Of a stretch of DNA of 64,000 bases, positions 1 through 64,000 are shown piece after piece. The notes beneath the pieces are model-generated. The model made no database searches and was not told the DNA's origin. It saw only the letters and a list, made by a program, of their open reading frames with translations. The position numbers and the translations under genes are program-made. The stretch lies in the IMG/VR virus record IMGVR_UViG_3300041809_000308, positions 1 through 64,000 of that record. The stretch is one strand, 5' to 3'. Positions within the stretch are counted from its first letter, which is position 1; each line of letters opens with the position of its first letter. The DNA is from a virus.

Positions 1-141
1 GACCTCCTTGCCCATCTCCACGAACTCAAGGACAAAACCCTCGGTTGCTGGTGTAAGCCGAAGTGGGCGTGTCACGGAGATGTTCTCGTTGAATTGGTCA
101 ACGAGTTGGTATTAGGGTTGTATGGAAACGTTGGTCGTTAG
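1..141 (+). CDS. DUF4326-family protein, C-terminal part (truncated by window)
   Basis: Frame 1 reads DLLAHLHELKDKTLGCWCKPKWACHGDVLVELVNE...; L-G-C-W-C-x-P...C-H-G-D-V-L is the DUF4326 signature. Stop TAG at 139-141. Confidence 0.75.
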   Translation, partial: DLLAHLHELKDKTLGCWCKPKWACHGDVLVELVNELVLGLYGNVGR

Positions 142-337
142 CCCTCAGGAATATCTTGAGATTTATAAAGCCTCCTTCGAATTGGGGAAGTGCCTCGTAT
201 TCAAGGGTGATGACCTTTTTGGCGTTTGGTCAAGGGCCGAGAGCAAATGGGTAGAGTTCATGATGAAGAATTTCAATTGTAAACCATACCACCCCTACAA
301 AGTGATTGTGAGACGCGCTGATGAACCACAAGCTTGA
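122..337 (+). CDS. hypothetical protein (71 aa)
   Basis: ORF tiles between neighbours; GGTATTA motif upstream. Confidence 0.5.
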   Translation: METLVVSPQEYLEIYKASFELGKCLVFKGDDLFGVWSRAESKWVEFMMKNFNCKPYHPYKVIVRRADEPQA

Positions 338-782
338 CACTGACACTCAAGTATTCTTCTATGAGAATGACTTCTACCCTCTGTCCAACTTCTCTGCGTT
401 CACGCTTCAGTGGAAGGGTCTGAAGTTCGACACTTCAGAAGCCGCATATCATTGGGAAAAATTCACCGGCCATGTGATTCAGAGCCGCATCCTGTCCGCC
501 CCCTCGGCTCATGAGGCTTTCAAAACAGCAGAGAACTTCAGATACCTGTGCCGCCCGGACTGGGATAACGTCAAGGTGGGTATCATGAAGGACATCCTCC
601 GGGCTAAAGCCAAGCAACATGAGTATGTCCGCCGCAAGCTACTGGAAACCGGCGACCGCGAGTTGATTGAAGATTCGTGGCGGGATGGTTTTTGGGGTTG
701 GGGTCCGAACAAGGATGGTCAAAACATGCTAGGTAAACTGTGGATGGAAATCAGGGAAGAGCTAAAAAATGAGCATTCTTGA
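321..782 (+). CDS. NADAR (YbiA-like) family protein
   Basis: Motifs LSNF, TSEAAY, W(D)xVK..IM..ILRAKAKQH, LLETGDRELIEDS..DGFWG.G...GQNMLGKLWMEIRE. Confidence 0.9.
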   Translation: MNHKLDTDTQVFFYENDFYPLSNFSAFTLQWKGLKFDTSEAAYHWEKFTGHVIQSRILSAPSAHEAFKTAENFRYLCRPDWDNVKVGIMKDILRAKAKQHEYVRRKLLETGDRELIEDSWRDGFWGWGPNKDGQNMLGKLWMEIREELKNEHS

Positions 783-966
783 CGAGAAGTGGACAGACTT
801 TTATGATGACCACGCACACACGAACGTGCGTACAGAAGACCACTATGTATTCACGTCAGGCTCTGACTGGCTACGTAAGTACATCATCGACCTGCATAAC
901 GCCAAACTTGAAGGAAGACCCGAGATGTGTGATGCAGAGTTGGCACGGCGACTCGACATGCACTAG
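769..966 (+). CDS. hypothetical protein (65 aa)
   Basis: ORF overlapping NADAR stop and ending just before the helicase start. Confidence 0.5.
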   Translation: MSILDEKWTDFYDDHAHTNVRTEDHYVFTSGSDWLRKYIIDLHNAKLEGRPEMCDAELARRLDMH

Positions 967-972
967 TAAATA

Positions 973-2712
973 ATGAAGACCTACGGAACCTGTACTTATA
1001 ACAAGCGTAACCGCTGTTGGGATATTGTTTGCCAACCCCATGTAGCCATCCGGCTTAAGCGCGTCTTCGCTAAAATTGATACATGGCAGTTCGGCAAGCA
1101 GTCTATCTCTGCTACGCCGGAGAACTGCCGCGACCTTCAATGGTTCCTCGAACGATACCCCATGGAAGTTTACCCGTTCGAACTACTCACAGAACGGGCT
1201 CAGTTGCACCGTGAACGCCAGTCCATCATTGAACAACTTTTGAATGGGCGCATGGAGCAGGAAGCTTTCAAGATGAAGCTGCCTCCCCGTGAGTATCAGG
1301 CTCTTGCCGCTCACATGTGGCTCACTGCTGGTGGTCTCCTATTGGCTGATGACGTGGGGCTGGGCAAAACCTGTACCGCTATCGCTGGGCTCATCGACCC
1401 ACGGCTGCAACCGGCTCTGGTGGTTACCCTCGCCCACCTTCCTTTTCAATGGCAGGATGAGGTACGCAAGTTCTCAGACCTCAGCACGCACATCCTGAAG
1501 AAGGGTACCCCATACGACATTCTACAGTACACTAAGGGTAAACTACCCGATGTGTTCATCTGCAACTATCACAAGCTGGGCGGCTGGGCTGAGACGCTGG
1601 GAAAGGTAGTCAAGTCTGTTGTCTTTGATGAGGTTCAGGAACTTCGGCACAAGGGCACACAGAAATACGCTGCGGCGAAGCATATCGCCGACCAATGTGA
1701 CTTCCGCCTCGGCACATCGGCCACCCCTATCTACAACTATGGCGGTGAAATCTTCAACATCGTGGATGTAGTGCTGCCAGATGTGCTGGGCACACAGGAC
1801 GAGTTTATCCGCGAGTGGTGTATCTACCAGTTCGGAAAGGTCAAAATCAAAGACCCAGCCGCGTTCGGCCTCTATGCACGCGAGATGGGAATTATGCTCC
1901 GCCGCACTCGCAAGGAAGTCAAGCGGGAACTCCCAGCCATTACTGTGGTGCCTCACCACATTGACGCCGACCCTAAGATTATCGACCATCTGAAGGGACA
2001 GGCAATTGAACTCGCCAAGCTGATTTTGAAGCAGACGCAGGATTTCAAAGGTCAGAAGATGCAAGCCGCTGGCGAGTTCGACATGAAGATGCGTCAGGCG
2101 ACTGGAATCGCCAAGGCCCCATTCGTGGCTGAGTTCGTCAAGTTCCTCGTGGAAGAGAGCGATGAACCTCTTGTACTGTACGGCTGGCACCGAGAAGTCT
2201 ACTCCATTTGGATGGAGCAACTCAAAGATTTGAACCCAGTCATGTTCACCGGCTCCGAGTCTCCTGTTCAAAAGGAAGCCTCCAAGCAAGCTTTCCTCAA
2301 AGGTGAGTCCAAGGTCATGATAATTTCTCTCCGGGCTGGGGCTGGTATGGATGGTTTGCAGGATGTGTGCCACCTTGTAGTATTCGGTGAACTGGATTGG
2401 AGCCCCGGCGTCCATGAGCAGTGCATCGGTCGCGTCCATCGCGATGGACAGGATGACCCGGTGACCGCCTACTATTTGCTGTCTGAGCATGGTTCCGACC
2501 CGATTATGTCAGATATTTTGGGTATCAAGAAACAGCAGATTGAGGGTGTACGTGACCCGAACCAAGACTTGGTGACTAAACTTCAGATTGAGGAAGACTA
2601 CATTTCTCGACTAGCGAAACGTTTCTTAGAGGACAACGGCATTGATACCGCGCAATATGAACCCGCTGGAACGTTACCTGATTTACCTTCTGAGAGACCC
2701 GAGGAACAGTGA
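973..2712 (+). CDS. SNF2/SWI2-family (SF2) helicase
   Basis: Motif I LLADDVGLGKT, motif II VFDEVQ, motif III SATP, RRTRKEV..ELP, motif V AGAGMDGLQ, motif VI QCIGRVHRDGQ. Confidence 0.92.
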   Translation: MKTYGTCTYNKRNRCWDIVCQPHVAIRLKRVFAKIDTWQFGKQSISATPENCRDLQWFLERYPMEVYPFELLTERAQLHRERQSIIEQLLNGRMEQEAFKMKLPPREYQALAAHMWLTAGGLLLADDVGLGKTCTAIAGLIDPRLQPALVVTLAHLPFQWQDEVRKFSDLSTHILKKGTPYDILQYTKGKLPDVFICNYHKLGGWAETLGKVVKSVVFDEVQELRHKGTQKYAAAKHIADQCDFRLGTSATPIYNYGGEIFNIVDVVLPDVLGTQDEFIREWCIYQFGKVKIKDPAAFGLYAREMGIMLRRTRKEVKRELPAITVVPHHIDADPKIIDHLKGQAIELAKLILKQTQDFKGQKMQAAGEFDMKMRQATGIAKAPFVAEFVKFLVEESDEPLVLYGWHREVYSIWMEQLKDLNPVMFTGSESPVQKEASKQAFLKGESKVMIISLRAGAGMDGLQDVCHLVVFGELDWSPGVHEQCIGRVHRDGQDDPVTAYYLLSEHGSDPIMSDILGIKKQQIEGVRDPNQDLVTKLQIEEDYISRLAKRFLEDNGIDTAQYEPAGTLPDLPSERPEEQ

Positions 2713-3397
2713 ACCCCGCTATGTCGGTAAGAGCACTTCGGGGATTCATCGACCGAGGGCACATGTTGTATCACCTAACCCGAAACAGGCTTACCTGTAC
2801 AACTGGGTTACAGCTTTGAAGACGGAGGGGGTTGAACCCGAGATTTTAGTTATCGAACGGGTGTCTGACCCCCTGCTCCTAGCCGAATTGGAGCGGTATT
2901 GGATACGCACGCTACGCCATTCAGGGTATCGGCTGGTTAATCTCACTGACGGAGGCGAGGGGAAGCTTGGGCTCAAACACACTGATGAATCCAAACGTCG
3001 CATAAGCGAGACCAAGAGGCAAAAGAAACTCAAGGCTGAGGCTGAGGGAAAGGCGTACGGGATGAACGGTCGTTCCCACTCACAGGAAGTCAAAGAGAGG
3101 ATAGCTGCTGCCCAAAAAGGTAGGCATCTGTCCGACGCCACGAAGCAGAAACTCAGGAACATCCGTAAAGGCACCGCCACGCGAGGCACCGGCTGGCACC
3201 ACTCCGAGGCGACCTGCAATCGGTTGTCAGAGCAGATGCAGGGTAACAAACGTGGAGCCGGAGCCGTGTTCTCTGATGAAAGAAAAAACAAAATTAGACA
3301 GGCTTTAACGGGTATTAAGCGTTCAGAAGAGACTCGAAGGAAGATTTCAGAGAGTCAGAAATTAAGAGGGGATTCTGATGAATCAGACACGTTGTGA
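2657..3397 (+). mobile_element. free-standing GIY-YIG homing endonuclease with NUMOD3 repeats
   Basis: IYLLRDP...RYVGKS, ERYWI, LVNLTDGGEG, repeated HS/TxExKxKIS motifs. ATG 2657 overlaps the helicase 3' end. Confidence 0.88.
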
Positions 3398-3575
3398 TTA
3401 CGTCCACGAAGATGGGTCAATGCTTGGACGACCTGCAATGAACTGGCTGAGTGGGAAGCCCTTAAAGCAGTAGAAGACCCCGATGACGCAGAGCATATTG
3501 TATCGTGCTCTGTTCACCTTACTGACATGTTGGAACGCGACGGCGAGTATCTCATTCACGCGGTATAAGGAGCCT

Positions 3576-3743
3576 ATGAGTAAGCTTGAGGACTTCGGCG
3601 GTATGCAAGAAATTGCAGATGAGTACAGCGATGTGAAGACGTGCCCCCTGTCTGACGTTGGCTACCATTGCAGTTGCTACGACCGTGGCAAGGAATGCGA
3701 CATCTGTGGGCAGGAGCCCCCAACTACTATCGTGGTCCGGTGA
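3576..3743 (+). CDS. small Cys-rich hypothetical protein
   Basis: AGGAG RBS before ATG 3576; CxC and CxxC motifs. Confidence 0.55.
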   Translation: MSKLEDFGGMQEIADEYSDVKTCPLSDVGYHCSCYDRGKECDICGQEPPTTIVVR

Positions 3744-3814
3744 GAGCGCCAACCGACTTTAGCAAACATCTGGTTATCGAAAAACCCAGTATTAAGGATT
3801 GACGGAGGGCCTAT

Positions 3815-4393
3815 ATGGCTACTAAATTTTCCCAAATCCCTGTCGGCAACATTTTTGAGGCAGATGGCAGCAAATTCCGTAAGGTGGATGACCTCTATTA
3901 CGAAGACCCGAGCACTGGTTTCCAATCAATGTGGAACCCGATATTTGACGACAGCATTGCTCGTCCCCCGATAGCAGAGAAGAAAGCCCCACTCAACGGT
4001 GAGACCAACATCAGTGACAAGTTCCTCGTTGACACGCAAACCCGCGTGATGAAGCCCAACCCCAACTACCAAGCCCCCCATGATTCCTGCGCGGCTGAAC
4101 AAGCGTTCGCTGAAATGTGGGGTACGGCTTTATTCGATTGTGGCCCAGAAGATTATGGGTGGATGGCTACCAACTCTATTCGGGCTGTGAACCTCGTCAG
4201 CAGCATCATCATGATTCTGACTTCGGTCGAAGGTTCCCCGGATAAACGGATTCTCCCGGAGCAGGTTGAATCTATCATCAACAAGTGGGCGGATAAGATT
4301 TTCTACTCCACCCCTGTTAAGAAGGCAGCAACAAAGAAGAAAACCAAGAAACCCACCCCGGCCAAGAAGGTCGCAACAAGGAAGGGAAAGTAA
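3815..4393 (+). CDS. hypothetical protein with Lys-rich histone-like C-terminal tail
   Basis: GGAGG RBS; C-terminus KKAATKKKTKKPTPAKKVATRKGK. Confidence 0.7.
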   Translation: MATKFSQIPVGNIFEADGSKFRKVDDLYYEDPSTGFQSMWNPIFDDSIARPPIAEKKAPLNGETNISDKFLVDTQTRVMKPNPNYQAPHDSCAAEQAFAEMWGTALFDCGPEDYGWMATNSIRAVNLVSSIIMILTSVEGSPDKRILPEQVESIINKWADKIFYSTPVKKAATKKKTKKPTPAKKVATRKGK

Positions 4394-5061
4394 TGTCCAA
4401 GCGTTCACTACAGGGGTTGCAAAACCGGGCGTTGAAGCTGCGGTACCTCGACTCCGCCAAACAGGTTGTCGAACAACTTCAAGCTGAAAACGAGAAACTC
4501 AAGAATGATCCTGATACTGTAGTTGGTCAAGTCATCCCACAACTTCGCACAGCCATCTCTCAAAACAAAAAGCTGTCTGTTCTGGCGGCAGCGATTATTG
4601 AGGCCGCTGGGGGGAGCATTGCAGTCTCCAAAGCAACGTTGGAGTCCTTTGAATCGAAGGTGCTCAGTATCAAGTGGGCTGTTCCAGAAGGTGTAGAAAG
4701 CGTGGATGCAGCCACTGAATTGATTTTCAGCTATGAGGCCTTGACGCAGGAAGAGGTTGATGCACGTCAGGCAGCAGCAACCCCGCCACAAGTGACAGTG
4801 ACCCCTGAACCTGAGTCCCCAACTGAACCGATTTCAATCTCACTTGGGCAGTTCCAAAAAGTTGCGGAGGAGGCTGAGGAAGTTACAGTCCCACCATCTG
4901 AACTAGACCGGGAGCAGAAAGCGGAAGAGTTCATTAAAGCATCGGGTAAGGCTGTTCATACCAACGATTGTTCAACCTCTATCGCTCCTGCTGAAGAACC
5001 GGGACCGTGTGATTGTGACTGTGACCAGAGCGAGAACGCCGCGTTAAGCTTGGACACATAA
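4393..5061 (+). CDS. hypothetical protein (N-terminal coiled coil, acidic/Pro-rich C-terminus)
   Basis: TAATG stop/start coupling with the previous ORF. Confidence 0.7.
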   Translation: MSKRSLQGLQNRALKLRYLDSAKQVVEQLQAENEKLKNDPDTVVGQVIPQLRTAISQNKKLSVLAAAIIEAAGGSIAVSKATLESFESKVLSIKWAVPEGVESVDAATELIFSYEALTQEEVDARQAAATPPQVTVTPEPESPTEPISISLGQFQKVAEEAEEVTVPPSELDREQKAEEFIKASGKAVHTNDCSTSIAPAEEPGPCDCDCDQSENAALSLDT

Positions 5062-5102
5062 GCTAAATCATAAATTAGTGAACTCGAAAGTGACTTTGTG
5101 GT

Positions 5103-6245
5103 ATGACTTTTCTTTTCGTTAGTGAGTCCCCTATCCAAGGCACTAACGTGAAACCGAGAGTCCTATTCATCCTGAAGTACCGCGAAAGTTCTGGAGGAAG
5201 CTATAGCAACTGCTGGAGCCAGCAAGACGAAGCAGCAGTGGGCGCTAAGAAAGAGCTATCCAGTGGCTTGCTAAACTCTGCCCGATTCATTGTCGATATG
5301 CTGAGAAAAACAGGTATCGCCGTTGAACTGGTGCAGGTAGTTGATAACAATGACATCGACCGTGAAGTGACGAGATACAAACCCACGCACGTCGTCATTG
5401 AAGCATTGTGGGTCGTTCCAAGTAAGTTCGACGTTCTTCAACGCTTACACCCTCATGTCCAGTGGATTGTACGCGGACACAGTGAACTCCCCTTCCTCGC
5501 ACAAGAAGGAGTGGCAGTTAACTGGATTACCAAATACGTCCAATTCAAAAACGTCAAGTTCGCTGCCAACTCAGAACATTCGGTTCGGGACATCCGAGCT
5601 ATCATCAAAGCGGCGAACCCAACTTGGTCCCATACCAAGGTAGCTGAGAAGGTGCCATACCTTCCCAACTACTACCCGCATGACAAAAAGATTCCGGCTT
5701 ACAAAAAGCCAGAATCCAAATTCATTGATGTTGCGTGCTTCGGTGCCATTCGCCCTTTGAAGAATCAACTGGTTCAGGCTGTGGCTGCTATCGAGTACGC
5801 TAATTTGGAAGGAAAGATACTGCGGTTTCACACCAACGCAACCAGAGTTGAAACGCAGGGTGACAGTGTGCTAAAGAATCTCGAAGCACTGTTTGAAGCC
5901 ACCCCGCCACATCAACTCATTAAGCACTCGTGGATGCCCCATGAAGAATTCCTGAAGCTGTTGAAGCAGATGGATGTGGCGATGCAGGTATCTTTTTCAG
6001 AAACATTTAACATCGTGGCCGCTGATTGTGTGGTGACTGGGCTACCGATTGTGGTGTCACCCGAGGTCTCTTGGGCAACATCATGGTGTCAGGCAGAACC
6101 GACCAATAGCGAGGACATTCTCCTCAAACTGCTGAAGGCCAACGACTGGCGATTGAAACTCGCCATAAAAGTGCTGAACCTCCGTGGCTTGCGCCACTTC
6201 TGTGAGGACAGCAAATCCCGTTGGGTCAAGTACCTCAACGGCTAA
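5103..6245 (+). CDS. GT-B fold glycosyltransferase (GT4-like); true start probably GTG 5148
   Basis: FGAIRPLKNQL, WMPHEEF..LL..MDV.MQVSFSETFNIVAADCVVTGLPIVVS (GT4 E-x7-E/D motif). Confidence 0.85.
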   Translation: MTFLFVSESPIQGTNVKPRVLFILKYRESSGGSYSNCWSQQDEAAVGAKKELSSGLLNSARFIVDMLRKTGIAVELVQVVDNNDIDREVTRYKPTHVVIEALWVVPSKFDVLQRLHPHVQWIVRGHSELPFLAQEGVAVNWITKYVQFKNVKFAANSEHSVRDIRAIIKAANPTWSHTKVAEKVPYLPNYYPHDKKIPAYKKPESKFIDVACFGAIRPLKNQLVQAVAAIEYANLEGKILRFHTNATRVETQGDSVLKNLEALFEATPPHQLIKHSWMPHEEFLKLLKQMDVAMQVSFSETFNIVAADCVVTGLPIVVSPEVSWATSWCQAEPTNSEDILLKLLKANDWRLKLAIKVLNLRGLRHFCEDSKSRWVKYLNG

Positions 6246-6411
6246 ACTTACACTATGACGAGGGTGGAAGAATTGTGCGGGATTGGCCCGATGATTCCAC
6301 CCTCAACTTTTTCCACAACCAAAAACTTCCGACAGGAATCATGATGTGCCAGCCAGATGCAACTTATCCCGGCATTGAATGGGATTGCTGGCCGGTACCT
6401 GAGGGACAACA

Positions 6412-6945
6412 ATGAAAAAGCGTGTCATTCGCAATGCCCACGATGCCTACTGGTTTCTGAAAGACCACCCAAAATTCAACGTCCCGGAACGCACCGAGAT
6501 TGATGAGGACGAAATTGAGGAAGCGAAACAGGAAGGGTTCAAAGTCACCGTTGACCAAAGCGGCAAAGCCTACCGCATTTGGCCGAAGATTATCCGGCAC
6601 GCTTTGGATTGCAATCTTGACATCTTCTACACCAAAGTCAATCACCCCACTCGTGGCCGAGTGGACAAGGATGCATCCAAGAACAAGTATGTGGAATGTT
6701 GGTTGGAGTTCGGACCGATTTACTACGGGTACGCTTATTCTGGTTGCGAAACACCATTAAGCGAGTGGGACGATACAACCATGCTGCTTCACAGCCACGA
6801 CACCGATCTGGATACGGGTGCCCCAACTTTCGATGAAGCCCTTGTGAAGCTTGCCAAGCTTGTGCTGAAGCACTATGGTGACTACGAAGACAAGCACTCA
6901 CAACGAGAAGTTCTTAAGAAACTAATCGCCGTTTCAAAGGCTTGA
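6412..6945 (+). CDS. hypothetical protein (177 aa)
   Basis: GAGGG RBS; long ORF with phage-like composition. Confidence 0.7.
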   Translation: MKKRVIRNAHDAYWFLKDHPKFNVPERTEIDEDEIEEAKQEGFKVTVDQSGKAYRIWPKIIRHALDCNLDIFYTKVNHPTRGRVDKDASKNKYVECWLEFGPIYYGYAYSGCETPLSEWDDTTMLLHSHDTDLDTGAPTFDEALVKLAKLVLKHYGDYEDKHSQREVLKKLIAVSKA

Positions 6946-7158
6946 TGTGCTGTATTTCGCAAAAGCCTCAGGTTTCAATATCGGTCGGAGACGCTCGATG
7001 TGTTTAGGGTATCGGTTGACAAATTCCTTTGGGGGCCAAAGGAACACATAGGGGTCTTTCAATTCCTCAAATGCAAACCGGCAGAATTCAAGAAAAGCCT
7101 CATCTCCCTCTGCGGTAAGTGACACAGGACCACCAACTGTTTCCACCGTGAAGTTCAT
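6934..7158 (-). CDS. hypothetical protein (74 aa)
   Basis: Abuts the GNAT stop; GAGG RBS. Confidence 0.55.
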   Translation of the reverse strand: MNFTVETVGGPVSLTAEGDEAFLEFCRFAFEELKDPYVFLWPPKEFVNRYPKHIERLRPILKPEAFAKYSTSSL

Positions 7159-7159
7159 A

Positions 7160-7615
7160 CTACCTCTTTTTGAAAACTTTGACCATCGAAATGGCTGACG
7201 TACCGTTAGAATAATACCGATGCTTGATGCCTGTTACACGATAGCCCAACTTGAAGTAGAGTACCTGAGCCGGGTTATCCACTTGGACTTCCAGTCTTAC
7301 TTTCTTCACGCCTTCTTTTTGTAGGAAAGTTTCGACCTCATCCATCAACAGTTTTCCAAACCCTTGTTGTCGATAGGCTGGGTCAACACACAGTGAGACA
7401 ACGTGCCCGGTCGTACCTGAATCTTCCAGTTCAACGAGCACGTATCCCACTATTTGGTTGTCGTACACCCCGACCCAAACATTAGAAGCAGTGTCTTCTA
7501 ATGCAGCAATCAAATCATGCTTGTTCCAACGATACGCCCTACTGAAACAGGCGTTTTCTAGCTCATGAATACGGTTTACGTACTCTGGTTTGAAGCCCTG
7601 AGTTATAGTCAGCAT
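7160..7615 (-). CDS. RimI-like GNAT N-acetyltransferase
   Basis: LENACF, GHVVSLCVDPAYRQQGFGKLLM (acetyl-CoA motif A), LEVQVDNPAQVLYFKLGY, YYSNG.SA..M. Confidence 0.88.
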   Translation of the reverse strand: MLTITQGFKPEYVNRIHELENACFSRAYRWNKHDLIAALEDTASNVWVGVYDNQIVGYVLVELEDSGTTGHVVSLCVDPAYRQQGFGKLLMDEVETFLQKEGVKKVRLEVQVDNPAQVLYFKLGYRVTGIKHRYYSNGTSAISMVKVFKKR

Positions 7616-9237
7616 CAGAAATGCATTGCCTTTGCTTTGGTGTTGACGTTGCGTTCCTTGATACCGAACAGCGTGTCGCCCTTTACGTTGCAGTTAATCT
7701 GCATCGTAATACCCCCGGTACGGCTGACTACGAAAGACTGCAAGGCACGCCCTGAAGTAATGTAGCCATGCTTTGTGTGAAAGCGGTCGAGACCAGACAG
7801 GCTCTTCAACTGGAACGTTGTCAGACCGCCAATCTCACGAGCAACTTCATGATGCAAGTGCCCTGAGAAGAAATACTGAAATTCACTCTTGGTAAACAGG
7901 TCCTTAGCCTCTTTCACCATAGCAGACATCATATCCTTCGGAGCGACACAATCTCCATGAGCGAAACCAAGAAGTGAATTGCCATACGCCGCATACTGCC
8001 GCTTCTTCTGTGGTGAATTGATAATTTCCACGTCCTTAGAGGCTGCATACTTACCCAATAAGAACATCGCCATGCTGATGGAGTTATTGAAGTCATGGTT
8101 GCCGGGGACGTTGAGGTACTTGATGGCGGGGGTTAGTTGCCGCAACATCTCGATGTGGTCGTATGCCAGTTCACAGCCTTCCATTAGAATCTGTGAAGGT
8201 GTGCCGTCCAAATCCTGTGGTGTGCCCCGAGTGGTTGTGCCCCACTGATTGTCGATGTGGAACCAATCGGAACCAGATGCTACGATAATCAACTCAGGAC
8301 GCCCCAACTTGGCAACATACTTCGCCAACTCATTCGTTTTGTCAATAAGCAGGTCACGAGCCTCTGTACGACTGTACCCCTGTCCTGTTTCATCCATCCA
8401 ACCGTACTTACCGAAGTGCAAGTCGAAAGGGGCCACGACAAGAGCATAGGGCTCGTCACTGGTTGGAAGAGCTACCAGTGGCGGTCTGTAGTCAGGCAAG
8501 GTCTGCTTGATTAGTTCAGTCAAGGGAGTAATGACCGACTGTTCAAGGTGATTCCAGTTTTTAGCATCTGTGATAGTTGCTTGCCATTCCTTCTTGCGGA
8601 ATGAGTTGTACACCTTCAAACGACGCTGCTGAACTAGGTCATCCGCCATTTCATTCACATCACGGGAGACCAGTTCCTCACTTGTGAAAGGTTCCTTGTC
8701 GTGCGTCCACCCATGCAGAGCCTTGTACTCTACAAACCAATCACGACGGAACTCAAACCGCCGACAAATTTCATTGATGGTCTCAGAACCACCGGCCATG
8801 TTTGAATACGCCTTCAACATCGCACGATGAATCTCACCGGGTAGGATGATGCTTTTGCCCCCGAGAGAGCGTGGAAGGGGTGTGATGTAAGTGTCTGACT
8901 CCTTGTTGTAGATGTAATTCTTGTCGTAGATGAGGTCCTGTTCCTCATCTGTGATGTTTTGTGAGGGGTTCTCTTCCTTGGGCTGATGTATCTTCAACCC
9001 CGCCGCCTGAATAAGATAGGGAAACTTGGGAAAATGCCCCTCAATATCCTTTTCCTTGAACTCCTTGTTTCTATGTGCGCGGTAATAACCACGACTGAGT
9101 TCTTCGCCCTCAGGGAGTGTCTTAGCCACCCGTTGCGCGTCTGCGATTATGTCTTCTCGGGACGGTGGAGAAAGCTTCAACGGGGGCTCCGGTGTAGGCT
9201 TCTTTTTTGAGGGCTTCTTTGCTGTTTTTACACTCAA
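7615..9237 (-). CDS. calcineurin-like metallophosphoesterase with long N-terminal extension
   Basis: DLHFG, GSDWFH, PGNHD, AHGD and SGHLH motifs in canonical order. Confidence 0.88.
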   Translation of the reverse strand: MSVKTAKKPSKKKPTPEPPLKLSPPSREDIIADAQRVAKTLPEGEELSRGYYRAHRNKEFKEKDIEGHFPKFPYLIQAAGLKIHQPKEENPSQNITDEEQDLIYDKNYIYNKESDTYITPLPRSLGGKSIILPGEIHRAMLKAYSNMAGGSETINEICRRFEFRRDWFVEYKALHGWTHDKEPFTSEELVSRDVNEMADDLVQQRRLKVYNSFRKKEWQATITDAKNWNHLEQSVITPLTELIKQTLPDYRPPLVALPTSDEPYALVVAPFDLHFGKYGWMDETGQGYSRTEARDLLIDKTNELAKYVAKLGRPELIIVASGSDWFHIDNQWGTTTRGTPQDLDGTPSQILMEGCELAYDHIEMLRQLTPAIKYLNVPGNHDFNNSISMAMFLLGKYAASKDVEIINSPQKKRQYAAYGNSLLGFAHGDCVAPKDMMSAMVKEAKDLFTKSEFQYFFSGHLHHEVAREIGGLTTFQLKSLSGLDRFHTKHGYITSGRALQSFVVSRTGGITMQINCNVKGDTLFGIKERNVNTKAKAMHF

Positions 9238-9418
9238 GCGGTTTCCTCCAATGGGTGCGCGTATTTTAGAATCAAATGTGCGCGGTTCCTATAAGTGAAC
9301 CCTATAGCATCAAACCTGTTGCACAATAGGCTGACTAGTAATACTCGAAAATCGAAATTTTCCACATTCAGGATTCACTTATAGGGGAACCCGTGCCTCT
9401 GTTTTCACAAGGACACCG

Positions 9419-10732
9419 ATGAATTTCAATTCTCAATTTCTCACCGCCGCAAAGCTGCCACAGCACCACTCTTCTGATTTCAGGGGTTTGGATATAGTAG
9501 TAGAGTGGCCGAAAGGTAGTGTACGAGTTGGTGAAGACAAGAATGGGAAGAAGTGGCATCGCAAGATGGAAGCTGACTATGGCTACATCCCTAATACGGC
9601 TGGTGCCGGGGATAAGGAAGGCTTGGATGTTTACATCGGCCCGGACAAAGAATCTGACAGAGCGTACGTTGTTGAACAGCTAAAGGACAATGGCAAGTTT
9701 GATGAATACAAAGTGCTGCTGGGCTTCCCCGACCTTGATACAGCGTATGAGACCTATCTTAAGCACTATCCTAATGGCTGGGATGACAATGTTGGAGAGG
9801 TATACGAAGTCCCCTTCGAAGATGTAGTCAGCGGGGTTGAAGAGCATCAAGAGAACAACAAGACAGCCTCTTCTGTGGAGGAGAAGCAATACAAAGATTT
9901 CATCCAGCATTATGGCGATTTTATCCGGGAAGTGACTGGTGAAAAGCCACCGAGTTTCACCAAATTTGTAGAGTACCTTCACGACTTTAAGCGTCACATA
10001 ACCTCAACTACCCCCATTTACAGAAGAATCAAGGTTCCGGCAAATTGGAATGTTCAAGATGCTCTCACACTGGGTGTAAGTTGGACTCATGATAGAAGCG
10101 TTGCAGAAAATTGGGTTCCCGATTCGGCTGGATATGATACTCGGTTCACTGTGCCAACTAAGGATTATAAGTACGTACTGTTGGAAGGTCGCGTTAACCC
10201 CAATGATATAGACTGGCTATCTGTTGTGGCTGATGGTTTTTGTACAAGCGAAAGCCTTGTAAAAATCCTCGAAAACTCCCCCATTCATTTAGTTAAGGTG
10301 GACAACGTTCCGATTAACGAAACGAAGACAGCCAGCACCGCTCCGGGAACGTACCCCAGCAGAGCGGTTCCAAAACCTCGACCGCCCAACATTGAACGCT
10401 ACGTTTGGATGTCGTGCCCCAGCGCACGGGAAGACCACATCATGCGCGGATTGGCACAGGATCATTCTCGATTCTGCGACCAGCGTTACTACGACCCACC
10501 AATTACCACCAAAGAGTATGACAACGCCACCCGTGGTTACGCCGAGGTAAAAAATGACGGTAAATCTGTAATTTTGTCTATCTCCCCGATGTGCCGTCCC
10601 GAATTCCAGTATTACCCGCCCTCGATTATCGAGAAATTCAATGAGATGTATCCGGGGTACAAAATATACACCGATGTTGGAAAAACTGCGGGTTTTAGCT
10701 ATCTAAAAGCCCTTCAGTGCATGACTTCTTAG
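9419..10732 (+). CDS. polyvalent protein: InPase (inorganic pyrophosphatase-like) + ART-like module + unknown module, KTA-delimited
   Basis: IVVEWPKGSVR.G.D..G..W...M..DYGYI..T...D.EGLDVYIGP...FDEYKVLLGF matches the polyvalent-protein InPase. KTA at 9860, 10325 and 10682. Confidence 0.82.
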   Translation: MNFNSQFLTAAKLPQHHSSDFRGLDIVVEWPKGSVRVGEDKNGKKWHRKMEADYGYIPNTAGAGDKEGLDVYIGPDKESDRAYVVEQLKDNGKFDEYKVLLGFPDLDTAYETYLKHYPNGWDDNVGEVYEVPFEDVVSGVEEHQENNKTASSVEEKQYKDFIQHYGDFIREVTGEKPPSFTKFVEYLHDFKRHITSTTPIYRRIKVPANWNVQDALTLGVSWTHDRSVAENWVPDSAGYDTRFTVPTKDYKYVLLEGRVNPNDIDWLSVVADGFCTSESLVKILENSPIHLVKVDNVPINETKTASTAPGTYPSRAVPKPRPPNIERYVWMSCPSAREDHIMRGLAQDHSRFCDQRYYDPPITTKEYDNATRGYAEVKNDGKSVILSISPMCRPEFQYYPPSIIEKFNEMYPGYKIYTDVGKTAGFSYLKALQCMTS

Positions 10733-10780
10733 TCCTTCAAGTAGGAGCCGTCTAGCGGTATTGGCTCTAAAGGAGCTAGG

Positions 10781-11113
10781 ATGCCCTTGAAGTCAGCCAC
10801 CCCCTCTAAGTCAGACCTGAGTTTGAAACGGACCTACGCTAAGTACAACCGACTGTACTTTGGCGGGGAACTACCTGACGCCAGTGTGTGGTGGGAGCCA
10901 CCTGATGGAGCATACGCCGATTGTACTAAACTAGATGGAGAATTCCGAATCAGAATGAGTCCAAGTATCTCAGGTTGGACAGAGATATGGCATCTCACTC
11001 TTCTTCATGAGATGGTTCACGTGAAGCTGTGGCCTCTCAAGAGACACACAAAAAAGTTCCAAGACGAGATGCTGCGACTGGCTGAACTCGGAGCCTTCAA
11101 CAAGCTATGGTAG
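10781..11113 (+). CDS. SprT-like zinc metalloprotease
   Basis: YNRLYFGGELP...TLLHEMVH...H.KKF; AAGGAG RBS. Confidence 0.85.
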   Translation: MPLKSATPSKSDLSLKRTYAKYNRLYFGGELPDASVWWEPPDGAYADCTKLDGEFRIRMSPSISGWTEIWHLTLLHEMVHVKLWPLKRHTKKFQDEMLRLAELGAFNKLW

Positions 11114-11147
11114 ACGAGAACTAAGTTCTTGCGTTGCATCAACTATC

Positions 11148-14100
11148 GTGCCCTTTATTAGGGCGATGTGGACGATGCGGGTGCAAAATAACCTTCTAAA
11201 GCAAGCAGTGACGACTGTCCAGTATTTGTGGGCAGAAGTTCCCATGCGTTCGGGCAACGTCATCTGCCAGAGAAGCACGCTCCCTCACACAGAATGGTTC
11301 AGACAGATGGGGTTGCCCTCGTGGGGCAATGACTTCGACCGAACCGCACGTGGCATCATCAAGATAGACAAGGTAGCCAAGACGGCGGTTATTGAAACCT
11401 ACCACCCGGATTTCGCGCCTCGTGAAGTTTGGCAATTCTTCCGCAAGAAACTCCCGGCTGATTTCAAACTCGATGAACAACCGTATCAGATAGACCTTGA
11501 CCAGCGGTTTGCCTCAACAGGAACCGCTCAAACCAAAGCGTTAAAGCTTTTCAAACCCACATTCAATCATCCAGAAGACACTCGATTTATCTATCAAAAT
11601 GGGGTTGTGCATCAAAGTCCAGAAAACCATTATATGATAGCTGAGACCTCTCTTCCCAAAGAACTACTCAGTAAGGCTGAAGGGGGATATGCTAACTGTC
11701 CAGCAGAATTGGAGAATGTGGAGATTTTTTTGAAAACCACAGGGGCTGTTAGAGTAGCCGAAAACAGTGAAACACGAGTTGGACTTCACCTTGTTGTCCC
11801 TCCAACTGCACCCCAACTACGCCGTATGGCAGAGATAGCACGAGGCAAAAAAGTATACTGGACGGTTGTTGATAACGAAGGACAAGGAACATTCGCTGAT
11901 TTTCAACGAGCCCTAGATTCAGTTTTTCATAAGAAATTCGCATCGGCTGAATATCCACCTGAACTGAATGGTCTCGCCGCCGAAGCGAAGAAGTGCTCAA
12001 CCTTCAAAGAATTCGAACACAACTTCTCCATGGACTTAAAACATGGTCGCTACTATCACTTGACCGACAACCCCAACTTCACCATTGACTCCACCAAGGG
12101 GCCACGTGACATGTCCAGCATGGCTGGTGGTCAAATGGAGACTGGGAAGCTAATGATAACCTCCCATTTGGAGAACTGGGACGCCTATTACAACTGGAAG
12201 GACGAGGACACAGAAGAGGTCACACGTCCTTATGTCGCCATCATCGACATGAGTCAGGTGCCTCGCAACTCCTACCATCAAGTGAGCCGTGGATTTGGCA
12301 ATGAGTTTTGGGTTGAAGACCCGAGCAAAGCCAAAGTTATCAAGGTGGTTCCTATCGCGGAGGGTCGGGCTGACGCTGCTCATGACCAAGACATAATGGG
12401 TCAGTACATCAACAGCAAGGAAGACCTCGAAGAGTTCTACAACTGGGCGAAGGGCATCAAAACTGCCGCCGTAGAAGTAGATATGAACCTCATCAACAGC
12501 ATCGTTGATGAGTACATGCCTGTACTGAAACCCAGCCTACCCAAGCCTGAAATCAAGATCAGCAATGGGCAAAGTAATGTGCTTGGTGAATGTGTGTGGC
12601 GGTATGGGTACCACACCGCCACGGGTGAAAGTTTCTGTGGAGACAACACCACTATCACCTTGCAAAGACGCATTTGCGGGGATGAACGCACCTTGCGTCG
12701 TATCATCGCTCACGAACTCGCTCACCATGAGGATTCCCTCGTCAACGAAGTGGCGGATTTCAAAGAGAAAGGGTATCAGAAATTTGTCGCTTATCGTAAG
12801 ATGTTCCGTCCTGACCATCACGGTCCGAAGTGGTTATCCATTGCGGCTCGATTCAATGCGAAGTATGGTAAGAACTTCGTAACTCGAACCTCTGACCAAA
12901 CCATGGTAACTGATGATACCGACCTCAAGCCCTGCTATGTGTTGATTGAGTATTACGACGGTCAACTCATGTGGCAAGTCGCCAACCGTCTCAGTCCAAA
13001 AGCAAAACAATACCTTGGAGAATTGGCAGAGGGAGAATATCTCGGTGCGATTGGTAAGGGTCATTATGAACACAAGTTGTTCATGAGCAGCGACCCGATT
13101 CTTATCAAGAAGGGAGCCCCTCTGGTTAAATATAATGGCTGGTCAACCACCAGAACCGAGGGAGCGAAAGAACGGCTGGAGGAATTGTGGAATAACGGCA
13201 CCGACATTCTGTCGCAATTCAAACCACAAGAAAAGACAGCGGCTCCTATCAGTCAGAATATGAAGAGCCAAATCTACTTCCACGGGACAGGCAATGAAGC
13301 CAGCGCACAAGCAATCATACGAGAAGGCATTCAGCCTCGTGAAATCATCATGCCAGATAAGGCCAAAAGCCGGTCACAACTCGCTCCTGTGCCCGACCGC
13401 GTGTACCTGACTACCAACTTTGGCTATGCTTCTATCTATGCCATGGGTGGACAATACTTCGGCTTGGGAATGCATGACCAGACCAAGACAAACTACACCG
13501 CTGATATGTGGTTGAAGAATCATACCAAGGAAGGTGCCTACGGTTACGTCTTTGAAATCCATGGAAGCCAACTGACAGGAGACGTAGTGCCGGATGAGGA
13601 CAGTATTGGTGAGGCTCTTGAATGGTTGGCTGAAGACATTAAAGGAACACAACGCTTAAACGCTCTGACAGGAATGAACGATGTGACTGGAAAAGCTGAC
13701 TTCGCTCCACAAAAAGAAAAATGGCAAGGCGAATTAGAGAGCCTGAAAAGAAGCATGGAGATTGTCAAGCAGCAACGTATCAATCAACCCGACGTTCCCA
13801 AGCAAGTCCGTACTGAACTCTACCACTTATACATCTGGAGAGTGACTGACAACCAGAAACGCAAGCTTCAAGAAATCGGAACTCAAGCACAAGTTGGCAA
13901 GAAGCTTCAGAAGCTTTTGAGTCAAGAAACATGCCAATGGATGATTGAGAACGGGGCCCATGTGGCTCACCGTGGGCCTATCATCCCCACCAAATGCTGG
14001 AGATTCAGCAAGGAGAAGGCGCTCTACACTTTGAAGCTTGGAGAAATCCTTGAAGAGGTTCCGCTACCTGCACAGAAAACTGCCAAGGACTTTGGCTACA

Positions 14101-16151
14101 CCAAGTACCGCAACCGCGAGAAGGACTTGCAGAATGTGAAATTTGTTTCTCAGGGACTGGAAAGAGAGCATCTTGGTGTGGCTGCAAAATACAACGGCGA
14201 GGACATTGGAGCTATTGAGTGTTCAGTCGTTGCCAAACTCTGCGTCGTATGCAACGTCTGGATAAACGGTGACTGGCGTGGCACCGGGCTTGGACAATTG
14301 CTTTATGACCACGCTATTCAGGCGGCTAAGAAAGCTGGGTTGCTGGTCTTCTCCTCGGATGACCAGTTGACTGATGATGCCGCGAGTGCGTGGCTGCGTT
14401 TAGGCAAGCGTTACCCACTTACTGAAGTGGACAACCTTGAATATGACCCGGACGCTGAGTACAACGGTGAAGTGCCCCAACACCCGGTTCGATACCATAT
14501 CGACTTGAATAGGGTGCCAACCAAGAACCTTGGCACAGTTAAGAAAGCCAGCCCGGACTTCGGTTATTCAAGATTCAACAACCGTGAGGGTGAGTTGGCA
14601 CAAGTGGAGATTACGCTCTCCAATGTGACAGAGTTCAGTTTTCAGGTTGATGCCAACTACAATGGGAAGTTGATTGCGTGGCTCACGTGCAGCGCCGAAC
14701 GTGGGAATGGTAATTGGAACTATCCTGACTACTCAGTGGACGCCGTGAACATCATGGATAACACGTGGAAAGGCACAGGATTGGGTCAGATGCTATATGA
14801 CCGAGCGATTCAGGAAGCTAAGGGGCGCGAGGCTAATTACTTCTACTCAGACACTGGGCTTTCACCACCCGCCCGTTCAGCATGGAATAGATTGAAGCAA
14901 AGATACCCTGTGGAGAGTCTACGTGGGAAAGCAGAAGCGTATGAAAACTACAATCCAGAGGCCAAGAACAAAGGACTGTACAAAGTCCCACGCCTTCGTA
15001 TCGACTTGAACAAAGTGGCTGCAATCTCTCCTGCCGACCGCACGCTGTACCATGGCACCAACGATGAACAGGAGTTCGATACCCTGAAGCCCACGGGTGG
15101 CGACCCAGTTGTGTGGCTGGGCGAGTTGGACACCGCACGCGACATCTATTCACGAACCATTCGTGGTGGTCGTGAACGTGTCTTTGAAGTGAAGTTGAAA
15201 CCTGATGCAAAGATTGCCGACCTGCTTGATGTGAATCAACCAATAACCAAGAAGGTACAAGATTACTTCCTGCGCTGCGTTGGTTCTCGTATTTGGGATC
15301 ATGGTTGGCCTGACATTATGAACTACATGGCTTTCCATCGCCATGACCATGAACTAATACCCCTGCTCAAAGAAGCTGGATTTGATGGTGCCATCGTGAT
15401 GGATAAAGGCAGACCGCGTGGAAGCACCCAATCGCGAGAGCATCACTCTGTCGCGCTGTGGAACATGGATGCTATTGAATCTCAACAGGAGATAAAGACC
15501 GCCTCGGCTTCTACTGTAGGTTCTGCGTTCTGGAATAAGGTGCAAGAAGACGCTCTTGCAGGAATCGTCTATCACGGTACTACATTAGAGGTTGCTGACC
15601 TCATCCTATCCACAGGCTTCCGTGGATTGGAATGGGACGCCATTCTCAAGGACGTGCTGGCAAAATACAACATGACTGAGACCGACATTCCAAAGAAGAT
15701 GTTCAAAGTGCTACAGGAAACGAAACGCAGCTACGAGGCGGAGGCTCATCTGGTTAGTACATCGCCGGGTGGGAACGTGGCTCTTCGCTGGGCGGGAAGT
15801 GGCGGGGAAGTACCGCAGCAAATCGAAGCATACATTCTCGGAAAATACAGTCCTCGCGAAGTTAAAAACTCACGACTTCATGGTGAACCCGCTATCCTGA
15901 AGTGTCGTATCAAGGAATTTCAATCGACGCCGCATTATACACGCATCAAGCAGTCGGTCGATGGGTTAAACCGTCTCATTGCCGATGGTGGGATCACTGG
16001 GGTTTTCTCTCCCCATGAAGCGGCGGAAGACATGTGGGGCACCTACACGAATTTCCTTTGCAAGCCGGAGGAATTAGAGGTAGTAGAGATTATCACGGGG
16101 GCGAGACTCCAAGAGTTAAGCCAGCATCCATTGGGGGTGTCAGTTGAATAA
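11148..16151 (+). CDS. giant polyvalent protein A (~1660 aa, ~9 modules: 4 ART-like, SprT zincin, 2 GNAT, 2 unknown); start probably ATG 11166 or 11175
   Basis: YYHLT, YFHGT, LYHGT, VYHGT (ART); HELAH...HHGPKW (SprT); two WxGTGLGQxLYD (GNAT). Modules separated by KxA motifs. Confidence 0.85.
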   Translation: MPFIRAMWTMRVQNNLLKQAVTTVQYLWAEVPMRSGNVICQRSTLPHTEWFRQMGLPSWGNDFDRTARGIIKIDKVAKTAVIETYHPDFAPREVWQFFRKKLPADFKLDEQPYQIDLDQRFASTGTAQTKALKLFKPTFNHPEDTRFIYQNGVVHQSPENHYMIAETSLPKELLSKAEGGYANCPAELENVEIFLKTTGAVRVAENSETRVGLHLVVPPTAPQLRRMAEIARGKKVYWTVVDNEGQGTFADFQRALDSVFHKKFASAEYPPELNGLAAEAKKCSTFKEFEHNFSMDLKHGRYYHLTDNPNFTIDSTKGPRDMSSMAGGQMETGKLMITSHLENWDAYYNWKDEDTEEVTRPYVAIIDMSQVPRNSYHQVSRGFGNEFWVEDPSKAKVIKVVPIAEGRADAAHDQDIMGQYINSKEDLEEFYNWAKGIKTAAVEVDMNLINSIVDEYMPVLKPSLPKPEIKISNGQSNVLGECVWRYGYHTATGESFCGDNTTITLQRRICGDERTLRRIIAHELAHHEDSLVNEVADFKEKGYQKFVAYRKMFRPDHHGPKWLSIAARFNAKYGKNFVTRTSDQTMVTDDTDLKPCYVLIEYYDGQLMWQVANRLSPKAKQYLGELAEGEYLGAIGKGHYEHKLFMSSDPILIKKGAPLVKYNGWSTTRTEGAKERLEELWNNGTDILSQFKPQEKTAAPISQNMKSQIYFHGTGNEASAQAIIREGIQPREIIMPDKAKSRSQLAPVPDRVYLTTNFGYASIYAMGGQYFGLGMHDQTKTNYTADMWLKNHTKEGAYGYVFEIHGSQLTGDVVPDEDSIGEALEWLAEDIKGTQRLNALTGMNDVTGKADFAPQKEKWQGELESLKRSMEIVKQQRINQPDVPKQVRTELYHLYIWRVTDNQKRKLQEIGTQAQVGKKLQKLLSQETCQWMIENGAHVAHRGPIIPTKCWRFSKEKALYTLKLGEILEEVPLPAQKTAKDFGYTKYRNREKDLQNVKFVSQGLEREHLGVAAKYNGEDIGAIECSVVAKLCVVCNVWINGDWRGTGLGQLLYDHAIQAAKKAGLLVFSSDDQLTDDAASAWLRLGKRYPLTEVDNLEYDPDAEYNGEVPQHPVRYHIDLNRVPTKNLGTVKKASPDFGYSRFNNREGELAQVEITLSNVTEFSFQVDANYNGKLIAWLTCSAERGNGNWNYPDYSVDAVNIMDNTWKGTGLGQMLYDRAIQEAKGREANYFYSDTGLSPPARSAWNRLKQRYPVESLRGKAEAYENYNPEAKNKGLYKVPRLRIDLNKVAAISPADRTLYHGTNDEQEFDTLKPTGGDPVVWLGELDTARDIYSRTIRGGRERVFEVKLKPDAKIADLLDVNQPITKKVQDYFLRCVGSRIWDHGWPDIMNYMAFHRHDHELIPLLKEAGFDGAIVMDKGRPRGSTQSREHHSVALWNMDAIESQQEIKTASASTVGSAFWNKVQEDALAGIVYHGTTLEVADLILSTGFRGLEWDAILKDVLAKYNMTETDIPKKMFKVLQETKRSYEAEAHLVSTSPGGNVALRWAGSGGEVPQQIEAYILGKYSPREVKNSRLHGEPAILKCRIKEFQSTPHYTRIKQSVDGLNRLIADGGITGVFSPHEAAEDMWGTYTNFLCKPEELEVVEIITGARLQELSQHPLGVSVE

Positions 16152-19100
16152 CCAATTGTTAAAACAGAAAGTTGGAGTGTGGGCTCGTGGGGCATCTGAA
16201 GCCCCTGATTATGAGCAAGAGCGCGATAAGAAATTCAATGAATTAGCATCAGCACAACGAGGTGAACCCGAAACGGCAATGCTCCGCTGTCAGATGCATC
16301 CTCTTGGAGCCGGGATCGGTCCGAAGACGCTGGAACATGTAGGTGACCTCACGCATCGAATGTCAGAAAATTTCTCTCATTTTCACGGTCAGTACCTGAA
16401 TGTAAAAGACAAGGTGGAAAAAACCCTTTACTGGTTGACTAATCCATACGGTTTTGAGCGAGAAATGTCAGGAAATCTCCTCAATAACTACACAGCGCGT
16501 GCAGACGACCCAAAGGTGCGAGGACGCAGCTTTGATGAATTAAAGCAAGACTTCTTCTCCAAATGGGATGACTACGCCGCTGCTCACGCCAAACTTACCG
16601 TCTACAACAAAGCGCAAGAACATGCCCGTGGGGCGGCTATAAGTCTAGGCCGTCGTGATTTCAGAATGGCGATTCTTTATCTTGAAGCCCTAAAGAAAAT
16701 TCTGGATGCAGGGGAAGAAGCTTGGATGACGGCGGCGGGTCAATACACGCCGGGGAAAGTTGCCGCTACATCGACAGTCACCGCTTCCATTGAAAAAGAG
16801 GCGGGGTTGGCTAATATTCTTAAAGGACTGGGTGTAGCACTACTTGGTTTGGCGGGAACGGCGGCTGTGCTCAAGCCAGCACCCGCTCCTACAAGCCCCA
16901 AGGATAAAGCGTTGAATCAAATTGGTCATGAGATGATTAAGCGCCTCCCACAGTCCATTCAAAATAAAATTGGTGACCCCAATACCATCACGTTCCGCGA
17001 GGGTGAACCTGACGGTAGTCAAAACAGCAAAGAAATCGCTGAAGTGGCTGAGGGGTCTCGGGTAGTCTATATCAACCCAAAATATGTGAATGATTTCTTG
17101 CACACCAATTTGTCTGACCAATGGACAGCACATGAAACAACTCATATCATGCAGGATGAACTCGACCCACAGGGAAACAGATTTCCGGCCACAAACCCGT
17201 CCGATCCGTATGGCAAAATGAAGGATGTTGAAAATTCTTGGAAAACTTTACAAGGGCTTCGAGCTAAAGGCGACCGGATGTGGGATCATTCTCGTGAGGA
17301 ACAAGCAGCTATCGTGCAGGAATACGAAGCTGCCGTTGATATGCGAGACTTAACGACCGACCCGGCTCAGAAGAAACAGATTGAACAGAAAATACAGGTC
17401 TATCAACAGTATATCGCAGACTATGACCAGTTAAAGGTTGGAAGTCATCACAAGCTGTACGACCATGCTAACCTCCCCAACTTCTATGATCTGTTCGAAT
17501 CAGGCAAACCCGGCTGCTCTTTTGGCATTTACGACTTGCTTGAAGGTGACGATTGGGAACCATATGAAGACGAAGCTGAAAAATTGGCTGCTGAACAGGG
17601 GGTTGACTTAAAATCCATGGCCGATGATTGGAAAGACCAATGGATTTACGACAATATTGCTCGTGCTGACCTCGAAGCAAAATTCAACAAAGTTCGAGAC
17701 CATTTCGCCAAGATACAGTTTCCTCTAACTGTCTATCGGGCTATCGACCTCCCCGACGGTATTGATGAATTGCGCGTTGAGAAAAAACCCTATCGAGGAC
17801 CGAATAAGTTCAAGCAATATCATTTGGATGACGAAGTGTTCGGCCATTGTTGGGCATGGGATGAAAGGGGGGCTAAAGCTTATGGTGGAACAAACCCCTT
17901 AGGTTCACTCAATGAAGACACCTACATTTTCCGTGGTGAGATTATATCTTCCAACGATATAGACTGGGAAACTACATTACAAGTCAACTTCATGATGCCA
18001 GAAGAGCATGAGATTCGTGTTCTTAATGGTCGCTCTATCAAAATCACTGGATATAAACAAAACGGCGGTCAGTGGCTTGTACCTGAAGAAAGTTTCAAGA
18101 ATGTAGTTGCCAGCCATACTCCACAGCGTCTTCCAACTTGGATTGAGTTCAGAGGTTCTGAGGAAGACGATGAAGTTGAACAGGAGTTTAACGAGTGGGT
18201 TAAGATGTATCGTAAACGTAAATTCCCCATGAAGGTGTGGCGTGTAGCCACTCTGCCTCAGGGAATTGCTTCTCTGCGTACTGAACAAAATGAAATTGGA
18301 ATCTATTGGACATGGAATATCGACTCAGCCGAGGCAATGAACGGTACAGGTGTCGATGGAGAAAACAATTGGTTGCTAGAAGGGGAAATCGAAGAAGACG
18401 CTGTTGATTGGTTTGACACTTTGACAGCAAACTTAGACCCCATTCACGGTGACGATGAATGTGAAATCACCTTAAAAACGGGCGCAAAGGTGCGACTGTT
18501 GAGGTATGCCCCGTGTATGCCCGGAACCCCTAACAGTTGGTTAAAAAAGGACACCTTCAAACCTTTGAACAAAATAGTCATCGCGTCAAGCCCCCTCTTG
18601 GCTTCGCATAAAACTCCGCCTCTGTCAGACACCGTGTATCCAAACACGGATGCTGACAATGAATTTGAACTCAACTCGGGTGAGGGCTCAAACGGTTATG
18701 CCAATATTCCAGAGCGCGTGGATGGCGACGAGACAATGCCGAGCATTGAATCTTTGCTCCCAAGACAAAGTGCCCTTGAGGGTGACGGGCCGGTTAGCTT
18801 CTTTGAAGAAGTTGAGAATCCGCACAGCGTGCAACCTTTACACGCACCTGATCCGCCGCCACTTGAAGAGGAAATGAAGACCGCAACCGTCGCCATTCGC
18901 CGTGGTGAAATTGACCCGGCTGGTGCTTACTTCTCTCTACCGGGGCAGAGCACATACCACGATGAGGAGATGGTTGGAGTTGATCCCGGTCTCCACAGTT
19001 ACGATGTAAGCGGTGTAAACATCGCTGACACTTCAAAATTGGGGGTCGCAGTCTCCATTATTGAAGAGGCTATGAAGAGCGCCAAGACCGAGCGGGAGAG

Positions 19101-22100
19101 GGTTAGATTATCCGAACTCCTTCTTATGGCAAAGGTCAACGGACCATTCATCAACTACATAGACAACGACCAACTCCCACTGCCCGAGGCTGCGAAGCGG
19201 TTGGGCTATGACGGCATTCTTGTATGGGAGAACGATGACATCGCCAACCCATCATCGGCTTTCATCTGGAACACAGGCAAGGTGAAGAAGGTTGCGGCAC
19301 CCGCCTCCGCTGTACTTCCCTCCGACTTTGAACAGTTTTGCCAGAAGTATGGTGGGTTCATGAAAGTGTTCGGTGAAATCGCCGATTTTGGCAGCGGCGA
19401 TTGGGAACAGTATGCCGAGTTCTACGAAACAGATGAGCAAGAAGAGTTTGATGCATTACCTGATTCAGAAAAAGAAAAGGTGATGGAACGTCGTGCGTAC
19501 GAAGACTGGGAGTATCGCTACAACGAATTGAGAGCAATGCACGCGAGTTGGAGTTGGCCGCTCAAAGTATGGCGTTGCGTCACTCTTGAGAACATCCAAC
19601 AACTCAAGACAAAAGGAATCGGGGTTTATTGGTCATACGAAGAAGGTGCAGCACAGGCTCATTGGGGGCAGGGTGGTCGCCCTTACACCTTGGAGGGTCA
19701 GATTACTGAGAACGCCGTGGACTGGGAAAGCACTATCTATGCCAACCTTCACCCGTCTCTCGGTGAAGACGAGAAAGAAATCCGTCTGAAAGATGGAGCC
19801 CCTGTGAAACTTTTGCGATGGGAGGACACCACAGGCAAATGGCACAACGCTTTGCCAGAATGGAAGAGAGTTAAAGCCGCAGTTAAACCGCCAAAATCTG
19901 AAGCCCCCATTTGGGGCAGATGGTGGGTCACACCGACCGGAGAATTCGTTCCCGCGATAGGCACGGGAAAATACGAAGGCCGAAGCATACACGATGGTGG
20001 ACAATTCGGATTCGAAGATAAAGGCAAATGGGGTACGGATTACTATGTTCCCGCCGAAGAAGCGGCGTTGGAGGCGGGGTATACTCGTCTGATTGTCGAG
20101 CCCAGCATTGTCTATATGCAGTTCTGGTCACGGTCTCAAACTGAGAAAAAGGCTGGCGAGATTATCCGTCGTGTTCCAGTCACCGTGCGTTGGGTTGAAG
20201 TAGCATGGAGTGTTCCAACCCATGGCTATCAAAAACTTCCATTAGCTGAGGCCGAAGAACGTTTCCAGAATACGGGAGATGAAACAAGAGTAATAGCCTC
20301 AACCAAAAAATACCTATACCACGTAACCTACCTTGGCAACCTTGATAACATTGCTCAGTCCGGTCTCACACCAAATGCCAATACTGGTATCGGCGGACCA
20401 GCATTGAGAGAATACAAATCGGGTAAGATATTTCTATCTGATGCCGGGGGTGTGTTTTTTTGGCTCAACCGAGCGGAACAATTCGCTTATCACAATTCAG
20501 ATAACCCAGCCGATGATGGACTCATCCCGGTCGTGCTTCGCGTTAGAGCCCCAAAAAACTTGGTCAAAGACGAAGAGGGCTCAAGCGATTCCGGGCACGA
20601 AGCGTTCTGGTGTCCCAATGTGGAATCAGGGATTGAAGTATGGACAGGAGACAGGTGGGAGAACATCTACAGTGCTAATCTCAATCCGCAAGAATTTGTG
20701 GATGAGGAAGGATACATACAAGACTCAGCACTGAACTCTCCAAAACTTGCGACAGATGGAGATGCCAATGCTTATGTTCCACGTGAAGAGGCAGAATCCC
20801 CGGCGTTGCACCGTGAGCCTATGTTCGAAGATGAGAAGGCAGCATCGGAGGCACCATACGCCGCCTACAGCCCACGTCACAGCATAGACAACCCACAGTT
20901 GCACAAAGACCCGGTGTTCGAGACTGACCAAGAGGCTTGGGACGCTGCCCTGCCTAACCACAAAGTTGGCGGGAAGAAAAAATACGGTCCTCTGTTCCGA
21001 GAAGTCCCCGTTGTTGAGGGAGGAGAGGCTTGGGATGGCCGCGATGTGTGGGAATACCCCGTCAATGTAGGAGCCAGTCCTGATGAAGCCCCACAAGCTA
21101 ACATCTCTCAAGTCATTAAAGATTTGGTGAAGGAATATGGTGAAACTCCACTTCAAATAAACCAAGGAAATTGTGATAGCTTCGCTTTTGATGTAGCTGA
21201 ACGTGTAGCTGGATGCATAGTGCTCGAAGCTGGGGGTATGGTGTGGGAGGAGTCTGAACACCCCGCACATCTGTTCATCTACTATCAAAACAAGTTCTAC
21301 GACGCCGCCCATCCCAACGGTGTGGCTCACTGGGAAGACCTGTACACGTTGGAGAGAAAGAAGAAAGTCGGAGCGAAGGAAGACCTACTGTCTCTCAAAT
21401 ACTACCTCACCATGACGCCGGAACAGAAGGCGGAAGAGGTTGCACGCACATTCACAGAGACCTTTGTCGATTGGCTTGAGGAAGAGGAAATCCAACTCCC
21501 TGCTCCTCCCAAGCGGAAGCCTGTTGCTCATGAGCTACCCACTGCACTGCCTCATGAAGGCCCAGAGGGCTGGGATGTAGTTCAGGCTGATGGAAAAATG
21601 CGGCTGACAAATGGTGGGGCGGTTCCGGCTGGAACACTCGCCTTGAAGAACGGCTATGGTCAAATTGTCGCCACAGGAAAAGACGAAGCTGAAATCCTCG
21701 CTAACTGGCGAGACCTCGTTGATAAGGGATACAAGGCGGGTGACGCCGAACGTGCCAAGTACGATGGGGACATTCTTGAAGGACTCCGTGAGCATGATGA
21801 GGATGCATGGGCTGCTATCCCGAAACAAGTCTTCGTGCAGTTCATGGATGCCAAGGAAGACTACCTAATGCAGGGAGACCCGGCAGACTGCCCGTCCTTC
21901 ATGCACATGGCTTTCGAGAAGATGCTGCCAAAGCAGTGGCTCATTCACAAAACCGATGACCCGGAGGGAATTTGTGCCAACGGATTTACAATCGGGATGC
22001 ATGATGTGGCTCGACTGGGACTAACGACGTACTACAAAGATTCAGGGAAGATCGGAGGCTACAACTTTGCCTTCACCGCCGATGACGCCAGACAGGCGGA

Positions 22101-23046
22101 GAACAAGTATGGGAAGCACGCCGTGATTTTCCAAGCCCCCGGTGTTGAAGTCTACCATTATGGGGACTCGGAACGTCAGGTCATCTTCAAAGGCTCAGAC
22201 GCCCACAACCTGATCCCGGTGTACAACTCCTATGGAGATTGGTCTCTGCCAGAGGTACAAAATGGAGCCTATGAGGAGCCCGTGTTCACTTCAGGTTCCT
22301 TGCAGGAGATTGTAGCATGGATTCAGACCAACTATACCAAGTATCGGAAGAGCATCGTAAAGAGAGCCAGCTTCAAAAAAGCCTACGATGACGACTTTGA
22401 TTACGACACCGCCGAAGCCCACTTCGATGACGAAAGGACCGTGGCAGCGAACATCATCTCCGAATTCAAACAACACCGAAACGACCCCAACTATCGAATG
22501 GAGTGGGACGTAGTTCCTGCTGCTCGACTCATCAAAATCTGGAACGACTACATGAATACTGGATTCGTTCGGGACGAGAAGGGTATTAACATGATAGCCG
22601 AAATCGTTCTAACCAACATTGCCAAATTGAATGTCAACACCATCCTGTGCGGTCATTCTGAGCAAGACCCGGTGGCCTATGCTGATGACGTTATGGGCGG
22701 CGAGGGGGAAGAGGAACTCCCTGAGGACTATTTTTACATTGATGGTGCGTTTTTTGACGATGAAAAAGGAGCCTTGCGTATCAGCGACTATGCCCTGAAG
22801 CCTCTGTCTCAGGATGAGTGGAAGCTACGTCGAGCTAAGACAGCCGAGGAGAAACTACAAATCCTCGACCACATCTTAAACATCATCCACTGTCGTTCTG
22901 ACCTCTCCAGTTGGTTCGTACAGGGGGGTCGAGCCACGCTCAATCGGCTGGCTGGGACAGGAGACAGCCTTGAACCTAAGAAGAAGCCCAAAATCACCAA
23001 TCCTTTACTGAAAAAGAAGACTCTCAAACCCAAAAGTAGGGGATAG
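16144..23046 (+). CDS. giant polyvalent protein B (2300 aa, ~13 modules: ~6 ART-like, HExxH peptidase with hydrophobic leader, papain-like, unknowns)
   Basis: Three paralogous (F/W)Pxx(V)(Y/W)R...G.(C/Y)W...DW..T...E.EI modules; YLYHVT; LGYDGI; HETTHIMQ; GNC...H...YDA. KxA/KVG linkers. Confidence 0.85.
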   Translation: MNNQLLKQKVGVWARGASEAPDYEQERDKKFNELASAQRGEPETAMLRCQMHPLGAGIGPKTLEHVGDLTHRMSENFSHFHGQYLNVKDKVEKTLYWLTNPYGFEREMSGNLLNNYTARADDPKVRGRSFDELKQDFFSKWDDYAAAHAKLTVYNKAQEHARGAAISLGRRDFRMAILYLEALKKILDAGEEAWMTAAGQYTPGKVAATSTVTASIEKEAGLANILKGLGVALLGLAGTAAVLKPAPAPTSPKDKALNQIGHEMIKRLPQSIQNKIGDPNTITFREGEPDGSQNSKEIAEVAEGSRVVYINPKYVNDFLHTNLSDQWTAHETTHIMQDELDPQGNRFPATNPSDPYGKMKDVENSWKTLQGLRAKGDRMWDHSREEQAAIVQEYEAAVDMRDLTTDPAQKKQIEQKIQVYQQYIADYDQLKVGSHHKLYDHANLPNFYDLFESGKPGCSFGIYDLLEGDDWEPYEDEAEKLAAEQGVDLKSMADDWKDQWIYDNIARADLEAKFNKVRDHFAKIQFPLTVYRAIDLPDGIDELRVEKKPYRGPNKFKQYHLDDEVFGHCWAWDERGAKAYGGTNPLGSLNEDTYIFRGEIISSNDIDWETTLQVNFMMPEEHEIRVLNGRSIKITGYKQNGGQWLVPEESFKNVVASHTPQRLPTWIEFRGSEEDDEVEQEFNEWVKMYRKRKFPMKVWRVATLPQGIASLRTEQNEIGIYWTWNIDSAEAMNGTGVDGENNWLLEGEIEEDAVDWFDTLTANLDPIHGDDECEITLKTGAKVRLLRYAPCMPGTPNSWLKKDTFKPLNKIVIASSPLLASHKTPPLSDTVYPNTDADNEFELNSGEGSNGYANIPERVDGDETMPSIESLLPRQSALEGDGPVSFFEEVENPHSVQPLHAPDPPPLEEEMKTATVAIRRGEIDPAGAYFSLPGQSTYHDEEMVGVDPGLHSYDVSGVNIADTSKLGVAVSIIEEAMKSAKTERERVRLSELLLMAKVNGPFINYIDNDQLPLPEAAKRLGYDGILVWENDDIANPSSAFIWNTGKVKKVAAPASAVLPSDFEQFCQKYGGFMKVFGEIADFGSGDWEQYAEFYETDEQEEFDALPDSEKEKVMERRAYEDWEYRYNELRAMHASWSWPLKVWRCVTLENIQQLKTKGIGVYWSYEEGAAQAHWGQGGRPYTLEGQITENAVDWESTIYANLHPSLGEDEKEIRLKDGAPVKLLRWEDTTGKWHNALPEWKRVKAAVKPPKSEAPIWGRWWVTPTGEFVPAIGTGKYEGRSIHDGGQFGFEDKGKWGTDYYVPAEEAALEAGYTRLIVEPSIVYMQFWSRSQTEKKAGEIIRRVPVTVRWVEVAWSVPTHGYQKLPLAEAEERFQNTGDETRVIASTKKYLYHVTYLGNLDNIAQSGLTPNANTGIGGPALREYKSGKIFLSDAGGVFFWLNRAEQFAYHNSDNPADDGLIPVVLRVRAPKNLVKDEEGSSDSGHEAFWCPNVESGIEVWTGDRWENIYSANLNPQEFVDEEGYIQDSALNSPKLATDGDANAYVPREEAESPALHREPMFEDEKAASEAPYAAYSPRHSIDNPQLHKDPVFETDQEAWDAALPNHKVGGKKKYGPLFREVPVVEGGEAWDGRDVWEYPVNVGASPDEAPQANISQVIKDLVKEYGETPLQINQGNCDSFAFDVAERVAGCIVLEAGGMVWEESEHPAHLFIYYQNKFYDAAHPNGVAHWEDLYTLERKKKVGAKEDLLSLKYYLTMTPEQKAEEVARTFTETFVDWLEEEEIQLPAPPKRKPVAHELPTALPHEGPEGWDVVQADGKMRLTNGGAVPAGTLALKNGYGQIVATGKDEAEILANWRDLVDKGYKAGDAERAKYDGDILEGLREHDEDAWAAIPKQVFVQFMDAKEDYLMQGDPADCPSFMHMAFEKMLPKQWLIHKTDDPEGICANGFTIGMHDVARLGLTTYYKDSGKIGGYNFAFTADDARQAENKYGKHAVIFQAPGVEVYHYGDSERQVIFKGSDAHNLIPVYNSYGDWSLPEVQNGAYEEPVFTSGSLQEIVAWIQTNYTKYRKSIVKRASFKKAYDDDFDYDTAEAHFDDERTVAANIISEFKQHRNDPNYRMEWDVVPAARLIKIWNDYMNTGFVRDEKGINMIAEIVLTNIAKLNVNTILCGHSEQDPVAYADDVMGGEGEEELPEDYFYIDGAFFDDEKGALRISDYALKPLSQDEWKLRRAKTAEEKLQILDHILNIIHCRSDLSSWFVQGGRATLNRLAGTGDSLEPKKKPKITNPLLKKKTLKPKSRG

Positions 23047-26000
23047 TGATGGAGCATCCTGACTACTACATGGAAGAGGGCTGTGGTATCTACGCCTTGG
23101 CCGTAGCGTCCAAGTACCCAAATGCCGAAATCTACATCATTTCCCGGAACCACGGTGAAGAGTGGAGCCGGTCGATCCCCTATGAAATAACTCATGTGTT
23201 CTGCCGTGTTCCCGGCGAAGGCGACTTCGATGTTAGGGGCAAGCGTACTCCTGACCAAATGGCTGCTGACTTTGATACGGCTAACGACTACAGCATCAAA
23301 GGTCCATGGTCTCCGCAGGAGTTCTACGCCAAGTTCATGGGCAACTCAGACAACAAGCCCCTGTTTGGCACCAAAAAAGACATCAAAGAAGTGATGACGA
23401 AAATCGCTGCCGCTCCATCTTGGATTCCCACATTCAAACAATTGCTGAACGAGTATGGAGGAGACATCACCAAGGACGATAAGGCCAGTTACGATTACTA
23501 TGTTCCCATATTGAGCAAACTCAAGTTCCCCCTCACCATCTACCGCCAGATTTACGTGAATTCGTTGGATGACATCAAACTCAGGGGCAAGGGAAAGAAA
23601 CCCGGTCTAGGCAGGTTTTGGGCAGACAAGGAATCACTGGCATGTTCTCATAATGCGGATGAGGACAGTGGTGATATTGAAGTCCTTCTTCGTGCTGTCG
23701 TCCAGCCCACAGACATTGACTGGCTTGATACTTTCTATGCTCGAATCGTTTATGGAGAAGATGAAGCTGAAATCAGCATCGCTCCCGGAACGCCTCTCAA
23801 TGTTACCGGCATGAGAGTGAACAAAAGCAAATGGCAAGTCCCTCCTCCGGGGGTGAAGACCGCCGCTTCCACCCCAGTCCCCCCTGACAAATTGTCAGTT
23901 GAGATTGTGCGTGTCGGAGACGTTTGCAATGTCAATGACTACAATGGGTACGCCTGTATTTCTAAAAAGGCTTCTGGAGTGAAAGTGCGTGCTTACCACG
24001 GCACCACGAAAAACTTCGACGTGTTCGATACCCCAGCCATGTTCCACGTACGTCGCAAGTATTGTGAAGACTTGATTGCCGGTCAACCCGATGGTCATGT
24101 TGTTGAAGCTATCCTGACGTTCAAGAACCCGGCTGACCTCGACACTTTACACATGAGCCCAAGTGACCCCAAGTTCAAGGAGATGGCAAAGAGTCTTGAA
24201 GAGCAGGGTTACGATGGGGCACAGTATAAGAAGGAAGCATGGATTGCCTTCTACCCGGAACAGATTGAGATTGTTCGTCCCAAAGTTGCGGCTGAAGTCG
24301 CTGTACAAGAACCGGAAATTTCCACTCCTGAAGAAGATGACTACGCCATTGAACGGCAGACGTATGGCTTGCCCAAGGACTGGAAACCGGCAAAGCCGCC
24401 CGAGGTCAAGCGTGATGAACCGGCGACAGAAACACAAGTTCCGAAATCCGCCCCACCCCCGGTCGAACACAAGCAAAAGGTGCCGCGTCAACGCAAGCAA
24501 AAGATGCCGACTTACACCCCGCCAACTGAGAACAAAGCGTTTCTGCGGTGGTTTGGTAAATCCAAAGTTGTGGGCAGTAACGGTCAACCGCTAGTAGTGT
24601 ACCACGGTACGACTCATGACTTCGATGTGTTCAATACTGAATATGGCAACCCGGAGAATCACTATGGGGTGGGTTTCTATTTCACATCCTCGCGGGACGA
24701 TACCAAAAACTATGCCGGTGTCGGCCCCGACCTCACCAGTCGCATCGACCACGAAGCTGAAAACCTTGTCAACGAATGGCGTAGATGGCGGCACGGTGAG
24801 ATAGATTACGGTGTTGAACCGCCAGATTGGGTCATCGGCGGCTGGGCTGAGATGAGTGACGACGAGAAGCGTGAGGCATTTCAAGACATGGATTGGAGTG
24901 CCCAGTTAGCGATTGCCAAAGCTGAAGTCAAGAAGAAGCTGGTCGGTGAACACGGCGGAGCAGTGATGCCTTGCTACCTCCGCATTGTCAAGCCGGTGAT
25001 TGTAGCTCCTCATGGTGGAACCTATTTTACTCTTGGATACACACGAGATGGTGATTACAAGGGCAAGCTTTTCGACGCTGTGGTTCGAACGTTGACATAC
25101 CAGTTTTGGGGGGACACCTTCGGGGAAGATGCACACGATGGGTTGAACGCTTACGACTTTGAACAGAAGCTGCGTAAATCTGAAGCCATGATGGATGAGG
25201 ACATCATGAATGAAGGCGGGCCGGGGCCGGTCATCACTGAAATCTACAAGAACATGGGATTCGATGGAATCATTATGGAGAATCCCGCTCAGGAATTTCG
25301 TAACATGGGAATCGAGAGCGGCACCAAACACTACATCGTGTGGAACCCCAGTCAGATTAAATCCGCCTTGGGCAATGTGGGCAAGTTCAACAAGAAAAAC
25401 CCAAGCATCGTAGCTTCTGGTGAAGAAGATTTCCATGAGTACATTGGCAACTGCACCGATGACGCCGTGGTAGAGAGCGTGTTCGGCGATGCGACCTTGT
25501 TCGCTCAGGCATTGGAGAAGGCTACACCGATTGACGACACCACCATGCAGAGCGATGAATATGGCGTGCTCATCAAGTACGACCCGGAGACCGACATTCA
25601 TTCCTTCTACAAGACAGCGGCGAAGCGGATCAAGACTGTCGAAGAAATTGAACATCTCACCGAAGATGAAAAAGAACTGTGCAAGAAGACCAGACCAGCG
25701 TCTGACAAAACCGCCATGCCCAACTACGATTACTCGCACTATACTGACCGTGAAACAGCCATCAAGACATTGAATTTTGAGTATCAAAAGTATGGTGCGA
25801 ATGTTGTATTCAGTGCGGAAAATCCAGCCGATGACCGTTATCAGCCGGGGTACTTGGAAGCCAATATTGTGGATGACTACATAGTGGTTTCCGATGTCTT
25901 CATTGGCACATCATGGACAGGCACCGGGCTTGGTCAAATGCTTTACGATTACGCTATCTCTGAGTCCAAGAAAATGGGGCTGAGCTACTTTGTATCCTAT

Positions 26001-29000
26001 CCAATTCAATCCATGTCCGCCGATGGTAAAAAGGCTTGGGGACGTATTGCTAGGAGATATACAGTGACAACAGTGCCAACTGATACGGTTCATGTACCAT
26101 CAGAAGCCAAAGGAACTGCATATTCCACAGATGACTCGGTGGAGGGGCGTTTTCAAATAGATTTGAAAACTGTTTTGCCGAAAACTGCCGCTGTTAGCCC
26201 CGAGGTCAGCCAGTGGTTCCGTAAAATGGTCGAGTTGAAGAAACAGTTTCATGAGGATTCAATGCTTCCCCTACGCGAGGCCGAAGCTCAAGCTCTTCGT
26301 GAACTGGGTGCGACCGCTTCTCCTGAGGCTGTGGCACAAAGAATCCATGAACTTATCGGTGGGAGGGGGGATATTCAGGACAGGATGTACGACAATCCCC
26401 CGGAAATCAACAATGAGTACGAGGTTCAACAGTTCGGTAAACCTCTAAGCGAATTGCAAAGAGACGCGGAATTTGAGGACTGGGCTCGTAAGAAGGGGAT
26501 TGAGATTCCAGAGTTTCCAAAGACGGCAGCGAAGAAGAACAAGCCCACCGCTGTTGTTATTATGGGTGACTCGAATCTCATTGAAGACAATAAAAGGGCA
26601 GAAAGTTTTTACGAGGAGTTGGGCGCGTTTCTTGAGAAGCTGGGGTTTGAAGTTAGCTTTGATGAGGGAGAACCATACACCGAACCCGAACCAGCCGACC
26701 TCTGGATTGGACACAGTAGAGGCGCAGACAGGCTTCGGTTTGCCCCCAAAGGCACCGCTGTAATAGGCATCAATGTTCCCCAGTCCGATGAGGAGGTTGA
26801 TTATCCGATAATTAACAATCCAGATGACGCCATGTCAAAAAGGAAATTTGACCATGGTAAGTTAGTTCGGAGCAGTTGGACAGATGCACATTACACCCTC
26901 ACGGATGAAATGAAAGAAGAGTTGGTTAAGGTCATTTCAGAAGATGGTCTTATTAAGACGGCCAAGAGTCGGTATGTCGGCCCGTATGCCTTTTACATCG
27001 AGATTCCCTCGGCGGCTCGTGACCACTTTTGGAATGAGCCGCCAGAACACAACATGGAATTTTGGGCGTTCCGCAACACTCCTCGTGTGCTGAAGGGTGA
27101 ACGCATCATCTTCACTATGGATAAGAAGCCTGTGGCTGAGGCTGTGTGTGCCTATGTAGAGAAGCCGGGACAGTCGAAGTGTGAACTTACTGGAAAATAT
27201 GAGAAGCACTGGAAGGTCTACTGGGAGCCTAAAAACTTCAAAAAGTACAAAACTAAGACGGCGGCAGAGCCTGAATCAGTTCCTTGGCAAACAGTCTGGA
27301 AGCACATCGAAAAGAACAATCCGCACGAAGGACCGAGAGACGCCTTTTTAGGAATCCCCATTACTGGTAAGGGTGCCACTTGGGTTAAGGAAACGATTCA
27401 ACCTGATGACCCACGTATTGACCGTAATGAAACGTCTGCGTACAGCCTGTACCCAGCCTCGAAGCGAGATGTGAAGAAGTACATGAAGATGTATCAACAG
27501 GGTTCTCCCTTTCCACGTATTGTGTTGGGAGTACGGAGCAATAACAAGTTTGTAATCTATGATGGAGCCCACAGACTGCAAGCAGCAGTGAACCTTGGTG
27601 TGCCTATTGATGCTTATGTGGGATACCCAGAAGAAAATGCCCTTACTCAACGCCAAAGTAGCCTCAGAAATCCCTTGTTGGCAAAGAAGCTACCATCCCT
27701 CAATGAACTGAAGAGGAAATTTGTATGGAAGCCGAACCCCTCTTACTTTGAGTTAGAAGGTGGGTTTGATTCTTGGTATCTGTTGCCTGATGGCTCCTAC
27801 TTAAGTAGCAGGTTCAAGGATAGTGGTCATCACATGCACCATGGGCAGCTTGCCGCGTACGCTCTTGGAATGAACCCCGAGGACTTTGATGACGCTTATA
27901 TCAAAGAAGACACATGGGACAATATCCGAGAGTTCTCTCGTAAGTTCAAAGCCATACGCATCAATGTGACTGGCGACAGTGTGAATGTGGACGCTCTCTT
28001 TCCACCAACCCCCGCACAGATGCGTGAACTTGCCAGACTGAGCGCGGGGAACAAGAAGGTCTACTGGGCTGACGATAGCCCAATTACAAGCGAATGGCTG
28101 GGTAAGGGAACCTTCCCTGACTTCCAGCGTTGGCTGGACTCACGCTTCGCTCCATCCACCAAGACGGCGGCTGAATATGAGAATGCCTACCAGCAAGACA
28201 GAAATGAATATGCTGGTGAGTGGAAAGAAACCGAGACCGAGGATGAATCCCGTACTCGTTACCGTCGCAAGAACGAGTGGGAACAGTCGTTACTCGCCGC
28301 ACTGTCACTCGGAAAAATGAATCCCGATGATGCCGATACACGCAAGTATCTGGCAACGTCTATTGGTAGCCGTTTTGCTGATGCATTCAAGCCATTGCCA
28401 CAAGTGTTGTACCACGTCACAACAGCTAAGAGCAAAGTACAGAACGGCGGATTGCAGTCTCGTTTCGAACTCAGTATGCAAAACGGTCTTGGTCTAGGCG
28501 GCGGGGACAACAAGTCCATCAGCTTCACCGAGGACTTGGACATCGCCAAGGGCATTTATAGTGCCATGATTGAAGCTAAGCGCGTTGCTGCCGGTGAGTT
28601 CACAGTTCAGCAAATGATGGACATTGCAGCCAAGGGAGAGGGTGCCGACCGTCCATGGATTACTGAATTCGTTCGTTGGGCTGGTGCCTATCGTTCACAC
28701 AATGAGTGGAGCCCCGGCCAGCCGCTGCCTGAAGACATGCAAGCCATTCTGGAAGGCAAGAAAGTCCAGAGTGTGGGATTTGTTGCTCCCATGTCTGAGA
28801 GCAAGCTTAAGGAGACTGGCTACGAACCCATAGGTGAGGGCTGGCAAGGACGCGACGAGCACTTCTGGAGTGCCTTCAAACGGCCTATGACTCCCAAGGA
28901 GAAGCAGGACGTTGAGTTTGACCAGTACAAGGTCTTCTGCTATGCCCGTGAGAACGCTGGCGGGGCTCTGAATCCCCTGTTCTTCTCTACGGACGTTGAG

Positions 29001-32000
29001 GGGTTGGCGAAGGTTCCTGAGGCAGAGATTGCCATCCTGAAGTTCAAGCCCGTTCTCGGTGCCATGGGGACGCAGGAATCGGCTCTTGGTGAGTGGCGGA
29101 CTTACTCTGGTCAAGCTGTACAGTTGGTTGGTGATGTAAGCAAGACAGCCAGTGTCTACGATACCTACACCCCGGACGATGAGGATGACCACCCATTGTT
29201 TGATAAATTAATCTCATTGAAACCAGCGTTTGTTGAATGCGTTCAAAAACTGTACAATAAATGGAGGCCAACCAAAACCAAATCCGGTGGTCTTTGTGAC
29301 GACGTTGCAGCAGCATTCTCAGACATCATCCTGACTCATATAGCCATAGATGACATGGACACTGAACTTGGTGGATACACTGAACATGCATGGATTGTGG
29401 CTTACACTAAATCTGAATCATACGTAGTCGATGTTCCTTTCTGGAAATACGAATTCGGGAGTGGTGGGAACTGGAAGAAACTTCCCAATGTCCAATTCAC
29501 AGAAAACGACATCATAATTTTCCCCACAGATGAACTAATGGTTAAAACGGCGGCTGCCAACCCCCTTGTGATGTACCACGGCACCAGTGAGCCCTTCACA
29601 AAAGTGGATATGAGCAAAGGAGCACAGGGAGTGTTCTGGTTGACCTCCGACCCCAATTCTCTAAAGAGTGGAGAGCGCGGTGCATCAAGCACTAAGGTTA
29701 TCTTGCGTTGTTTGGTTATTATCAAGAACCCGGCTGGATGGGAAGAGTATGAAAAGAAAAGTATTGGTGAGTTGAAGCGCGATGGGTTCGATGGTGTCAT
29801 TCTGCCTGACCCTGATGGCAGTTTCGACGCCATTGTGTTCAAACCCAGTCAAGTGAAAATCGTGGGGGAGGAAAAGATTGCCTCCGGTTCAGTAGAAGTC
29901 TCACCCGAGGGTAGATTCAAGAACTTCACCCTCTCACTCGAAGAAAGAACTTTGGCAAACAAGCCCACAGTCACGATAAGTGCGTACACCATGGGGGAAG
30001 AAATCTATGTCGGTCATGTTACCTTTGTAAAACGTGATGACGGGAAGCTAGAGCCTGTGAATCTTGAAGTCTCATACAACTACCGTAGACAAGGGCTTGC
30101 TACAGCAATGTACATGTTCGCAGAGCAAAAAACCGGATGCAAAATTGCACCCGCTGTGGAACAAACAAGTAATGGAAGGCGACTGTGGAACCAACTAAAC
30201 CGTCCCTTCGGTAATAAAAAAGAAGCCAAACAGTTGAAAGACATTGAAGGCAACAGAGATTTGTTTTCAACTATTGTTAAGGAGCAAGGGCTCACTGTAG
30301 AAACAGACCCCAAAGGCATTCGGTCGGCAGTTCTGAGACAACCCCTAATCCTTCATCACGCTACTCCGAAAAAGAACCTGCTTGAAATCGAAAAGAATGG
30401 TCTCCAGCCTCGTTCGGATGATGGGTGTTACCCCATCGGGAGGAAACTGTTTCTTGGTCTCGAAGACACCTGTTCTCAATATTTAGGCGGTCTGGAAAAC
30501 ATTAAAAATAGTGTTGTGTTGGAGGTTACACTTCCGACAGGTACACGTATCTACGACAACGACTTTGAAGCGGATGAAGTGTTTATCCAAACTGCAATTC
30601 CTCCGACTGGGATTAGAAAAACCGCCGCCCGTGGTGAAGCATGGCGTGGTCACGCTGACCAAAGCGAGTCGGAGGAATCCAAGCGTGCATGGTATTTAGA
30701 AATGCTTAGAAAACTGATTAGTGAGGCGAAGAATACACTTCGTGATGAGGCTGACCCACTAGAGCAAAAGCGTCTGACTGAAGCCATTAAGACCTATGAG
30801 ACCTTAAGAGAGAACATGGGCACACAAGGTATTCTATCCCCATTCAAGAGCGCCCTCCTGAAGTCCGCTGCCGACCTGTGGCACGGTGGACGTATCTATG
30901 GGCCAATTCAGATTCAAGCACCAACAAAAGGTCGGTATGAAGCTGGGCCGGGGTTATATTTGACGACCAGCTACTCGCGTGCATCTTCGTATGCGAAAGG
31001 TGGAGGTTCAACCTTCCTTGTTTCATTGAAGGATGGTCTGAACTTTGCTAATAAGGTTGAGATTCCTTTGAACGAGGGTGCGGAATTTGCCACTCGTTAT
31101 TTAGGTAAGGGTAAACTAATCGCCAAGGACTTGAAAGCCAACTGCGAACGCATGAAGAAGAACACGTTCACGGCGGACATCCTCATCAACCTCACTGTCA
31201 ACTACGAAGCCGGTTCCGGGAAGAGAGGCATGTACTTGTTGAACTTCTTGGTCGAACATGGCGTTGACGCTGCAATTGAGGAGCAGGGCAACGGCGAACA
31301 GTGGGTTGTTGTTTTCAATCCCAAGGTGGTCACAAAGGTCAGGAAGATTCCCGCCGCTGAGGTCACCCCTGAGATGTGGCATCTTCCGAAAATTGCAGCT
31401 ATGACACCAGAACAGATGTTACAATCAGCAAAATTTTGGGAGAGCGCCTGTTTCTCTCACGGTGAACCGGGGAGAGTTCCCGCTGAGTCACTCAATTGGA
31501 GAGAAGAAACATTTGACCTTAACAAATTAAAGGGGTGGGCTCAAGGAGACTGGGATTGGCTGTATGAAGATGAAAGGGAGAGAGACATCGAGAATTTCGA
31601 GACTCTTGAAGGTGCAGAAAAATTTGTCAAAGAGATGTGCGAAGCTATCAAGGATGGGACAATCGAAGAGATAGTTGTAGCTCAGGGAACGGATAAGAAT
31701 TTCTATGTATGGGACGGCAATCACCGTGTGGGAATTGCCCACGTTATTGGTGTAAACACTCTACCAGCATTAGTGGGATACCAGAAGCCAAAGAAGACAG
31801 CCTCAAAGAAGAAACTTTCCATCCTGTATCTGGATGATTGTCGCGTGCCCGACGACCCTGAGGTCATTCATGTTCACAACTATCAGGAGTTCGTGCAATA
31901 TCTGAGCACGCACGAAATGCCTGACCTCATTTCGTTCGACCACGATATTGACCTTGAACACGCACCGACCGAAGAACAAGCACAAAAGCGTGATGACGAA

Positions 32001-34607
32001 TGGCGTGTGCCTTACGAGGACTACACCAAGCCGACCGGCGTAGACTGTGCAAAGTGGCTCGTGTCGCATAACATGCCAGTTAAAGCGTGGCAAGTTCATT
32101 CAGCCAACCCAGTGGGCGGCGACAACATTTGGGAAGTGATGAAAGCCAAATGGCCGCGAGGAGAAGTCTTCTATAACATTCCCCATCACAACGATGAGAA
32201 GAATGTCTACGGCGACAAAGTGCGAAATGGGATGCGTGTAGCTGCTGTCAGGCGAGTATTCCATGGCACCCCAGTCGCCTTCGAAAATTATGATTCCCAT
32301 TGTGGGGTGTACTACTTTACAGACGACACTGAATATGCTGACTGGTTTGCGAACACCAGACATGGGATTCACACTGGGGTAACTCAAATCTATGACCTAG
32401 ACTTGAAGAATCCCTTCGATGCTCGTAAAGTGAAAAATCTCACCTTCCAAGAGTACGCTCAACTTCTTGGCATAGAGGAGAAAGACTTACTGTGGGAAGC
32501 CCGGTGGTATGAGACAGGTAAGAAGCGCCCGTTCTGGTACTGGTTCAACAAAATCAGAATGACCTCCAAAGAAGCCTTTCAAGCACAAGGGTACGATGGT
32601 GTGATTCAAAAAGAGCGCACGGCTGTTTATGGTGCCGAAGCGAAAGCAAATTCTTATGTGGCGTTCTCGCCGGGGCAGTTCAAGAAGACCGCAGCGGAAG
32701 AATTCAACTTGGATGATTATCTCTCCAAGGTGACTTACGAGAACGACATCTACGACGCCCATGGCAACGAAACCTACGGCACCGTCCGCTGCAAAGGACC
32801 GAACGGGCAGACAGTGGGCTACATCGACTACAGTCTTTACACAGACTACGATATACACACGGAGTCCGGTGAACCCGCTGAGGTCATTCATATCAAGATG
32901 ATTGAGACCCACCCGGAGGCTCGTCACCGGGGGATTGCAACCAAGATGCTTCAGAAGTTGAAGGCAGACTGTCCCGGCTATCTGCTGAACTGGGGGGGTC
33001 TCACACCGGCAGGTAGTGCATTTCGGGAAGAGTTTGAAAAGAATGTCACCGCAGCGATGCACTGGTACTACCATATCAGCCCAACCATAAATCGTGCTTC
33101 AATTCTTGAACACGGGCTCCGGGCTCAGATACAAGAGTTCATAGACATCAACCGTCCCGCTGGTGTTTATGTGTTCAAGACAGAGCAGAACGCCATCAAC
33201 TTTGCCCACAATACATGGTGGAATTTCTCAGGAGCCGAACGCGGTCTTGATCTTTGGAAAGTAAAAATCGAATCCACAGTGTTGAAGGTCGATGACCACC
33301 CGGAGGTTAAGGACGCTTACTACACTTCAGATAGTGTGCCGGTAGCCAATTTGAAATTGGAGTCATATTTGACTGAAGACGGTGGAGAGTTTGATCCTTC
33401 GGAAGAAGATGGACACTTGGAAGAAGATGACATCGAATATCTCGATGGGGATAAAACAGCGTCAAAGATAGCTGCACCGCGTGGCATTTACTATCACGGT
33501 TCTTCCATCAAGAATCTGCGGAGCATTCTCACGCAGGGGCTCGTACCCATGGAGAAGGGAAAGAACTGGCAAGACGATCCCGATGCTGGTTTCTACAACC
33601 CAAGCCGGGAGAGCTACGGCGGGACATACGTCACCAAGAACCTCATGACTGCCCTTGGTGCTCCACGTGACAAGGGAGAAGAGGGCCGTGAGGTTATTGT
33701 GTGCATGGAACTCCAGCCCAACACCTTCTACTTGGACGAGGACGACATCAACTTCTACATCTCGAAACCACTCTCGGGAAATCTAAACGACAGTAGCTAC
33801 TACATCGGTCTCTACTACCTTGCCAACACGCTTCCTGATGCGGATCAAACTTTCAAGGAGAGCATCGCAGAGATGCGAGATGGCTTCGTGAAGAGAACCA
33901 TCAAGTCCATCGAATTCAAGATGAACAACTACAGCGAGGAGGGCAAACCTCTCCACGAAGGACTGAAAGCACAACTCGCCAAGCTTTTACATGGTGAAGT
34001 GTGGGACGCCTCTCTCAATCGCATGGCAGCACACGCTGCATCGAAGGCATCAAATTATGACAAGGCACACTGGGAGAATACAGTTCACCCACCGAAGAAG
34101 GATGCACAGGGTGAATGGATTGAAGAAGAGAGAGCTACGTTCCCATCGGTCGCCGAAGCTGAGGCTCAGTTCAAAACAGCATCAGAGAAAGTCACCCGCA
34201 CCTTGCGTACTCTCGCAACTCGCGGAAACACTACCAATGCTCGTATCCCAACCCCTATCGGATACAGTGGCTCGAATCATATCACGGCTGTAGCAGAAGT
34301 TCGAGATGGCACGAAGTACCGCGAAACTGAGGCTGGTGGGTTTGCTAAGCCATCCCATATCATCGTTCATTATGGCACGCTGCCGCAGAACTTCCTTGAC
34401 CAATACAAGGAACGAGTGGGTGACAGGTTCGTGGTGACTAAGCCGGGGGAGGAGCCGCCCCCAATGCCGGAGGAGCCTGACAAGGCACCAGAGATGCCTG
34501 ACCCCAACAACATGGAATTCGCTGGTGGCGTTCCTGAGGGCTGGAAGCTATCTACCAAAAAGGAAACCCCGCCACTGGCGGGGTCCAGTGAAGCACTGTT
34601 ACCTTAA
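23046..34607 (+). CDS. giant polyvalent protein C (3853 aa, ~26 modules: ~10 ART-like incl. ART-PolyVal, 3 GNAT, 2 ParB/Srx, 2 papain-like, alpha/beta hydrolase, PUA/EVE-like, cyclic-phosphate receiver)
   Basis: FLRWFGKSKVV..NGQPLVVYHGT...GFYFT...GFDGII...NPSQIKSA.GNVGKF (ART-PolyVal); DGAHRL and DGNHRV (ParB); GHSRG; LYLDD.R...ISFDHD...HSANPVG; RRQGLAT, RHRGIAT, GTGLGQ (GNAT). 15 KTA tripeptides. Confidence 0.87.
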   Translation: MMEHPDYYMEEGCGIYALAVASKYPNAEIYIISRNHGEEWSRSIPYEITHVFCRVPGEGDFDVRGKRTPDQMAADFDTANDYSIKGPWSPQEFYAKFMGNSDNKPLFGTKKDIKEVMTKIAAAPSWIPTFKQLLNEYGGDITKDDKASYDYYVPILSKLKFPLTIYRQIYVNSLDDIKLRGKGKKPGLGRFWADKESLACSHNADEDSGDIEVLLRAVVQPTDIDWLDTFYARIVYGEDEAEISIAPGTPLNVTGMRVNKSKWQVPPPGVKTAASTPVPPDKLSVEIVRVGDVCNVNDYNGYACISKKASGVKVRAYHGTTKNFDVFDTPAMFHVRRKYCEDLIAGQPDGHVVEAILTFKNPADLDTLHMSPSDPKFKEMAKSLEEQGYDGAQYKKEAWIAFYPEQIEIVRPKVAAEVAVQEPEISTPEEDDYAIERQTYGLPKDWKPAKPPEVKRDEPATETQVPKSAPPPVEHKQKVPRQRKQKMPTYTPPTENKAFLRWFGKSKVVGSNGQPLVVYHGTTHDFDVFNTEYGNPENHYGVGFYFTSSRDDTKNYAGVGPDLTSRIDHEAENLVNEWRRWRHGEIDYGVEPPDWVIGGWAEMSDDEKREAFQDMDWSAQLAIAKAEVKKKLVGEHGGAVMPCYLRIVKPVIVAPHGGTYFTLGYTRDGDYKGKLFDAVVRTLTYQFWGDTFGEDAHDGLNAYDFEQKLRKSEAMMDEDIMNEGGPGPVITEIYKNMGFDGIIMENPAQEFRNMGIESGTKHYIVWNPSQIKSALGNVGKFNKKNPSIVASGEEDFHEYIGNCTDDAVVESVFGDATLFAQALEKATPIDDTTMQSDEYGVLIKYDPETDIHSFYKTAAKRIKTVEEIEHLTEDEKELCKKTRPASDKTAMPNYDYSHYTDRETAIKTLNFEYQKYGANVVFSAENPADDRYQPGYLEANIVDDYIVVSDVFIGTSWTGTGLGQMLYDYAISESKKMGLSYFVSYPIQSMSADGKKAWGRIARRYTVTTVPTDTVHVPSEAKGTAYSTDDSVEGRFQIDLKTVLPKTAAVSPEVSQWFRKMVELKKQFHEDSMLPLREAEAQALRELGATASPEAVAQRIHELIGGRGDIQDRMYDNPPEINNEYEVQQFGKPLSELQRDAEFEDWARKKGIEIPEFPKTAAKKNKPTAVVIMGDSNLIEDNKRAESFYEELGAFLEKLGFEVSFDEGEPYTEPEPADLWIGHSRGADRLRFAPKGTAVIGINVPQSDEEVDYPIINNPDDAMSKRKFDHGKLVRSSWTDAHYTLTDEMKEELVKVISEDGLIKTAKSRYVGPYAFYIEIPSAARDHFWNEPPEHNMEFWAFRNTPRVLKGERIIFTMDKKPVAEAVCAYVEKPGQSKCELTGKYEKHWKVYWEPKNFKKYKTKTAAEPESVPWQTVWKHIEKNNPHEGPRDAFLGIPITGKGATWVKETIQPDDPRIDRNETSAYSLYPASKRDVKKYMKMYQQGSPFPRIVLGVRSNNKFVIYDGAHRLQAAVNLGVPIDAYVGYPEENALTQRQSSLRNPLLAKKLPSLNELKRKFVWKPNPSYFELEGGFDSWYLLPDGSYLSSRFKDSGHHMHHGQLAAYALGMNPEDFDDAYIKEDTWDNIREFSRKFKAIRINVTGDSVNVDALFPPTPAQMRELARLSAGNKKVYWADDSPITSEWLGKGTFPDFQRWLDSRFAPSTKTAAEYENAYQQDRNEYAGEWKETETEDESRTRYRRKNEWEQSLLAALSLGKMNPDDADTRKYLATSIGSRFADAFKPLPQVLYHVTTAKSKVQNGGLQSRFELSMQNGLGLGGGDNKSISFTEDLDIAKGIYSAMIEAKRVAAGEFTVQQMMDIAAKGEGADRPWITEFVRWAGAYRSHNEWSPGQPLPEDMQAILEGKKVQSVGFVAPMSESKLKETGYEPIGEGWQGRDEHFWSAFKRPMTPKEKQDVEFDQYKVFCYARENAGGALNPLFFSTDVEGLAKVPEAEIAILKFKPVLGAMGTQESALGEWRTYSGQAVQLVGDVSKTASVYDTYTPDDEDDHPLFDKLISLKPAFVECVQKLYNKWRPTKTKSGGLCDDVAAAFSDIILTHIAIDDMDTELGGYTEHAWIVAYTKSESYVVDVPFWKYEFGSGGNWKKLPNVQFTENDIIIFPTDELMVKTAAANPLVMYHGTSEPFTKVDMSKGAQGVFWLTSDPNSLKSGERGASSTKVILRCLVIIKNPAGWEEYEKKSIGELKRDGFDGVILPDPDGSFDAIVFKPSQVKIVGEEKIASGSVEVSPEGRFKNFTLSLEERTLANKPTVTISAYTMGEEIYVGHVTFVKRDDGKLEPVNLEVSYNYRRQGLATAMYMFAEQKTGCKIAPAVEQTSNGRRLWNQLNRPFGNKKEAKQLKDIEGNRDLFSTIVKEQGLTVETDPKGIRSAVLRQPLILHHATPKKNLLEIEKNGLQPRSDDGCYPIGRKLFLGLEDTCSQYLGGLENIKNSVVLEVTLPTGTRIYDNDFEADEVFIQTAIPPTGIRKTAARGEAWRGHADQSESEESKRAWYLEMLRKLISEAKNTLRDEADPLEQKRLTEAIKTYETLRENMGTQGILSPFKSALLKSAADLWHGGRIYGPIQIQAPTKGRYEAGPGLYLTTSYSRASSYAKGGGSTFLVSLKDGLNFANKVEIPLNEGAEFATRYLGKGKLIAKDLKANCERMKKNTFTADILINLTVNYEAGSGKRGMYLLNFLVEHGVDAAIEEQGNGEQWVVVFNPKVVTKVRKIPAAEVTPEMWHLPKIAAMTPEQMLQSAKFWESACFSHGEPGRVPAESLNWREETFDLNKLKGWAQGDWDWLYEDERERDIENFETLEGAEKFVKEMCEAIKDGTIEEIVVAQGTDKNFYVWDGNHRVGIAHVIGVNTLPALVGYQKPKKTASKKKLSILYLDDCRVPDDPEVIHVHNYQEFVQYLSTHEMPDLISFDHDIDLEHAPTEEQAQKRDDEWRVPYEDYTKPTGVDCAKWLVSHNMPVKAWQVHSANPVGGDNIWEVMKAKWPRGEVFYNIPHHNDEKNVYGDKVRNGMRVAAVRRVFHGTPVAFENYDSHCGVYYFTDDTEYADWFANTRHGIHTGVTQIYDLDLKNPFDARKVKNLTFQEYAQLLGIEEKDLLWEARWYETGKKRPFWYWFNKIRMTSKEAFQAQGYDGVIQKERTAVYGAEAKANSYVAFSPGQFKKTAAEEFNLDDYLSKVTYENDIYDAHGNETYGTVRCKGPNGQTVGYIDYSLYTDYDIHTESGEPAEVIHIKMIETHPEARHRGIATKMLQKLKADCPGYLLNWGGLTPAGSAFREEFEKNVTAAMHWYYHISPTINRASILEHGLRAQIQEFIDINRPAGVYVFKTEQNAINFAHNTWWNFSGAERGLDLWKVKIESTVLKVDDHPEVKDAYYTSDSVPVANLKLESYLTEDGGEFDPSEEDGHLEEDDIEYLDGDKTASKIAAPRGIYYHGSSIKNLRSILTQGLVPMEKGKNWQDDPDAGFYNPSRESYGGTYVTKNLMTALGAPRDKGEEGREVIVCMELQPNTFYLDEDDINFYISKPLSGNLNDSSYYIGLYYLANTLPDADQTFKESIAEMRDGFVKRTIKSIEFKMNNYSEEGKPLHEGLKAQLAKLLHGEVWDASLNRMAAHAASKASNYDKAHWENTVHPPKKDAQGEWIEEERATFPSVAEAEAQFKTASEKVTRTLRTLATRGNTTNARIPTPIGYSGSNHITAVAEVRDGTKYRETEAGGFAKPSHIIVHYGTLPQNFLDQYKERVGDRFVVTKPGEEPPPMPEEPDKAPEMPDPNNMEFAGGVPEGWKLSTKKETPPLAGSSEALLP

Positions 34608-35615
34608 CTACTTTCCAGCCGTAGCAGCCTTCGCGTTGCCCTTGGCAGCGGGAGCCGGTGCGGGAACAGAAAGAACGGAGTTGCCATGCTCGATCCGCGA
34701 AACCTGAGTGTTGGCCCGCATCAACGCGCCTGTCCACAAGGACACAAGGGCTTGGGCTTCATTCAAGTGATGCTGCGTGATTTCGAGGAATGCTTTGGAC
34801 GACAGAAGCGTCTTGTTCGGAAAGTCCGAGGTCGCCAATTGCCCGGTCGCCGACAGCGTGTACCACAGGAAGTTGCTGTCCGCCCACTTCTTGCTGTTGG
34901 GTGAAAGCTTCTGCTTGCTCTTCAAGGCGTTGAAAGCCGCAGAACGCGCCCCGCGACGAGTGGGGTCGGTGAGGTCCTTGATGTACTTGGCAGGAAGACC
35001 AACACGTTCGATAATACGAGCGGCGTTCACCGGCTTCTTCGCAGCTTCGAGTGCCTTCTTTTCAGCACGAGCCGAGGCGAGTGCCTTCTGCGTCCAGATA
35101 CCCTTCGCCTTCGCGTAAAGCTTATCGACACGCCACCGTGCCAACATTGGCATCGCCTTGGCAACTTCGTCCTTGGTGTACCCCTCATCCACAAGATGCT
35201 GAACGTTCCAGAGCAGGTCAGCTTCCTTGAGACCACGCTGGCGAGTCTTGAGAATGTCCTTGGAGACGGCGTAGGGACGGACTACGAGTTCGCGAGTGTC
35301 GGCGTCCAACTTCTCGAAGCTAGGAATATCGTCGTAAACTTCAACAGGGATTTTGGGGTCGTCTTCGCCGAGAAGAATTCTCAAAGCGAGTGCAGCGTTG
35401 CGACCAACGATGATGACGTAATCGCCCGTGACTTCGATGGGGAACTTGAGCAGTGCCCCGAGTGCTTCGTCGGCGTTCTTGTATGAAGGAATGAGTTCCT
35501 TCGTTACGAAGTCGGGGTCCTGTGCTCCCTCGGCTCGGGTGTCCATCTTGTGTTGCAACTGTGAGTACAACACTTCCGCTTTTGTGCGCGAACTGAAATC
35601 AATCACTTTGCTCAA
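34608..35615 (-). CDS. degenerate ParB-N-like + HTH protein (probable early gene)
   Basis: PIEVTGDYVIIVGRNAALALRILLG...IPVEV resembles ParB-N but lacks DGxHR; GYTKDEVAKAM is HTH-like; GAGGAG RBS; own promoter. Confidence 0.55.
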   Translation of the reverse strand: MSKVIDFSSRTKAEVLYSQLQHKMDTRAEGAQDPDFVTKELIPSYKNADEALGALLKFPIEVTGDYVIIVGRNAALALRILLGEDDPKIPVEVYDDIPSFEKLDADTRELVVRPYAVSKDILKTRQRGLKEADLLWNVQHLVDEGYTKDEVAKAMPMLARWRVDKLYAKAKGIWTQKALASARAEKKALEAAKKPVNAARIIERVGLPAKYIKDLTDPTRRGARSAAFNALKSKQKLSPNSKKWADSNFLWYTLSATGQLATSDFPNKTLLSSKAFLEITQHHLNEAQALVSLWTGALMRANTQVSRIEHGNSVLSVPAPAPAAKGNAKAATAGK

Positions 35616-35703
35616 GATGCTCTCCTCTCAAATTGCAGCCGCCGTCGTTTGGACCTCAACGGGTGGTTCCGTCTCTTATTCCTTGGAGAGCGGCTACGAC
35701 TGA

Positions 35704-35760
35704 AGTATACCAGAGCAAACTCAATTCTGGCTACTTGTGAGAAAATTATTTTTGATTCAG
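35704..35760 (-). promoter_or_regulatory. sigma70-like early promoter TAGCCA-N18-TATACT with upstream A-tract
   Basis: -35 at 35728-35733, -10 at 35704-35709 on the - strand; identical hexamers and spacing recur at 40980-41009. Confidence 0.65.
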
Positions 35761-35785
35761 AAATTGATCCTTTATTTTCAATACG

Positions 35786-36547
35786 TTACACCAGTTGTGT
35801 CAGGCCCTCATCGAAAAACTTCCACTGCATTGGAGGAAGGGACTCTCGAATTTTATCCGGGTTCTGGTAGCGAGTCAAGGTGAATCCCAGTTTCACCAGT
35901 GACCAGAACAATTGAATGCGGCTAATCAGTCCGGGACGTTCTTTCTGAAGTTCTGCAAAAACAGGGGGGATGTCGTCAGTGGGTACAAAACGGATGGCGG
36001 CTTCAAGCGACCACTTGTCCCCGGAGGCGATGTTGAACAACCCTGTTTCTGGAGCAATGGTGTCCCCCGTCAATTCGCGATATTGCTCAACAGCTACATC
36101 ACGGTATTTCAATGGGGCTTCAAGAGAAAGATGAACCTTGCCCGGTCCTACAAGATAGCCGAGAAACTTTGCCACGGTGCCTTCATCGTCAAATTCAATC
36201 GGGTCGATACTCAGGTAGTATGGACGGAGAGCCTTCTGCTCTTCTCGAATGTTCTTTTCCTTGGCGGCGTCAACTTCATTGACATCTTGTACGGTGTCAA
36301 AAGGAACGGTCCACGACCGTCCGTTCTTGCCTTTGATTGTCGCCGTATCGCCTACTAGGTCTACCAGTATACCACGCACCATCATGCCATTGGACAACCG
36401 ACCCCGGACCTCTATGTCCTCATCCTGCGCTTCTGCGAACTTAACTCTAATGGTCTCCCTGTGAGCGACCTTGAGTAGGTCCTTGTAGACATCCCCGCTT
36501 TCGAGCATAAACTCCCCCTGATATAGAAGAAAAAGCACTTTACTCAT
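35786..36547 (-). CDS. hypothetical protein (~240-253 aa)
   Basis: Long ORF; alternative start ATG (MLESG) after a GGGGAG RBS. Confidence 0.7.
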   Translation of the reverse strand: MSKVLFLLYQGEFMLESGDVYKDLLKVAHRETIRVKFAEAQDEDIEVRGRLSNGMMVRGILVDLVGDTATIKGKNGRSWTVPFDTVQDVNEVDAAKEKNIREEQKALRPYYLSIDPIEFDDEGTVAKFLGYLVGPGKVHLSLEAPLKYRDVAVEQYRELTGDTIAPETGLFNIASGDKWSLEAAIRFVPTDDIPPVFAELQKERPGLISRIQLFWSLVKLGFTLTRYQNPDKIRESLPPMQWKFFDEGLTQLV

Positions 36548-36729
36548 TCGTTGATTGATGGTACACTGGTAAATACTGAGAAAATGAAGGGGAACTCACA
36601 TGCAGCGACAAAGATTGAAAGTAGGGGATGTCAGAGTAGTGAACATCAATGGACGACCTGTCACGCTGGTCATCGGTCGGAAGTACGAGTTCAAGTTGAA
36701 GCCGGGGTGTCATCCACAACCCCCTACAG

Positions 36730-37779
36730 CTAGTTCTCCGCGCTTGCAAGTACCCGGCACACCGTACGACGGCTGAGGTTGAAGTACCGGGCAATGTCGC
36801 TCCGTGTTATACCCCTCTGAGCCCGAGCATAGGCTATGATGGTGGCATAATCTGCCTTACGTTTCTTTTCTCGTTCAGTGGGGTCTTCAAAGCGATGAAG
36901 CTGTGCTTGTCGTATCTTTTCTCTAGTTTCTGCGGAGTGGGTCTTCCCAATATGCGCTTGCCGGTTTTTCTCCAAGGTCTCAGGAACTAGACTCGCCTGA
37001 CGTATCTTTTCACGCTCCGCAGGGTCTTCATAGTGACAAAGCAAAGCCTGTCGTATCTTCTCTCTATGTTCAGGAGATAAAGGTCTCCCTAGCTTGGCCT
37101 GTCGTATTTTTTCTCGACACTCAGAAGAGTGAGGTTTTCGGGAACTCCCTAAGTTCGCTTGTCGTATCTTCTCTCTATGTTCAGGAGATAGGGGTTTTCC
37201 TAACTTAGCTTTTCGTATGTTTTCTCTAGCTGCGGGAGAGCGAGTTTTACCCAAACAAGCCTGACTTGTCTTTTCTCGTTCCGCAGAAATTGCATAACGA
37301 CGACCAGCGGCTTGACTTGCTTTTTCTCGCGCCATTGGATTTTCAAAATAATGAATAGTGGCTTGTCGATTTCTCTCCCGCACCGAGGGGTCTTCAAAGT
37401 AGCGACGTAAGGATTTGCTTATCTTTTCACGGGATTCAGGTGTAGGAACTCCCCCCTCTCCTCCTTCTGTCATGTTGTAGCCGTTACTCAGGGTACTGTA
37501 GAACTGGATGCAGAATTTCTCCACGTCATCGAGTAAATCTTCAGCTTCAGCTTTCACAGTCGCTATCGTCTTTACTTCAAAAGCATCCCGCCCGTATTTT
37601 CGGATAGCTCTATGAATTGCGTACTCACTCGCCCGTTTAGCGTCTGCTAGATGATGATTCCACCGATGTTTCACGGTTTTAATGGTCTTTCCCACATACT
37701 GTTTTCCGTTAATTTTGTTTGTAACCAAGTAGATATACCCGACCATATCCGTTACTCCGTGTTCAATTTTTTTCCCCAT
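36730..37779 (-). mobile_element. GIY-YIG homing endonuclease with many NUMOD3 repeats and C-terminal HTH
   Basis: GYIYLVTNKINGKQYVGKT, GYNMTEGGEG, about 9 xExREKIRQA-type repeats, terminal ITRSDIARYFNLSRRTV HTH. Confidence 0.9.
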
Positions 37780-38348
37780 CTTGTTTTCTTCATGAAAGTC
37801 ACAGATGTGATTTCATGTCCGTTGGGTCGGTTAGTTCTCTTCCCTTGCGGAGTTCCACCACAATCCCGCTTCTCTAATTTCCATCCCGCCGCTTTGAGAC
37901 TGGTTCCGGGTTCGGTCTCCAAAATGTACGTTTGAATTTTGCGGTAGCCAAGTGCCTTGGCGGCCTTAGCACTCGCTCCGTACAAAAAGCTGCAAGCGTT
38001 GTCAGTACCATTCGTAGCCAGTCGGCACACTTCAATCGTCTTCCCATCATCGAGAGCCCTGCACGCGGGTCGCATACATATCGCTACACCCACTAACTCT
38101 CCGTTCTTCTCACACCCAATGCTGAACTTGGCAACCCGAATTGGTTTATGGTGACGGTGCCACCGTTCGACCGCTGCATTACTCTGCCAAAGATGAAGGG
38201 GCACCACCTTCAACTTCCCGGCTTGCCTGAGGGCTCGGGCAGCTTTCATTTTCTGCCGACGACGATACGCTCGTTGAGCAGCGGCGTGGTCCTTGTGAAT
38301 CTTGGGACGCCCAACCTTGCGTTCGGGTGATTTAATTGGTTTCGTCAC
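37752..38348 (-). CDS. XF1762-family protein (Mom-like GNAT fold, putative DNA-modification enzyme)
   Basis: WHRHHKP, FSIG...LVGVAI.MRP.CRALDDG.TIEVCRLATNGT.NACSFLYGA...A.ALGYRKI.TYIL..EPGTSLKAAGW is the XF1762 signature. Confidence 0.8.
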   Translation of the reverse strand: MTKPIKSPERKVGRPKIHKDHAAAQRAYRRRQKMKAARALRQAGKLKVVPLHLWQSNAAVERWHRHHKPIRVAKFSIGCEKNGELVGVAICMRPACRALDDGKTIEVCRLATNGTDNACSFLYGASAKAAKALGYRKIQTYILETEPGTSLKAAGWKLEKRDCGGTPQGKRTNRPNGHEITSVTFMKKTRWGKKLNTE

Positions 38349-38356
38349 TCTGGTTC

Positions 38357-38429
38357 TGGAGCGAGGGGGAGGATTCGATACTCCATTCTCTGTGGGGGTA
38401 CCATAGAGTCTTACTTAGATGACCCTCGC
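38357..38429 (-). tRNA. non-canonical tRNA-Gly-like gene (anticodon ACC by position), CCA encoded
   Basis: GCGAGGG/CCCTCGC 7-bp acceptor with Gly identity G1-C72, C2-G71, G3-C70, U73 and CCA. D-loop lacks GG; T-loop is ATCGAAT; anticodon stem CTATG/CACAG around loop GTACCCC. Confidence 0.7.
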
Positions 38430-38443
38430 ATGAAGTCTAATAC

Positions 38444-39091
38444 TCAATCTCTCTGGTTGAAAGGCCAACGCCAACGAATCTCATCCGACAGGGTTTTCAA
38501 ATAATCCCCGTATAGCACTCGTTTGGAGTTTTGCAGTTCTTTTTTATGCGGTAGGCTCTTCTCAATCTCTGGCATAACATCCCTCGCCAGCACGGCTGCA
38601 CGGATGACTCCACCGCCATTATCCTCAGAAACTGTAACAGGAACAATGAGTACATCCTGATGCTCCAATTTGAACAATTCATCCGTGTGCGACTGACTCT
38701 GGTTCCCACCCCGGTCTGCGTAACCAAAGAGGAAGGAGGCGGTGAACACCCTTTGCATTTCAAGAGTCTGTGACTTAACCGCGATTTGTAAAGTCCCACA
38801 GCTTCCTGATGGGAAAAACAAATCAGGCTTCCAAGATTTCTCTCCCTTTTTGTAGGTCTTGGTGTCGGGCTCCTCTAATATAAACCCACGGGAGCGTAGA
38901 TACCGATAAACAAGGAACTCGCCCATCTTACCCTCACGGGTTTGATGAAATATACGGAAGCGGTCTGACTGTCCACGTTCTTCGTAGTAATCTATTGAGG
39001 TCTGATAAGACTCCTCGGCGAAAGCACGACATCTCTCAATATCGCCGAGTTCAAACTTGATACGTATGTCATCCATCGCTCTTGTCTCCAA
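38444..39091 (-). CDS. putative PD-(D/E)XK nuclease-fold protein
   Basis: GKMGEFLV...PD...KPDL...IAVKSQ arrangement resembles the E...PD...(D/E)xK motif, but the acidic residue before K is replaced by A. Confidence 0.5.
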   Translation of the reverse strand: METRAMDDIRIKFELGDIERCRAFAEESYQTSIDYYEERGQSDRFRIFHQTREGKMGEFLVYRYLRSRGFILEEPDTKTYKKGEKSWKPDLFFPSGSCGTLQIAVKSQTLEMQRVFTASFLFGYADRGGNQSQSHTDELFKLEHQDVLIVPVTVSEDNGGGVIRAAVLARDVMPEIEKSLPHKKELQNSKRVLYGDYLKTLSDEIRWRWPFNQRD

Positions 39092-40301
39092 AATTCTTGG
39101 TTAGCAACCACATCAACTCTTGAGTGCGATGTGATGGTTCTTTAGTAAGAAAGCCTGAACCCCGCCCATTCTCATACGGGATGTGGATGTTCTTGAATTC
39201 GAACTGCTCCTTGGTCCCGTCAACGATGTGCCCAGTAGCCGGGTGCTTGAGGTACCAGTGAGTTGTGTTGTTCGCCTCGGGGACTCGAACCACCTGTGGC
39301 TTGTATCCTCGGGTCTTGCCCCACTGATGATACAGATACTCAGCCATGATGTAGCAGTGACCGAACGTCTTGTGCTGACCCTCAGCCTGTGCTCTGTATT
39401 CAGGGGAGAGCAACTCAAGTGTGAGCGCCTGTTGGGCCTGCCAGATGAGGAAATCAGCCACCGGCTGACGCATCTCATCTTCAATGATAACCACATCACC
39501 AGCCGTCCAGAATTTCTTGCCCAAATAGGACTGTCGAATCTGAGTCTTGCGTTTAGCGATGCGTTTTTCTTCCGGGGTCTTACCTTTCCACGAGGAAGCG
39601 TACTCACCTTCAACCACCTTGTTAAAACCCTTCCTCCATTTGCAGAAGGTATTCTTCGGTATAGTGTTACCGTACTTTCGGGTAGACTTACCTTCCACTT
39701 GGTTCATGCCGGTGCCTTGAGGGTGCCCCACAGCCTTACCAGCCGTTGCCCCAACGAACTTCCAGCCAGTGTCAATGTAGCCGCGCCCGTCGCCACGTCC
39801 GACCGAAGGATCAGGCTCGATGAATGTCTCGAAGCCATAGACCGGGAAACCATAGATGTCCTGCCATACTACAGCAACAGCTTTCTCCCACAGCGACAGA
39901 GCACGTCCAAAAAGCCCTTTCTCATGGTTCGTAAGACAATAGACAGTATTGTCTACTATACCGTTCATCCACCGGGACATTCGTTCTTTGGTCTTCATCT
40001 CTTTAGAGATGCCAAAGAACTCATCCCGCTTCGCTGTACACTTCACAGCACCACCGCCCGAGATAATCCCGGCGAGTTCTCCGTTGTACCAGATTAGAAA
40101 ATGGATTTGCTGTCCACGGTCGCCAAACTTCAACCCCTGCTCTTTCCGTTCTTTGGCGGTGAGGACTACACCGCTATTAGGAATGGCAACTCCGTCTTTT
40201 TCATCAAGCTTCAAGGAAGCGATGTAGTGAGTTTCTCTCACCTGTGTGAAGCGTGGGTCACTCGCGGAGACAAACTCAAGGTATAGAGACGGGACTTCCA
40301 T
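39069..40301 (-). CDS. DUF4338/DruA-like (Mom-superfamily GNAT) domain fused to a papain/transglutaminase-like Cys-His-Asp domain
   Basis: HY...FLIW...LAGII......KRDEFFG...W...YG...GFETFIEP...G.GY...GW.FVG.TAG in the N-terminal part; GHCY..AE.LYH...THWYL...VDGT in the C-terminal part. Confidence 0.65.
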   Translation of the reverse strand: MEVPSLYLEFVSASDPRFTQVRETHYIASLKLDEKDGVAIPNSGVVLTAKERKEQGLKFGDRGQQIHFLIWYNGELAGIISGGGAVKCTAKRDEFFGISKEMKTKERMSRWMNGIVDNTVYCLTNHEKGLFGRALSLWEKAVAVVWQDIYGFPVYGFETFIEPDPSVGRGDGRGYIDTGWKFVGATAGKAVGHPQGTGMNQVEGKSTRKYGNTIPKNTFCKWRKGFNKVVEGEYASSWKGKTPEEKRIAKRKTQIRQSYLGKKFWTAGDVVIIEDEMRQPVADFLIWQAQQALTLELLSPEYRAQAEGQHKTFGHCYIMAEYLYHQWGKTRGYKPQVVRVPEANNTTHWYLKHPATGHIVDGTKEQFEFKNIHIPYENGRGSGFLTKEPSHRTQELMWLLTKNFGDKSDG

Positions 40302-40337
40302 ATACCTTGTTAATACCCGGTTTTTGAAAAAGGAAAA

Positions 40338-40476
40338 GCCCCTTCGTCAACTCACTTCCTTGCCAGCGGATGCGTCCACCCGCAGACTTTAGAAAGGTCC
40401 TTTACTGCCGTGTCCCGACGCTCGGATTTATGGGACTGCCGACGAACAGTAAGCAAGGGTGAGTTGACGAAGAGGC
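40338..40476 (-). ncRNA. structured RNA unit 1 (multibranch, 14-bp closing stem, followed by U-rich tract)
   Basis: CTTCGTCAACTCAC (40342-55) pairs perfectly with GTGAGTTGACGAAG (40459-72); internal hairpins whose G-U pairs favour the - strand. Confidence 0.55.
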
Positions 40477-40479
40477 TCT

Positions 40480-40563
40480 CGTCCGGGTGAGTGGTACGCC
40501 GTGTCGAATGGCTACGCCTCACGGCCATGCCATACTGCGGACTCCTTCAGTCTCACCCGGACG
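40480..40563. ncRNA. structured RNA unit 2 (12-bp closing stem with internal hairpins)
   Basis: CGTCCGGGTGAG (40480-91) / CTCACCCGGACG (40552-63); internal GCCGTG/CACGGC. Confidence 0.5.
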
Positions 40564-40571
40564 AAACTTGA

Positions 40572-40669
40572 TGGCGGCGTTGCAGGGCGAACCTTGTTGC
40601 CGGGGCTTAAACGTCATTGTTACGGACGCAGGGCGAAACCTTGTTGCCCGGACTTAAACATCGCCGCCA
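40572..40669. ncRNA. structured RNA unit 3 (closing stem enclosing two ~31-nt direct repeats)
   Basis: TGGCGGCG/CGCCGCCA closing stem; repeats GCAGGGCGAA(A)CCTTGTTGCCxGGxCTTAAAC at 40582-40612 and 40628-40659. Confidence 0.5.
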
Positions 40670-40672
40670 AAC

Positions 40673-40798
40673 TGGGTGCCCCGCTCAGGATTCGAACCCA
40701 AGTCCACCCCACAACTCTAATACTCGCAGCCGAGAGAAGCCGACTTTTCTCAGAGTTCTCTCAGTAGAGTGTCCTAACCAAGCTAGACCACAGGGCAC
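40673..40798 (-). tRNA. tRNA-like RNA (126 nt) with ~38-nt insertion in the anticodon loop
   Basis: (G)TGCCCTG/CGGGGCA(C)-CCA acceptor, canonical D arm TGGTCTAGCTTGGTTAGGAC, anticodon stem CTCTA/TAGAG enclosing 45 nt, T arm GGTTCGAATCC. Confidence 0.7.
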
Positions 40799-40806
40799 AA
40801 CAACAT

Positions 40807-40973
40807 TGGAGCAAAGCTTTACGCCGAGGGCTATCGTTTCGAACCGCTTTCCCTCTTAAGGAGTCCCTTCCTCCGCCGACTACAAGGCGGTGTGCTCACG
40901 CCTAACATTGGGCACCATTTTGTCGGAGTGCGCTACGGTGACCGTTCGCTTTCCCCGGCTGCGCTGTTGCCTC
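40807..40973 (-). ncRNA. possible structured RNA unit at the transcript 5' end, ending in GCTCCA
   Basis: Starts ~7 nt below the TATACT -10; hairpins CCGCC/GGCGG, GAGGG/CCCTC, ACGGT/ACCGT; weak terminal pairing GAGGCAA/TTGCTC; no credible ORF. Confidence 0.35.
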
Positions 40974-40979
40974 ATTCAT

Positions 40980-41030
40980 AGTATACCTGAGTCACCCAAG
41001 TTTTGGCTAGTTTTTTGGAAATTTTTTTAC
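40980..41030 (-). promoter_or_regulatory. sigma70-like early promoter TAGCCA-N18-TATACT driving the ncRNA cluster
   Basis: -35 at 41004-41009, -10 at 40980-40985, upstream A-tracts (UP-element like); same design as 35704-35733. Confidence 0.65.
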
Positions 41031-41039
41031 AAATAGGGA

Positions 41040-41061
41040 GGGGCACCCGGAAGGTGCCCCC
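41040..41061 (-). terminator. probable intrinsic terminator ending the structural transcript
   Basis: GGGCACC/GGTGCCC hairpin ~30 nt after the 41093 stop; weak U tract. Confidence 0.5.
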
Positions 41062-41092
41062 AATTCAATCCTACGCTTGGTAGGCGAACGTC

Positions 41093-41620
41093 TTATCCAA
41101 TAGAATACGATGAAAGTTCTCGACCTATCAACAGCGGTGAAAGGTGTGCCATCTCTGGTGTCGTCTTATATTGAAATTGTGGAAGGATGTTCAACAGCCG
41201 AACACCGCCTGACCATAACGCGGCGATGAGGAAGGCTGAACAAATTGTTGCGTTATCTTCGTGCCACGACTGATGAAGCATGAGACCGAGGATGTCTTTG
41301 AAATCGTACTTGGTTCCGATTCTTGTTTTGATGAAGCTGGTGATTGTCCTGTACTGGTCATCGTTCATCGGTATGCTGTAGGCTCTTGCACGAATAATCG
41401 TGTTCCCGCCAACATAGTAGGAGTCATCATAAGCTTCGACTCCACCTGACGCATGAGCGCCCACATAAGGTCCGCTTAAGCCTAAGGCTTTCTGCTCATC
41501 TGCATCGAACAGAAACTCTACATGACACCACTGACTCCCACCAGTGAAATACTCAATGAGACCACTCACCAAATCTTTCTCTGCTACAAACCTAAGCCTG
41601 ATGTCCGTCATACCCACCAT
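41093..41620 (-). CDS. permuted papain-like (YiiX/NlpC-P60) amidase
   Basis: His before Cys: WCHVEF...GTKYDF...ICSAFL...TP. Confidence 0.75.
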   Translation of the reverse strand: MVGMTDIRLRFVAEKDLVSGLIEYFTGGSQWCHVEFLFDADEQKALGLSGPYVGAHASGGVEAYDDSYYVGGNTIIRARAYSIPMNDDQYRTITSFIKTRIGTKYDFKDILGLMLHQSWHEDNATICSAFLIAALWSGGVRLLNILPQFQYKTTPEMAHLSPLLIGRELSSYSIG

Positions 41621-41625
41621 TGTTG

Positions 41626-43710
41626 TTAGAGTTCAATACCGTGACGCTTGGCGATACGTTGACGAGTCGCCTCACGACGAGCGGCGGCAGCTTTGTTGGC
41701 CTCAGACTCACCTTGAGCCTCGGGGGCTTCAGTCTTCGCCGGGGCTTCAGGCTTGGCATCGTGGTCGCGGTCGGTGACGAAGCCAGCGGAGCCATCAGCC
41801 TTCTTTTCCTTCTTCTTGCCGTCGTCTTCCTTGCCGTCTTTCTCGTCCTTTTTCTTCTTCAAGAAATCCGGGAGTTCCTTTTTCTTGGCGGCGAGAACTG
41901 GAGCCTTGGGTTCGCCTTCTTCATCACGATCAGTGGTGAATTCGATGCTGCCAGCTTCTTTTTCAATTTCTTCATCCAGCTTTTCTTCAGCCGGAGCAGC
42001 TTCAGGAGATTCGAGTTCTTTCTCGCCCTCTTCAAACTTAGCTTCATCGACCTTGGGCTCTGCACCAGATTCTGGTTCTTCAGGACCCCACTCACCACTC
42101 AACTCTTCCTTGCCTTCCTCACCGAATGCTTCTTCGGCTGGAGTCAAGCTGAGTTCGATACCGAGATTCTCGGCGAGAGTTTCCACGGCACCGGCAACGT
42201 CATCGAGTGAATGATAAACCTCGCTCAGAGCGTCAGCCACAACTTCAGGTGCTTCTTCTGCTATCTGGCGAAATCGAGCGGCATACTTACGCGCAGCTTG
42301 AATGCGAATCTTGATGCTTGCGGTTTTTGGTGCCTCGACCAAATCGAGGTTCGTCCGCAAGTTGTTCAGGGAATCGGCCATGGTGCCCAGTGCTTCAGCG
42401 AGTTCTGCAATCGCGCCATCGGCCTCCTTAGGCTCTTCGACAGCGACTTGACGTAGACGAGCCCACTTGCTCGAAGCTTCCTTGGTTTTGCTTACTTTTG
42501 GTGTAGCCATGGTTATTTCCTCCACTGCCTTTTTTGCAGTTCTATTAGGGGTTTTCGTAGTTGCAGTTTTGACCGGGGTCTTATGTTCCCCACCATTTGC
42601 CGTACAGGGGCGGAGATTACAGGTCGTACATTCGCCACAATCTTCGCAATACTCGTGGTCTGAGAATTCATCGTGGTTGGGCGTGGTGGGCTCTCCCTCA
42701 TCTTCGTAGGGGTTGGCCTCTTCCTTGTCACCACGGATGCTCAAAGCCTTCTTCTTGGCTTCGGTCATCGTACGTTCTTCGTACGATTCACCTGTTTGCA
42801 AATCCTTCAAGAGGAACCACTTCTTACGCCGGGTCGCATCAACGATTGTGATAGTGAAGCGGTCGTCATCGCTCTGCACAGTGGACATGGAGATACGCTT
42901 CCACCCACCGCGTGCCATCTTTGCTGCGGAGATGCCCATGCGTTGGAATTCTGCTTTGGTGTTTTCATCAAACTCGGGCACCGTATTGCCTAAGTCCTCC
43001 GTCCCATAGCCCATGTAGTTTTGGACAATCTGGATAAGCTGCATCTTGATACCGATAGTAAGTCGCTTCCACGGTGTGCCAGCTATCTGATACACTTCCG
43101 CGTCAGAATATTGTTGAGGCTGCTTTCCTAAAAGAGTGCCGCCATGTTCTGGTCTTGGAATCTGTAAAGTGCTACGACGGGCAATTTCCTGCCGAGTGTC
43201 AAACGAAGCCGAATCCCAGTAAACTTCAACATCACGATTGTCAGCCGTCATGTGTAACATGGAATTAGGAAGTTCGGGGAGAATCGTGTGCTTCTCTTTG
43301 GTAGTAGCCGACTGGTCTTCAAGAGCCATCGCCTCTTCAACGCTTCTCTGACCTTTGTTAAGTAGAGAAGGAGCCGCAGCACCGGGAATGTTAGGGGTAT
43401 TCGGTGTAGTATCCTGACGAAGATTCACTTGAGGTTCAGTCGCTATTTTGCGTGAGGCTGTGATGCCCAATCGAGAAAGCCACTGCTTGTCTTCATCGGT
43501 GACCTCATGAGATTCGGGGATAACCTCAAGGCCGTCGTTTATCATACCGTCTACAATGTTAGGCGCATACTTCCACTCAACAGCGAAAGCATCCCCCAGC
43601 CATTGCCAAGACTCCAAACCAAGATTCTCGTCCACCCAACTCCGACCTTCGTCAGACCTTGGAGTGAACATAACAACAGAACCTTCGTTTCTAACTAGAA
43701 CATCTGCCAT
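41626..43710 (-). CDS. acidic multi-module head-region protein with many KxA motifs (internal head protein candidate)
   Basis: Start MADVLV at 43710 overlapping the upstream stop; RKIA, KMA, KTA x2, KEA x2, KKA; internal repeats GS..F.TDRD....P.AP and L/MGI(T/S)A. Confidence 0.65.
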   Translation of the reverse strand: MADVLVRNEGSVVMFTPRSDEGRSWVDENLGLESWQWLGDAFAVEWKYAPNIVDGMINDGLEVIPESHEVTDEDKQWLSRLGITASRKIATEPQVNLRQDTTPNTPNIPGAAAPSLLNKGQRSVEEAMALEDQSATTKEKHTILPELPNSMLHMTADNRDVEVYWDSASFDTRQEIARRSTLQIPRPEHGGTLLGKQPQQYSDAEVYQIAGTPWKRLTIGIKMQLIQIVQNYMGYGTEDLGNTVPEFDENTKAEFQRMGISAAKMARGGWKRISMSTVQSDDDRFTITIVDATRRKKWFLLKDLQTGESYEERTMTEAKKKALSIRGDKEEANPYEDEGEPTTPNHDEFSDHEYCEDCGECTTCNLRPCTANGGEHKTPVKTATTKTPNRTAKKAVEEITMATPKVSKTKEASSKWARLRQVAVEEPKEADGAIAELAEALGTMADSLNNLRTNLDLVEAPKTASIKIRIQAARKYAARFRQIAEEAPEVVADALSEVYHSLDDVAGAVETLAENLGIELSLTPAEEAFGEEGKEELSGEWGPEEPESGAEPKVDEAKFEEGEKELESPEAAPAEEKLDEEIEKEAGSIEFTTDRDEEGEPKAPVLAAKKKELPDFLKKKKDEKDGKEDDGKKKEKKADGSAGFVTDRDHDAKPEAPAKTEAPEAQGESEANKAAAARREATRQRIAKRHGIEL

Positions 43711-45605
43711 TAGTGAACGTCCCCGTAATACAACGTGTTGAGGCAGTCGCCACAAAGCTTGAACTCGTACTCACGCTCTTCACGATTTGCTGCCTGAGCG
43801 TCTTCGAGATTGCGGTAGCCTTTGTAGTCGGTAATATCTCCGCCGCCGCCATTACAATAGTCGCACCCATCCCAACTGAAGTAAGGCTCACCTTCCGCTT
43901 CAAACAAGCCAGAAGAAATACACTCTGCAATGAAGTTCTGCATCTCTGGAGGAGTGAGACCAATATGCGGCTCATCCGAAGCTACAACTGAAGAAAGAGA
44001 AGCCTTAGGAATAATACGTACAGGTTTGCCTTTGGCAATGCCGTTTTTAACTTTAACAGCGACTCGCTTAACATCGCGCCCTTCGTCTACCCAGTCATAG
44101 ACGAGAGCCTTCTTAAGTGAAGGAGTTAGTATATAGTTGCCTAAACTATCCATGCTGAGCCAGTGGCTGCCTACCGAAATTACGTAACCACTAGATTGAG
44201 CAAGAAGTGACGCAGCAGCCTTCTTTGACGCCACACGGTCATGACTTGGGTTGTTGGCGTGATGATTGAGAAGACAGTCGCCACAGAACTTTTCGTGACA
44301 TGCGGGACAGTCAGTCGGACCTTCGGCGGTGCCGCAACTCTTGCACTTGGGAACCTCCCATTGAGCCGCAGCCTTACTCGCAGCCAGAGCTAAGGGAGCA
44401 AGCGCCTCAAGGGCTTCCCCAGCCCCACCAGCAGCCTCTTCAGCTTCAGCAGCCGGAGCAGCGAGGTCGCCCAATGATCCGCCGCCACCGCCTGAATTGT
44501 TATTGTCATTAGACTCAGGCGGGGTTGATTCAATTTCATGATTGATGGGAAACTCTTCAGCCAGTTTCAAACCGCCGAAGGCCGCATGAATTGGTTGCAG
44601 TTCCTGCCTGTTGCGATTCTGGTATTTCCAAGCACCGCCAATGTTCTGCATGACTTCAATGAATGGGTTGACTTCTTCGCCGCCCAGTTCCTTGGTGACA
44701 TAGGTGTCAATCAACTTGGGAAGATTTGCGAACAATATCTTGAACCAAGCTGGTGACTTGTCAGCGCCCAGTCCCTCTTTCCATTCCGCCCAAAGGTCAG
44801 TGCCTTTCGGGATGTCTCCTTCTCTTAAGTGAGCATAGAGAAGATCGAATATGGAGAGGTATTGAACCACCGTCTCATCGCGATACTTTTTTGAAAGGTA
44901 AGATTCAAAGCCGCGACGGAAGGTCAGCACATCGACGTCGGCGTCTACAGCGTTGTACTCGTTTGGCCGCTTGTGACGATACTGGTCAGCATCCAACAGG
45001 TTGACATCCGGTTCACCCTCACCGACCTCTTGCCACATGGAGCTAGTGTTCTCTTGAAAGATGAACTGCTGGATGTAGCGGTTGGCTTCGGCGGTACGCC
45101 AATTAAAATTCTGCATCAAAAACGTGGTGACTTGTCTCTCTAAAGGCAACTCGCGAATGTGGGCTGGAAATTTTTTGATAGCATCTTTGAAATTCTCAAG
45201 GATACTTCTCTCCGCCAAAGCGTTAATGATGATGTGATGGATGGCCTCATCCTGAACTTCAGGGTCTCTGGACATCAACTTGGGGGCGATTCTGGCTGAG
45301 AAGAACCTAGACCAGTTCATCTTCGGGTCAACGGGCAACCCTGCGGCAGCGATGTATTCTTTGACGTAGAGGTCAAAGTCCTTATTGTAGGCGACAACCC
45401 AACGCATCCACGATGCAAATCGTGCGAGAGTGGAACTGATAGGACGGAAATTAGCGGGTGTGGGTACAGGGTTACCTTGCAGGTTGGCAAGCCTAAAAGT
45501 TGTGCCTTCACTGGATGCAATCTTAGAAGTAACACGGAGGACACCACCATTCGCAGTGTGGACGATAGAGCTAACGTGGATGGGGAACTTAGGCTTAGAG
45601 TTCAT
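43710..45605 (-). CDS. multi-module protein with helical N-terminal domain and Cys/His zinc-finger modules
   Basis: CKSC...CPACHEKFCGDC..NH and CDYC...CGDC modules separated by KAAA / RVASKKAAAS / VVAS. Confidence 0.65.
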   Translation of the reverse strand: MNSKPKFPIHVSSIVHTANGGVLRVTSKIASSEGTTFRLANLQGNPVPTPANFRPISSTLARFASWMRWVVAYNKDFDLYVKEYIAAAGLPVDPKMNWSRFFSARIAPKLMSRDPEVQDEAIHHIIINALAERSILENFKDAIKKFPAHIRELPLERQVTTFLMQNFNWRTAEANRYIQQFIFQENTSSMWQEVGEGEPDVNLLDADQYRHKRPNEYNAVDADVDVLTFRRGFESYLSKKYRDETVVQYLSIFDLLYAHLREGDIPKGTDLWAEWKEGLGADKSPAWFKILFANLPKLIDTYVTKELGGEEVNPFIEVMQNIGGAWKYQNRNRQELQPIHAAFGGLKLAEEFPINHEIESTPPESNDNNNSGGGGGSLGDLAAPAAEAEEAAGGAGEALEALAPLALAASKAAAQWEVPKCKSCGTAEGPTDCPACHEKFCGDCLLNHHANNPSHDRVASKKAAASLLAQSSGYVISVGSHWLSMDSLGNYILTPSLKKALVYDWVDEGRDVKRVAVKVKNGIAKGKPVRIIPKASLSSVVASDEPHIGLTPPEMQNFIAECISSGLFEAEGEPYFSWDGCDYCNGGGGDITDYKGYRNLEDAQAANREEREYEFKLCGDCLNTLYYGDVH

Positions 45606-46408
45606 GCAATTTCACCTATAATAGACGCAGAAAGTTGTTGAATATACTCAAAATGCTTTCCTGAAAAATTGTAACCAAGTCGAATCGCACGAGATAAGTT
45701 CTCAGGCGATTTACTCCCGGTCCATTTTGCGGCTTCCAGTAGTGAGGAAAACACATCTCCAGTTTCAACGCATCGAACTAGCTTTCTGATTTTAGTGAGA
45801 GTTTCTTCAGAGTGGGTTTTACCATAGAAATGATTGTTGGAACCGAGGACACTTTGACGTTGTTTTTCCCGAGATTCCAAACTACGGGTAAGTCCTGTGT
45901 GGGCGATTTTAAGCTTTCCGCGAGTCTCTTCTGATGGACCAAGTTTATTACGTGTGATTACTGCTTTCACTGCGTTTGGGTATGCCGGGTGTCCGATAAC
46001 CTTACTAATAATTGCATCTCGCACTTCAGGACGATTCCACATATCTCTGGAAGCGGCGGCTATTTTCTCACGAGTAGCTTGACTGTGGGGACCGGAGAAT
46101 CCTTCACCGCCTCGGCAGATGTTATAGCCGACCTCTGGATTGCGAGAATTGAACAAAGCGATGAAGAACTGTTCCCATTGGTCGAGTTCTTCTCGCGTTT
46201 GAACATCAGAAAGAAGGGCGTGGATAGACCACGCTTTTTTGGGGTGTTTACGCATGGAAGCATACAGATATGAACCTGTGCGACCTCGCTTAAACTGGTA
46301 CTTAGCGTCAGACATTTTATCTTGAAGATACTTCTTCAAGTTCTTGCCTTTATGTTGCCCTACGTAATACTTGCCCGTGATACGATTGACGATTAGATAG
46401 ATGAACAC
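45602..46408 (-). mobile_element. GIY-YIG homing endonuclease (NUMOD3 + NUMOD1-like)
   Basis: FIYLIVNRITGKYYVGQ, GYNICRGGEG, HFYGKTHSEET, VRCVETGDVFSSLLEAAKW. Confidence 0.9.
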
Positions 46409-46453
46409 AACCTACCTCTCTACCTAATACTGTGAAAGTCAAGTTTCTCGACC

Positions 46454-46682
46454 TCAATCCAACGTAGGGTCGTTGGGCGAAAAGTCGGTCTTTTTGTCTT
46501 CCGCCATAACAGATTTCAAGGTTTCGAGATACTCCGCATGATCCTCAAAAGCCTGAGGGTCATGCGGGGCTCCCTTTTCGTCGTCAGCAGCGGTCTTCGT
46601 TGCCGCGCCCATGCGGGTTAGCTCCGAAGCGTAAAGAGAGTTCATCGCTTGAGCATCAACTTGTGCGATTTTGTTAGCCATT
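46454..46682 (-). CDS. small KxA-containing protein (MANKIAQ...)
   Basis: AGGAG RBS before ATG 46682; late-promoter-like motif upstream; KIA and KTAA motifs. Confidence 0.65.
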
Positions 46683-46745
46683 GTGGAAATTCTCCTATAG
46701 GTAGTAAAAAATACCAACCCTACTAAGGAATTCGTAGTTAAGATT

Positions 46746-46976
46746 TTAAGGTGCTGCTCCTGATAGGTGTAACCAAGACTGCTCGACACATTCATAAATG
46801 GTCACTTTAAGCACGCCATCTGCTGAATAGTACCGGCCTGTTTCCTTCAAATAACCGGGACGACACTTGCTATATTTATGCACTTCATAGTAGTCCCTGT
46901 TGACCCCCTTTGAGGGGTGGATACACCCAAAAAGGGGGAGGGATATAAGAGCACCGAGAACCAACAACCCCCTCAT
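46746..46976 (-). CDS. small lipoprotein, o-spanin candidate
   Basis: Signal peptide with lipobox LFGC; 4-nt overlap with the upstream TM/coiled-coil gene. Confidence 0.5.
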   Translation of the reverse strand: MRGLLVLGALISLPLFGCIHPSKGVNRDYYEVHKYSKCRPGYLKETGRYYSADGVLKVTIYECVEQSWLHLSGAAP

Positions 46977-47383
46977 TTGACACCTGACTGAGACGGTGGT
47001 GCTTCAAGTTGCTGCTTGGCTTTTTGTGCATTCATCAAACTTTGTTGGGCCCTTGTTTGACCCTGTAGGGCATCCTCCTCCGCCTTTTGCAGTTGAACAA
47101 GATTCTCAATTTGATTAGCCTGAGCAACCACCACTTGCTTCTGCAAATCAGCAATTTCCACCTTTAGATTGGCAATATCCACATCTTTCTGAGCCAAGTC
47201 CAAATTTTGTTGTGCGATTTGCTTCTTCAAAGAAGCCACTAAATCAGTCTGTGGGGTGGAGTCTGCGGTCGGCGCAGACTCCACAGGGGTGGTGGTTACT
47301 TTCTTCGGCGACTTTGCCATTGCCATTGTACTGACAAATAGTAATACAAGTGATAAAGCAACAACGATTTTCTCCTGTTTCAT
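46973..47383 (-). CDS. N-terminal TM/signal + coiled-coil protein, i-spanin candidate
   Basis: MKQEKIVVALSLVLLFVSTMAMA followed by Gln/Leu heptads; GAGGAG RBS. Confidence 0.5.
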   Translation of the reverse strand: MKQEKIVVALSLVLLFVSTMAMAKSPKKVTTTPVESAPTADSTPQTDLVASLKKQIAQQNLDLAQKDVDIANLKVEIADLQKQVVVAQANQIENLVQLQKAEEDALQGQTRAQQSLMNAQKAKQQLEAPPSQSGVK

Positions 47384-47487
47384 GCGTAAAGATTCTCCTC
47401 TCCCGTGTAGGGGTGTCGATAATATAATACCGCCCGAACAAGCCCCGAGACGACCGGAAATATCTCCCACAATCGCCACATCGCCAT

Positions 47488-50400
47488 TTAATTTCCGCCA
47501 CAATTGTAGAATACGTCCCATGTAATATCTACTTGAAAATCTTGGCTAACAGAATTTTCACCAATTACAATGGTCGGAGATGATCCTGAAGTCGTCACAA
47601 CGGTCATATCCGTCGCTCCGACTCCCTGATTTCCGGCGGCAGGTAGGATGCTCACCACACAATTTGCCTTATTTGTTCTAGTACCCGGCAAATTGATAGT
47701 CATGAGAGTTGCCGTTGTAAGTCCAACATCGCCGCCAGAAATTTGCCAATCGCCAGAGAGCGAATCACATACATGTCCACTAGCACAGCCGACTGAGGAG
47801 AAATTACTGAGGGCTGAACCGCCTGAAACCGTGGCAGTCCCGGTACCTGCCAAACTAGTTAAAACTGTGGGGAATGGAATTGACACTGAAGCCACCCCCG
47901 TACTCCCGGAGGGGTGGGCGAAGGTCAATGTAGAGGTTGGGTTGGTTCCTGTACCCACCACATTTGTCATAGACCAGTCATCATTTATCGCACTACCGTT
48001 CCAAACACTCGAATAAAAGTTGAGAGAGTAGGAATTGTAGTTAGCTCCCGATGTGGCTGTGCCCGAGGGGGTGATATAGGATGCAGTGAAATCTGTAGAG
48101 CCTGTAAAGTTCGCACTGTTAAATGTTGGCCCGGTTGCCAGCGCAAACACCGTTCCAATGCCTGTACAGGTATTCGCAGTAAATTGACTACTTGAATTAG
48201 TCCCCACATTACACGCCGAAGCAGGAATTGAACCCCCATTTACCTTAACAACTGTAGTTGCCACACCACCATTACTGCTCGTCATATCCCCTGTAAATCC
48301 GGGCATGATCGCGGTTGGGAGGTACCCGCTACCTGTCAATTGTGGGATGTCATTAGCACTAGTGCCAACCGTGTAACTACCCCCCCACGCTGATCCTGTA
48401 GAATTTGGAATACCCGCAGCAGGATAGTTAAAGCTTACCGGAGCATACCACTTATCCAGCACATAGGCTCCAAAAGCCCCATAAATTGCAGTCTGTGTCG
48501 TACATTGATTTGCGGTGGTTGAAATTGTAAATCCGTTTAGCCAATTAGACGGCCATGTGAGGGTGTACGGGCCCCCACTACTAGCTTGACATGCGGTCAC
48601 GGTGACCGCCGCACCCGGAGACCCATTCGCAATCGTCAAAGTCGTATTACCTGTAAGATAAAGACTGTTCAGGGCTCCGTTGTACGAATTGAGAGCTACA
48701 GTTCCTGTAGCGGCTATATTAGCAGTTTCATTAGCATTTGATCCACTTAAAGGTAAAGATGTTGGCGTACCTAAGTTTGTGGCCGTTACATTAGCAACAA
48801 CTGGCTCATTTGCTGGAGTAAAAATGCTCGTATAGAGGAAGTTACCGATGTTATTGACCACAGCACCGTTGATTATGATTTGACCTGTTGAACTCGTTCC
48901 ATTTGGAAATGAAATCAAGGTATCCCCGGATGTGCTTGACGCGGCTACATACGAAACATCTGTGGCGGTGAATGTTCCGGTCAATTGACTCTGTTCATAG
49001 AATAAGGCACCCGCCGCAGCCGCACCAGATTCTTGTATCAAGTGATCGTTAACGAGATCAATCGACGCTGGTTGCACACCACCACCAAGGAAAACGATAG
49101 CCGTCATTGCTGTTGAACTATTGAAGTCAAAGCTGGAGTTAGTTATTTTGAGATGATTGAGACTTCCCTCAAGATAAATCGGTGCGAAAAGACCGCCGGT
49201 CATATTCCACATGTTCATGCCGTCGATGTCCAGAGTATTTATAAGGGTCGTAGTACTGAACGCGCCCTGCCATACGGCCAGCATAGTAGGTGTGTTCGAC
49301 AGACTAGTCTGTAAATCTTCGATTTTCAAGTTATTTATTACTATGTTCCATGTGGACCCCGGCGGAGGGATCAGTATAAGTCCCTCTTGTTCACCCGATC
49401 CTACAGGATTCATCAAACCGTTGTAGGCTGAGAGGGTCTGTCCAATGTGACGTAAGGTGATGTCGCCACCTGCATAGGTGGAAATTTGCACTGCGCTGGC
49501 TCCAATGTTTCCGCCTACGTCATCTACGATGATCTTGTCTAGTTGACCCTGCTCCAAGCCGACAGCGTAGTTAAAACCAAAGGGAAGAGAGCCCCCAGTA
49601 CAAGCTGTACACGTATAGGGAGCACCAATCACATGTGTAATTCTAATGTTACGAACTGGGATAGGCGCTCCACTTGAATATGATATTGGAGTTGCCCCGG
49701 AAACAGCTACACCATGACTTTGAACTGATCCACCCACCACATTACTTATTGACACCCCTGAAATCACACCATAAACCATCTCAGTGTTTGGATAATAATT
49801 GCCATCAGCCGCTGCCAACGCCACCATATCATCCCCGGACGTTCCAAACACACCATCAACAACCCCACTCTTTATCGGCCCCACCATGTGAAGCCCATCC
49901 TGTGCGTAAACCCACCCACGCACCGTCAGATTTTTGAACACAAAGTCATCAGAGTCCATAATCCAAAAATTGTAATGTCCAACACCAGTGGGTACTGTGC
50001 AGGAGCCGTCACATGCATAAATATTTTCTAGGTGCAAGCGATTGGTCGAGACCATCCATATTCCGAAACCGTATTCCGCTGGTGCTCCCCCTTGCATCAA
50101 AAGGTTAAGATTCTTGACGGTGATGTCATGGTCACGGGAAATGATTTTACAGGTTGTTGGGTTGGAAGCCGCAGATGGAGGGTCGGATAAAGTCGCCGAG
50201 GTTGTGCTATTCACAGCAGCTATTGTTGTGTGCCAATCAGTGCTTCCAACTGGAGGGCCACCAAAAGCCAGCCCCCCGGCGTATCCGCCAACACAATCAA
50301 TAGACTCCGTGCCCACATCTGCTTGAGTAAAATTGCACGTTGCAGATGTGATCGTATCAGAGCCCGGAGTCAAAACAACGTCTGTGCAAGTGCGGTTTGG

Positions 50401-50886
50401 TACTTGTGCAATTTGCGAGTTGCCCAAAATATAGTCATCGCTTGAAGGGTTGTAAGTGATCGTGGTGCTGTTGAGCCCATCCCAAATGGTGTTTGATCCG
50501 ATGGTAAGATGCCCGGATGTTGACCCCAAAACGCAGTTACCCGTGGTAGTCACATACCCCCCTGCGTTCAGTGCCGCTTGCAATGCTGCTGTATCGTTAA
50601 CACCGCCACAAACCACACTGGGTTTAGAGAAATTATCAACCTCCCAGCCATCCGTACCGCAATGGTAGCGTCCATTGGGAGTTACAGACCTGTCTTGATA
50701 TGGTTGCCCATAATTTGCGGCTGTACAACTTACACCCACTGTCGTAGGGGTTCCAAGACCCGTGATGAGCGGCCAACGAATATCTGTAGTGGGGTTAACC
50801 TGCGCTCTGGCGCTCCCAACAACAGTCATCAAAAGACCGAACAACAAACAACTACTAACTCGCATAAATCTCATGTGTATCTCCAT
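47488..50886 (-). CDS. pectate-lyase-like beta-helix tailspike/depolymerase with apparent Sec signal peptide
   Basis: DTAALQAALNAGG (Pectate_lyase_3 start), QDGLH...GTSGDDMVAL (GH28-like), T/S/G/N-rich beta repeats; N-terminal MRFMR-hydrophobic-ARA/Q. Confidence 0.75.
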   Translation of the reverse strand: MEIHMRFMRVSSCLLFGLLMTVVGSARAQVNPTTDIRWPLITGLGTPTTVGVSCTAANYGQPYQDRSVTPNGRYHCGTDGWEVDNFSKPSVVCGGVNDTAALQAALNAGGYVTTTGNCVLGSTSGHLTIGSNTIWDGLNSTTITYNPSSDDYILGNSQIAQVPNRTCTDVVLTPGSDTITSATCNFTQADVGTESIDCVGGYAGGLAFGGPPVGSTDWHTTIAAVNSTTSATLSDPPSAASNPTTCKIISRDHDITVKNLNLLMQGGAPAEYGFGIWMVSTNRLHLENIYACDGSCTVPTGVGHYNFWIMDSDDFVFKNLTVRGWVYAQDGLHMVGPIKSGVVDGVFGTSGDDMVALAAADGNYYPNTEMVYGVISGVSISNVVGGSVQSHGVAVSGATPISYSSGAPIPVRNIRITHVIGAPYTCTACTGGSLPFGFNYAVGLEQGQLDKIIVDDVGGNIGASAVQISTYAGGDITLRHIGQTLSAYNGLMNPVGSGEQEGLILIPPPGSTWNIVINNLKIEDLQTSLSNTPTMLAVWQGAFSTTTLINTLDIDGMNMWNMTGGLFAPIYLEGSLNHLKITNSSFDFNSSTAMTAIVFLGGGVQPASIDLVNDHLIQESGAAAAGALFYEQSQLTGTFTATDVSYVAASSTSGDTLISFPNGTSSTGQIIINGAVVNNIGNFLYTSIFTPANEPVVANVTATNLGTPTSLPLSGSNANETANIAATGTVALNSYNGALNSLYLTGNTTLTIANGSPGAAVTVTACQASSGGPYTLTWPSNWLNGFTISTTANQCTTQTAIYGAFGAYVLDKWYAPVSFNYPAAGIPNSTGSAWGGSYTVGTSANDIPQLTGSGYLPTAIMPGFTGDMTSSNGGVATTVVKVNGGSIPASACNVGTNSSSQFTANTCTGIGTVFALATGPTFNSANFTGSTDFTASYITPSGTATSGANYNSYSLNFYSSVWNGSAINDDWSMTNVVGTGTNPTSTLTFAHPSGSTGVASVSIPFPTVLTSLAGTGTATVSGGSALSNFSSVGCASGHVCDSLSGDWQISGGDVGLTTATLMTINLPGTRTNKANCVVSILPAAGNQGVGATDMTVVTTSGSSPTIVIGENSVSQDFQVDITWDVFYNCGGN

Positions 50887-52159
50887 TTGTGGTATTGGGT
50901 GGTGGTGAGAATAATATCGTCAGGACATTGCCTGTGATACTATAGTAAGAACCATATATTCTTTTGAGTCCATTTACAAAATAAAATGACCTTGTTGGAT
51001 TGACAGGCGTGAGTGGAAGCGTGTAAGTTGTTCCACCATTCGGGGCTGAAATTATCAAGGGAGCACCGAGCGTGCTCGTAATTACACCAAAGGCAACTGC
51101 AACAGTAGTCCCATCGGGTTTTACAATGCCAAGATTGCTGGTGGTCGCTGTTGGCAGAGAAGTAGCAACAAGTTGACCAGATGAATTTGTTGCTACGTAC
51201 AACGCTGAAATTGGAACCGCTGCGCCATTGACCCGAATCACAGTCGCTGCTTGTGAACCACTTCCCGGTCCTGAAGTTACGTCACCAGTAAGCTGGTCAA
51301 TTCCAGACGTTCCAGAAATGGCGCTAATAACCCCATCAGTGATAGAAATGGTGGTTCCGTCTGGTTTAACTGCCCCTAGTATTGAAGTAGTGGCTACTGG
51401 TAAATCTGCTGCAACCAAGGTTCTAAACGCTGGAACTGCTGCTGAACCTGAAACGGGACCGGCGAATACCGAATTTGCATTCTGAGGATTATCTACAATA
51501 ACAAGTGTTCCACTTGTCGTAATAGGTGAACCAGATACCCCTTGATGCGCTGGAACAGACAAAGCCACGCTCGATACTGTACCAACCCCTGCTGGTAAGT
51601 CAGCAAATACAAGATTACGAAATGCGGGAGTTCCCGCAGAGCCCGAAGGAGGACCGGCGTATACCGAGTTGATGGCCTGATTTGCTTTTGTAACAGTGAA
51701 GGTGCCCTCTGATGTAATAGGAGAGCCCGTAACAGTGAACTCTGAGGGCATGGACAAAGCCACGCTAGTCAAACCGGCGAGAGGTTCCCATGTCGAGCCC
51801 GTGTAATAAAAGAACTCACCAAGATTATCTGCCCAAACAATCCACCCTGTGTTGGGGATGTAGAAATCCCACGCAGGAACCAAATTGTTACTTCCTATTT
51901 GAGTAGCTTGCGTCGTCCACACAGCTATCTGGTTGACTTTCCCTGTCCATATCCCCGAAGGAGTACCTAAAAGAAGATAGGCATCCCCATTATTTGGAAA
52001 TGGTGGTGGTACCGTCACTGTCGTGTTCAACACGCTAGCTTGAATGAGATTATCTATTGCCCTCAAAAAGGGGCGGAGTTGGTCATAGTATGCCTCGCCT
52101 ATCGTGGCATTGTTTATCAAGCCAAGCTTAGGTCCGAAAGATAGCACCGCTGTTCCCAT
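50855..52159 (-). CDS. DUF2793-domain tail fibre / virion structural protein
   Basis: PP..P..GDAYLL..PSG.WTG...QIAVW...W.F..P..GW.VW (DUF2793) plus repeated SVALS.P....SGSPIT.SGT and AGP.SGSA..PAFR.LV.ADLP units. Confidence 0.78.
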   Translation of the reverse strand: MGTAVLSFGPKLGLINNATIGEAYYDQLRPFLRAIDNLIQASVLNTTVTVPPPFPNNGDAYLLLGTPSGIWTGKVNQIAVWTTQATQIGSNNLVPAWDFYIPNTGWIVWADNLGEFFYYTGSTWEPLAGLTSVALSMPSEFTVTGSPITSEGTFTVTKANQAINSVYAGPPSGSAGTPAFRNLVFADLPAGVGTVSSVALSVPAHQGVSGSPITTSGTLVIVDNPQNANSVFAGPVSGSAAVPAFRTLVAADLPVATTSILGAVKPDGTTISITDGVISAISGTSGIDQLTGDVTSGPGSGSQAATVIRVNGAAVPISALYVATNSSGQLVATSLPTATTSNLGIVKPDGTTVAVAFGVITSTLGAPLIISAPNGGTTYTLPLTPVNPTRSFYFVNGLKRIYGSYYSITGNVLTILFSPPPNTTNGDTHEIYAS

Positions 52160-52176
52160 AAATATTTCCTTTCCTC

Positions 52177-52884
52177 TTAGCTTGAAAATTCCTGTGCAAA
52201 GTTCTGCCCGAACCCATCTGTGATTACAATGGGGGTGAAAATTACAGTAAGGGGTAAGAGAATTGTCACCGCAATGTGGGTGAGTGTGTCATAAGCATTG
52301 AAAGTCAAAGTCATACTCTGCTGTAATCCGTTTACAATCTCATACAACCCCTCAGTGCCCACAACAGAGATAAGCCCCGAATTAACAGGGGGGTCAACCC
52401 CGTTATTCCCTGTAATCTCCACCTGTACAATGTTTACCGTATTCCAAACAACGTAAATAGGTGTATATGCAACCATTGTTGATGGTATTGCATCCGCAAA
52501 AGCCATAGGGGCTAAAGCCCCATCGCCTAAAGTGCTGTATACGCCCATAAGAGCAAAACCGGGAAGGTACACTGTAGTAATCGGTGAAATTGATTGTGTA
52601 GCGTAAAACGGCGGATTTGGCATGTGGTGGATTACTTGAACCACACCTTGTAAATTGATGTTCTGACTCATGTAGAGCAGGTACCGATTGTTGGGCAAGT
52701 CAAACACAAAACTACGCACAGAAACCAAAGTGCCGTCTACATAGACTCTCAAATCCCGACGAGGATCGAATGCTCCTAACGGTCCAATCTGTGTCAACGG
52801 CCCTGTGTAGCTGTCTCCTAGAATCCACTGAATGCGATTAGGGTATGGGGCGTTGGTCTGAATACTCATCTCAGTCATTGTCAC
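52177..52884 (-). CDS. putative virion structural protein
   Basis: Beta-rich ORF coupled within the structural operon. Confidence 0.6.
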   Translation of the reverse strand: MTMTEMSIQTNAPYPNRIQWILGDSYTGPLTQIGPLGAFDPRRDLRVYVDGTLVSVRSFVFDLPNNRYLLYMSQNINLQGVVQVIHHMPNPPFYATQSISPITTVYLPGFALMGVYSTLGDGALAPMAFADAIPSTMVAYTPIYVVWNTVNIVQVEITGNNGVDPPVNSGLISVVGTEGLYEIVNGLQQSMTLTFNAYDTLTHIAVTILLPLTVIFTPIVITDGFGQNFAQEFSS

Positions 52885-54319
52885 CCTCCGCTACAGATGC
52901 CAATAAAGATGCTTCCAATGAAGTTTGCTTTCTCTTTCTCATATCTTCAACAAACTTCTTTGCCCTCTCAGTAGACTCGTCAACCCGTTGACGAGTGGAC
53001 TCCAGTGCCTGAATCAATTCTTCATCGGTGGGCACGTTATGCCCGTGTTCCTGTTTCTCGTCTTCAGTCTCGTATGGAAGACCCCTATGCAAGTGGGGTT
53101 GATTCTTAATTTTCTTGTGATGCTCTTCGCGAAGCTTTTCTTCTTCCTGCTCAGTCAACGCGGTGAGGTCTTCTTCACCTTCAGGCTCTTCCGCAGTGAT
53201 GTCCTCTGTCTTAGGTGTCTCCACCGTAGCAGGAGCCGGAAGAGTGGCCGGATGGTCACGACCAACAACATCAGGATTCTGTCCCTCTTGAGCGAGGGCT
53301 TTGTCTTCTTCGTGCTTGATTTTACCGAGAGATTCTTCCTCCTCCCGCTGCCGCAAAGCATCAAGCAGCTTTTGTTGAATCTCCTTGTTCTTCAACTTGC
53401 GGATTTTCTTCAGTTCCTGCCGCTTCTTCATTTCATCCTGCCGCTTTTTCAGCCGGTCAGGAGTTTCCTTCTGCTTCAGTTGTTCCTTGTTCTTGCGAAC
53501 CTCCATCTCGCGAACGATGTTGATGATGTTGTGTTGGACGGAGGGGAGGATGCGTTCGAGCACAGCCTTGCAGTGCTTGCAGATGACGAAGTTGCCGCGC
53601 AGGTCGAGTCGTTGCGTTGGTGCCACAAGTTCAGGACGGGGCTTGCCGAGGAGACCGTCACGCTGGTGAAGATTCCACTGGGCTCCCCAATAGAGAAAGG
53701 CGGGGCAGGAGCAATTCAACTGCACATCGAGGTCGTTGGCGTTCTGTGTTTCCTGCACCTTAGAGACATCGAACTTAACGCGCACGTCGTGACCGGATGG
53801 GTCGGAGTAGGACTCACGACACTTGACATTGTAGTGAAGGAAAAGCTGCTTGGGGTTTGAATCAAGGAGAGACGCTTCGCATCCCGGACGCCGTTTGACT
53901 GAGAAAGCGTTTGTCTGAGCAACCAACTCCGGTACTGAGATGGCAACTTTGGTGATAGGTGCTTTACACTGTCCCAGTGGGATGGATATGAAAAACAGTG
54001 AGGCTCTCTTTGAATTGGTTGTCTTCACGAGATGAACAACCCCGGCTTCATAATCAATCAAGTCGATGATTTTGCCGCCAAACTTCTCTTTCAACGCGAT
54101 GTCGAAAGAGTTGAATTTTTCAATCGTGTCGTCATCAAACTGACGCAAACGGTCTGAGTCCTCTCCACTTATAGGAAGAGTTGCCATGCTCCACTGTACG
54201 AAGTTTGGAGCATCCTGTTCCTCATCCAATCCCTCGTCCTGAATGGCATTCCAAACATCCGGGGTTACTGTCTTGAAGAGCAGAGTGCTAACCGCATCAA
54301 TGTAGTTGGATTCGCTCAC
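52871..54319 (-). CDS. SWIM zinc-finger protein with charged C-terminal coiled coil
   Basis: CSCPAFLYWG...ICKH SWIM motif; KRAS and KVA linkers. Confidence 0.72.
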   Translation of the reverse strand: MSESNYIDAVSTLLFKTVTPDVWNAIQDEGLDEEQDAPNFVQWSMATLPISGEDSDRLRQFDDDTIEKFNSFDIALKEKFGGKIIDLIDYEAGVVHLVKTTNSKRASLFFISIPLGQCKAPITKVAISVPELVAQTNAFSVKRRPGCEASLLDSNPKQLFLHYNVKCRESYSDPSGHDVRVKFDVSKVQETQNANDLDVQLNCSCPAFLYWGAQWNLHQRDGLLGKPRPELVAPTQRLDLRGNFVICKHCKAVLERILPSVQHNIINIVREMEVRKNKEQLKQKETPDRLKKRQDEMKKRQELKKIRKLKNKEIQQKLLDALRQREEEESLGKIKHEEDKALAQEGQNPDVVGRDHPATLPAPATVETPKTEDITAEEPEGEEDLTALTEQEEEKLREEHHKKIKNQPHLHRGLPYETEDEKQEHGHNVPTDEELIQALESTRQRVDESTERAKKFVEDMRKRKQTSLEASLLASVAEGDND

Positions 54320-54324
54320 GCAGA

Positions 54325-54951
54325 CTAAGCCTCTATGGTAGAAACTAAAAGTTCTGATTCTACAGAGCCCGTTCTACGCAATTGAAAGTAGTGCTTTTGA
54401 CAATAATCCTTGTATGGCGTGACTCTTCCGCACTCAGCGACAATACAGTAGTTTGGGGCCTTTCGGGGTCGTCCACGACGCTTAGATTTTGGTGGTGACG
54501 GGGGTGTATACTCCCGTTCAAGATACAGAGCAGCGAGGCGCAACAATTCAGGATTGTCTTTGAATCGCCCTAGCCCATTGTTACACTGCTCACAAAGCAA
54601 TCCCCGTATCTTGTGGGTCACATGGTCATGGTCAACTGCCAGTCGATAACCATTTACGGTCGGGTTGCTGCAAATAGCGCAAACCCATCCTTGCTCCTCA
54701 CCCATCGCTGCATATTGTTCTGGCTCGACTCCGTAGTGTCGCCTAATGTTTTTACGATGCCCATATTCTGCCCACTGACTTTTGTTCGCTGCTTGGTGCT
54801 TCTTGACCCGTTCTCCACAACAGACCCGACACCAAGCAAATTTGGACGTTGTAACCACACCCGTTTTCTTACTCACATAAGAAGAACTATCGTAAAAATC
54901 GGATAACGGTTTGGTTTGCCCACAAGGTCCCTTGCACAATTTCTGTTCCAT
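54325..54951 (-). mobile_element. endonuclease VII-family homing endonuclease
   Basis: CAIC...LAVDHDH...IRGLLC..CNNGLG.FKDN.ELL..A..YL. Confidence 0.88.
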
Positions 54952-54973
54952 TTTCCGAACCCCTACTTATGTA

Positions 54974-55309
54974 TCACAAATTCGGAAAATCAAATGGGCT
55001 TGCGTTCCCCTCTCCATAGAAAACAACCCGGACTTTATCGTGTAAGTTGGGAATAGCAGCGTAACCCATACTGATAAGTCGGCGAACAACAAGGGCTTTT
55101 AGATACTTACGATGCTGACGGACGTTCATATCTCCCTTGGTATTATTACACCAGACACAGGCGGGGAGGAGGTTGTCGCTCCGGTTGGTGCCGCCCTGAG
55201 CACGAGGCGTTGCATGGTCGATTGTTTTGGCCTCCCGGCCACAGAACCAGCAACAACCGCCGCATTTTTGGATAGCCTCAATCCATAGGGTACGAGGGGT
55301 ACGAGACAA
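54974..55309 (-). CDS. HNH endonuclease
   Basis: CWFCG...TIDHATPRAQGG.N...NL.PAC..CN..KG. Confidence 0.88.
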   Translation of the reverse strand: MSRTPRTLWIEAIQKCGGCCWFCGREAKTIDHATPRAQGGTNRSDNLLPACVWCNNTKGDMNVRQHRKYLKALVVRRLISMGYAAIPNLHDKVRVVFYGEGNASPFDFPNL

Positions 55310-55522
55310 TTATTTCTCCGAGTGCCAGTTCTTGGTGCGTTGACCTGCCCGTATCTGGTTATTTCTAACCTGTAATTTTTTGAGTGTCTTGGGGCAGTTA
55401 TCAGCACGCCAATGATAGGACTGGCTAGTGCCAACGGGTGGACCGTGATTTTCGCTTCCACAATAAGGACAAGGTTTGTGTTCCACCCCGTCTGTCCTAA
55501 AGTGTGGGGGCGTGAGTTTCAT
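55310..55522 (-). CDS. small zinc-knuckle-like protein
   Basis: CPYCG...H...NCP; tiles between neighbours. Confidence 0.5.
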   Translation of the reverse strand: MKLTPPHFRTDGVEHKPCPYCGSENHGPPVGTSQSYHWRADNCPKTLKKLQVRNNQIRAGQRTKNWHSEK

Positions 55523-55952
55523 CGTTCTCTTCAGTTTCTTTTTTGGCTAGTGCTGCCACTAAACGAGAATTGTCAGCGATGAGAACTTCTTCACCGTGTG
55601 CCTTACGCCGCTTGATGGCAATCTCTGCCTTTGTGGGGCTCTCAGGCGCGTCGGAGACCGCTGGAACAGCCTTGGGTGTTTCCACAGGTATGGGAGCCGC
55701 CACAGGCGTTGGAGAGGGTGTAGTAACCTCTTCGATGAACTTACTCTTTAGCATAGCTACGACACCCAGTGGGTTCTGTTTTACCACCTTGACAATTTGC
55801 CCATTGCGATACACAGTAAGGCGATTCTGGTTAGCGGGATCATGTACCAGAAGGTCGCCGGGGCGAATGTAGAACTCGAAGTTCACAAAATTGATGGTGT
55901 GCTTGGCTACGTAGGATTTTTGCATGGGCCTTTGAGACGCCTCCTCAGACAA
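55497..55952 (-). CDS. hypothetical protein
   Basis: GAGGAGG RBS upstream of the in-frame ATG (MQKSY); Pro/Ala-rich C-terminus. Confidence 0.65.
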   Translation of the reverse strand: MSEEASQRPMQKSYVAKHTINFVNFEFYIRPGDLLVHDPANQNRLTVYRNGQIVKVVKQNPLGVVAMLKSKFIEEVTTPSPTPVAAPIPVETPKAVPAVSDAPESPTKAEIAIKRRKAHGEEVLIADNSRLVAALAKKETEENDETHAPTL

Positions 55953-56015
55953 CTAATACTCAATAAAGAAGCGTATATTGGGTTAAATGAAGTTAGCTCC
56001 CAGTTACCGGGCAGC

Positions 56016-56040
56016 AAAAAGGCACTCCCGAAGGAGTGCC
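56016..56040 (-). terminator. intrinsic terminator after major capsid gene
   Basis: GGCACTCC-TTCG-GGAGTGCC-TTTTT on the - strand. Confidence 0.88.
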
Positions 56041-56068
56041 TCTCTGGTTTGAGTCTCGAAGTCAGCTA

Positions 56069-57034
56069 TTAGTTCTCGCCGACGTTCTTTGTGGAGTTGA
56101 AGCGGCCAGTAACGGTCAGACGCTGAACACCAGACGGGTTGAAGACCAAGAAGCCAAGGTTCTCAAAAATCGAGAAACCAATCTGACGCAAGTCAGGGCG
56201 GTCAGCCGACATGACGGTAAGCGGAATACGCTCAGGGATGACACCGAGGAACTCGGCATCGGCCAGAATGTACACGCAACCATAGCCAACCTTACGGGAC
56301 TGGAGCAGAGTCGAACCCCAAAGGTAGCCCATGACGCCTGTCTTGAGCAGCTTGCGCTGGGTCTCACGGTCGATGTTCTGCTGAGTCCACTTCAACAGGT
56401 CCGTGTAGTCACGGGGGTTGAAGAAGCAGAAAGCAACCGACAAGTCATGACGCTGCACCTGTCCGAAACCATCGGCCATCGAGTTGATGTCGATAGGAGC
56501 GGAGATAGCAATGTCAATGTTGTACACCGGGTCGGTCGCACCAATGAGAGAACCATTGGCAGCGGTCGCCACAGCGTCGAACAGTGTGAAGACGTAACCG
56601 TCTTCGGCGGCACCCACTTCAGCCTTCGCGAGGTTCAAAGAACGGGCAACGAGGTCGAAGCGACGTTCCTTAATCTGCGTGATAGGAATCATGGGGTTTG
56701 AAACGATTTCGAACGTCGGAACCGTGACACGCTTTGGCTTAGTCACGCGAACGATGTCTCCACCTTCTTCGCCAACCACGAAAGCTTCCACAAAGGAGCC
56801 ACCGGGAGTCGAACCAACCGTCATAGCGGCTGTGTCGAATTCCTTATCGTAGATGGGCAGGGCACCGTCAGGAAGTGTTTCTACCATCAAAGCCTTACGG
56901 GCGATTGACATGTAGTCACGACGACGGCGGAGTGATGGGCCGAGCGAAGCAGCAAGCTTCTGACGACCACCGGCAGTCTTGAGCAACTGACCAAGCATTG
57001 CGGTCTGTTGCTGTGTGCGAGAAAGGTTAGCCAT
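56069..57034 (-). CDS. major capsid protein (HK97 fold)
   Basis: AAAGGAG RBS, ~320 aa, LPDGALPIYD, VTVPTFEI.SNP.I, AAEDG..F, G.LWG...,IGFSIFENLG; follows scaffold and decoration genes and precedes a strong terminator. Confidence 0.85.
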   Translation of the reverse strand: MANLSRTQQQTAMLGQLLKTAGGRQKLAASLGPSLRRRRDYMSIARKALMVETLPDGALPIYDKEFDTAAMTVGSTPGGSFVEAFVVGEEGGDIVRVTKPKRVTVPTFEIVSNPMIPITQIKERRFDLVARSLNLAKAEVGAAEDGYVFTLFDAVATAANGSLIGATDPVYNIDIAISAPIDINSMADGFGQVQRHDLSVAFCFFNPRDYTDLLKWTQQNIDRETQRKLLKTGVMGYLWGSTLLQSRKVGYGCVYILADAEFLGVIPERIPLTVMSADRPDLRQIGFSIFENLGFLVFNPSGVQRLTVTGRFNSTKNVGEN

Positions 57035-57054
57035 TTTGTATTCTCCTTTTTCTC

Positions 57055-57567
57055 TTAGAGCAACGAGGCAACGCCAAGCCAAGGCTCAGCAGTGGTTGGG
57101 ACGTGAGTGCAAATTCCCACGATGACCGAGTTCGCACCCTTACGGGCAACGTTCGTGTAAAAGCCGATGCCAGCGGTTGCTCCGCCGTTGTAGAGGTACG
57201 CACCGATTGAAGTGGTAGTGCTCCACGTTGCACCAGCATCATAAGCTTCCGAGTTCACATTGCCCTGCCAGAGGGCACGAACAACCGGAGCCTTCTTGGA
57301 ACCCGAAGGACCAATTGCACCAGCGAATTCGCCGGGGCCATTGATAAGGGAACCAAAGGGAATAACACCAGCAGTGTCACCGTTGGCTGGAACAATTACC
57401 GCCTCGTACTGAGTGGCAACTGCTGGAGCCGCGAGTGCGACAATCTTGCCACCGAGGTAGCCAGCAGCAGTCAACGTCTGTTGGTCAGTGCCGGGGTCGC
57501 CGGTAAGCACAACATCAGGAGACCACTGGGTGTCATTTTGTCCATAGTAAGTCAATTTCAATGCCAT
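57055..57567 (-). CDS. head decoration / cement protein
   Basis: Gly/Ala/Thr-rich 170-aa ORF directly upstream of the MCP; GGAG RBS. Confidence 0.65.
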   Translation of the reverse strand: MALKLTYYGQNDTQWSPDVVLTGDPGTDQQTLTAAGYLGGKIVALAAPAVATQYEAVIVPANGDTAGVIPFGSLINGPGEFAGAIGPSGSKKAPVVRALWQGNVNSEAYDAGATWSTTTSIGAYLYNGGATAGIGFYTNVARKGANSVIVGICTHVPTTAEPWLGVASLL

Positions 57568-57791
57568 ACTATTTTCTCCATGTAGAAGTCTTTGAATTAG
57601 GTTTCCATTCCAATTCGCAGTCGAGGAGACGACCCTGAACTATAGAATGGACTACCTTACTTCGTACAACTAAGGTATGGATAGTTACAAAATGCGATTT
57701 ATTGGAGTTAGCGCCCGTAGTGGCTGACCGTAGATGCGAAGAATATGTTGAATGAAATCACTACTATCTCCATCTATAGGAGCAGCAAATT

Positions 57792-58574
57792 ATGGCAAAT
57801 AGAATTCGCAAGCTTAAACTGGTGGAAAAGGATGGAGTAGTTTACAAGCGATGTTCAGGGTGTGGGCTTCAACCAATATCTAAATTCGGATTCCTGCTCA
57901 AGGGAAAGCTAGGAAGCGACGGGCGGCCTTTTTACACGAGTCAGTGTAAGACATGCCAAAGAATACGCAGAGACCAGTTCCACCCTGAGAGAAAAAAAGA
58001 ATGGAATAGAAAGGCGGTTTACAAACGGCACAACTTGTCGGTCGAACAGTGGGAGGCTCTATTTGAAAAACAAGGAAGGTGTTGTGCTATATGTCGCAGT
58101 TCGACTCCGCGTGGTGGGGGTGACTGGCAAATAGATCATGACCACTCTTGCTGTCCGAGCACCCATACCAACAAAACCAGTTGTGGGAAGTGTGTGCGAG
58201 GCATTGTATGCAGTCTATGCAATCGTGGATTGGGGCTATTTTCTGATGAGCCCAAACTTCTTCGAGCCGCAGCGACTTACCTTGAAACGTACAACACCAG
58301 AGGAGGGATGCCTCTGGAGCAACGTCAAAAAATAGCCGCGCATTGGACCCATGAACGCAAACAGCGACAAGCTGAAATAGCCCGTCGAGTAAACGATGTA
58401 GAAAACAAAAAACTAAATGACTATGTTTGTCCAACCTGTAGCAGGGAGTTCGAGCAAATAACCAAAGGTAGGTATGGAGCCCACCGTAAGGCGTGTCTAC
58501 ATTGGAAACAAGTGGCTGAGGCTCTTGAAGAGGAAATGGGTAAAACACTGGATGAAATTCTCGATACCGTTTAA
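57792..58574 (+). mobile_element. endonuclease VII-family homing endonuclease, inverted relative to the head operon
   Basis: QGRCCAIC...IDHDHSCC...CGKCVRGIVC..CN.GLG.F.D...LL..AATYL. Confidence 0.88.
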
Positions 58575-58632
58575 AAATGCCAGCGATTTTTTGAGATTTT
58601 GAGTATTAGTGGATGAGGGCTAACGCCCGAAT

Positions 58633-59271
58633 TTGTCAAGTCTAGTTGAGGAAAATAAAATGGTAAAACCGCTTAAGTCGGTGGCGCGTCCTGCTGCCCC
58701 CACAAAACCTGCCGAACTACCTTCCGGGATTTTCTACGCTGTTGTGATGTTTGATAGTAGCGAAAGTCTCAAACCCAAAAAAATGTCATCGCGTATCCGC
58801 AATGATTTTGACCACTATGTTGTAGTGAACTCATCTCCCGCTGGGTGGGCGTTAGATGATGTGCCTACATTGTTTACCACTCTCGCTAAAGCACAGAATG
58901 TGAAGACAATTGTCGCTCTTGACTATGAAGACACAGAATCCGTGCAAGTGTTCATTCAAACTTTTCGTCTTGTTGAATCCAATTGGAGCCCCGGAGCAGA
59001 TACTTGGACCACCCGTCGTCATGATGCATGTGATATGGCAGAAGGCGTCATGGCTTATGACAAAACTGCGGAACAAGTAAAAAAGTTGGCAGGTAAGGTA
59101 CTGACGATTCTTGATGCTGCTTACGTGAATGACAATCAGAACAAGGCCGTGAAGGATTTAGTTAAATCCAGCTTCCGCTCTCAATTGTCGGATATGTGGA
59201 AAATAGCGTACGCCGATCCGAATAGCGATTGCAGCGAAGGGGTCTGTCAGAAGGACATTCTGGACGACTAA
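58633..59271 (+). CDS. hypothetical protein (start probably ATG 58660)
   Basis: GAGG RBS before MVKPL; GAGTATTA motif upstream; ends at a bidirectional terminator. Confidence 0.7.
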   Translation: MSSLVEENKMVKPLKSVARPAAPTKPAELPSGIFYAVVMFDSSESLKPKKMSSRIRNDFDHYVVVNSSPAGWALDDVPTLFTTLAKAQNVKTIVALDYEDTESVQVFIQTFRLVESNWSPGADTWTTRRHDACDMAEGVMAYDKTAEQVKKLAGKVLTILDAAYVNDNQNKAVKDLVKSSFRSQLSDMWKIAYADPNSDCSEGVCQKDILDD

Positions 59272-59275
59272 AATC

Positions 59276-59302
59276 AAAAGCCCCCGGCGAACCGGGGGCT
59301 TT
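59276..59302. terminator. bidirectional intrinsic terminator
   Basis: AAAAGCCCCCGG-CGAA-CCGGGGGCTTT between convergent genes. Confidence 0.88.
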
Positions 59303-59327
59303 GAGTTATGTATGGATGTAATGTAAG

Positions 59328-61697
59328 TTAGTCTTCGTCCTTGCCGAAGAGTGCCTCGCCGACATCGAACTTGTTGGCAGATGCAATCTTGCTGTCAGAC
59401 GCTGCGGTGGTCTTGATCTTCTTCAACACAGCAGCCTTTGGCTTTTCAAGCTGATTCACGCTGTCCTGAGGAGTGCGCTTTGCACCCTGCTCTTCAGGAG
59501 TAATGTCCTTGATCGTCTCCGCCCACAGAGTGTTAGAGTGGTCGGATTCGTTGTCACGGTCGTCACTGGTGGCTTCATCCTGCTTGAAGTGCTCGGCAGC
59601 TTCGCTGAAGGACTCAACAACTTCCATACCAGCGACCTGTTCAGCGGTCTTCAAACTACCAATGAGTGCAGCCAGTGGGTCGCCGTCAGCGCCCTGCATG
59701 GAGAACATGTTGTGCATGTCAGCCATACCGTCGTCGTCCAAGGAAGCTTCGAGTGAGGAGGCAGCGGAAGGAGCGAAGAAGTCATCCTCTTCACCAGCTT
59801 GCTTCTCGTCGCCTTCGTTCGCAAGAGATGCAGCCTTGTCTTCCATATCACCCTCATTGAACACTTGGGAGAAGTCGAGTTCCTGACCCTCTTCGCCGGG
59901 GACCTCTTCGCCTTCGATGTCATCCAGACCTTCGAGACCTTCAAGGCCCTCTTCTTCGCCTTCCAACTTGGCGAGGTCGAGTTCCTCTTCGCCCTCTGAG
60001 AGGATTTCGGACTCGATAGCCTTGATAGCGGCCTGAGCCTCGTCAATCTTCTCTTCGAGAACTTGCTTCTTCTCATCGGTCAGAATTTCAGTTGCTTCAG
60101 CTTCGGGGTTACCCTCAACTGGAGGAGGCAACTCAGCCGGTGCTTCTTCAGCCAGAGGAGCCTCAACTGGGGCTTCTTCAGCAGCCGGGGCTTCAACTGG
60201 AGCCTCTTCGCCTTCAGCCGGTGGGAAGTCAGCCTTCTTGGCATTGGCGTGCTTGTCGCACTTCTTGCCGTCCTTGCAGTCAGCACAAGACGCTTCCTTC
60301 TTCTTGCACTCGGGGCAACCCTTGCAGTCCTTACCGTCGCACTTTGCGGCAGCAGCCTTCTCGGTCTTGCCATCGGACAAGTTTTGTGTCTGACCCGGCT
60401 TCTCGCCAGCATCAGGACGTTCGCCAGCCTTGGAGGCATCAAGTTCCTTGGGCTCTGTGTGAGTCCCGCCGCCGCAGCCACGACCATCATTGTAAGTGCC
60501 TTCCTGAGGACCGGCGTCCTTGCGGTCGTCGGCAACCTTGCCAGCATTCTTCGCATCGCCCTTGACTTCGCTGGAGACAGCCTTTTTCTCAGCATTCAAG
60601 ATAGACGGGTCTTCAAGCAGGTCATTCATTTCGACCTTGTGAACTTCCTTGAAGGTTTCCGCGACCTTGGTATAGTGGGCGTTGATAGCAGTCTGACGAA
60701 GGGCCGCCTTGAGCACCTTTGTCGAGTTAGAGAGTAAAGAAGCCGCGAACGCCTTCTTTACATCATCGGGGGCTGTCGGGAGCATAGTCTTGGCGATAGT
60801 CCACGCGGATGCCACACGGGTCTTGGCCTCCTTAGTAATCGCCTCCCGCTTGTTCTTAGCCTCGGCAAGCTTCTCCTTCAGTGAGGGCTTGGTAGGTTGA
60901 TTTGCCATGTGAGTATCGCCTTTCTTCAAGTCAGAGGAGTCCTTAGACCCCTTCTTATCTTGGAGTTCATAGTTGGTTTTTTCATTGATTTTTGCGTTTT
61001 TGGTGCTTGCCATCGGTGCCGCAAGGGGCTCAGCCGGGGGAGCAGATGCCTCAATGGGCGGCTCGGTGGTTGGCGGGGCAAGTGTTTCATCAACTCCAAC
61101 ACCGGCATCTGCCGGAACTTCAGGAGTTGACAGAGGGGCCGGAGCGCCCGGAACCTCAGGAGTCATAGGTGGAGGGGGAACCATAGGTGCTCCCATTGGC
61201 TCAGACGAGGCTCCATCTGCGATAGTTGCAAACTGTTGGTCGAGAGAGTTCAACTCGGATTGGATGTCATCGCTCCAACCACCACCCTTAAACTTTTCCC
61301 ATTCGGAGATAAGTTGAACACGCTCACGCATGGAGCGAATCTCTTGTTCGAGTTCTTCGCGCTTATCGGAGAGGAGGTCAAACTGCTCACCGATACCAGA
61401 GTCCATCATGCCATCCATGGGGGCTTCGGCGTCGAGGTCAGCGAACTGTTCGTCAAGTGCGTCCAACTCAGCAAACTTCTGCTTGATGTTCGCAATGATT
61501 CGAAGGACTGCCGTGTCTGCTGCTTCTTTTTTCATGTTAGCCATTGCTTGTTTTCCTTCTTGGCCCTGTTCAGATTTGTTAACTCCATAATCTTCAGGAA
61601 CCACGAGTTTGCCATGGCAAACACCACATTGCTTCTTTTGGTCCTGAAAATTGGTACAACCAGTCCCTCGACATTGAGGACATTCTTTATTAGCCAT
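59328..61697 (-). CDS. prohead scaffold/core protein (acidic, coiled coil; N-terminal CxxCxGxG finger)
   Basis: Located between protease and decoration/MCP; very Glu/Asp/Ala-rich; more than 10 KxA motifs; start MANKEC at 61697. Confidence 0.7.
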   Translation of the reverse strand: MANKECPQCRGTGCTNFQDQKKQCGVCHGKLVVPEDYGVNKSEQGQEGKQAMANMKKEAADTAVLRIIANIKQKFAELDALDEQFADLDAEAPMDGMMDSGIGEQFDLLSDKREELEQEIRSMRERVQLISEWEKFKGGGWSDDIQSELNSLDQQFATIADGASSEPMGAPMVPPPPMTPEVPGAPAPLSTPEVPADAGVGVDETLAPPTTEPPIEASAPPAEPLAAPMASTKNAKINEKTNYELQDKKGSKDSSDLKKGDTHMANQPTKPSLKEKLAEAKNKREAITKEAKTRVASAWTIAKTMLPTAPDDVKKAFAASLLSNSTKVLKAALRQTAINAHYTKVAETFKEVHKVEMNDLLEDPSILNAEKKAVSSEVKGDAKNAGKVADDRKDAGPQEGTYNDGRGCGGGTHTEPKELDASKAGERPDAGEKPGQTQNLSDGKTEKAAAAKCDGKDCKGCPECKKKEASCADCKDGKKCDKHANAKKADFPPAEGEEAPVEAPAAEEAPVEAPLAEEAPAELPPPVEGNPEAEATEILTDEKKQVLEEKIDEAQAAIKAIESEILSEGEEELDLAKLEGEEEGLEGLEGLDDIEGEEVPGEEGQELDFSQVFNEGDMEDKAASLANEGDEKQAGEEDDFFAPSAASSLEASLDDDGMADMHNMFSMQGADGDPLAALIGSLKTAEQVAGMEVVESFSEAAEHFKQDEATSDDRDNESDHSNTLWAETIKDITPEEQGAKRTPQDSVNQLEKPKAAVLKKIKTTAASDSKIASANKFDVGEALFGKDED

Positions 61698-62337
61698 TGA
61701 GAGCCTCACTATATGTGTACGGTATTTGAATTTCTCTATTCTTAGCCGCGACACTCATCTTTTTTCGAGTCTCTTTTGAAAAAGGGGCACGACCGAGTAC
61801 CCACCCTTGCTCCTTAAAAACAGGGAGTTCCTCAACTTTGATACAACGAGTTTCCTGAGTTGAAGGGTTGAATACCCACTTCGTTCCAAACATGCCATTG
61901 ATGCTACCGACCAACTTCTTCCCATTCTTGCGTAGCTGTTCTATAACTTCAAACTTGTGCTGTTTTCCGAGAAATGGATGGGGATTATTCTCATGCCATG
62001 CTTTTCTGGCGTCACTCATTTTCCTACGAGTCGTATCAGTAGGAACGAGCCCGTCTCCTCCAAGAGTGGAATTGTACCCCTTATCTGAGTCGGAGGATTG
62101 ATATTGCTTAATGAGTTCAATCTCAAGCTGGGATAGCTCCTCTGATGTCTCAACTTTACCCAGCACCTGTACTTCGAAAGCAGCGGGACCGTACTTTCGA
62201 ATAGCGTTGTAAAAGTAGTAGGGCTTTCCTTGTTTGGCGTTATCCAAATGCTGTTGCCAACGCCGCTTCAATGAGAGTTTAGTCTTACCAACATAGACCT
62301 TTCCATTGACCTTGTTTGTAATGAGGTACACTATCAT
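61690..62337 (-). mobile_element. GIY-YIG homing endonuclease
   Basis: IVYLITNKVNGKVYVGKT, GYNSTLGGDG, NGMFGTKWVFN, ETRKKMS. Confidence 0.9.
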
Positions 62338-63209
62338 CGCCCATCCTCATCCAACCAAGAGTCTATAACTGGTAAAGAAGACGCCGCCTTTGCAAAAACA
62401 CCCTTCATGTAGGCATGTCCGCCTTCCGTGCTGGCTGCTTTGCGCGTGTATGGAGTCTTCGGTCCGACCCATTCATCTGAGACGATTGACCGTTTCGCTG
62501 CACCGGGGAAGGCCGGAGTTGCTACCCACGACGCTTCCACGAACTTTACACCACCGTTGGATAGAGTCTTGTGACCGCACAATTCGGCGACACGACGGGA
62601 GATGCCGTCGTCATCCACAAGGAAAGTACCCTTATTGAAATTCAGGTGGTGACAATATGTACTCTGGTCGGTAACACGAGCCCCACAAAAGGAACAGATA
62701 ACGAGGTCGGTTACACAGCCCATGGAAAGATACCGGACATGACCCTCACGAATGTCGTTGACCAACTTATCGTGAGCAAGATCGGTGGCAACGAGAATGT
62801 CACAAAAGTACACCCAACATTCCGGTCCAGCAATTTGAATCTTGCGGAGGACAGCATCGAGGATGTGACCCTTGGCGTACTTGGAATTCTGAAAGTGTTC
62901 AACGAAGTTGAAAGCACCGACGAATGAACGATGGGAAAGGCGGAGAACTTCGTTCGTCCATGCGTCATCGTTGTTGTTCACGAGATGGCTGCACTCGGGC
63001 TTGATGAGATAATCAAACGGCTCTTCTTCAGTTTGTACCGACGCCATGATAGTGCAGTGACTCAACAAATACTTACTGGAGTCGGCTGAGATTTTATTGA
63101 AAGCAGCAGTCTTGTGTCCGAATGTATGAACACCGTACATCTTGCCCCACTCTGTCACACTGAGTGTAGGCTCTTGAAGTTCGGCATTTGCTGTTTTCTT
63201 GAAAGCCAT
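62334..63209 (-). CDS. prohead (capsid maturation) serine protease with zinc-ribbon insert
   Basis: NNNDDAW, FVEH...KG.ILDA, LSMGC (catalytic Ser), CSFCG...CHH, FVEASWVATPAFPGA: HK97/herpes-type protease pattern. Confidence 0.85.
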   Translation of the reverse strand: MAFKKTANAELQEPTLSVTEWGKMYGVHTFGHKTAAFNKISADSSKYLLSHCTIMASVQTEEEPFDYLIKPECSHLVNNNDDAWTNEVLRLSHRSFVGAFNFVEHFQNSKYAKGHILDAVLRKIQIAGPECWVYFCDILVATDLAHDKLVNDIREGHVRYLSMGCVTDLVICSFCGARVTDQSTYCHHLNFNKGTFLVDDDGISRRVAELCGHKTLSNGGVKFVEASWVATPAFPGAAKRSIVSDEWVGPKTPYTRKAASTEGGHAYMKGVFAKAASSLPVIDSWLDEDGR

Positions 63210-63213
63210 AAGT

Positions 63214-63795
63214 TTACTCTACTGTAGATAGCTGTAGTTGAAATTTTCCTGCTCTACACAGAAAATTTATGAACTGAGCGTAGGGCACGTTGCTCTTTGC
63301 CTTCTGACATTCCTTGCAACAAGAGACCACATTATCGGGTGTGTATCCCAAGTCGCTATCCTTGCGGTCAATCCCGTTATAGTGAAACTCACCAAAACTG
63401 GTATGTGTAGAATGCACGTTTGTTGGGGCTTGACCACAGTAGTGACAATTACCCGAGGTCAAGCAATCAAATAACTCTTCAGTCAGTAACCATGGGCGAC
63501 CGGCTATATGGGCGTTTCGCTTATAGCGAGAGAGAATGGAGTTCCTTGATGACCTACCCGACTTCAAGGGCCTACCTCGATAGCAACCACAACTCTTGGT
63601 GTTCCCGTTCAACAATGCTGAACACCGAACTTGGGTGCTCTCACCACAATCACACCTACACAACCAGACCCCTTCTTTTCTTCCTGAGTCCTTGGTGATA
63701 ACTACCCGGTGTACCGCAACCAATCTGCCAAACCTCTGTTCAGTTAAATCAACCGACGGTTTTCTTCCTTCTCTTGGCATCGACTTATCCTCCAT
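63214..63795 (-). mobile_element. HNH homing endonuclease (start probably ATG 63780)
   Basis: DLT.QRFGRL...WLCRCDCG...TKSCGC plus CHYCG...NGIDRKDS..GYT.DNVVSCC..C..AK. Confidence 0.85.
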
Positions 63796-63830
63796 ACTAA
63801 GGATTGAATAGTCGAAAAATTAGTCATGAC

Positions 63831-63998
63831 CTATATGGCAAAAAAGCATCCGCAAGCGAGACACTCAACCAAGCTACCATCCTCTTGATTCGTATTTTGC
63901 AATTTTTTTACGTCCTGACCATGGCACGCAGGGCAAGCCAGATTGACGCCTTCCTCAGTTTGCATGGCGGTTTTACTGGCATAAATGTCCTGCTTCTT
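63831..63998 (-). CDS. C-terminal zinc-ribbon module of a gene extending beyond the window
   Basis: KKQDIYASKTAMQTEEGVNLACPACHG...VECLACGCFFAI*; again preceded by KTA. Confidence 0.65.
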   Translation of the reverse strand, partial: KKQDIYASKTAMQTEEGVNLACPACHGQDVKKLQNTNQEDGSLVECLACGCFFAI

Positions 63999-64000
63999 GT

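What the first reader, a model, noticed from the sequence alone, without database searches (positions are those of the whole stretch)
9419..34607. 25 kb of phage polyproteins whose ~50 enzyme modules are each bounded by a K-x-A motif: candidate protease-processed, capsid-delivered effector arsenal
Seen: in the 3853-aa ORF the tripeptide KTA occurs 15 times (K codons at 23856, 25611, 25707, 26181, 26520, 26955, 27255, 28161, 29142, 29544, 30618, 31794, 32685, 33453, plus one near the C-terminus). Roughly one would be expected from composition (rough estimate). Variants KIA, KVA, KKA, KEA, KSA and RVA fill most remaining gaps. Almost all sit between recognisable domains, 100-300 aa apart. The same holds for the 1667-aa ORF (11934, 12459, 13233, 14076, 14544, 15012, 15495), the 2300-aa ORF and the InPase ORF (9860, 10325, 10682). 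The synonymous codons vary, so the signal is at protein level. Established: T4 gp21 and phiKZ gp175 cut head proteins at short motifs ending in Glu; polyvalent proteins of phages and plasmids carry ART, GNAT, ParB, InPase and zincin domains. Inference: these ORFs are viral polyproteins packaged in the prohead, cut after KxA into dozens of small enzymes and ejected into the host. I am not aware of this having been described for polyvalent proteins.
Basis: partly seen in the sequence, partly recalled or inferred. Interest (0 to 1): 0.93.

Follow-up and report, generated by a model that had tools for sequence, protein, structure and literature searches.

The report
Cut-site-punctuated phage effector polyproteins
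Four giant multi-enzyme proteins of an uncultured jumbo phage are divided into exchangeable modules by the short signal Lys-Thr-Ala-Ala/Ser, which also marks the flexible tails of the phage's own head protease, so they are probably cut into separate enzymes inside the capsid; no cleavage has been measured.

Summary
KTA is the most over-represented tripeptide in the four ORFs (25 seen, 2.6 expected). The signal is K-[T>V,I]-A-[A/S], with 26 sites against about 1 expected, encoded by 13 different 9-mers. Loose K-x-A without Ala/Ser after it is at chance, and ORF C is only weakly punctuated.

The sites are module borders:
- Similarity blocks to relatives end at them.
- Pfam domains fill single inter-site segments.
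- One module (D 1709-2035, ADP-ribosyltransferase fold) has free-standing homologues that start and stop at its two sites, and its AlphaFold confidence collapses exactly at the second site.

The link to the head protease is comparative only. The protease has an assemblin/T4 gp21 fold. Across about 140 family members, [KR]-x-A-[AS] is 4-5 times enriched in the tails and not in the core. In a complete 332-kb relative, the motif ranks the two polyproteins, the protease and the scaffold-like gene first among 261 ORFs. A phage-G-like relative encodes the same kinds of modules as separate genes, each starting MNWYK-x-A, which resembles its protease's start MAFYKTA.

Packaging, cutting and ejection are untested. 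The scan has noted similar junction codes with other motifs in other genomes. I rate it a new variant of a known kind.

The parts
9419..10732 (+). ORF A, 437 aa. InPase domain (aa 18-135), then two further segments. Sites: KTAS at aa 148 and 303, KTAG at 422. The N-terminus has LTAA at aa 8-11.
11148..16151 (+). ORF B, 1667 aa polyvalent protein. GNAT domain, zincin-like HELAH at aa 522 (weak SprT-like hit), ART-like modules. Strict sites: KTAA 438, KTAA 696, KVAA 1289, KTAS 1450.
16144..23046 (+). ORF C, 2300 aa, no Pfam hit, HETTH at aa 330. Weakly punctuated: KVAA at 205 and 1049. Its start overlaps the end of B.
23046..34607 (+). ORF D, 3853 aa polyvalent protein. Several ART-PolyVal domains, GNATs and cREC_REC. 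18 strict K-[TVI]-A-[AS] sites against 0.53 expected; median spacing about 145 aa.
28170..29150 (+). Example module, D aa 1709-2035, between KTA|A (1706) and KTA|S (2033). ART-superfamily fold, nearest KptA/Tpt1. Free-standing homologues of 318-343 aa exist.
62334..63209 (-). Prohead protease, 291 aa, assemblin/T4 gp21 fold. H105 and S162 are invariant; there is a four-Cys insertion. Motif sites lie in the disordered tails: KTAN at aa 5, KTAA at 33, KAAS at 257 and 274.
59328..61754 (-). 808-aa ORF between protease and capsid gene, scaffold-like by position, no family hit. It carries 8 K-x-A-[ASG] sites. Its homologue ranks 4th of 261 ORFs for the motif in relative G004.
56069..57034 (-). Major capsid protein; the likely start is the Met at 57034. 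LLKTA|GG lies at aa 17-23 of the N-arm. It matches the solved phage G gp27.
41626..45605 (-). 709-aa and 631-aa ORFs of unknown function, enriched in K-x-A-[AS]. Together with the small ORF at 46457-46801 they have 9 sites against 1.8 expected. Candidate further head cargo.
46457..46681 (-). Small ORF whose likely start reads MANKIAQ, with KTAA further in. The start resembles a tag.

Best explanation
The four ORFs are cargo polyproteins of a jumbo phage related to Tunturiibacter phage Tunturi_5 and, more distantly, Bacillus phage G. Each is a string of exchangeable modules: ADP-ribosyltransferase-fold domains, GNAT acetyltransferases, a pyrophosphatase, cREC and zincin-like domains, and many unknowns. 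The modules are joined by K-[T>V,I]-A-[A/S].

I infer four steps:
- The precursors enter the prohead.
- The assemblin-fold head protease cuts between Ala and Ala/Ser.
- The separated enzymes are ejected with the DNA.
- They then act on the host as anti-defence or takeover factors.

Shown here: the motif, its protein-level selection, its position at module borders, the protease fold, and the family-wide presence of the same motif in the protease's own tails. Inferred: cleavage, the bond that is cut, packaging and ejection.
For: 1. Enrichment and protein-level selection.

2. The sites are module borders.
- 14 of 64 similarity-block ends against relatives' polyproteins lie within 10 aa of a KTA, against 3.0 expected (P about 5e-4).
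- Pfam ART-PolyVal covers profile positions 7-130 of 140 inside a 106-aa inter-site segment, and in two inter-site segments the match begins 3-5 residues after the site.
- Free-standing homologues of module D 1709-2035 begin at the first site and end within 0-2 residues of the next.
- AlphaFold pLDDT is 70-97 between the two sites and below 50 from the residue after KTA.
- Close relatives keep KTA[AS] (13 against 1.5; 9 against 1.5) while the module order differs.

3. Link to the head protease.
- Assemblin fold: VZV protease Z 10.0, T4 gp21 Z 9.6; all 32 best entries are assemblin-fold proteases.
- All four of its own motif sites lie in the low-confidence tails outside the 45-245 core, two of them in stretches with pLDDT below 50.
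- In 50 diverse relatives, an island [KR]-[AV]-A-S is conserved in an otherwise unconserved C-terminal linker (Ala in 47 of 50), and the N-terminus reads M-A-F-x-K-x-A.
- Over about 140 family representatives, [KR]-x-A-[AS] is 4.9 times enriched in N-tails, 3.7 times in C-extensions and 0.86 times in the core.

4. Specificity within genomes.
- In this contig, K-x-A-[AS] counts are: polyproteins 33 against 6.3; head module 9 against 2.4; tail genes 2 against 1.5; early genes 8 against 4.4.
- In the complete relative G004, the top 4 of 261 ORFs are the two polyproteins, the protease and the scaffold-like ORF.

5. Co-occurrence. Three complete phages whose polyproteins carry [KR]-T-A-[AS]-type sites have this protease family. 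A 91%-complete phage whose polyprotein uses GEKGD instead has no match to it.

6. Unfused counterpart. Megaphage fragment G006 has 16 gene starts reading MNW[YFH]K. They head small GNAT, ART and Tad6 (anti-Thoeris) genes, and its protease starts MAFYKTA.

7. Established knowledge, from memory. Herpesvirus assemblins cut at Ala|Ser. T4 gp21 trims the head-packaged ART Alt and the internal proteins.
Against: - There are no proteomic, N-terminal or biochemical data for this phage or any relative. The phage G structure paper was not available.
- The capsid-protein site is KTA-G, not A/S. Phage G's capsid protein lacks the motif, and its deposited chain is nearly full length.
- The portal-like 852-aa ORF is not enriched here.
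- The polyprotein genes lie on the opposite strand from the head and tail genes, so late expression is not evident. In Tunturi_5 one polyprotein does lie inside the structural block.
- Two embedded zincin-like modules could be the processing enzyme instead.
- ORF C is poorly punctuated.
- Similarity-block ends are not independent of each other, and the co-occurrence test has only four genomes.
Confidence: 0.6

Rival explanations
1. The sites are cut, but by the zincin-like metallopeptidase modules embedded in the polyproteins. This could happen before packaging or after injection, as Iyer et al. 2017 proposed for polyvalent proteins in general.
For: - HExxH motifs at B aa 522 (weak SprT-like Pfam hit) and C aa 330.
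- PMC5512222 names MPTase the commonest domain of polyvalent proteins and proposes autoprocessing.
Against: - The same motif class is conserved in the tails of the head-protease family. That family includes phage G, where no ART-PolyVal polyprotein was found.
- The motif also marks the scaffold-like ORF.
- ORFs A and D have no HExxH.
- P1 Ala with P1' Ser/Ala fits assemblin-fold enzymes (own knowledge).
Confidence: 0.12
2. The motif is not a cut site. It is an uncleaved junction signature: a relic of N-terminal tags of formerly separate genes, a docking or capsid-targeting peptide, or a favoured linker. The giant proteins then act whole.
For: - Free-standing homologues carry an N-terminal MNWYK-x-A tag, and one 629-aa ORF in G006 keeps such a tag internally. 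Junctions can therefore arise as fusion scars.
- Some polyvalent proteins, such as N4 virion RNA polymerase, are packaged unprocessed (PMC5512222).
Against: - A scar would decay. Here four residues are kept at 26 sites through varied codons, while the flanks are unconserved.
- The motif persists at borders although the neighbouring modules differ between relatives.
- The conserved island in the protease's own linker is most simply an autoprocessing site.
Confidence: 0.2
3. Chance, amino-acid composition or a DNA-level repeat produces the pattern.
For: None found. Loose K-x-A is at chance level.
Against: - P 1.5e-16 for KTA and 9e-22 for strict sites in ORF D.
- 13 different 9-mers encode the sites.
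- There is no enrichment in tail or early genes.
Confidence: 0.01

Closest known systems
Phage T4 capsid targeting sequence and gp21 processing of internal proteins IPI-III and the ADP-ribosyltransferase Alt (own knowledge; reviewed in PMC9026906 and PMC9958956)
   Same: Host-directed enzymes, including an ART, are loaded into the prohead, trimmed by an assemblin-fold head protease at a short motif, and injected with the DNA. The tagged small genes of relative G006 look like the same logic.
   Different: In T4 each cargo is a separate small protein with one N-terminal cut after L/I-x-E. Here up to about 20 modules are strung in one ORF, with an internal cut-site candidate K-[TVI]-A|[AS] at each joint. 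The protease family also differs in sequence.
Polyvalent proteins of phages and conjugative elements (Iyer, Burroughs, Anand, de Souza, Aravind 2017, PMC5512222)
   Same: Giant ORFs combine ART-PolyVal, InPase, GNAT, zincin and many unknown domains. That paper already predicted delivery with the DNA and proteolytic release of domains.
   Different: That work names peptidase domains as the likely processors but defines no junction motif. Here a four-residue code marks the joints and points to the stand-alone head protease rather than an embedded one.
Head maturation in phiKZ-like giant phages (phiKZ gp175, SPN3US gp245; PMC10052503, PMC7411985)
   Same: Jumbo phages in which many internal or ejection proteins are cut by the prohead protease at a three-residue motif that the protease also uses on itself.
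   Different: The motif there is A/S/G-x-E and the cuts mostly remove N-terminal propeptides. Those cargo proteins are not multi-enzyme polyproteins, and the cuts were shown by mass spectrometry. Here nothing is measured.
Herpesvirus assemblin maturation and release sites (own knowledge)
   Same: The same protease fold (Z 8-10), with Ala at P1 and Ser at P1'. The enzyme cuts itself away from a C-terminal scaffold part.
   Different: The relation is visible only by fold. The substrates there are scaffold proteins, not effector polyproteins.
Polyproteins of eukaryotic RNA viruses
   Same: One ORF carries many enzymes, with short conserved cut sites between the units.
   Different: The proteases and domains are unrelated. 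Here processing would occur inside a capsid, for delivery rather than for replication.

Membership tests
Phage polyvalent proteins (Iyer et al. 2017) | Very large ORF of a phage or mobile element that combines several unrelated conflict-type enzymatic domains. | tested here: met
   InPase, GNAT, ART-PolyVal (several), cREC_REC and a weak SprT-like hit in ORFs A, B and D. Phage context is shown by the capsid protein, protease and tail genes.
Phage polyvalent proteins (Iyer et al. 2017) | Signature domains of the class are present (ART-PolyVal PF18760, InPase PF18823). | tested here: met
   PF18760 at E 1.8e-43 in D; PF18823 at E 5.7e-37 in A.
Phage polyvalent proteins (Iyer et al. 2017) | Delivered into the host together with the DNA. 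| not testable with these tools
   This needs virion proteomics or infection assays.
Assemblin-fold prohead serine proteases (herpesvirus assemblin, T4 gp21, HK97-type) | Assemblin fold of the catalytic core. | tested here: met
   AlphaFold core aa 45-245 has pLDDT above 90. VIA-align gives Z 10.0 to 1vzv and 9.6 to 5jbl, and all 32 top entries are such proteases. Foldseek E-values alone were weak.
Assemblin-fold prohead serine proteases (herpesvirus assemblin, T4 gp21, HK97-type) | Conserved catalytic His and Ser. | tested here: inconclusive
   H105 and S162 are invariant and H146 nearly so in 50 relatives. Their superposition on known catalytic residues was not checked.
Assemblin-fold prohead serine proteases (herpesvirus assemblin, T4 gp21, HK97-type) | Gene lies next to the scaffold and major capsid genes. 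| tested here: met
   The order protease, 808-aa ORF, 170-aa ORF, capsid gene is the same here, in Tunturi_5 and in G004.
Assemblin-fold prohead serine proteases (herpesvirus assemblin, T4 gp21, HK97-type) | Cuts itself and head proteins at a defined short motif. | not testable with these tools
   Only inferred, from the conserved [KR]-[AV]-A-S island and the tail enrichment.
T4-type capsid-targeting-tag cargo system | Unrelated cargo proteins share a short N-terminal peptide. | tested here: inconclusive
   Met in relative G006: 16 MNW[YFH]K gene starts against 0 in the control. In this window only hints exist: ORF A starts MNF...LTAA and the small ORF starts MANKIAQ.
T4-type capsid-targeting-tag cargo system | The tag directs packaging and is removed by the head protease. 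| not testable with these tools
   No experimental data are available.
Viral polyprotein | Conserved short sites lie exactly between functional units. | tested here: met
Viral polyprotein | The precursor is actually cleaved at those sites. | not testable with these tools
   This needs mass spectrometry or in-vitro cleavage.

The most novel reading that the evidence does not exclude
Phages of the phage-G/Tunturi_5 supergroup may run a plug-in 'tag-and-cut' cargo system. The head protease's own peptide code, aromatic-x-K-x-A at N-termini and [KR]-[TVI]-A-[AS] internally, would act as both address and cut mark. Any enzyme carrying it, as a separate tagged gene or as a cassette in a polyprotein, would then be loaded, released and injected. 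Other phage clades would use other codes matched to their own proteases, such as GEKGD or FNPNH[DE]. If so, the mature injected effector set of uncultured phages could be read from sequence alone.
Probability: 0.35. Interest if true: 0.85.

Novelty: new variant of a known kind. Interest (0 to 1): 0.7.

Why it matters
About 8,250 codons, 31% of this 78.8-kb contig, encode these proteins. If the junction code is a real cut site, it turns four unreadable giant ORFs into a list of roughly 30 defined mature enzymes, with predictable ends, that the phage injects.

That gives a direct handle for cloning and testing single anti-defence or takeover modules. A relative's tagged set includes a Tad6 Thoeris inhibitor.

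It would extend the T4 Alt and internal-protein paradigm to polyprotein scale. It would also supply the missing 'how' for the processing that Iyer et al. proposed for polyvalent proteins.

Finally, it offers a testable specificity, [KR]-x-A|[AS], for a large head-protease family with more than 1,000 representative clusters, whose cut sites I found described in none of the papers I could search. A cultivable relative, Tunturi_5, makes the test practical.

Tried and rejected
- Megablast of ORF D against the phage collection found no match.
- The search for related loci with the single module as query found no relative. It worked only with an alignment.
- A Trp upstream of the sites, suggested by the MNWYK tags, is not significant: 15 of 40 against 12.3. 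There is no extended motif beyond four residues, and Pro is only mildly enriched.
- Foldseek of the two-module model gave no clear PDB match. VIA-align wide then gave the ART superfamily.
- The second and third modules of that model had no alignment depth and stayed at low confidence, so only one module's borders could be checked by structure.
- A search for shorter homologues of D 2025-2535 gave only 3 hits.
- Pfam and sequence search of PDB did not recognise the protease.
- The phage G structure paper (PMC7316594) is not held. The 2025 phage G paper gives no cut sites.
- The capsid protein as an independent witness is weak. Its site is conserved in close relatives, but these are 86-93% identical anyway, and phage G lacks it.
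- I did not use complex prediction, since an enzyme with its substrate peptide is a poor case for it.
- I did not use the sequencing-run tools, which cannot show proteolysis.

Full report
**What is there**

The window is part of a 78.8-kb contig. It is a fragment of a jumbo phage.
- Its capsid protein is 71% identical to that of Tunturiibacter phage Tunturi_5 (309 kb) and its protease 65% identical.
- The capsid protein is 50% identical to that of an uncultured 485-kb phage, and 35% to that of Bacillus phage G.
- Eighty IMG/VR contigs, up to 463 kb, carry a capsid protein 86-100% identical.

Four adjacent plus-strand ORFs of 437, 1667, 2300 and 3853 aa total 8,257 codons. Pfam identifies:
- InPase in ORF A;
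- GNAT and a weak SprT-like hit in B;
- nothing in C;
- ART-PolyVal several times, GNATs and cREC_REC in D.

These are phage polyvalent proteins in the sense of Iyer et al. 2017 (PMC5512222).

**The observation**

All listed KTA positions are right. KTA is by far the most over-represented tripeptide of the four ORFs: 25 seen, 2.6 expected, P 1.5e-16. KTAA occurs 11 times against 0.21 expected and KTAS 7 against 0.14. Thirteen different 9-mers encode the 25 sites, so the constraint is on the protein.

The motif is narrower than 'K-x-A':

| Pattern | Seen | Expected |
|---|---|---|
| KTA[AS] | 18 | 0.3 |
| K[IV]A[AS] | 8 | 0.7 |
| K-[not T]-A-[not A/S] | 31 | 39 |

Strict sites per ORF are A 2, B 4, C 2 and D 18. 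D has P 9e-22, while C is only marginal. No preference extends beyond these four residues.

**The sites are module borders**

1. Similarity blocks between these ORFs and the polyproteins of three large relatives end at the sites. 14 of 64 block ends lie within 10 residues of a KTA against 3.0 expected, P about 5e-4. The ends are not fully independent of one another.
2. When D is cut at the sites, Pfam domains fill single segments. One 106-aa segment holds ART-PolyVal profile positions 7-130 of 140. In two segments the ART-PolyVal match starts 3-5 residues after the site, and cREC_REC starts 8 residues after one.
3. The segment D 1709-2035 has free-standing homologues of 318-343 aa. In the alignment they begin at the first site and end within 0-2 residues of the next KTAS.
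4. An AlphaFold model of D 1696-2290 is confident (block means mostly 70-97) from about residue 10 to residue 340. It falls below 50 from residue 341, the residue after K-T-A. This module has an ART-superfamily fold, nearest KptA/Tpt1 at Z 8.7, that Pfam does not see.
5. Close relatives keep the code while the module order differs. A 4182-aa ORF has KTA 13 times against 1.5 expected, and another has 9 against 1.5. The shared blocks end at KTA sites in both partners.

Tunturi_5's three polyproteins use K-[A/S/K]-A-[AS] and x-T-A-[AS] at the same kinds of borders.

**Which enzyme reads the motif**

The ORF at 62334-63209 matches a head-maturation-protease PHROG. Its AlphaFold core (aa 45-245, pLDDT above 90) aligns to varicella-zoster protease at Z 10.0 and to T4 gp21 at Z 9.6, and the 32 best entries are all assemblin-fold proteases. 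H105 and S162 are invariant in 50 relatives. All four of its own motif sites (aa 5, 33, 257, 274) lie in the low-confidence tails outside that core.

The family is large, with 1,089 representative clusters.
- In 50 members of 33-67% identity, the C-terminal linker is unconserved except for an island [KR]-[AV]-A-S, with the Ala present in 47 of 50.
- Their N-terminus reads M-A-F-x-K-x-A-x-A.
- Over about 140 representatives, [KR]-x-A-[AS] is enriched 4.9-fold in N-tails (128 against 26) and 3.7-fold in C-terminal extensions (288 against 78). It is not enriched in the core (0.86-fold). KAA is the top tripeptide of the extensions.

Head proteases of T4, phiKZ-like phages and herpesviruses cut themselves at their own consensus site, and assemblins cut Ala|Ser (own knowledge; PMC10052503 for SPN3US). 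I therefore read [KR]-x-A|[AS] as this family's specificity. That is an inference.

**Specificity controls**

In this contig, K-x-A-[AS] counts are:

| Gene class | Seen | Expected |
|---|---|---|
| Polyproteins | 33 | 6.3 |
| Head module | 9 | 2.4 |
| 709-, 631- and 115-aa ORFs | 9 | 1.8 |
| Tail genes | 2 | 1.5 |
| Early genes | 8 | 4.4 |

I rebuilt a complete 332-kb relative (G004) from fetched pieces and ranked its 261 ORFs by enrichment of the relaxed motif. The top four were the two polyproteins, the protease homologue and the homologue of the 808-aa scaffold-like ORF.

Polyproteins from other clades that hold the same ART module do not carry the code.
- One 5280-aa ORF uses GEKGD 13 times instead. 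Its 91%-complete genome has no match to this protease family.
- Three complete genomes whose polyproteins carry [KR]-T-A-[AS]-type sites, most clearly RTA[AS] in one of them, do have the family.

This is only four genomes, so it is supportive rather than decisive.

**The unfused counterpart**

A 122.6-kb fragment of a phage-G-like megaphage (G006) has 16 gene starts reading M-N-W-[Y/F/H]-K, against none in the reversed-pattern control. The ten inside the fetched locus head small genes, several of them in tandem:
- three GNATs;
- an ART with the YHGT motif;
- the KptA-like ART module;
- a methyltransferase-like protein;
- a full-length Tad6 Thoeris inhibitor (E 4.5e-35).

One 629-aa ORF keeps a second MNWHK tag internally, which looks like a fusion of two tagged genes. 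The protease of the same phage starts MAFYKTA. That is the same register as the tags: aromatic at position 3, Lys at 5, Ala at 7. It recalls the T4 capsid targeting sequence shared by the internal proteins and Alt. It suggests that the junctions of the polyproteins here descend from, or act as, such tags.

**What remains open**

- No experiment exists for this clade.
- The capsid-protein site (LLKTA-GG) has Gly after it. Phage G lacks it, and the solved phage G chain is nearly full length.
- The portal-like ORF is not enriched here.
- The polyprotein genes are on the opposite strand from the structural genes, although in Tunturi_5 one lies inside the structural block.
- Two embedded zincin-like modules (HExxH at B 522 and C 330) are an alternative processor, as Iyer et al. 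proposed.

I give 0.6 to cutting by the head protease with capsid delivery, 0.12 to the zincins, and 0.2 to an uncleaved tag or scar.

**Novelty**

Processing of polyvalent proteins and their likeness to viral polyproteins were proposed in 2017. Head-packaged, protease-trimmed enzymes are textbook for T4 and phiKZ-like phages.

New here are three things:
- a defined four-residue junction code;
- its match to the conserved tail motifs of a large, uncharacterised assemblin-fold protease family;
- the tagged, unfused counterpart in a relative.

My searches of the held papers found no description of any of these.

This scan's own earlier notes list 43 findings in other genomes that match the search words, and the eight shown describe analogous junction codes with other motifs. 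The theme therefore recurs within the scan. I did not test those notes.

Noticed in passing
window 61690-62337, 63214-63795, 45602-46408, 36730-37779 (all - strand): Three GIY-YIG and one HNH homing-endonuclease genes sit inside or beside the structural block. One lies directly between the protease and the scaffold-like ORF, and one directly upstream of the protease.
   Followed up: no
window 62334-63209 (-), protease aa 172-211: The assemblin-fold protease carries an insertion with four conserved Cys: C172, C175 and C186 invariant, C211 nearly so. It looks like a zinc ribbon. I know of no such insert in T4 gp21 or herpes proteases.
   Followed up: partly
L169 (G006:C1:58735-65661, - strand): The protease homologue of megaphage fragment G006 is the N-terminus of a 2309-aa ORF. 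It has what looks like an intein inserted right after the catalytic-serine motif SSMGC, followed by a long extension rich in K-x-A-[SQ].
   Followed up: partly
L111 11474-11896 (+): A full-length Tad6 (type I Thoeris inhibitor, PF25188, E 4.5e-35) carries an 18-residue N-terminal extension starting MNWYKQAQ. This may be a head-delivered anti-defence protein.
   Followed up: partly
L115 (5280-aa ORF); L121 and L129: Polyproteins of other clades that hold the same ART module use other junction peptides: GEKGD 13 times in L115, and KFNPNH[DE] followed by G-x-F in L121 and L129. The latter resembles the tag that other notes of this scan call HPR-x3-G-x-F.
   Followed up: partly
window 11148-11260 and 16144-16200 (+); 56960-57034 (-): ORFs B and C begin with a similar peptide, NN(Q)LLKQ[AK]V, which resembles the capsid protein's GQLLKTAG just before its motif site. 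This could be a shared N-terminal signal or coincidence.
   Followed up: no
window 16144-16151 and 23046: B/C and C/D overlap by 8 nt and 1 nt, in different frames. This suggests translational coupling of the three giant ORFs.
   Followed up: no
window 37752-41030 (- strand): Other first-stage notes flag a tRNA-Gly-like gene beside Mom-like GNAT genes and a cluster of structured RNAs at 40338-41030. My Pfam scan gave only a weak DruA-like hit for 39069-40301. I did not examine the RNAs.
   Followed up: no

Follow-up and report, generated by a model that had tools for sequence, protein, structure and literature searches.

In Staphylococcus, non-proteinogenic tRNA-Gly isoacceptors serve FemXAB, which builds the pentaglycine bridge of peptidoglycan; glycine is there handed to GNAT-fold transferases and not to the ribosome. 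These extra, chromosomally encoded RNAs have neither a GG in the D-loop nor a canonical T-loop, but are still recognizable tRNAs with normal anticodon loops. A mimic of a different kind is the leader of Escherichia coli thrS, a tRNA-like translational operator just upstream of the start codon, where the gene product binds the mimicked tRNA; it consists of an anticodon arm only and carries no CCA. A third case is Mom of phage Mu, which takes its glycine from Gly-tRNA-Gly, as a previous sequence-only reading of the locus described here had assumed: Mom works with each of the three isoacceptors but not with Gly-tRNA-Ala, a pattern that suggests it reads the acceptor end; donors encoded by phages are not discussed in the same work (Silva et al., Nat Commun 2026, PMC13219725). 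In the ssrA genomic islands of Dehalococcoides, a 76-bp tRNA-Gly-like “pseudo-tRNA” lies within mom homologues, in their first 150 bp; no function was proposed for it, because the use of tRNA by Mom was not known at the time (McMurdie et al. 2011, PMC3146451).

A peat-bog jumbo phage (whole record 78.8 kb; ~79 kb scanned), of which a stretch of 64,000 nucleotides, here called the window, was analyzed, encodes a tRNA-Gly-derived RNA element next to a Mom-like gene. When the sequence was read again, the coordinates and the order previously given for the array of DruA-like, PD-(D/E)XK, tRNA-Gly-like and XF1762 genes proved correct. The features, all on the minus strand, are:

40301-39069, minus strand: 410-aa ORF, DruA/DUF4338-like (sequence)
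39091-38444, minus strand: 215-aa ORF, PD-(D/E)XK-fold nuclease-like (sequence, AlphaFold2 model)
38430-38445, minus strand: conserved motif GAGTATTAGA plus a 6-nt spacer, overlapping the stop codon of the 215-aa ORF
38429-38357, minus strand: tRNA-Gly-derived RNA element of 73 nt with the 3′ end UCCA (sequence, fold, covariation)
38348-37752, minus strand: 198-aa XF1762-family GNAT, Mom-like ORF with a GTG start (NF045478, PHROG 1384, AlphaFold2 model)
36730-37779, minus strand: GIY-YIG homing endonuclease (Pfam GIY-YIG and NUMOD3; PHROG 314)
35786-36547, minus strand: 253-aa protein, function not assigned (identity to L002:4570-5262)

The explanation we prefer, tentatively and with somewhat less than even confidence, is that the element is a functional tRNA-Gly-derived small RNA which acts as a dedicated, non-translating glycyl carrier for the adjacent Mom-like GNAT. 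The original reading, in which a dedicated tRNA-Gly donor feeds Mom-like hypermodification, is as a whole partly supported.

At minimum energy (-22.5 kcal/mol, z = -2.1) the element folds into a cloverleaf, which is retained when it is folded inside a longer transcript. Its acceptor stem is fully paired (7/7 bp, GCGAGGG/CCCUCGC) and is followed by U73 and a genome-encoded CCA; the D arm has a 3-bp stem and the loop AAGUA; the anticodon-type stem comprises 8 bp, one A.C mismatch included, with the loop UACCC, which would give the anticodon ACC with C at position 37; and the T arm has a 4-bp stem. The canonical elbow set (D-loop G18 G19, T54-Psi55-C56, G53-C61 pair) is absent: the D-loop has no GG, the T-loop reads AUCGAAU and U53.C61 is a mismatch, which bears out the proposed loss of canonical translation features. 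Folded independently, the copy of the related jumbo phage L002 yields the same cloverleaf, again with U53.C61 and with the T-loop GUCGAAG, and both copies have four arms, seven acceptor pairs and NCCA at the 3′ end. An irregular anticodon loop, of 5 nt in the window copy's minimum-energy fold and off-centre in L002, could impede recognition of C35/C36 by GlyRS. While the missing D-loop GG and canonical T-loop recall the staphylococcal species, the core of the window element is far more degenerate than theirs.

The comparison of window and L002, the two fully readable sequence variants, reveals 76% identity within the element (16 positions differ), against about 47% in its 60-nt flanks and 39% at the 4-fold sites of codons in the neighbouring gene. 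Four compensatory double changes are found, two each in the acceptor and anticodon stems (permutation test, P(≥4 compensatory pairs) = 1.7e-4), and slid-partner controls gave zero; the T stem is weak, with one pair turned into G.A in L002, and the anticodon loop is the least conserved part. That relatives conserve it and show covariation makes it more than a chance fold; the element is a real small-RNA gene, the RNA structure of which is under selection.

Bacterial tRNA-Gly is identified by U73, G1-C72, C2-G71, G3-C70, C35 and C36. All six determinants are present in the window element and invariant in L002, C35/C36 lying within the irregular loop, and the earlier statement that the RNA keeps the GlyRS identity set therefore stands. 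In a four-way alignment with the canonical tRNA-Gly(GCC) and tRNA-Gly(UCC) of a relative, U33-N34-C35-C36 line up, as UACC in the window and UUCC in L002. The only other match of covariance model R1 was the canonical tRNA-Gly(GCC) of that relative (43 bits); the remaining five tRNAs of its cluster, tRNA-Gly(UCC) included, gave none at E <= 1, from which it follows that the element descends from tRNA-Gly. With canonical genes for both tRNA-Gly(GCC) and tRNA-Gly(UCC) present in the relatives G001 and G002, the element is superfluous for translation. ARAGORN at default settings reported 0 tRNA genes in the whole window, and the Rfam tRNA model (RF00005) matched nothing at E <= 10 within 3.5 kb and nothing at the gathering score; with -ps80, ARAGORN calls the element tRNA-Gly(acc), as one of 58 low-score calls in 79 kb. 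The survey suggested in the sequence-only reading, for tRNA-Gly genes beside XF1762 homologues, returned zero tRNA-Gly calls from default ARAGORN at 96 loci (535 kb).

The 198-aa protein is a member of the XF1762 family (NF045478: E 2.7e-47, 160.2 bits, cut-off 50) and matches PHROG 1384, “Mom-like” (E 4.6e-32). It shares the GNAT fold with Mu Mom, which is the best structural match of its AlphaFold2 model (pLDDT 86) in the PDB (8bv8_B: E 5.3e-8, TM 0.61/0.60, barely above other GNATs). In contrast to Mom, it belongs to a shorter family and stays below the gathering cut-off of Pfam Mom (PF25680: 13.6 bits vs 27.1, E 0.055; a homologue 57% identical to it scores 24.6 bits), and any Mom-like activity of it is putative; a profile search of PDB sequences did not reach Mom. 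The essential Mom residues compared were H58, R111, S124, D149 and R151. In a weak hhalign alignment (E 0.04, low probability) Mom H58, E108 and R111 fall on the family invariants H64, E106 and R109, and S120 and E146 may, judged by spacing, correspond to S124 and D149. Mom also contains an HTH-like insertion (about residues 175-209) which is essential for its activity; no helix-turn-helix is seen in the window model, whereas at this place, between the last two strands, it has a conserved basic segment of 24 residues (164-187), predicted as coil with a pLDDT of about 55-71. A literature search found no assay of any XF1762 protein, and tRNA dependence of the window enzyme would be expected by analogy with Mom.

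In three lineages at least, the element accompanies a Mom-like gene. In L002 it lies upstream of the Mom-like gene, with a 140-aa ORF between. In the third lineage (DNA runs X2 and X3) a contig matches the window only over 38357-38443 and carries a near-identical element plus 14-nt upstream motif ahead of a different Mom-like allele; homology ends sharply at either side of the element, and translation of the downstream flank gives MGEGMSH, identical to the N-terminus of the Mom-like homologue P0011. The distance to the start codon is 8-9 nt in two of the three lineages, the gap from CCA to GTG in the window being 8 nt. The supposed conserved linkage holds for these lineages but not for several Mom-like homologues of 72-77% identity (L016, L017/L083, L081/L082, L084), which have no element within 4 kb; it is also absent throughout the G006 record (93% complete per CheckV). 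Since close homologues do without the element, the enzyme has no requirement for it. Nor is the RNA wedged between two constant GNAT partners, as had been thought: in L002 the DruA-like gene is found downstream of the Mom-like gene and the extra ORF follows the RNA. By description, the Dehalococcoides locus is similar in being tRNA-Gly-like, rejected by pipelines or flagged as pseudo, physically coupled to a Mom homologue and conserved from element to element; it differs in lying inside the annotated mom frame on bacterial integrative islands, whereas the element described here is intergenic, occurs in jumbo phages and stands beside an XF1762-type gene.

Two neighbouring proteins accompany the Mom-like gene. 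The 410-aa protein scores below the cut-off of Pfam DruA/DUF4338 (E 0.002, 17.7 bits, cut-off 27), but over its residues 2-257 it has 35% identity to L002:5259-6083, whose score exceeds that cut-off (E 1.3e-10, 41.4 bits); DUF4338 is described as GNAT (PMC10853773), and the GNAT label of the gene is supported by way of this homologue. The protein is a conserved member of the module, with the DruA-like domain at its N-terminus. The 253-aa protein is 48% identical to L002:4570-5262, located immediately after the L002 Mom-like gene; four homologues are known, two of them on contigs of 3180 and 10665 nt, equal in size to those of the Mom-like proteins P0013 and P0011, and this protein accompanies the Mom-like gene. 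In the window, the GIY-YIG homing endonuclease sits between the Mom-like gene and this conserved downstream partner; it is not at the corresponding position in L002.

The sequence AGTATTA, which occurs 2 times in the whole 78.8-kb record, is kept ahead of the L002 element and of the canonical tRNA-Gly in L101, and directly precedes the Mom-like genes in L081, L082 and L017; the homology of the third lineage to the window starts at 38443, within the motif region. We infer that GAGTATTAGA is a -10-like promoter element, with the transcript starting at or near G1; a sigma-70 consensus scan found no promoter at the motif, and no terminator was found after the element. A metatranscriptome contig of 208 nt (100% identical), one of only two RNA pieces over 3.7 kb, spans 38264-38471 and so covers the element, which is a hint of its transcription, DNA carry-over being possible. 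Because it runs into both flanks, this RNA would be a precursor at most, and its unbroken course through the element into the coding sequence of the Mom-like gene argues for co-transcription.

The element has lost parts on which the ribosome depends (D-loop GG, T54, G53-C61 pair, regular anticodon-loop geometry) and has kept those required by GlyRS and by an enzyme reading the acceptor end (G1-C72, C2-G71, G3-C70, U73, CCA and U33-N34-C35-C36); it is precisely the end apparently read by Mu Mom that is retained. In the proposed scheme, the element, first in the Mom-like operon, would be transcribed from a short motif of its own just upstream and would be freed from the transcript, a step which, given the 8-nt gap, would cut the leader of the Mom-like mRNA. 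It would then be glycylated by GlyRS, would presumably avoid EF-Tu and the ribosome, and would serve as glycyl carrier for the neighbouring XF1762/Mom-like GNAT. By analogy to Mu Mom, the enzyme would put the glycine on adenine N6 of double-stranded phage DNA, and this modification would block restriction; with charging itself putative, the acceptor would be DNA, as opposed to the peptidoglycan of Staphylococcus. If this is true, the Mom-like enzyme has its own phage-encoded glycine carrier, whereas Mu encodes none and uses the host tRNA.

A serious rival, although on balance an unlikely one, is that the element is not a glycine carrier but imitates tRNA-Gly in cis from the 5′ end of the Mom-like operon, as an operator to which the Mom-like enzyme, GlyRS or a different tRNA-binding factor attaches, so that less of a potentially toxic DNA modifier is translated, or else as a processing or stability signal. 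As Mom binds the acceptor end of tRNA-Gly (PMC13219725), a mimic could titrate it, and Mu mom is, according to annotation, translationally controlled by Com. The element heads the Mom-gene transcription unit in 3/3 lineages, close to the start codon in two, and the RNA contig and the lack of a detectable terminator agree with a common transcript. Like the thrS operator it is a tRNA mimic just upstream of a start codon; yet it forms a whole cloverleaf with U73 and CCA instead of an anticodon arm, and in L002 another ORF intervenes. In its sequence context the element folds without pairing to the region around the start codon, conservation of C35/C36 and of the full four-arm fold exceeds what a mimic of the acceptor end requires, and the homologues without the element have the same motif right before the gene, which can hence be expressed without it.

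Quite improbable is a trans-acting tRNA-like RNA with a different job, either a decoy or sponge for host factors that attack tRNA-Gly or Gly-tRNA-Gly (TacT/AtaT GNAT toxins, anticodon nucleases) or a substrate of the DruA/DUF4338-like GNAT or of the 253-aa protein. TacT-type toxins do act on Gly-tRNA-Gly (cited in PMC13219725), and both a second GNAT-type protein and the conserved 253-aa protein travel with the Mom-like gene; but the element has no feature specific to a decoy, and its anticodon loop, the usual target of such nucleases, is its least conserved part. The Atlas structural neighbours of the 253-aa protein are Hfq-, Sm- or RimP-like, so that it may, with low confidence, contain an N-terminal Sm/SH3-like barrel; the model behind this call is poor (pLDDT 0.53).

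That the locus is a landmark for recombination or homing, recognized by mobile endonuclease genes or an integrase while the RNA itself is inactive, we consider hardly likely. Two endonuclease genes flank the region, the GIY-YIG gene beyond the Mom-like gene and, upstream, that of the 215-aa protein, for which the PD-(D/E)XK label was borne out by fold matches. VIA-align ranks its AlphaFold2 model (pLDDT 94) with I-Ssp6803I (Z 8.4), NhoI (7.7) and DpnI (6.9), then Hjc and PvuII, a Z near 8 being borderline by the tool's own note, and PD-(D/E)XK enzymes fill nearly all the top rows of VIA-align and Foldseek (Z 8.4-5); E58, D90 and K106 are conserved (invariant or nearly) and D76 is nearly invariant. 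The best match, I-Ssp6803I, is a homing enzyme with a tRNA gene as its target, and homology of the third lineage breaks at both element ends. However, the compensatory changes preserve RNA pairing and not DNA sequence, and L002 has the element with neither endonuclease adjacent. The 215-aa protein may be a mobile or free-standing endonuclease; it has no homologue in G001 or G002 and is therefore, against the earlier suggestion of a partner nuclease, not a conserved partner.

A decaying tRNA-Gly duplicate hitch-hiking beside the Mom-like gene, already disfavoured and very improbable, would account for the rejection by standard tRNA finders, the weak T stem with its G.A pair in L002 and the many close homologues without the element, but such decay is at odds with 76% identity and four compensatory pairs (P = 1.7e-4) where 4-fold sites have fallen to 39%, and with the near-identical element in a third genomic context.

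The window covers positions 1 to 64,000 of a 78.8-kb IMG/VR virus record, which CheckV rates as about 25% complete and which is therefore a fragment of a jumbo phage; DNA of the window was found repeatedly in wetland and peat metagenomes. The features around the tRNA-Gly-like RNA (hereafter the element) and the adjoining Mom-like gene are the following.

40301-39069, minus strand: 410-aa ORF, related to DruA/DUF4338 via its homologue at L002 (see below)
39091-38444, minus strand: 215-aa ORF with PD-(D/E)XK fold matches
38429-38357, minus strand: the 73-nt element, ending in UCCA, 8 nt before the 198-aa ORF
38348-37752, minus strand: 198-aa ORF, Mom-like, XF1762 family
37779-36730, minus strand: GIY-YIG/NUMOD3 homing endonuclease gene, between the Mom-like gene and its conserved 253-aa partner
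36547-35786, minus strand: 253-aa ORF, the conserved downstream partner of the Mom-like gene

One contig from the DNA run X2 skips 111 nt (37048-37160) inside the GIY-YIG gene, so deletion variants of this gene circulate.

The sequence-only reading had described the element accurately as to its acceptor stem, its D-loop without GG, the mismatch at its T-loop and its CCA. The acceptor stem is a perfect 7 bp (GCGAGGG/CCCUCGC) followed by U73 and an encoded CCA; the D stem has 3 bp and a loop, AAGUA, from which GG is absent; the anticodon-type stem has 8 bp with one A.C mismatch and a loop holding UACCC; the T-loop reads AUCGAAU and its closing pair is a U.C mismatch. The predicted fold is a cloverleaf (-22.5 kcal/mol, z = -2.1), which survives extension of the sequence by 80 nt of downstream mRNA, the start codon not being paired with the element. 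ARAGORN calls no tRNA in the window, and Rfam gives the element no tRNA hit at a limit as loose as E <= 10; the ARAGORN threshold has to be lowered to 80% before the element is called tRNA-Gly(acc), and it then stands beside 57 obviously spurious calls. Taken alone, the element's own sequence is indistinguishable from noise, and the case therefore rests on comparison with relatives.

L002 and L003 are loci on a pair of related contigs from jumbo phages (183.7 kb and 231.1 kb), both of which hold a 75-nt copy of the element and encode a Mom-like protein 77% identical to that of the window. The elements of the window and L002 show 76% identity, the corresponding figures being 39% for 4-fold degenerate sites and 44% for third codon positions of the Mom-like gene, and about 47% for the 60-nt flanks of the element. 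Eight of the 16 substitutions between the two elements form four compensatory pairs, two in the acceptor stem (A4-U69 to G-C; G6-C67 to U-A) and two in the anticodon stem; slid-partner controls gave zero such pairs, and at least four arose in 1.7e-4 of trials in which the same number of substitutions was placed at random. Folded independently, the L002 copy takes the same shape as that of the window. The compensatory changes, the permutation result and the independently obtained fold exclude a decaying pseudo-tRNA. The element is a genuine RNA gene, under selection, of tRNA-Gly descent and without a part in translation, and it is coupled to Mom-like genes; it illustrates that selected tRNA-derived genes escape standard tRNA finders.

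From the copies of window and L002 a covariance model (R1) was built; in the relatives it picks up one other sequence, a canonical phage tRNA-Gly(GCC) (43 bits, E 5e-9) belonging to a cluster of six ordinary tRNAs; the other five, tRNA-Gly(UCC) included, gave no match at E <= 1. A four-way alignment brings U33-N34-C35-C36 into register (UACC in the window, UUCC in L002, UGCC and UUCC in the canonical genes); GG is gone from the D-loop of the element and T54 from its T-loop. Identical in the window and L002 elements are G1-C72, C2-G71, G3-C70, U73, CCA, C35 and C36, which we take to be the bacterial GlyRS identity set. Judged by sequence, the element derives from tRNA-Gly. With two normal tRNA-Gly genes already present in the relatives, a deformed third copy is not needed for decoding.

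At L002 the element is followed by a 140-160-aa ORF, then by the Mom-like gene, a 253-aa ORF homologue (48% identity) and a DruA-like gene, which is 35% identical to the 410-aa ORF over the latter's N-terminal 257 residues (Pfam DruA, E 1.3e-10); the module has thus been conserved, with its members in a different order. In this comparison with relatives, only the window has the GIY-YIG gene and the 215-aa gene. A third context is a contig from X2 and X3 (a second DNA run), whose match to the window begins at 38357, the A of CCA, and ends at 38443, both flanks being foreign; its downstream flank, CCA-AGCTTGATT-ATG GGT GAA GGC ATG AGT CAC, encodes MGEGMSH, the exact N-terminus of the Mom-like homologue P0011, which is ~72-75% identical to the Mom-like protein of the window. 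Homologues of the 253-aa ORF lie on contigs of exactly the same length as those carrying P0011 and P0013, another Mom-like homologue, which suggests that the two genes are paired there as well. A further run, X5, holds an element variant (T60 to C) and also a more diverged copy with the 5′ half alone in common.

The 253-aa protein (35786-36547, minus strand) has four known homologues only, apparently always adjoining the Mom-like gene of this clade. Atlas structural neighbours of its N-terminal 100 residues are SH3-like barrels of the Hfq, Sm and RimP type (from a poor model, pLDDT 0.53), and it is a possibility that the protein acts as an RNA-binding partner.

The following searches gave no copy of the element outside these lineages. 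A blastn search of deposited phage genomes with the 4-kb region gave no match, and two DNA-pattern scans of IMG/VR returned nothing beyond the L002 and L003 lineage; a pattern scan of genome contigs gave one match, a chance one inside a coding region of a betaproteobacterial MAG. A search with R1 of 56 sources, namely the window plus 55 loci around XF1762 homologues, yielded no additional copy, a weak match in L004 being an unrelated tRNA-Ser called by ARAGORN; with filters off, R1 gave nothing else above noise in 10 kb of the window. At default settings ARAGORN called no tRNA-Gly around 96 XF1762 loci (535 kb). The element is absent within 4 kb of the close homologues L016, L017/L083, L081/L082 and L084, and the record G006, which holds L081 and is rated 93% complete, has zero R1 matches; therefore the enzyme, if active at all, can work without a private RNA. 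The linkage to Mom-like genes accordingly holds in the window, in L002/L003 and in the X2/X3 contig, but not among these close homologues; on the loci compared, the element is an accessory of one XF1762 subclade.

In another group of close Mom-like homologues (L016:3720-3990, L019:226-555, L022:700-980) a conserved 45-aa N-terminal extension (..ESAQTG.GTPTNEVVGN..) replaces the element. That the ~45-aa extension of the L016-type homologues (..GTPTNEVVGN..) hides an element was rejected, the hairpin being different by eye, with neither UCCA nor an R1 match. Upstream of the extension lies a conserved, apparently structured non-coding region, with a GGACUC...GAGUCC stem changed on both strands between contigs, followed by GGGCGGCGG-UUCUAGGUU-CCGCCGCCC.

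The 198-aa protein belongs to the XF1762 family (160 bits, cut-off 50) and to PHROG 1384, "Mom-like"; it falls below the Pfam Mom cut-off. The best PDB match of its AlphaFold2 model (pLDDT 86) is Mu Mom (8bv8), just ahead of other GNATs, and a weak profile alignment places the essential H58 and R111 of Mom onto the XF1762-invariant H64 and R109. DUF4338, the domain to which the 410-aa ORF is related, has been described as a GNAT domain (PMC10853773). For the 215-aa protein (model pLDDT 94; conserved residues E58, D76, D90 and K106) the best fold matches are PD-(D/E)XK nucleases, namely I-Ssp6803I (Z 8.4), NhoI (7.7) and DpnI (6.9), then Hjc and PvuII; weak matches to the tRNA-splicing endonuclease EndA (E 0.015) were put down to a shared fold and discounted as noise, since DNA nucleases come out ahead in the fold search. 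Nuclease-Mom pairings have been described in jumbo phages (PMC7824862). Of the partner nuclease suggested earlier, the fold stood, but the protein has no homologue in the relatives and so does not count as a conserved partner; possibly it is a mobile endonuclease.

The motif GAGTATTAGA lies 6 nt before G1 of the element, overlapping the stop codon of the 215-aa ORF. Versions of it precede the L002 element and a relative's canonical tRNA-Gly, and stand directly before the Mom-like gene in the element-less homologues L081, L082 and L017; a sigma-70 consensus scan found no promoter there. We infer that GAGTATTAGA is a putative phage promoter element, from which transcription would start at or near G1. 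It occurs once more in the 78.8-kb record, in the insert of an odd tRNA gene (40673-40797, minus strand) within an ORF-free stretch (40326-41030); this gene has canonical D and T arms and a ~40-50 nt anticodon-loop insert, and is tRNA-Leu(gag) by ARAGORN only with introns allowed.

The metatranscriptome run X16 contains a 208-nt contig, 100% identical, that spans 38264-38471. It hints at a precursor transcript running on into the Mom-like gene rather than a mature small RNA; it may also stem from DNA carry-over. Two short X16 pieces fall on the 3.7 kb compared, the uncovered parts being uninformative. The second (~36589-36819) includes an 84-aa ORF (36540-36794), which sits between the GIY-YIG gene and the 253-aa ORF, and may stem from a further abundant RNA or from strong expression of a small gene.

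To our knowledge, Mom is the only enzyme known to modify DNA with a charged tRNA. That glycyl-tRNA-Gly is its donor, as given in the sequence-only reading, has been borne out: Mu Mom draws glycine from Gly-tRNA-Gly and attaches it to adenine N6 in dsDNA (Silva et al., bioRxiv 2023; Nat Commun 2026, PMC13219725); it accepts all three E. coli tRNA-Gly isoacceptors, not Gly-tRNA-Ala, and its recognition of the tRNA is probably acceptor-end centred; phage-encoded donors are unmentioned there, and the published mechanism assumes the host tRNA pool as source. In Dehalococcoides genomic islands a conserved 76-bp tRNA-Gly-like "pseudo-tRNA" sits within the opening 150 bp of mom homologues, with no function proposed (McMurdie et al. 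2011, PMC3146451); no paper in the literature searched joins the two.

The best single explanation, to be held tentatively, is that the element would serve as a dedicated glycyl donor for the Mom-like enzyme; of the earlier interpretation, the selected tRNA-Gly-derived RNA coupled to Mom-like genes stands, but the donor role is still a proposal. Kept in play by the short distance from CCA to the start codon and by co-transcription with the Mom-like gene is a cis-regulatory tRNA mimic. Beyond the dedicated donor, it is conceivable, if rather unlikely, that some phages have a self-contained glycine-to-DNA pathway, in which a tRNA-Gly-derived RNA, hidden from the ribosome and from tRNA finders, would be charged and used by a Mom-type GNAT alone. 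If true, DNA hypermodification would be kept apart from translation, and tRNA-dependent DNA modification would extend to the large XF1762 family, often met in prophages, for which this would be the first functional handle; a phage glycine carrier outside translation would define a new class of phage "tRNA" working away from the ribosome, paralleled by the staphylococcal cell-wall tRNA-Gly species, and would account for the odd tRNA-Gly-like "pseudo-tRNAs" seen beside mom homologues since 2011.

The related record G002 (IMGVR_UViG_3300029911_000001) encodes at ~148087-148794 (L107:1192-1899, plus strand) a stand-alone 235-aa class-II aminoacyl-tRNA-synthetase core, whose NCBIfam matches are solely glycine-tRNA ligases (NF003211, E 5e-14, well short of the cut-off); motif 2 and motif 3 (GLDRL) can be made out, whereas an anticodon-binding domain is lacking. 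The phage tRNA cluster is 5 kb away and the Mom-like module 37 kb; a 60% homologue sits on a phage contig rated 87% complete, without a Mom-like gene and without an R1 match. Given that distance and the homologue in a Mom-less phage, it was rejected as a linked partner and kept as a lead only; it could be a matching private synthetase.
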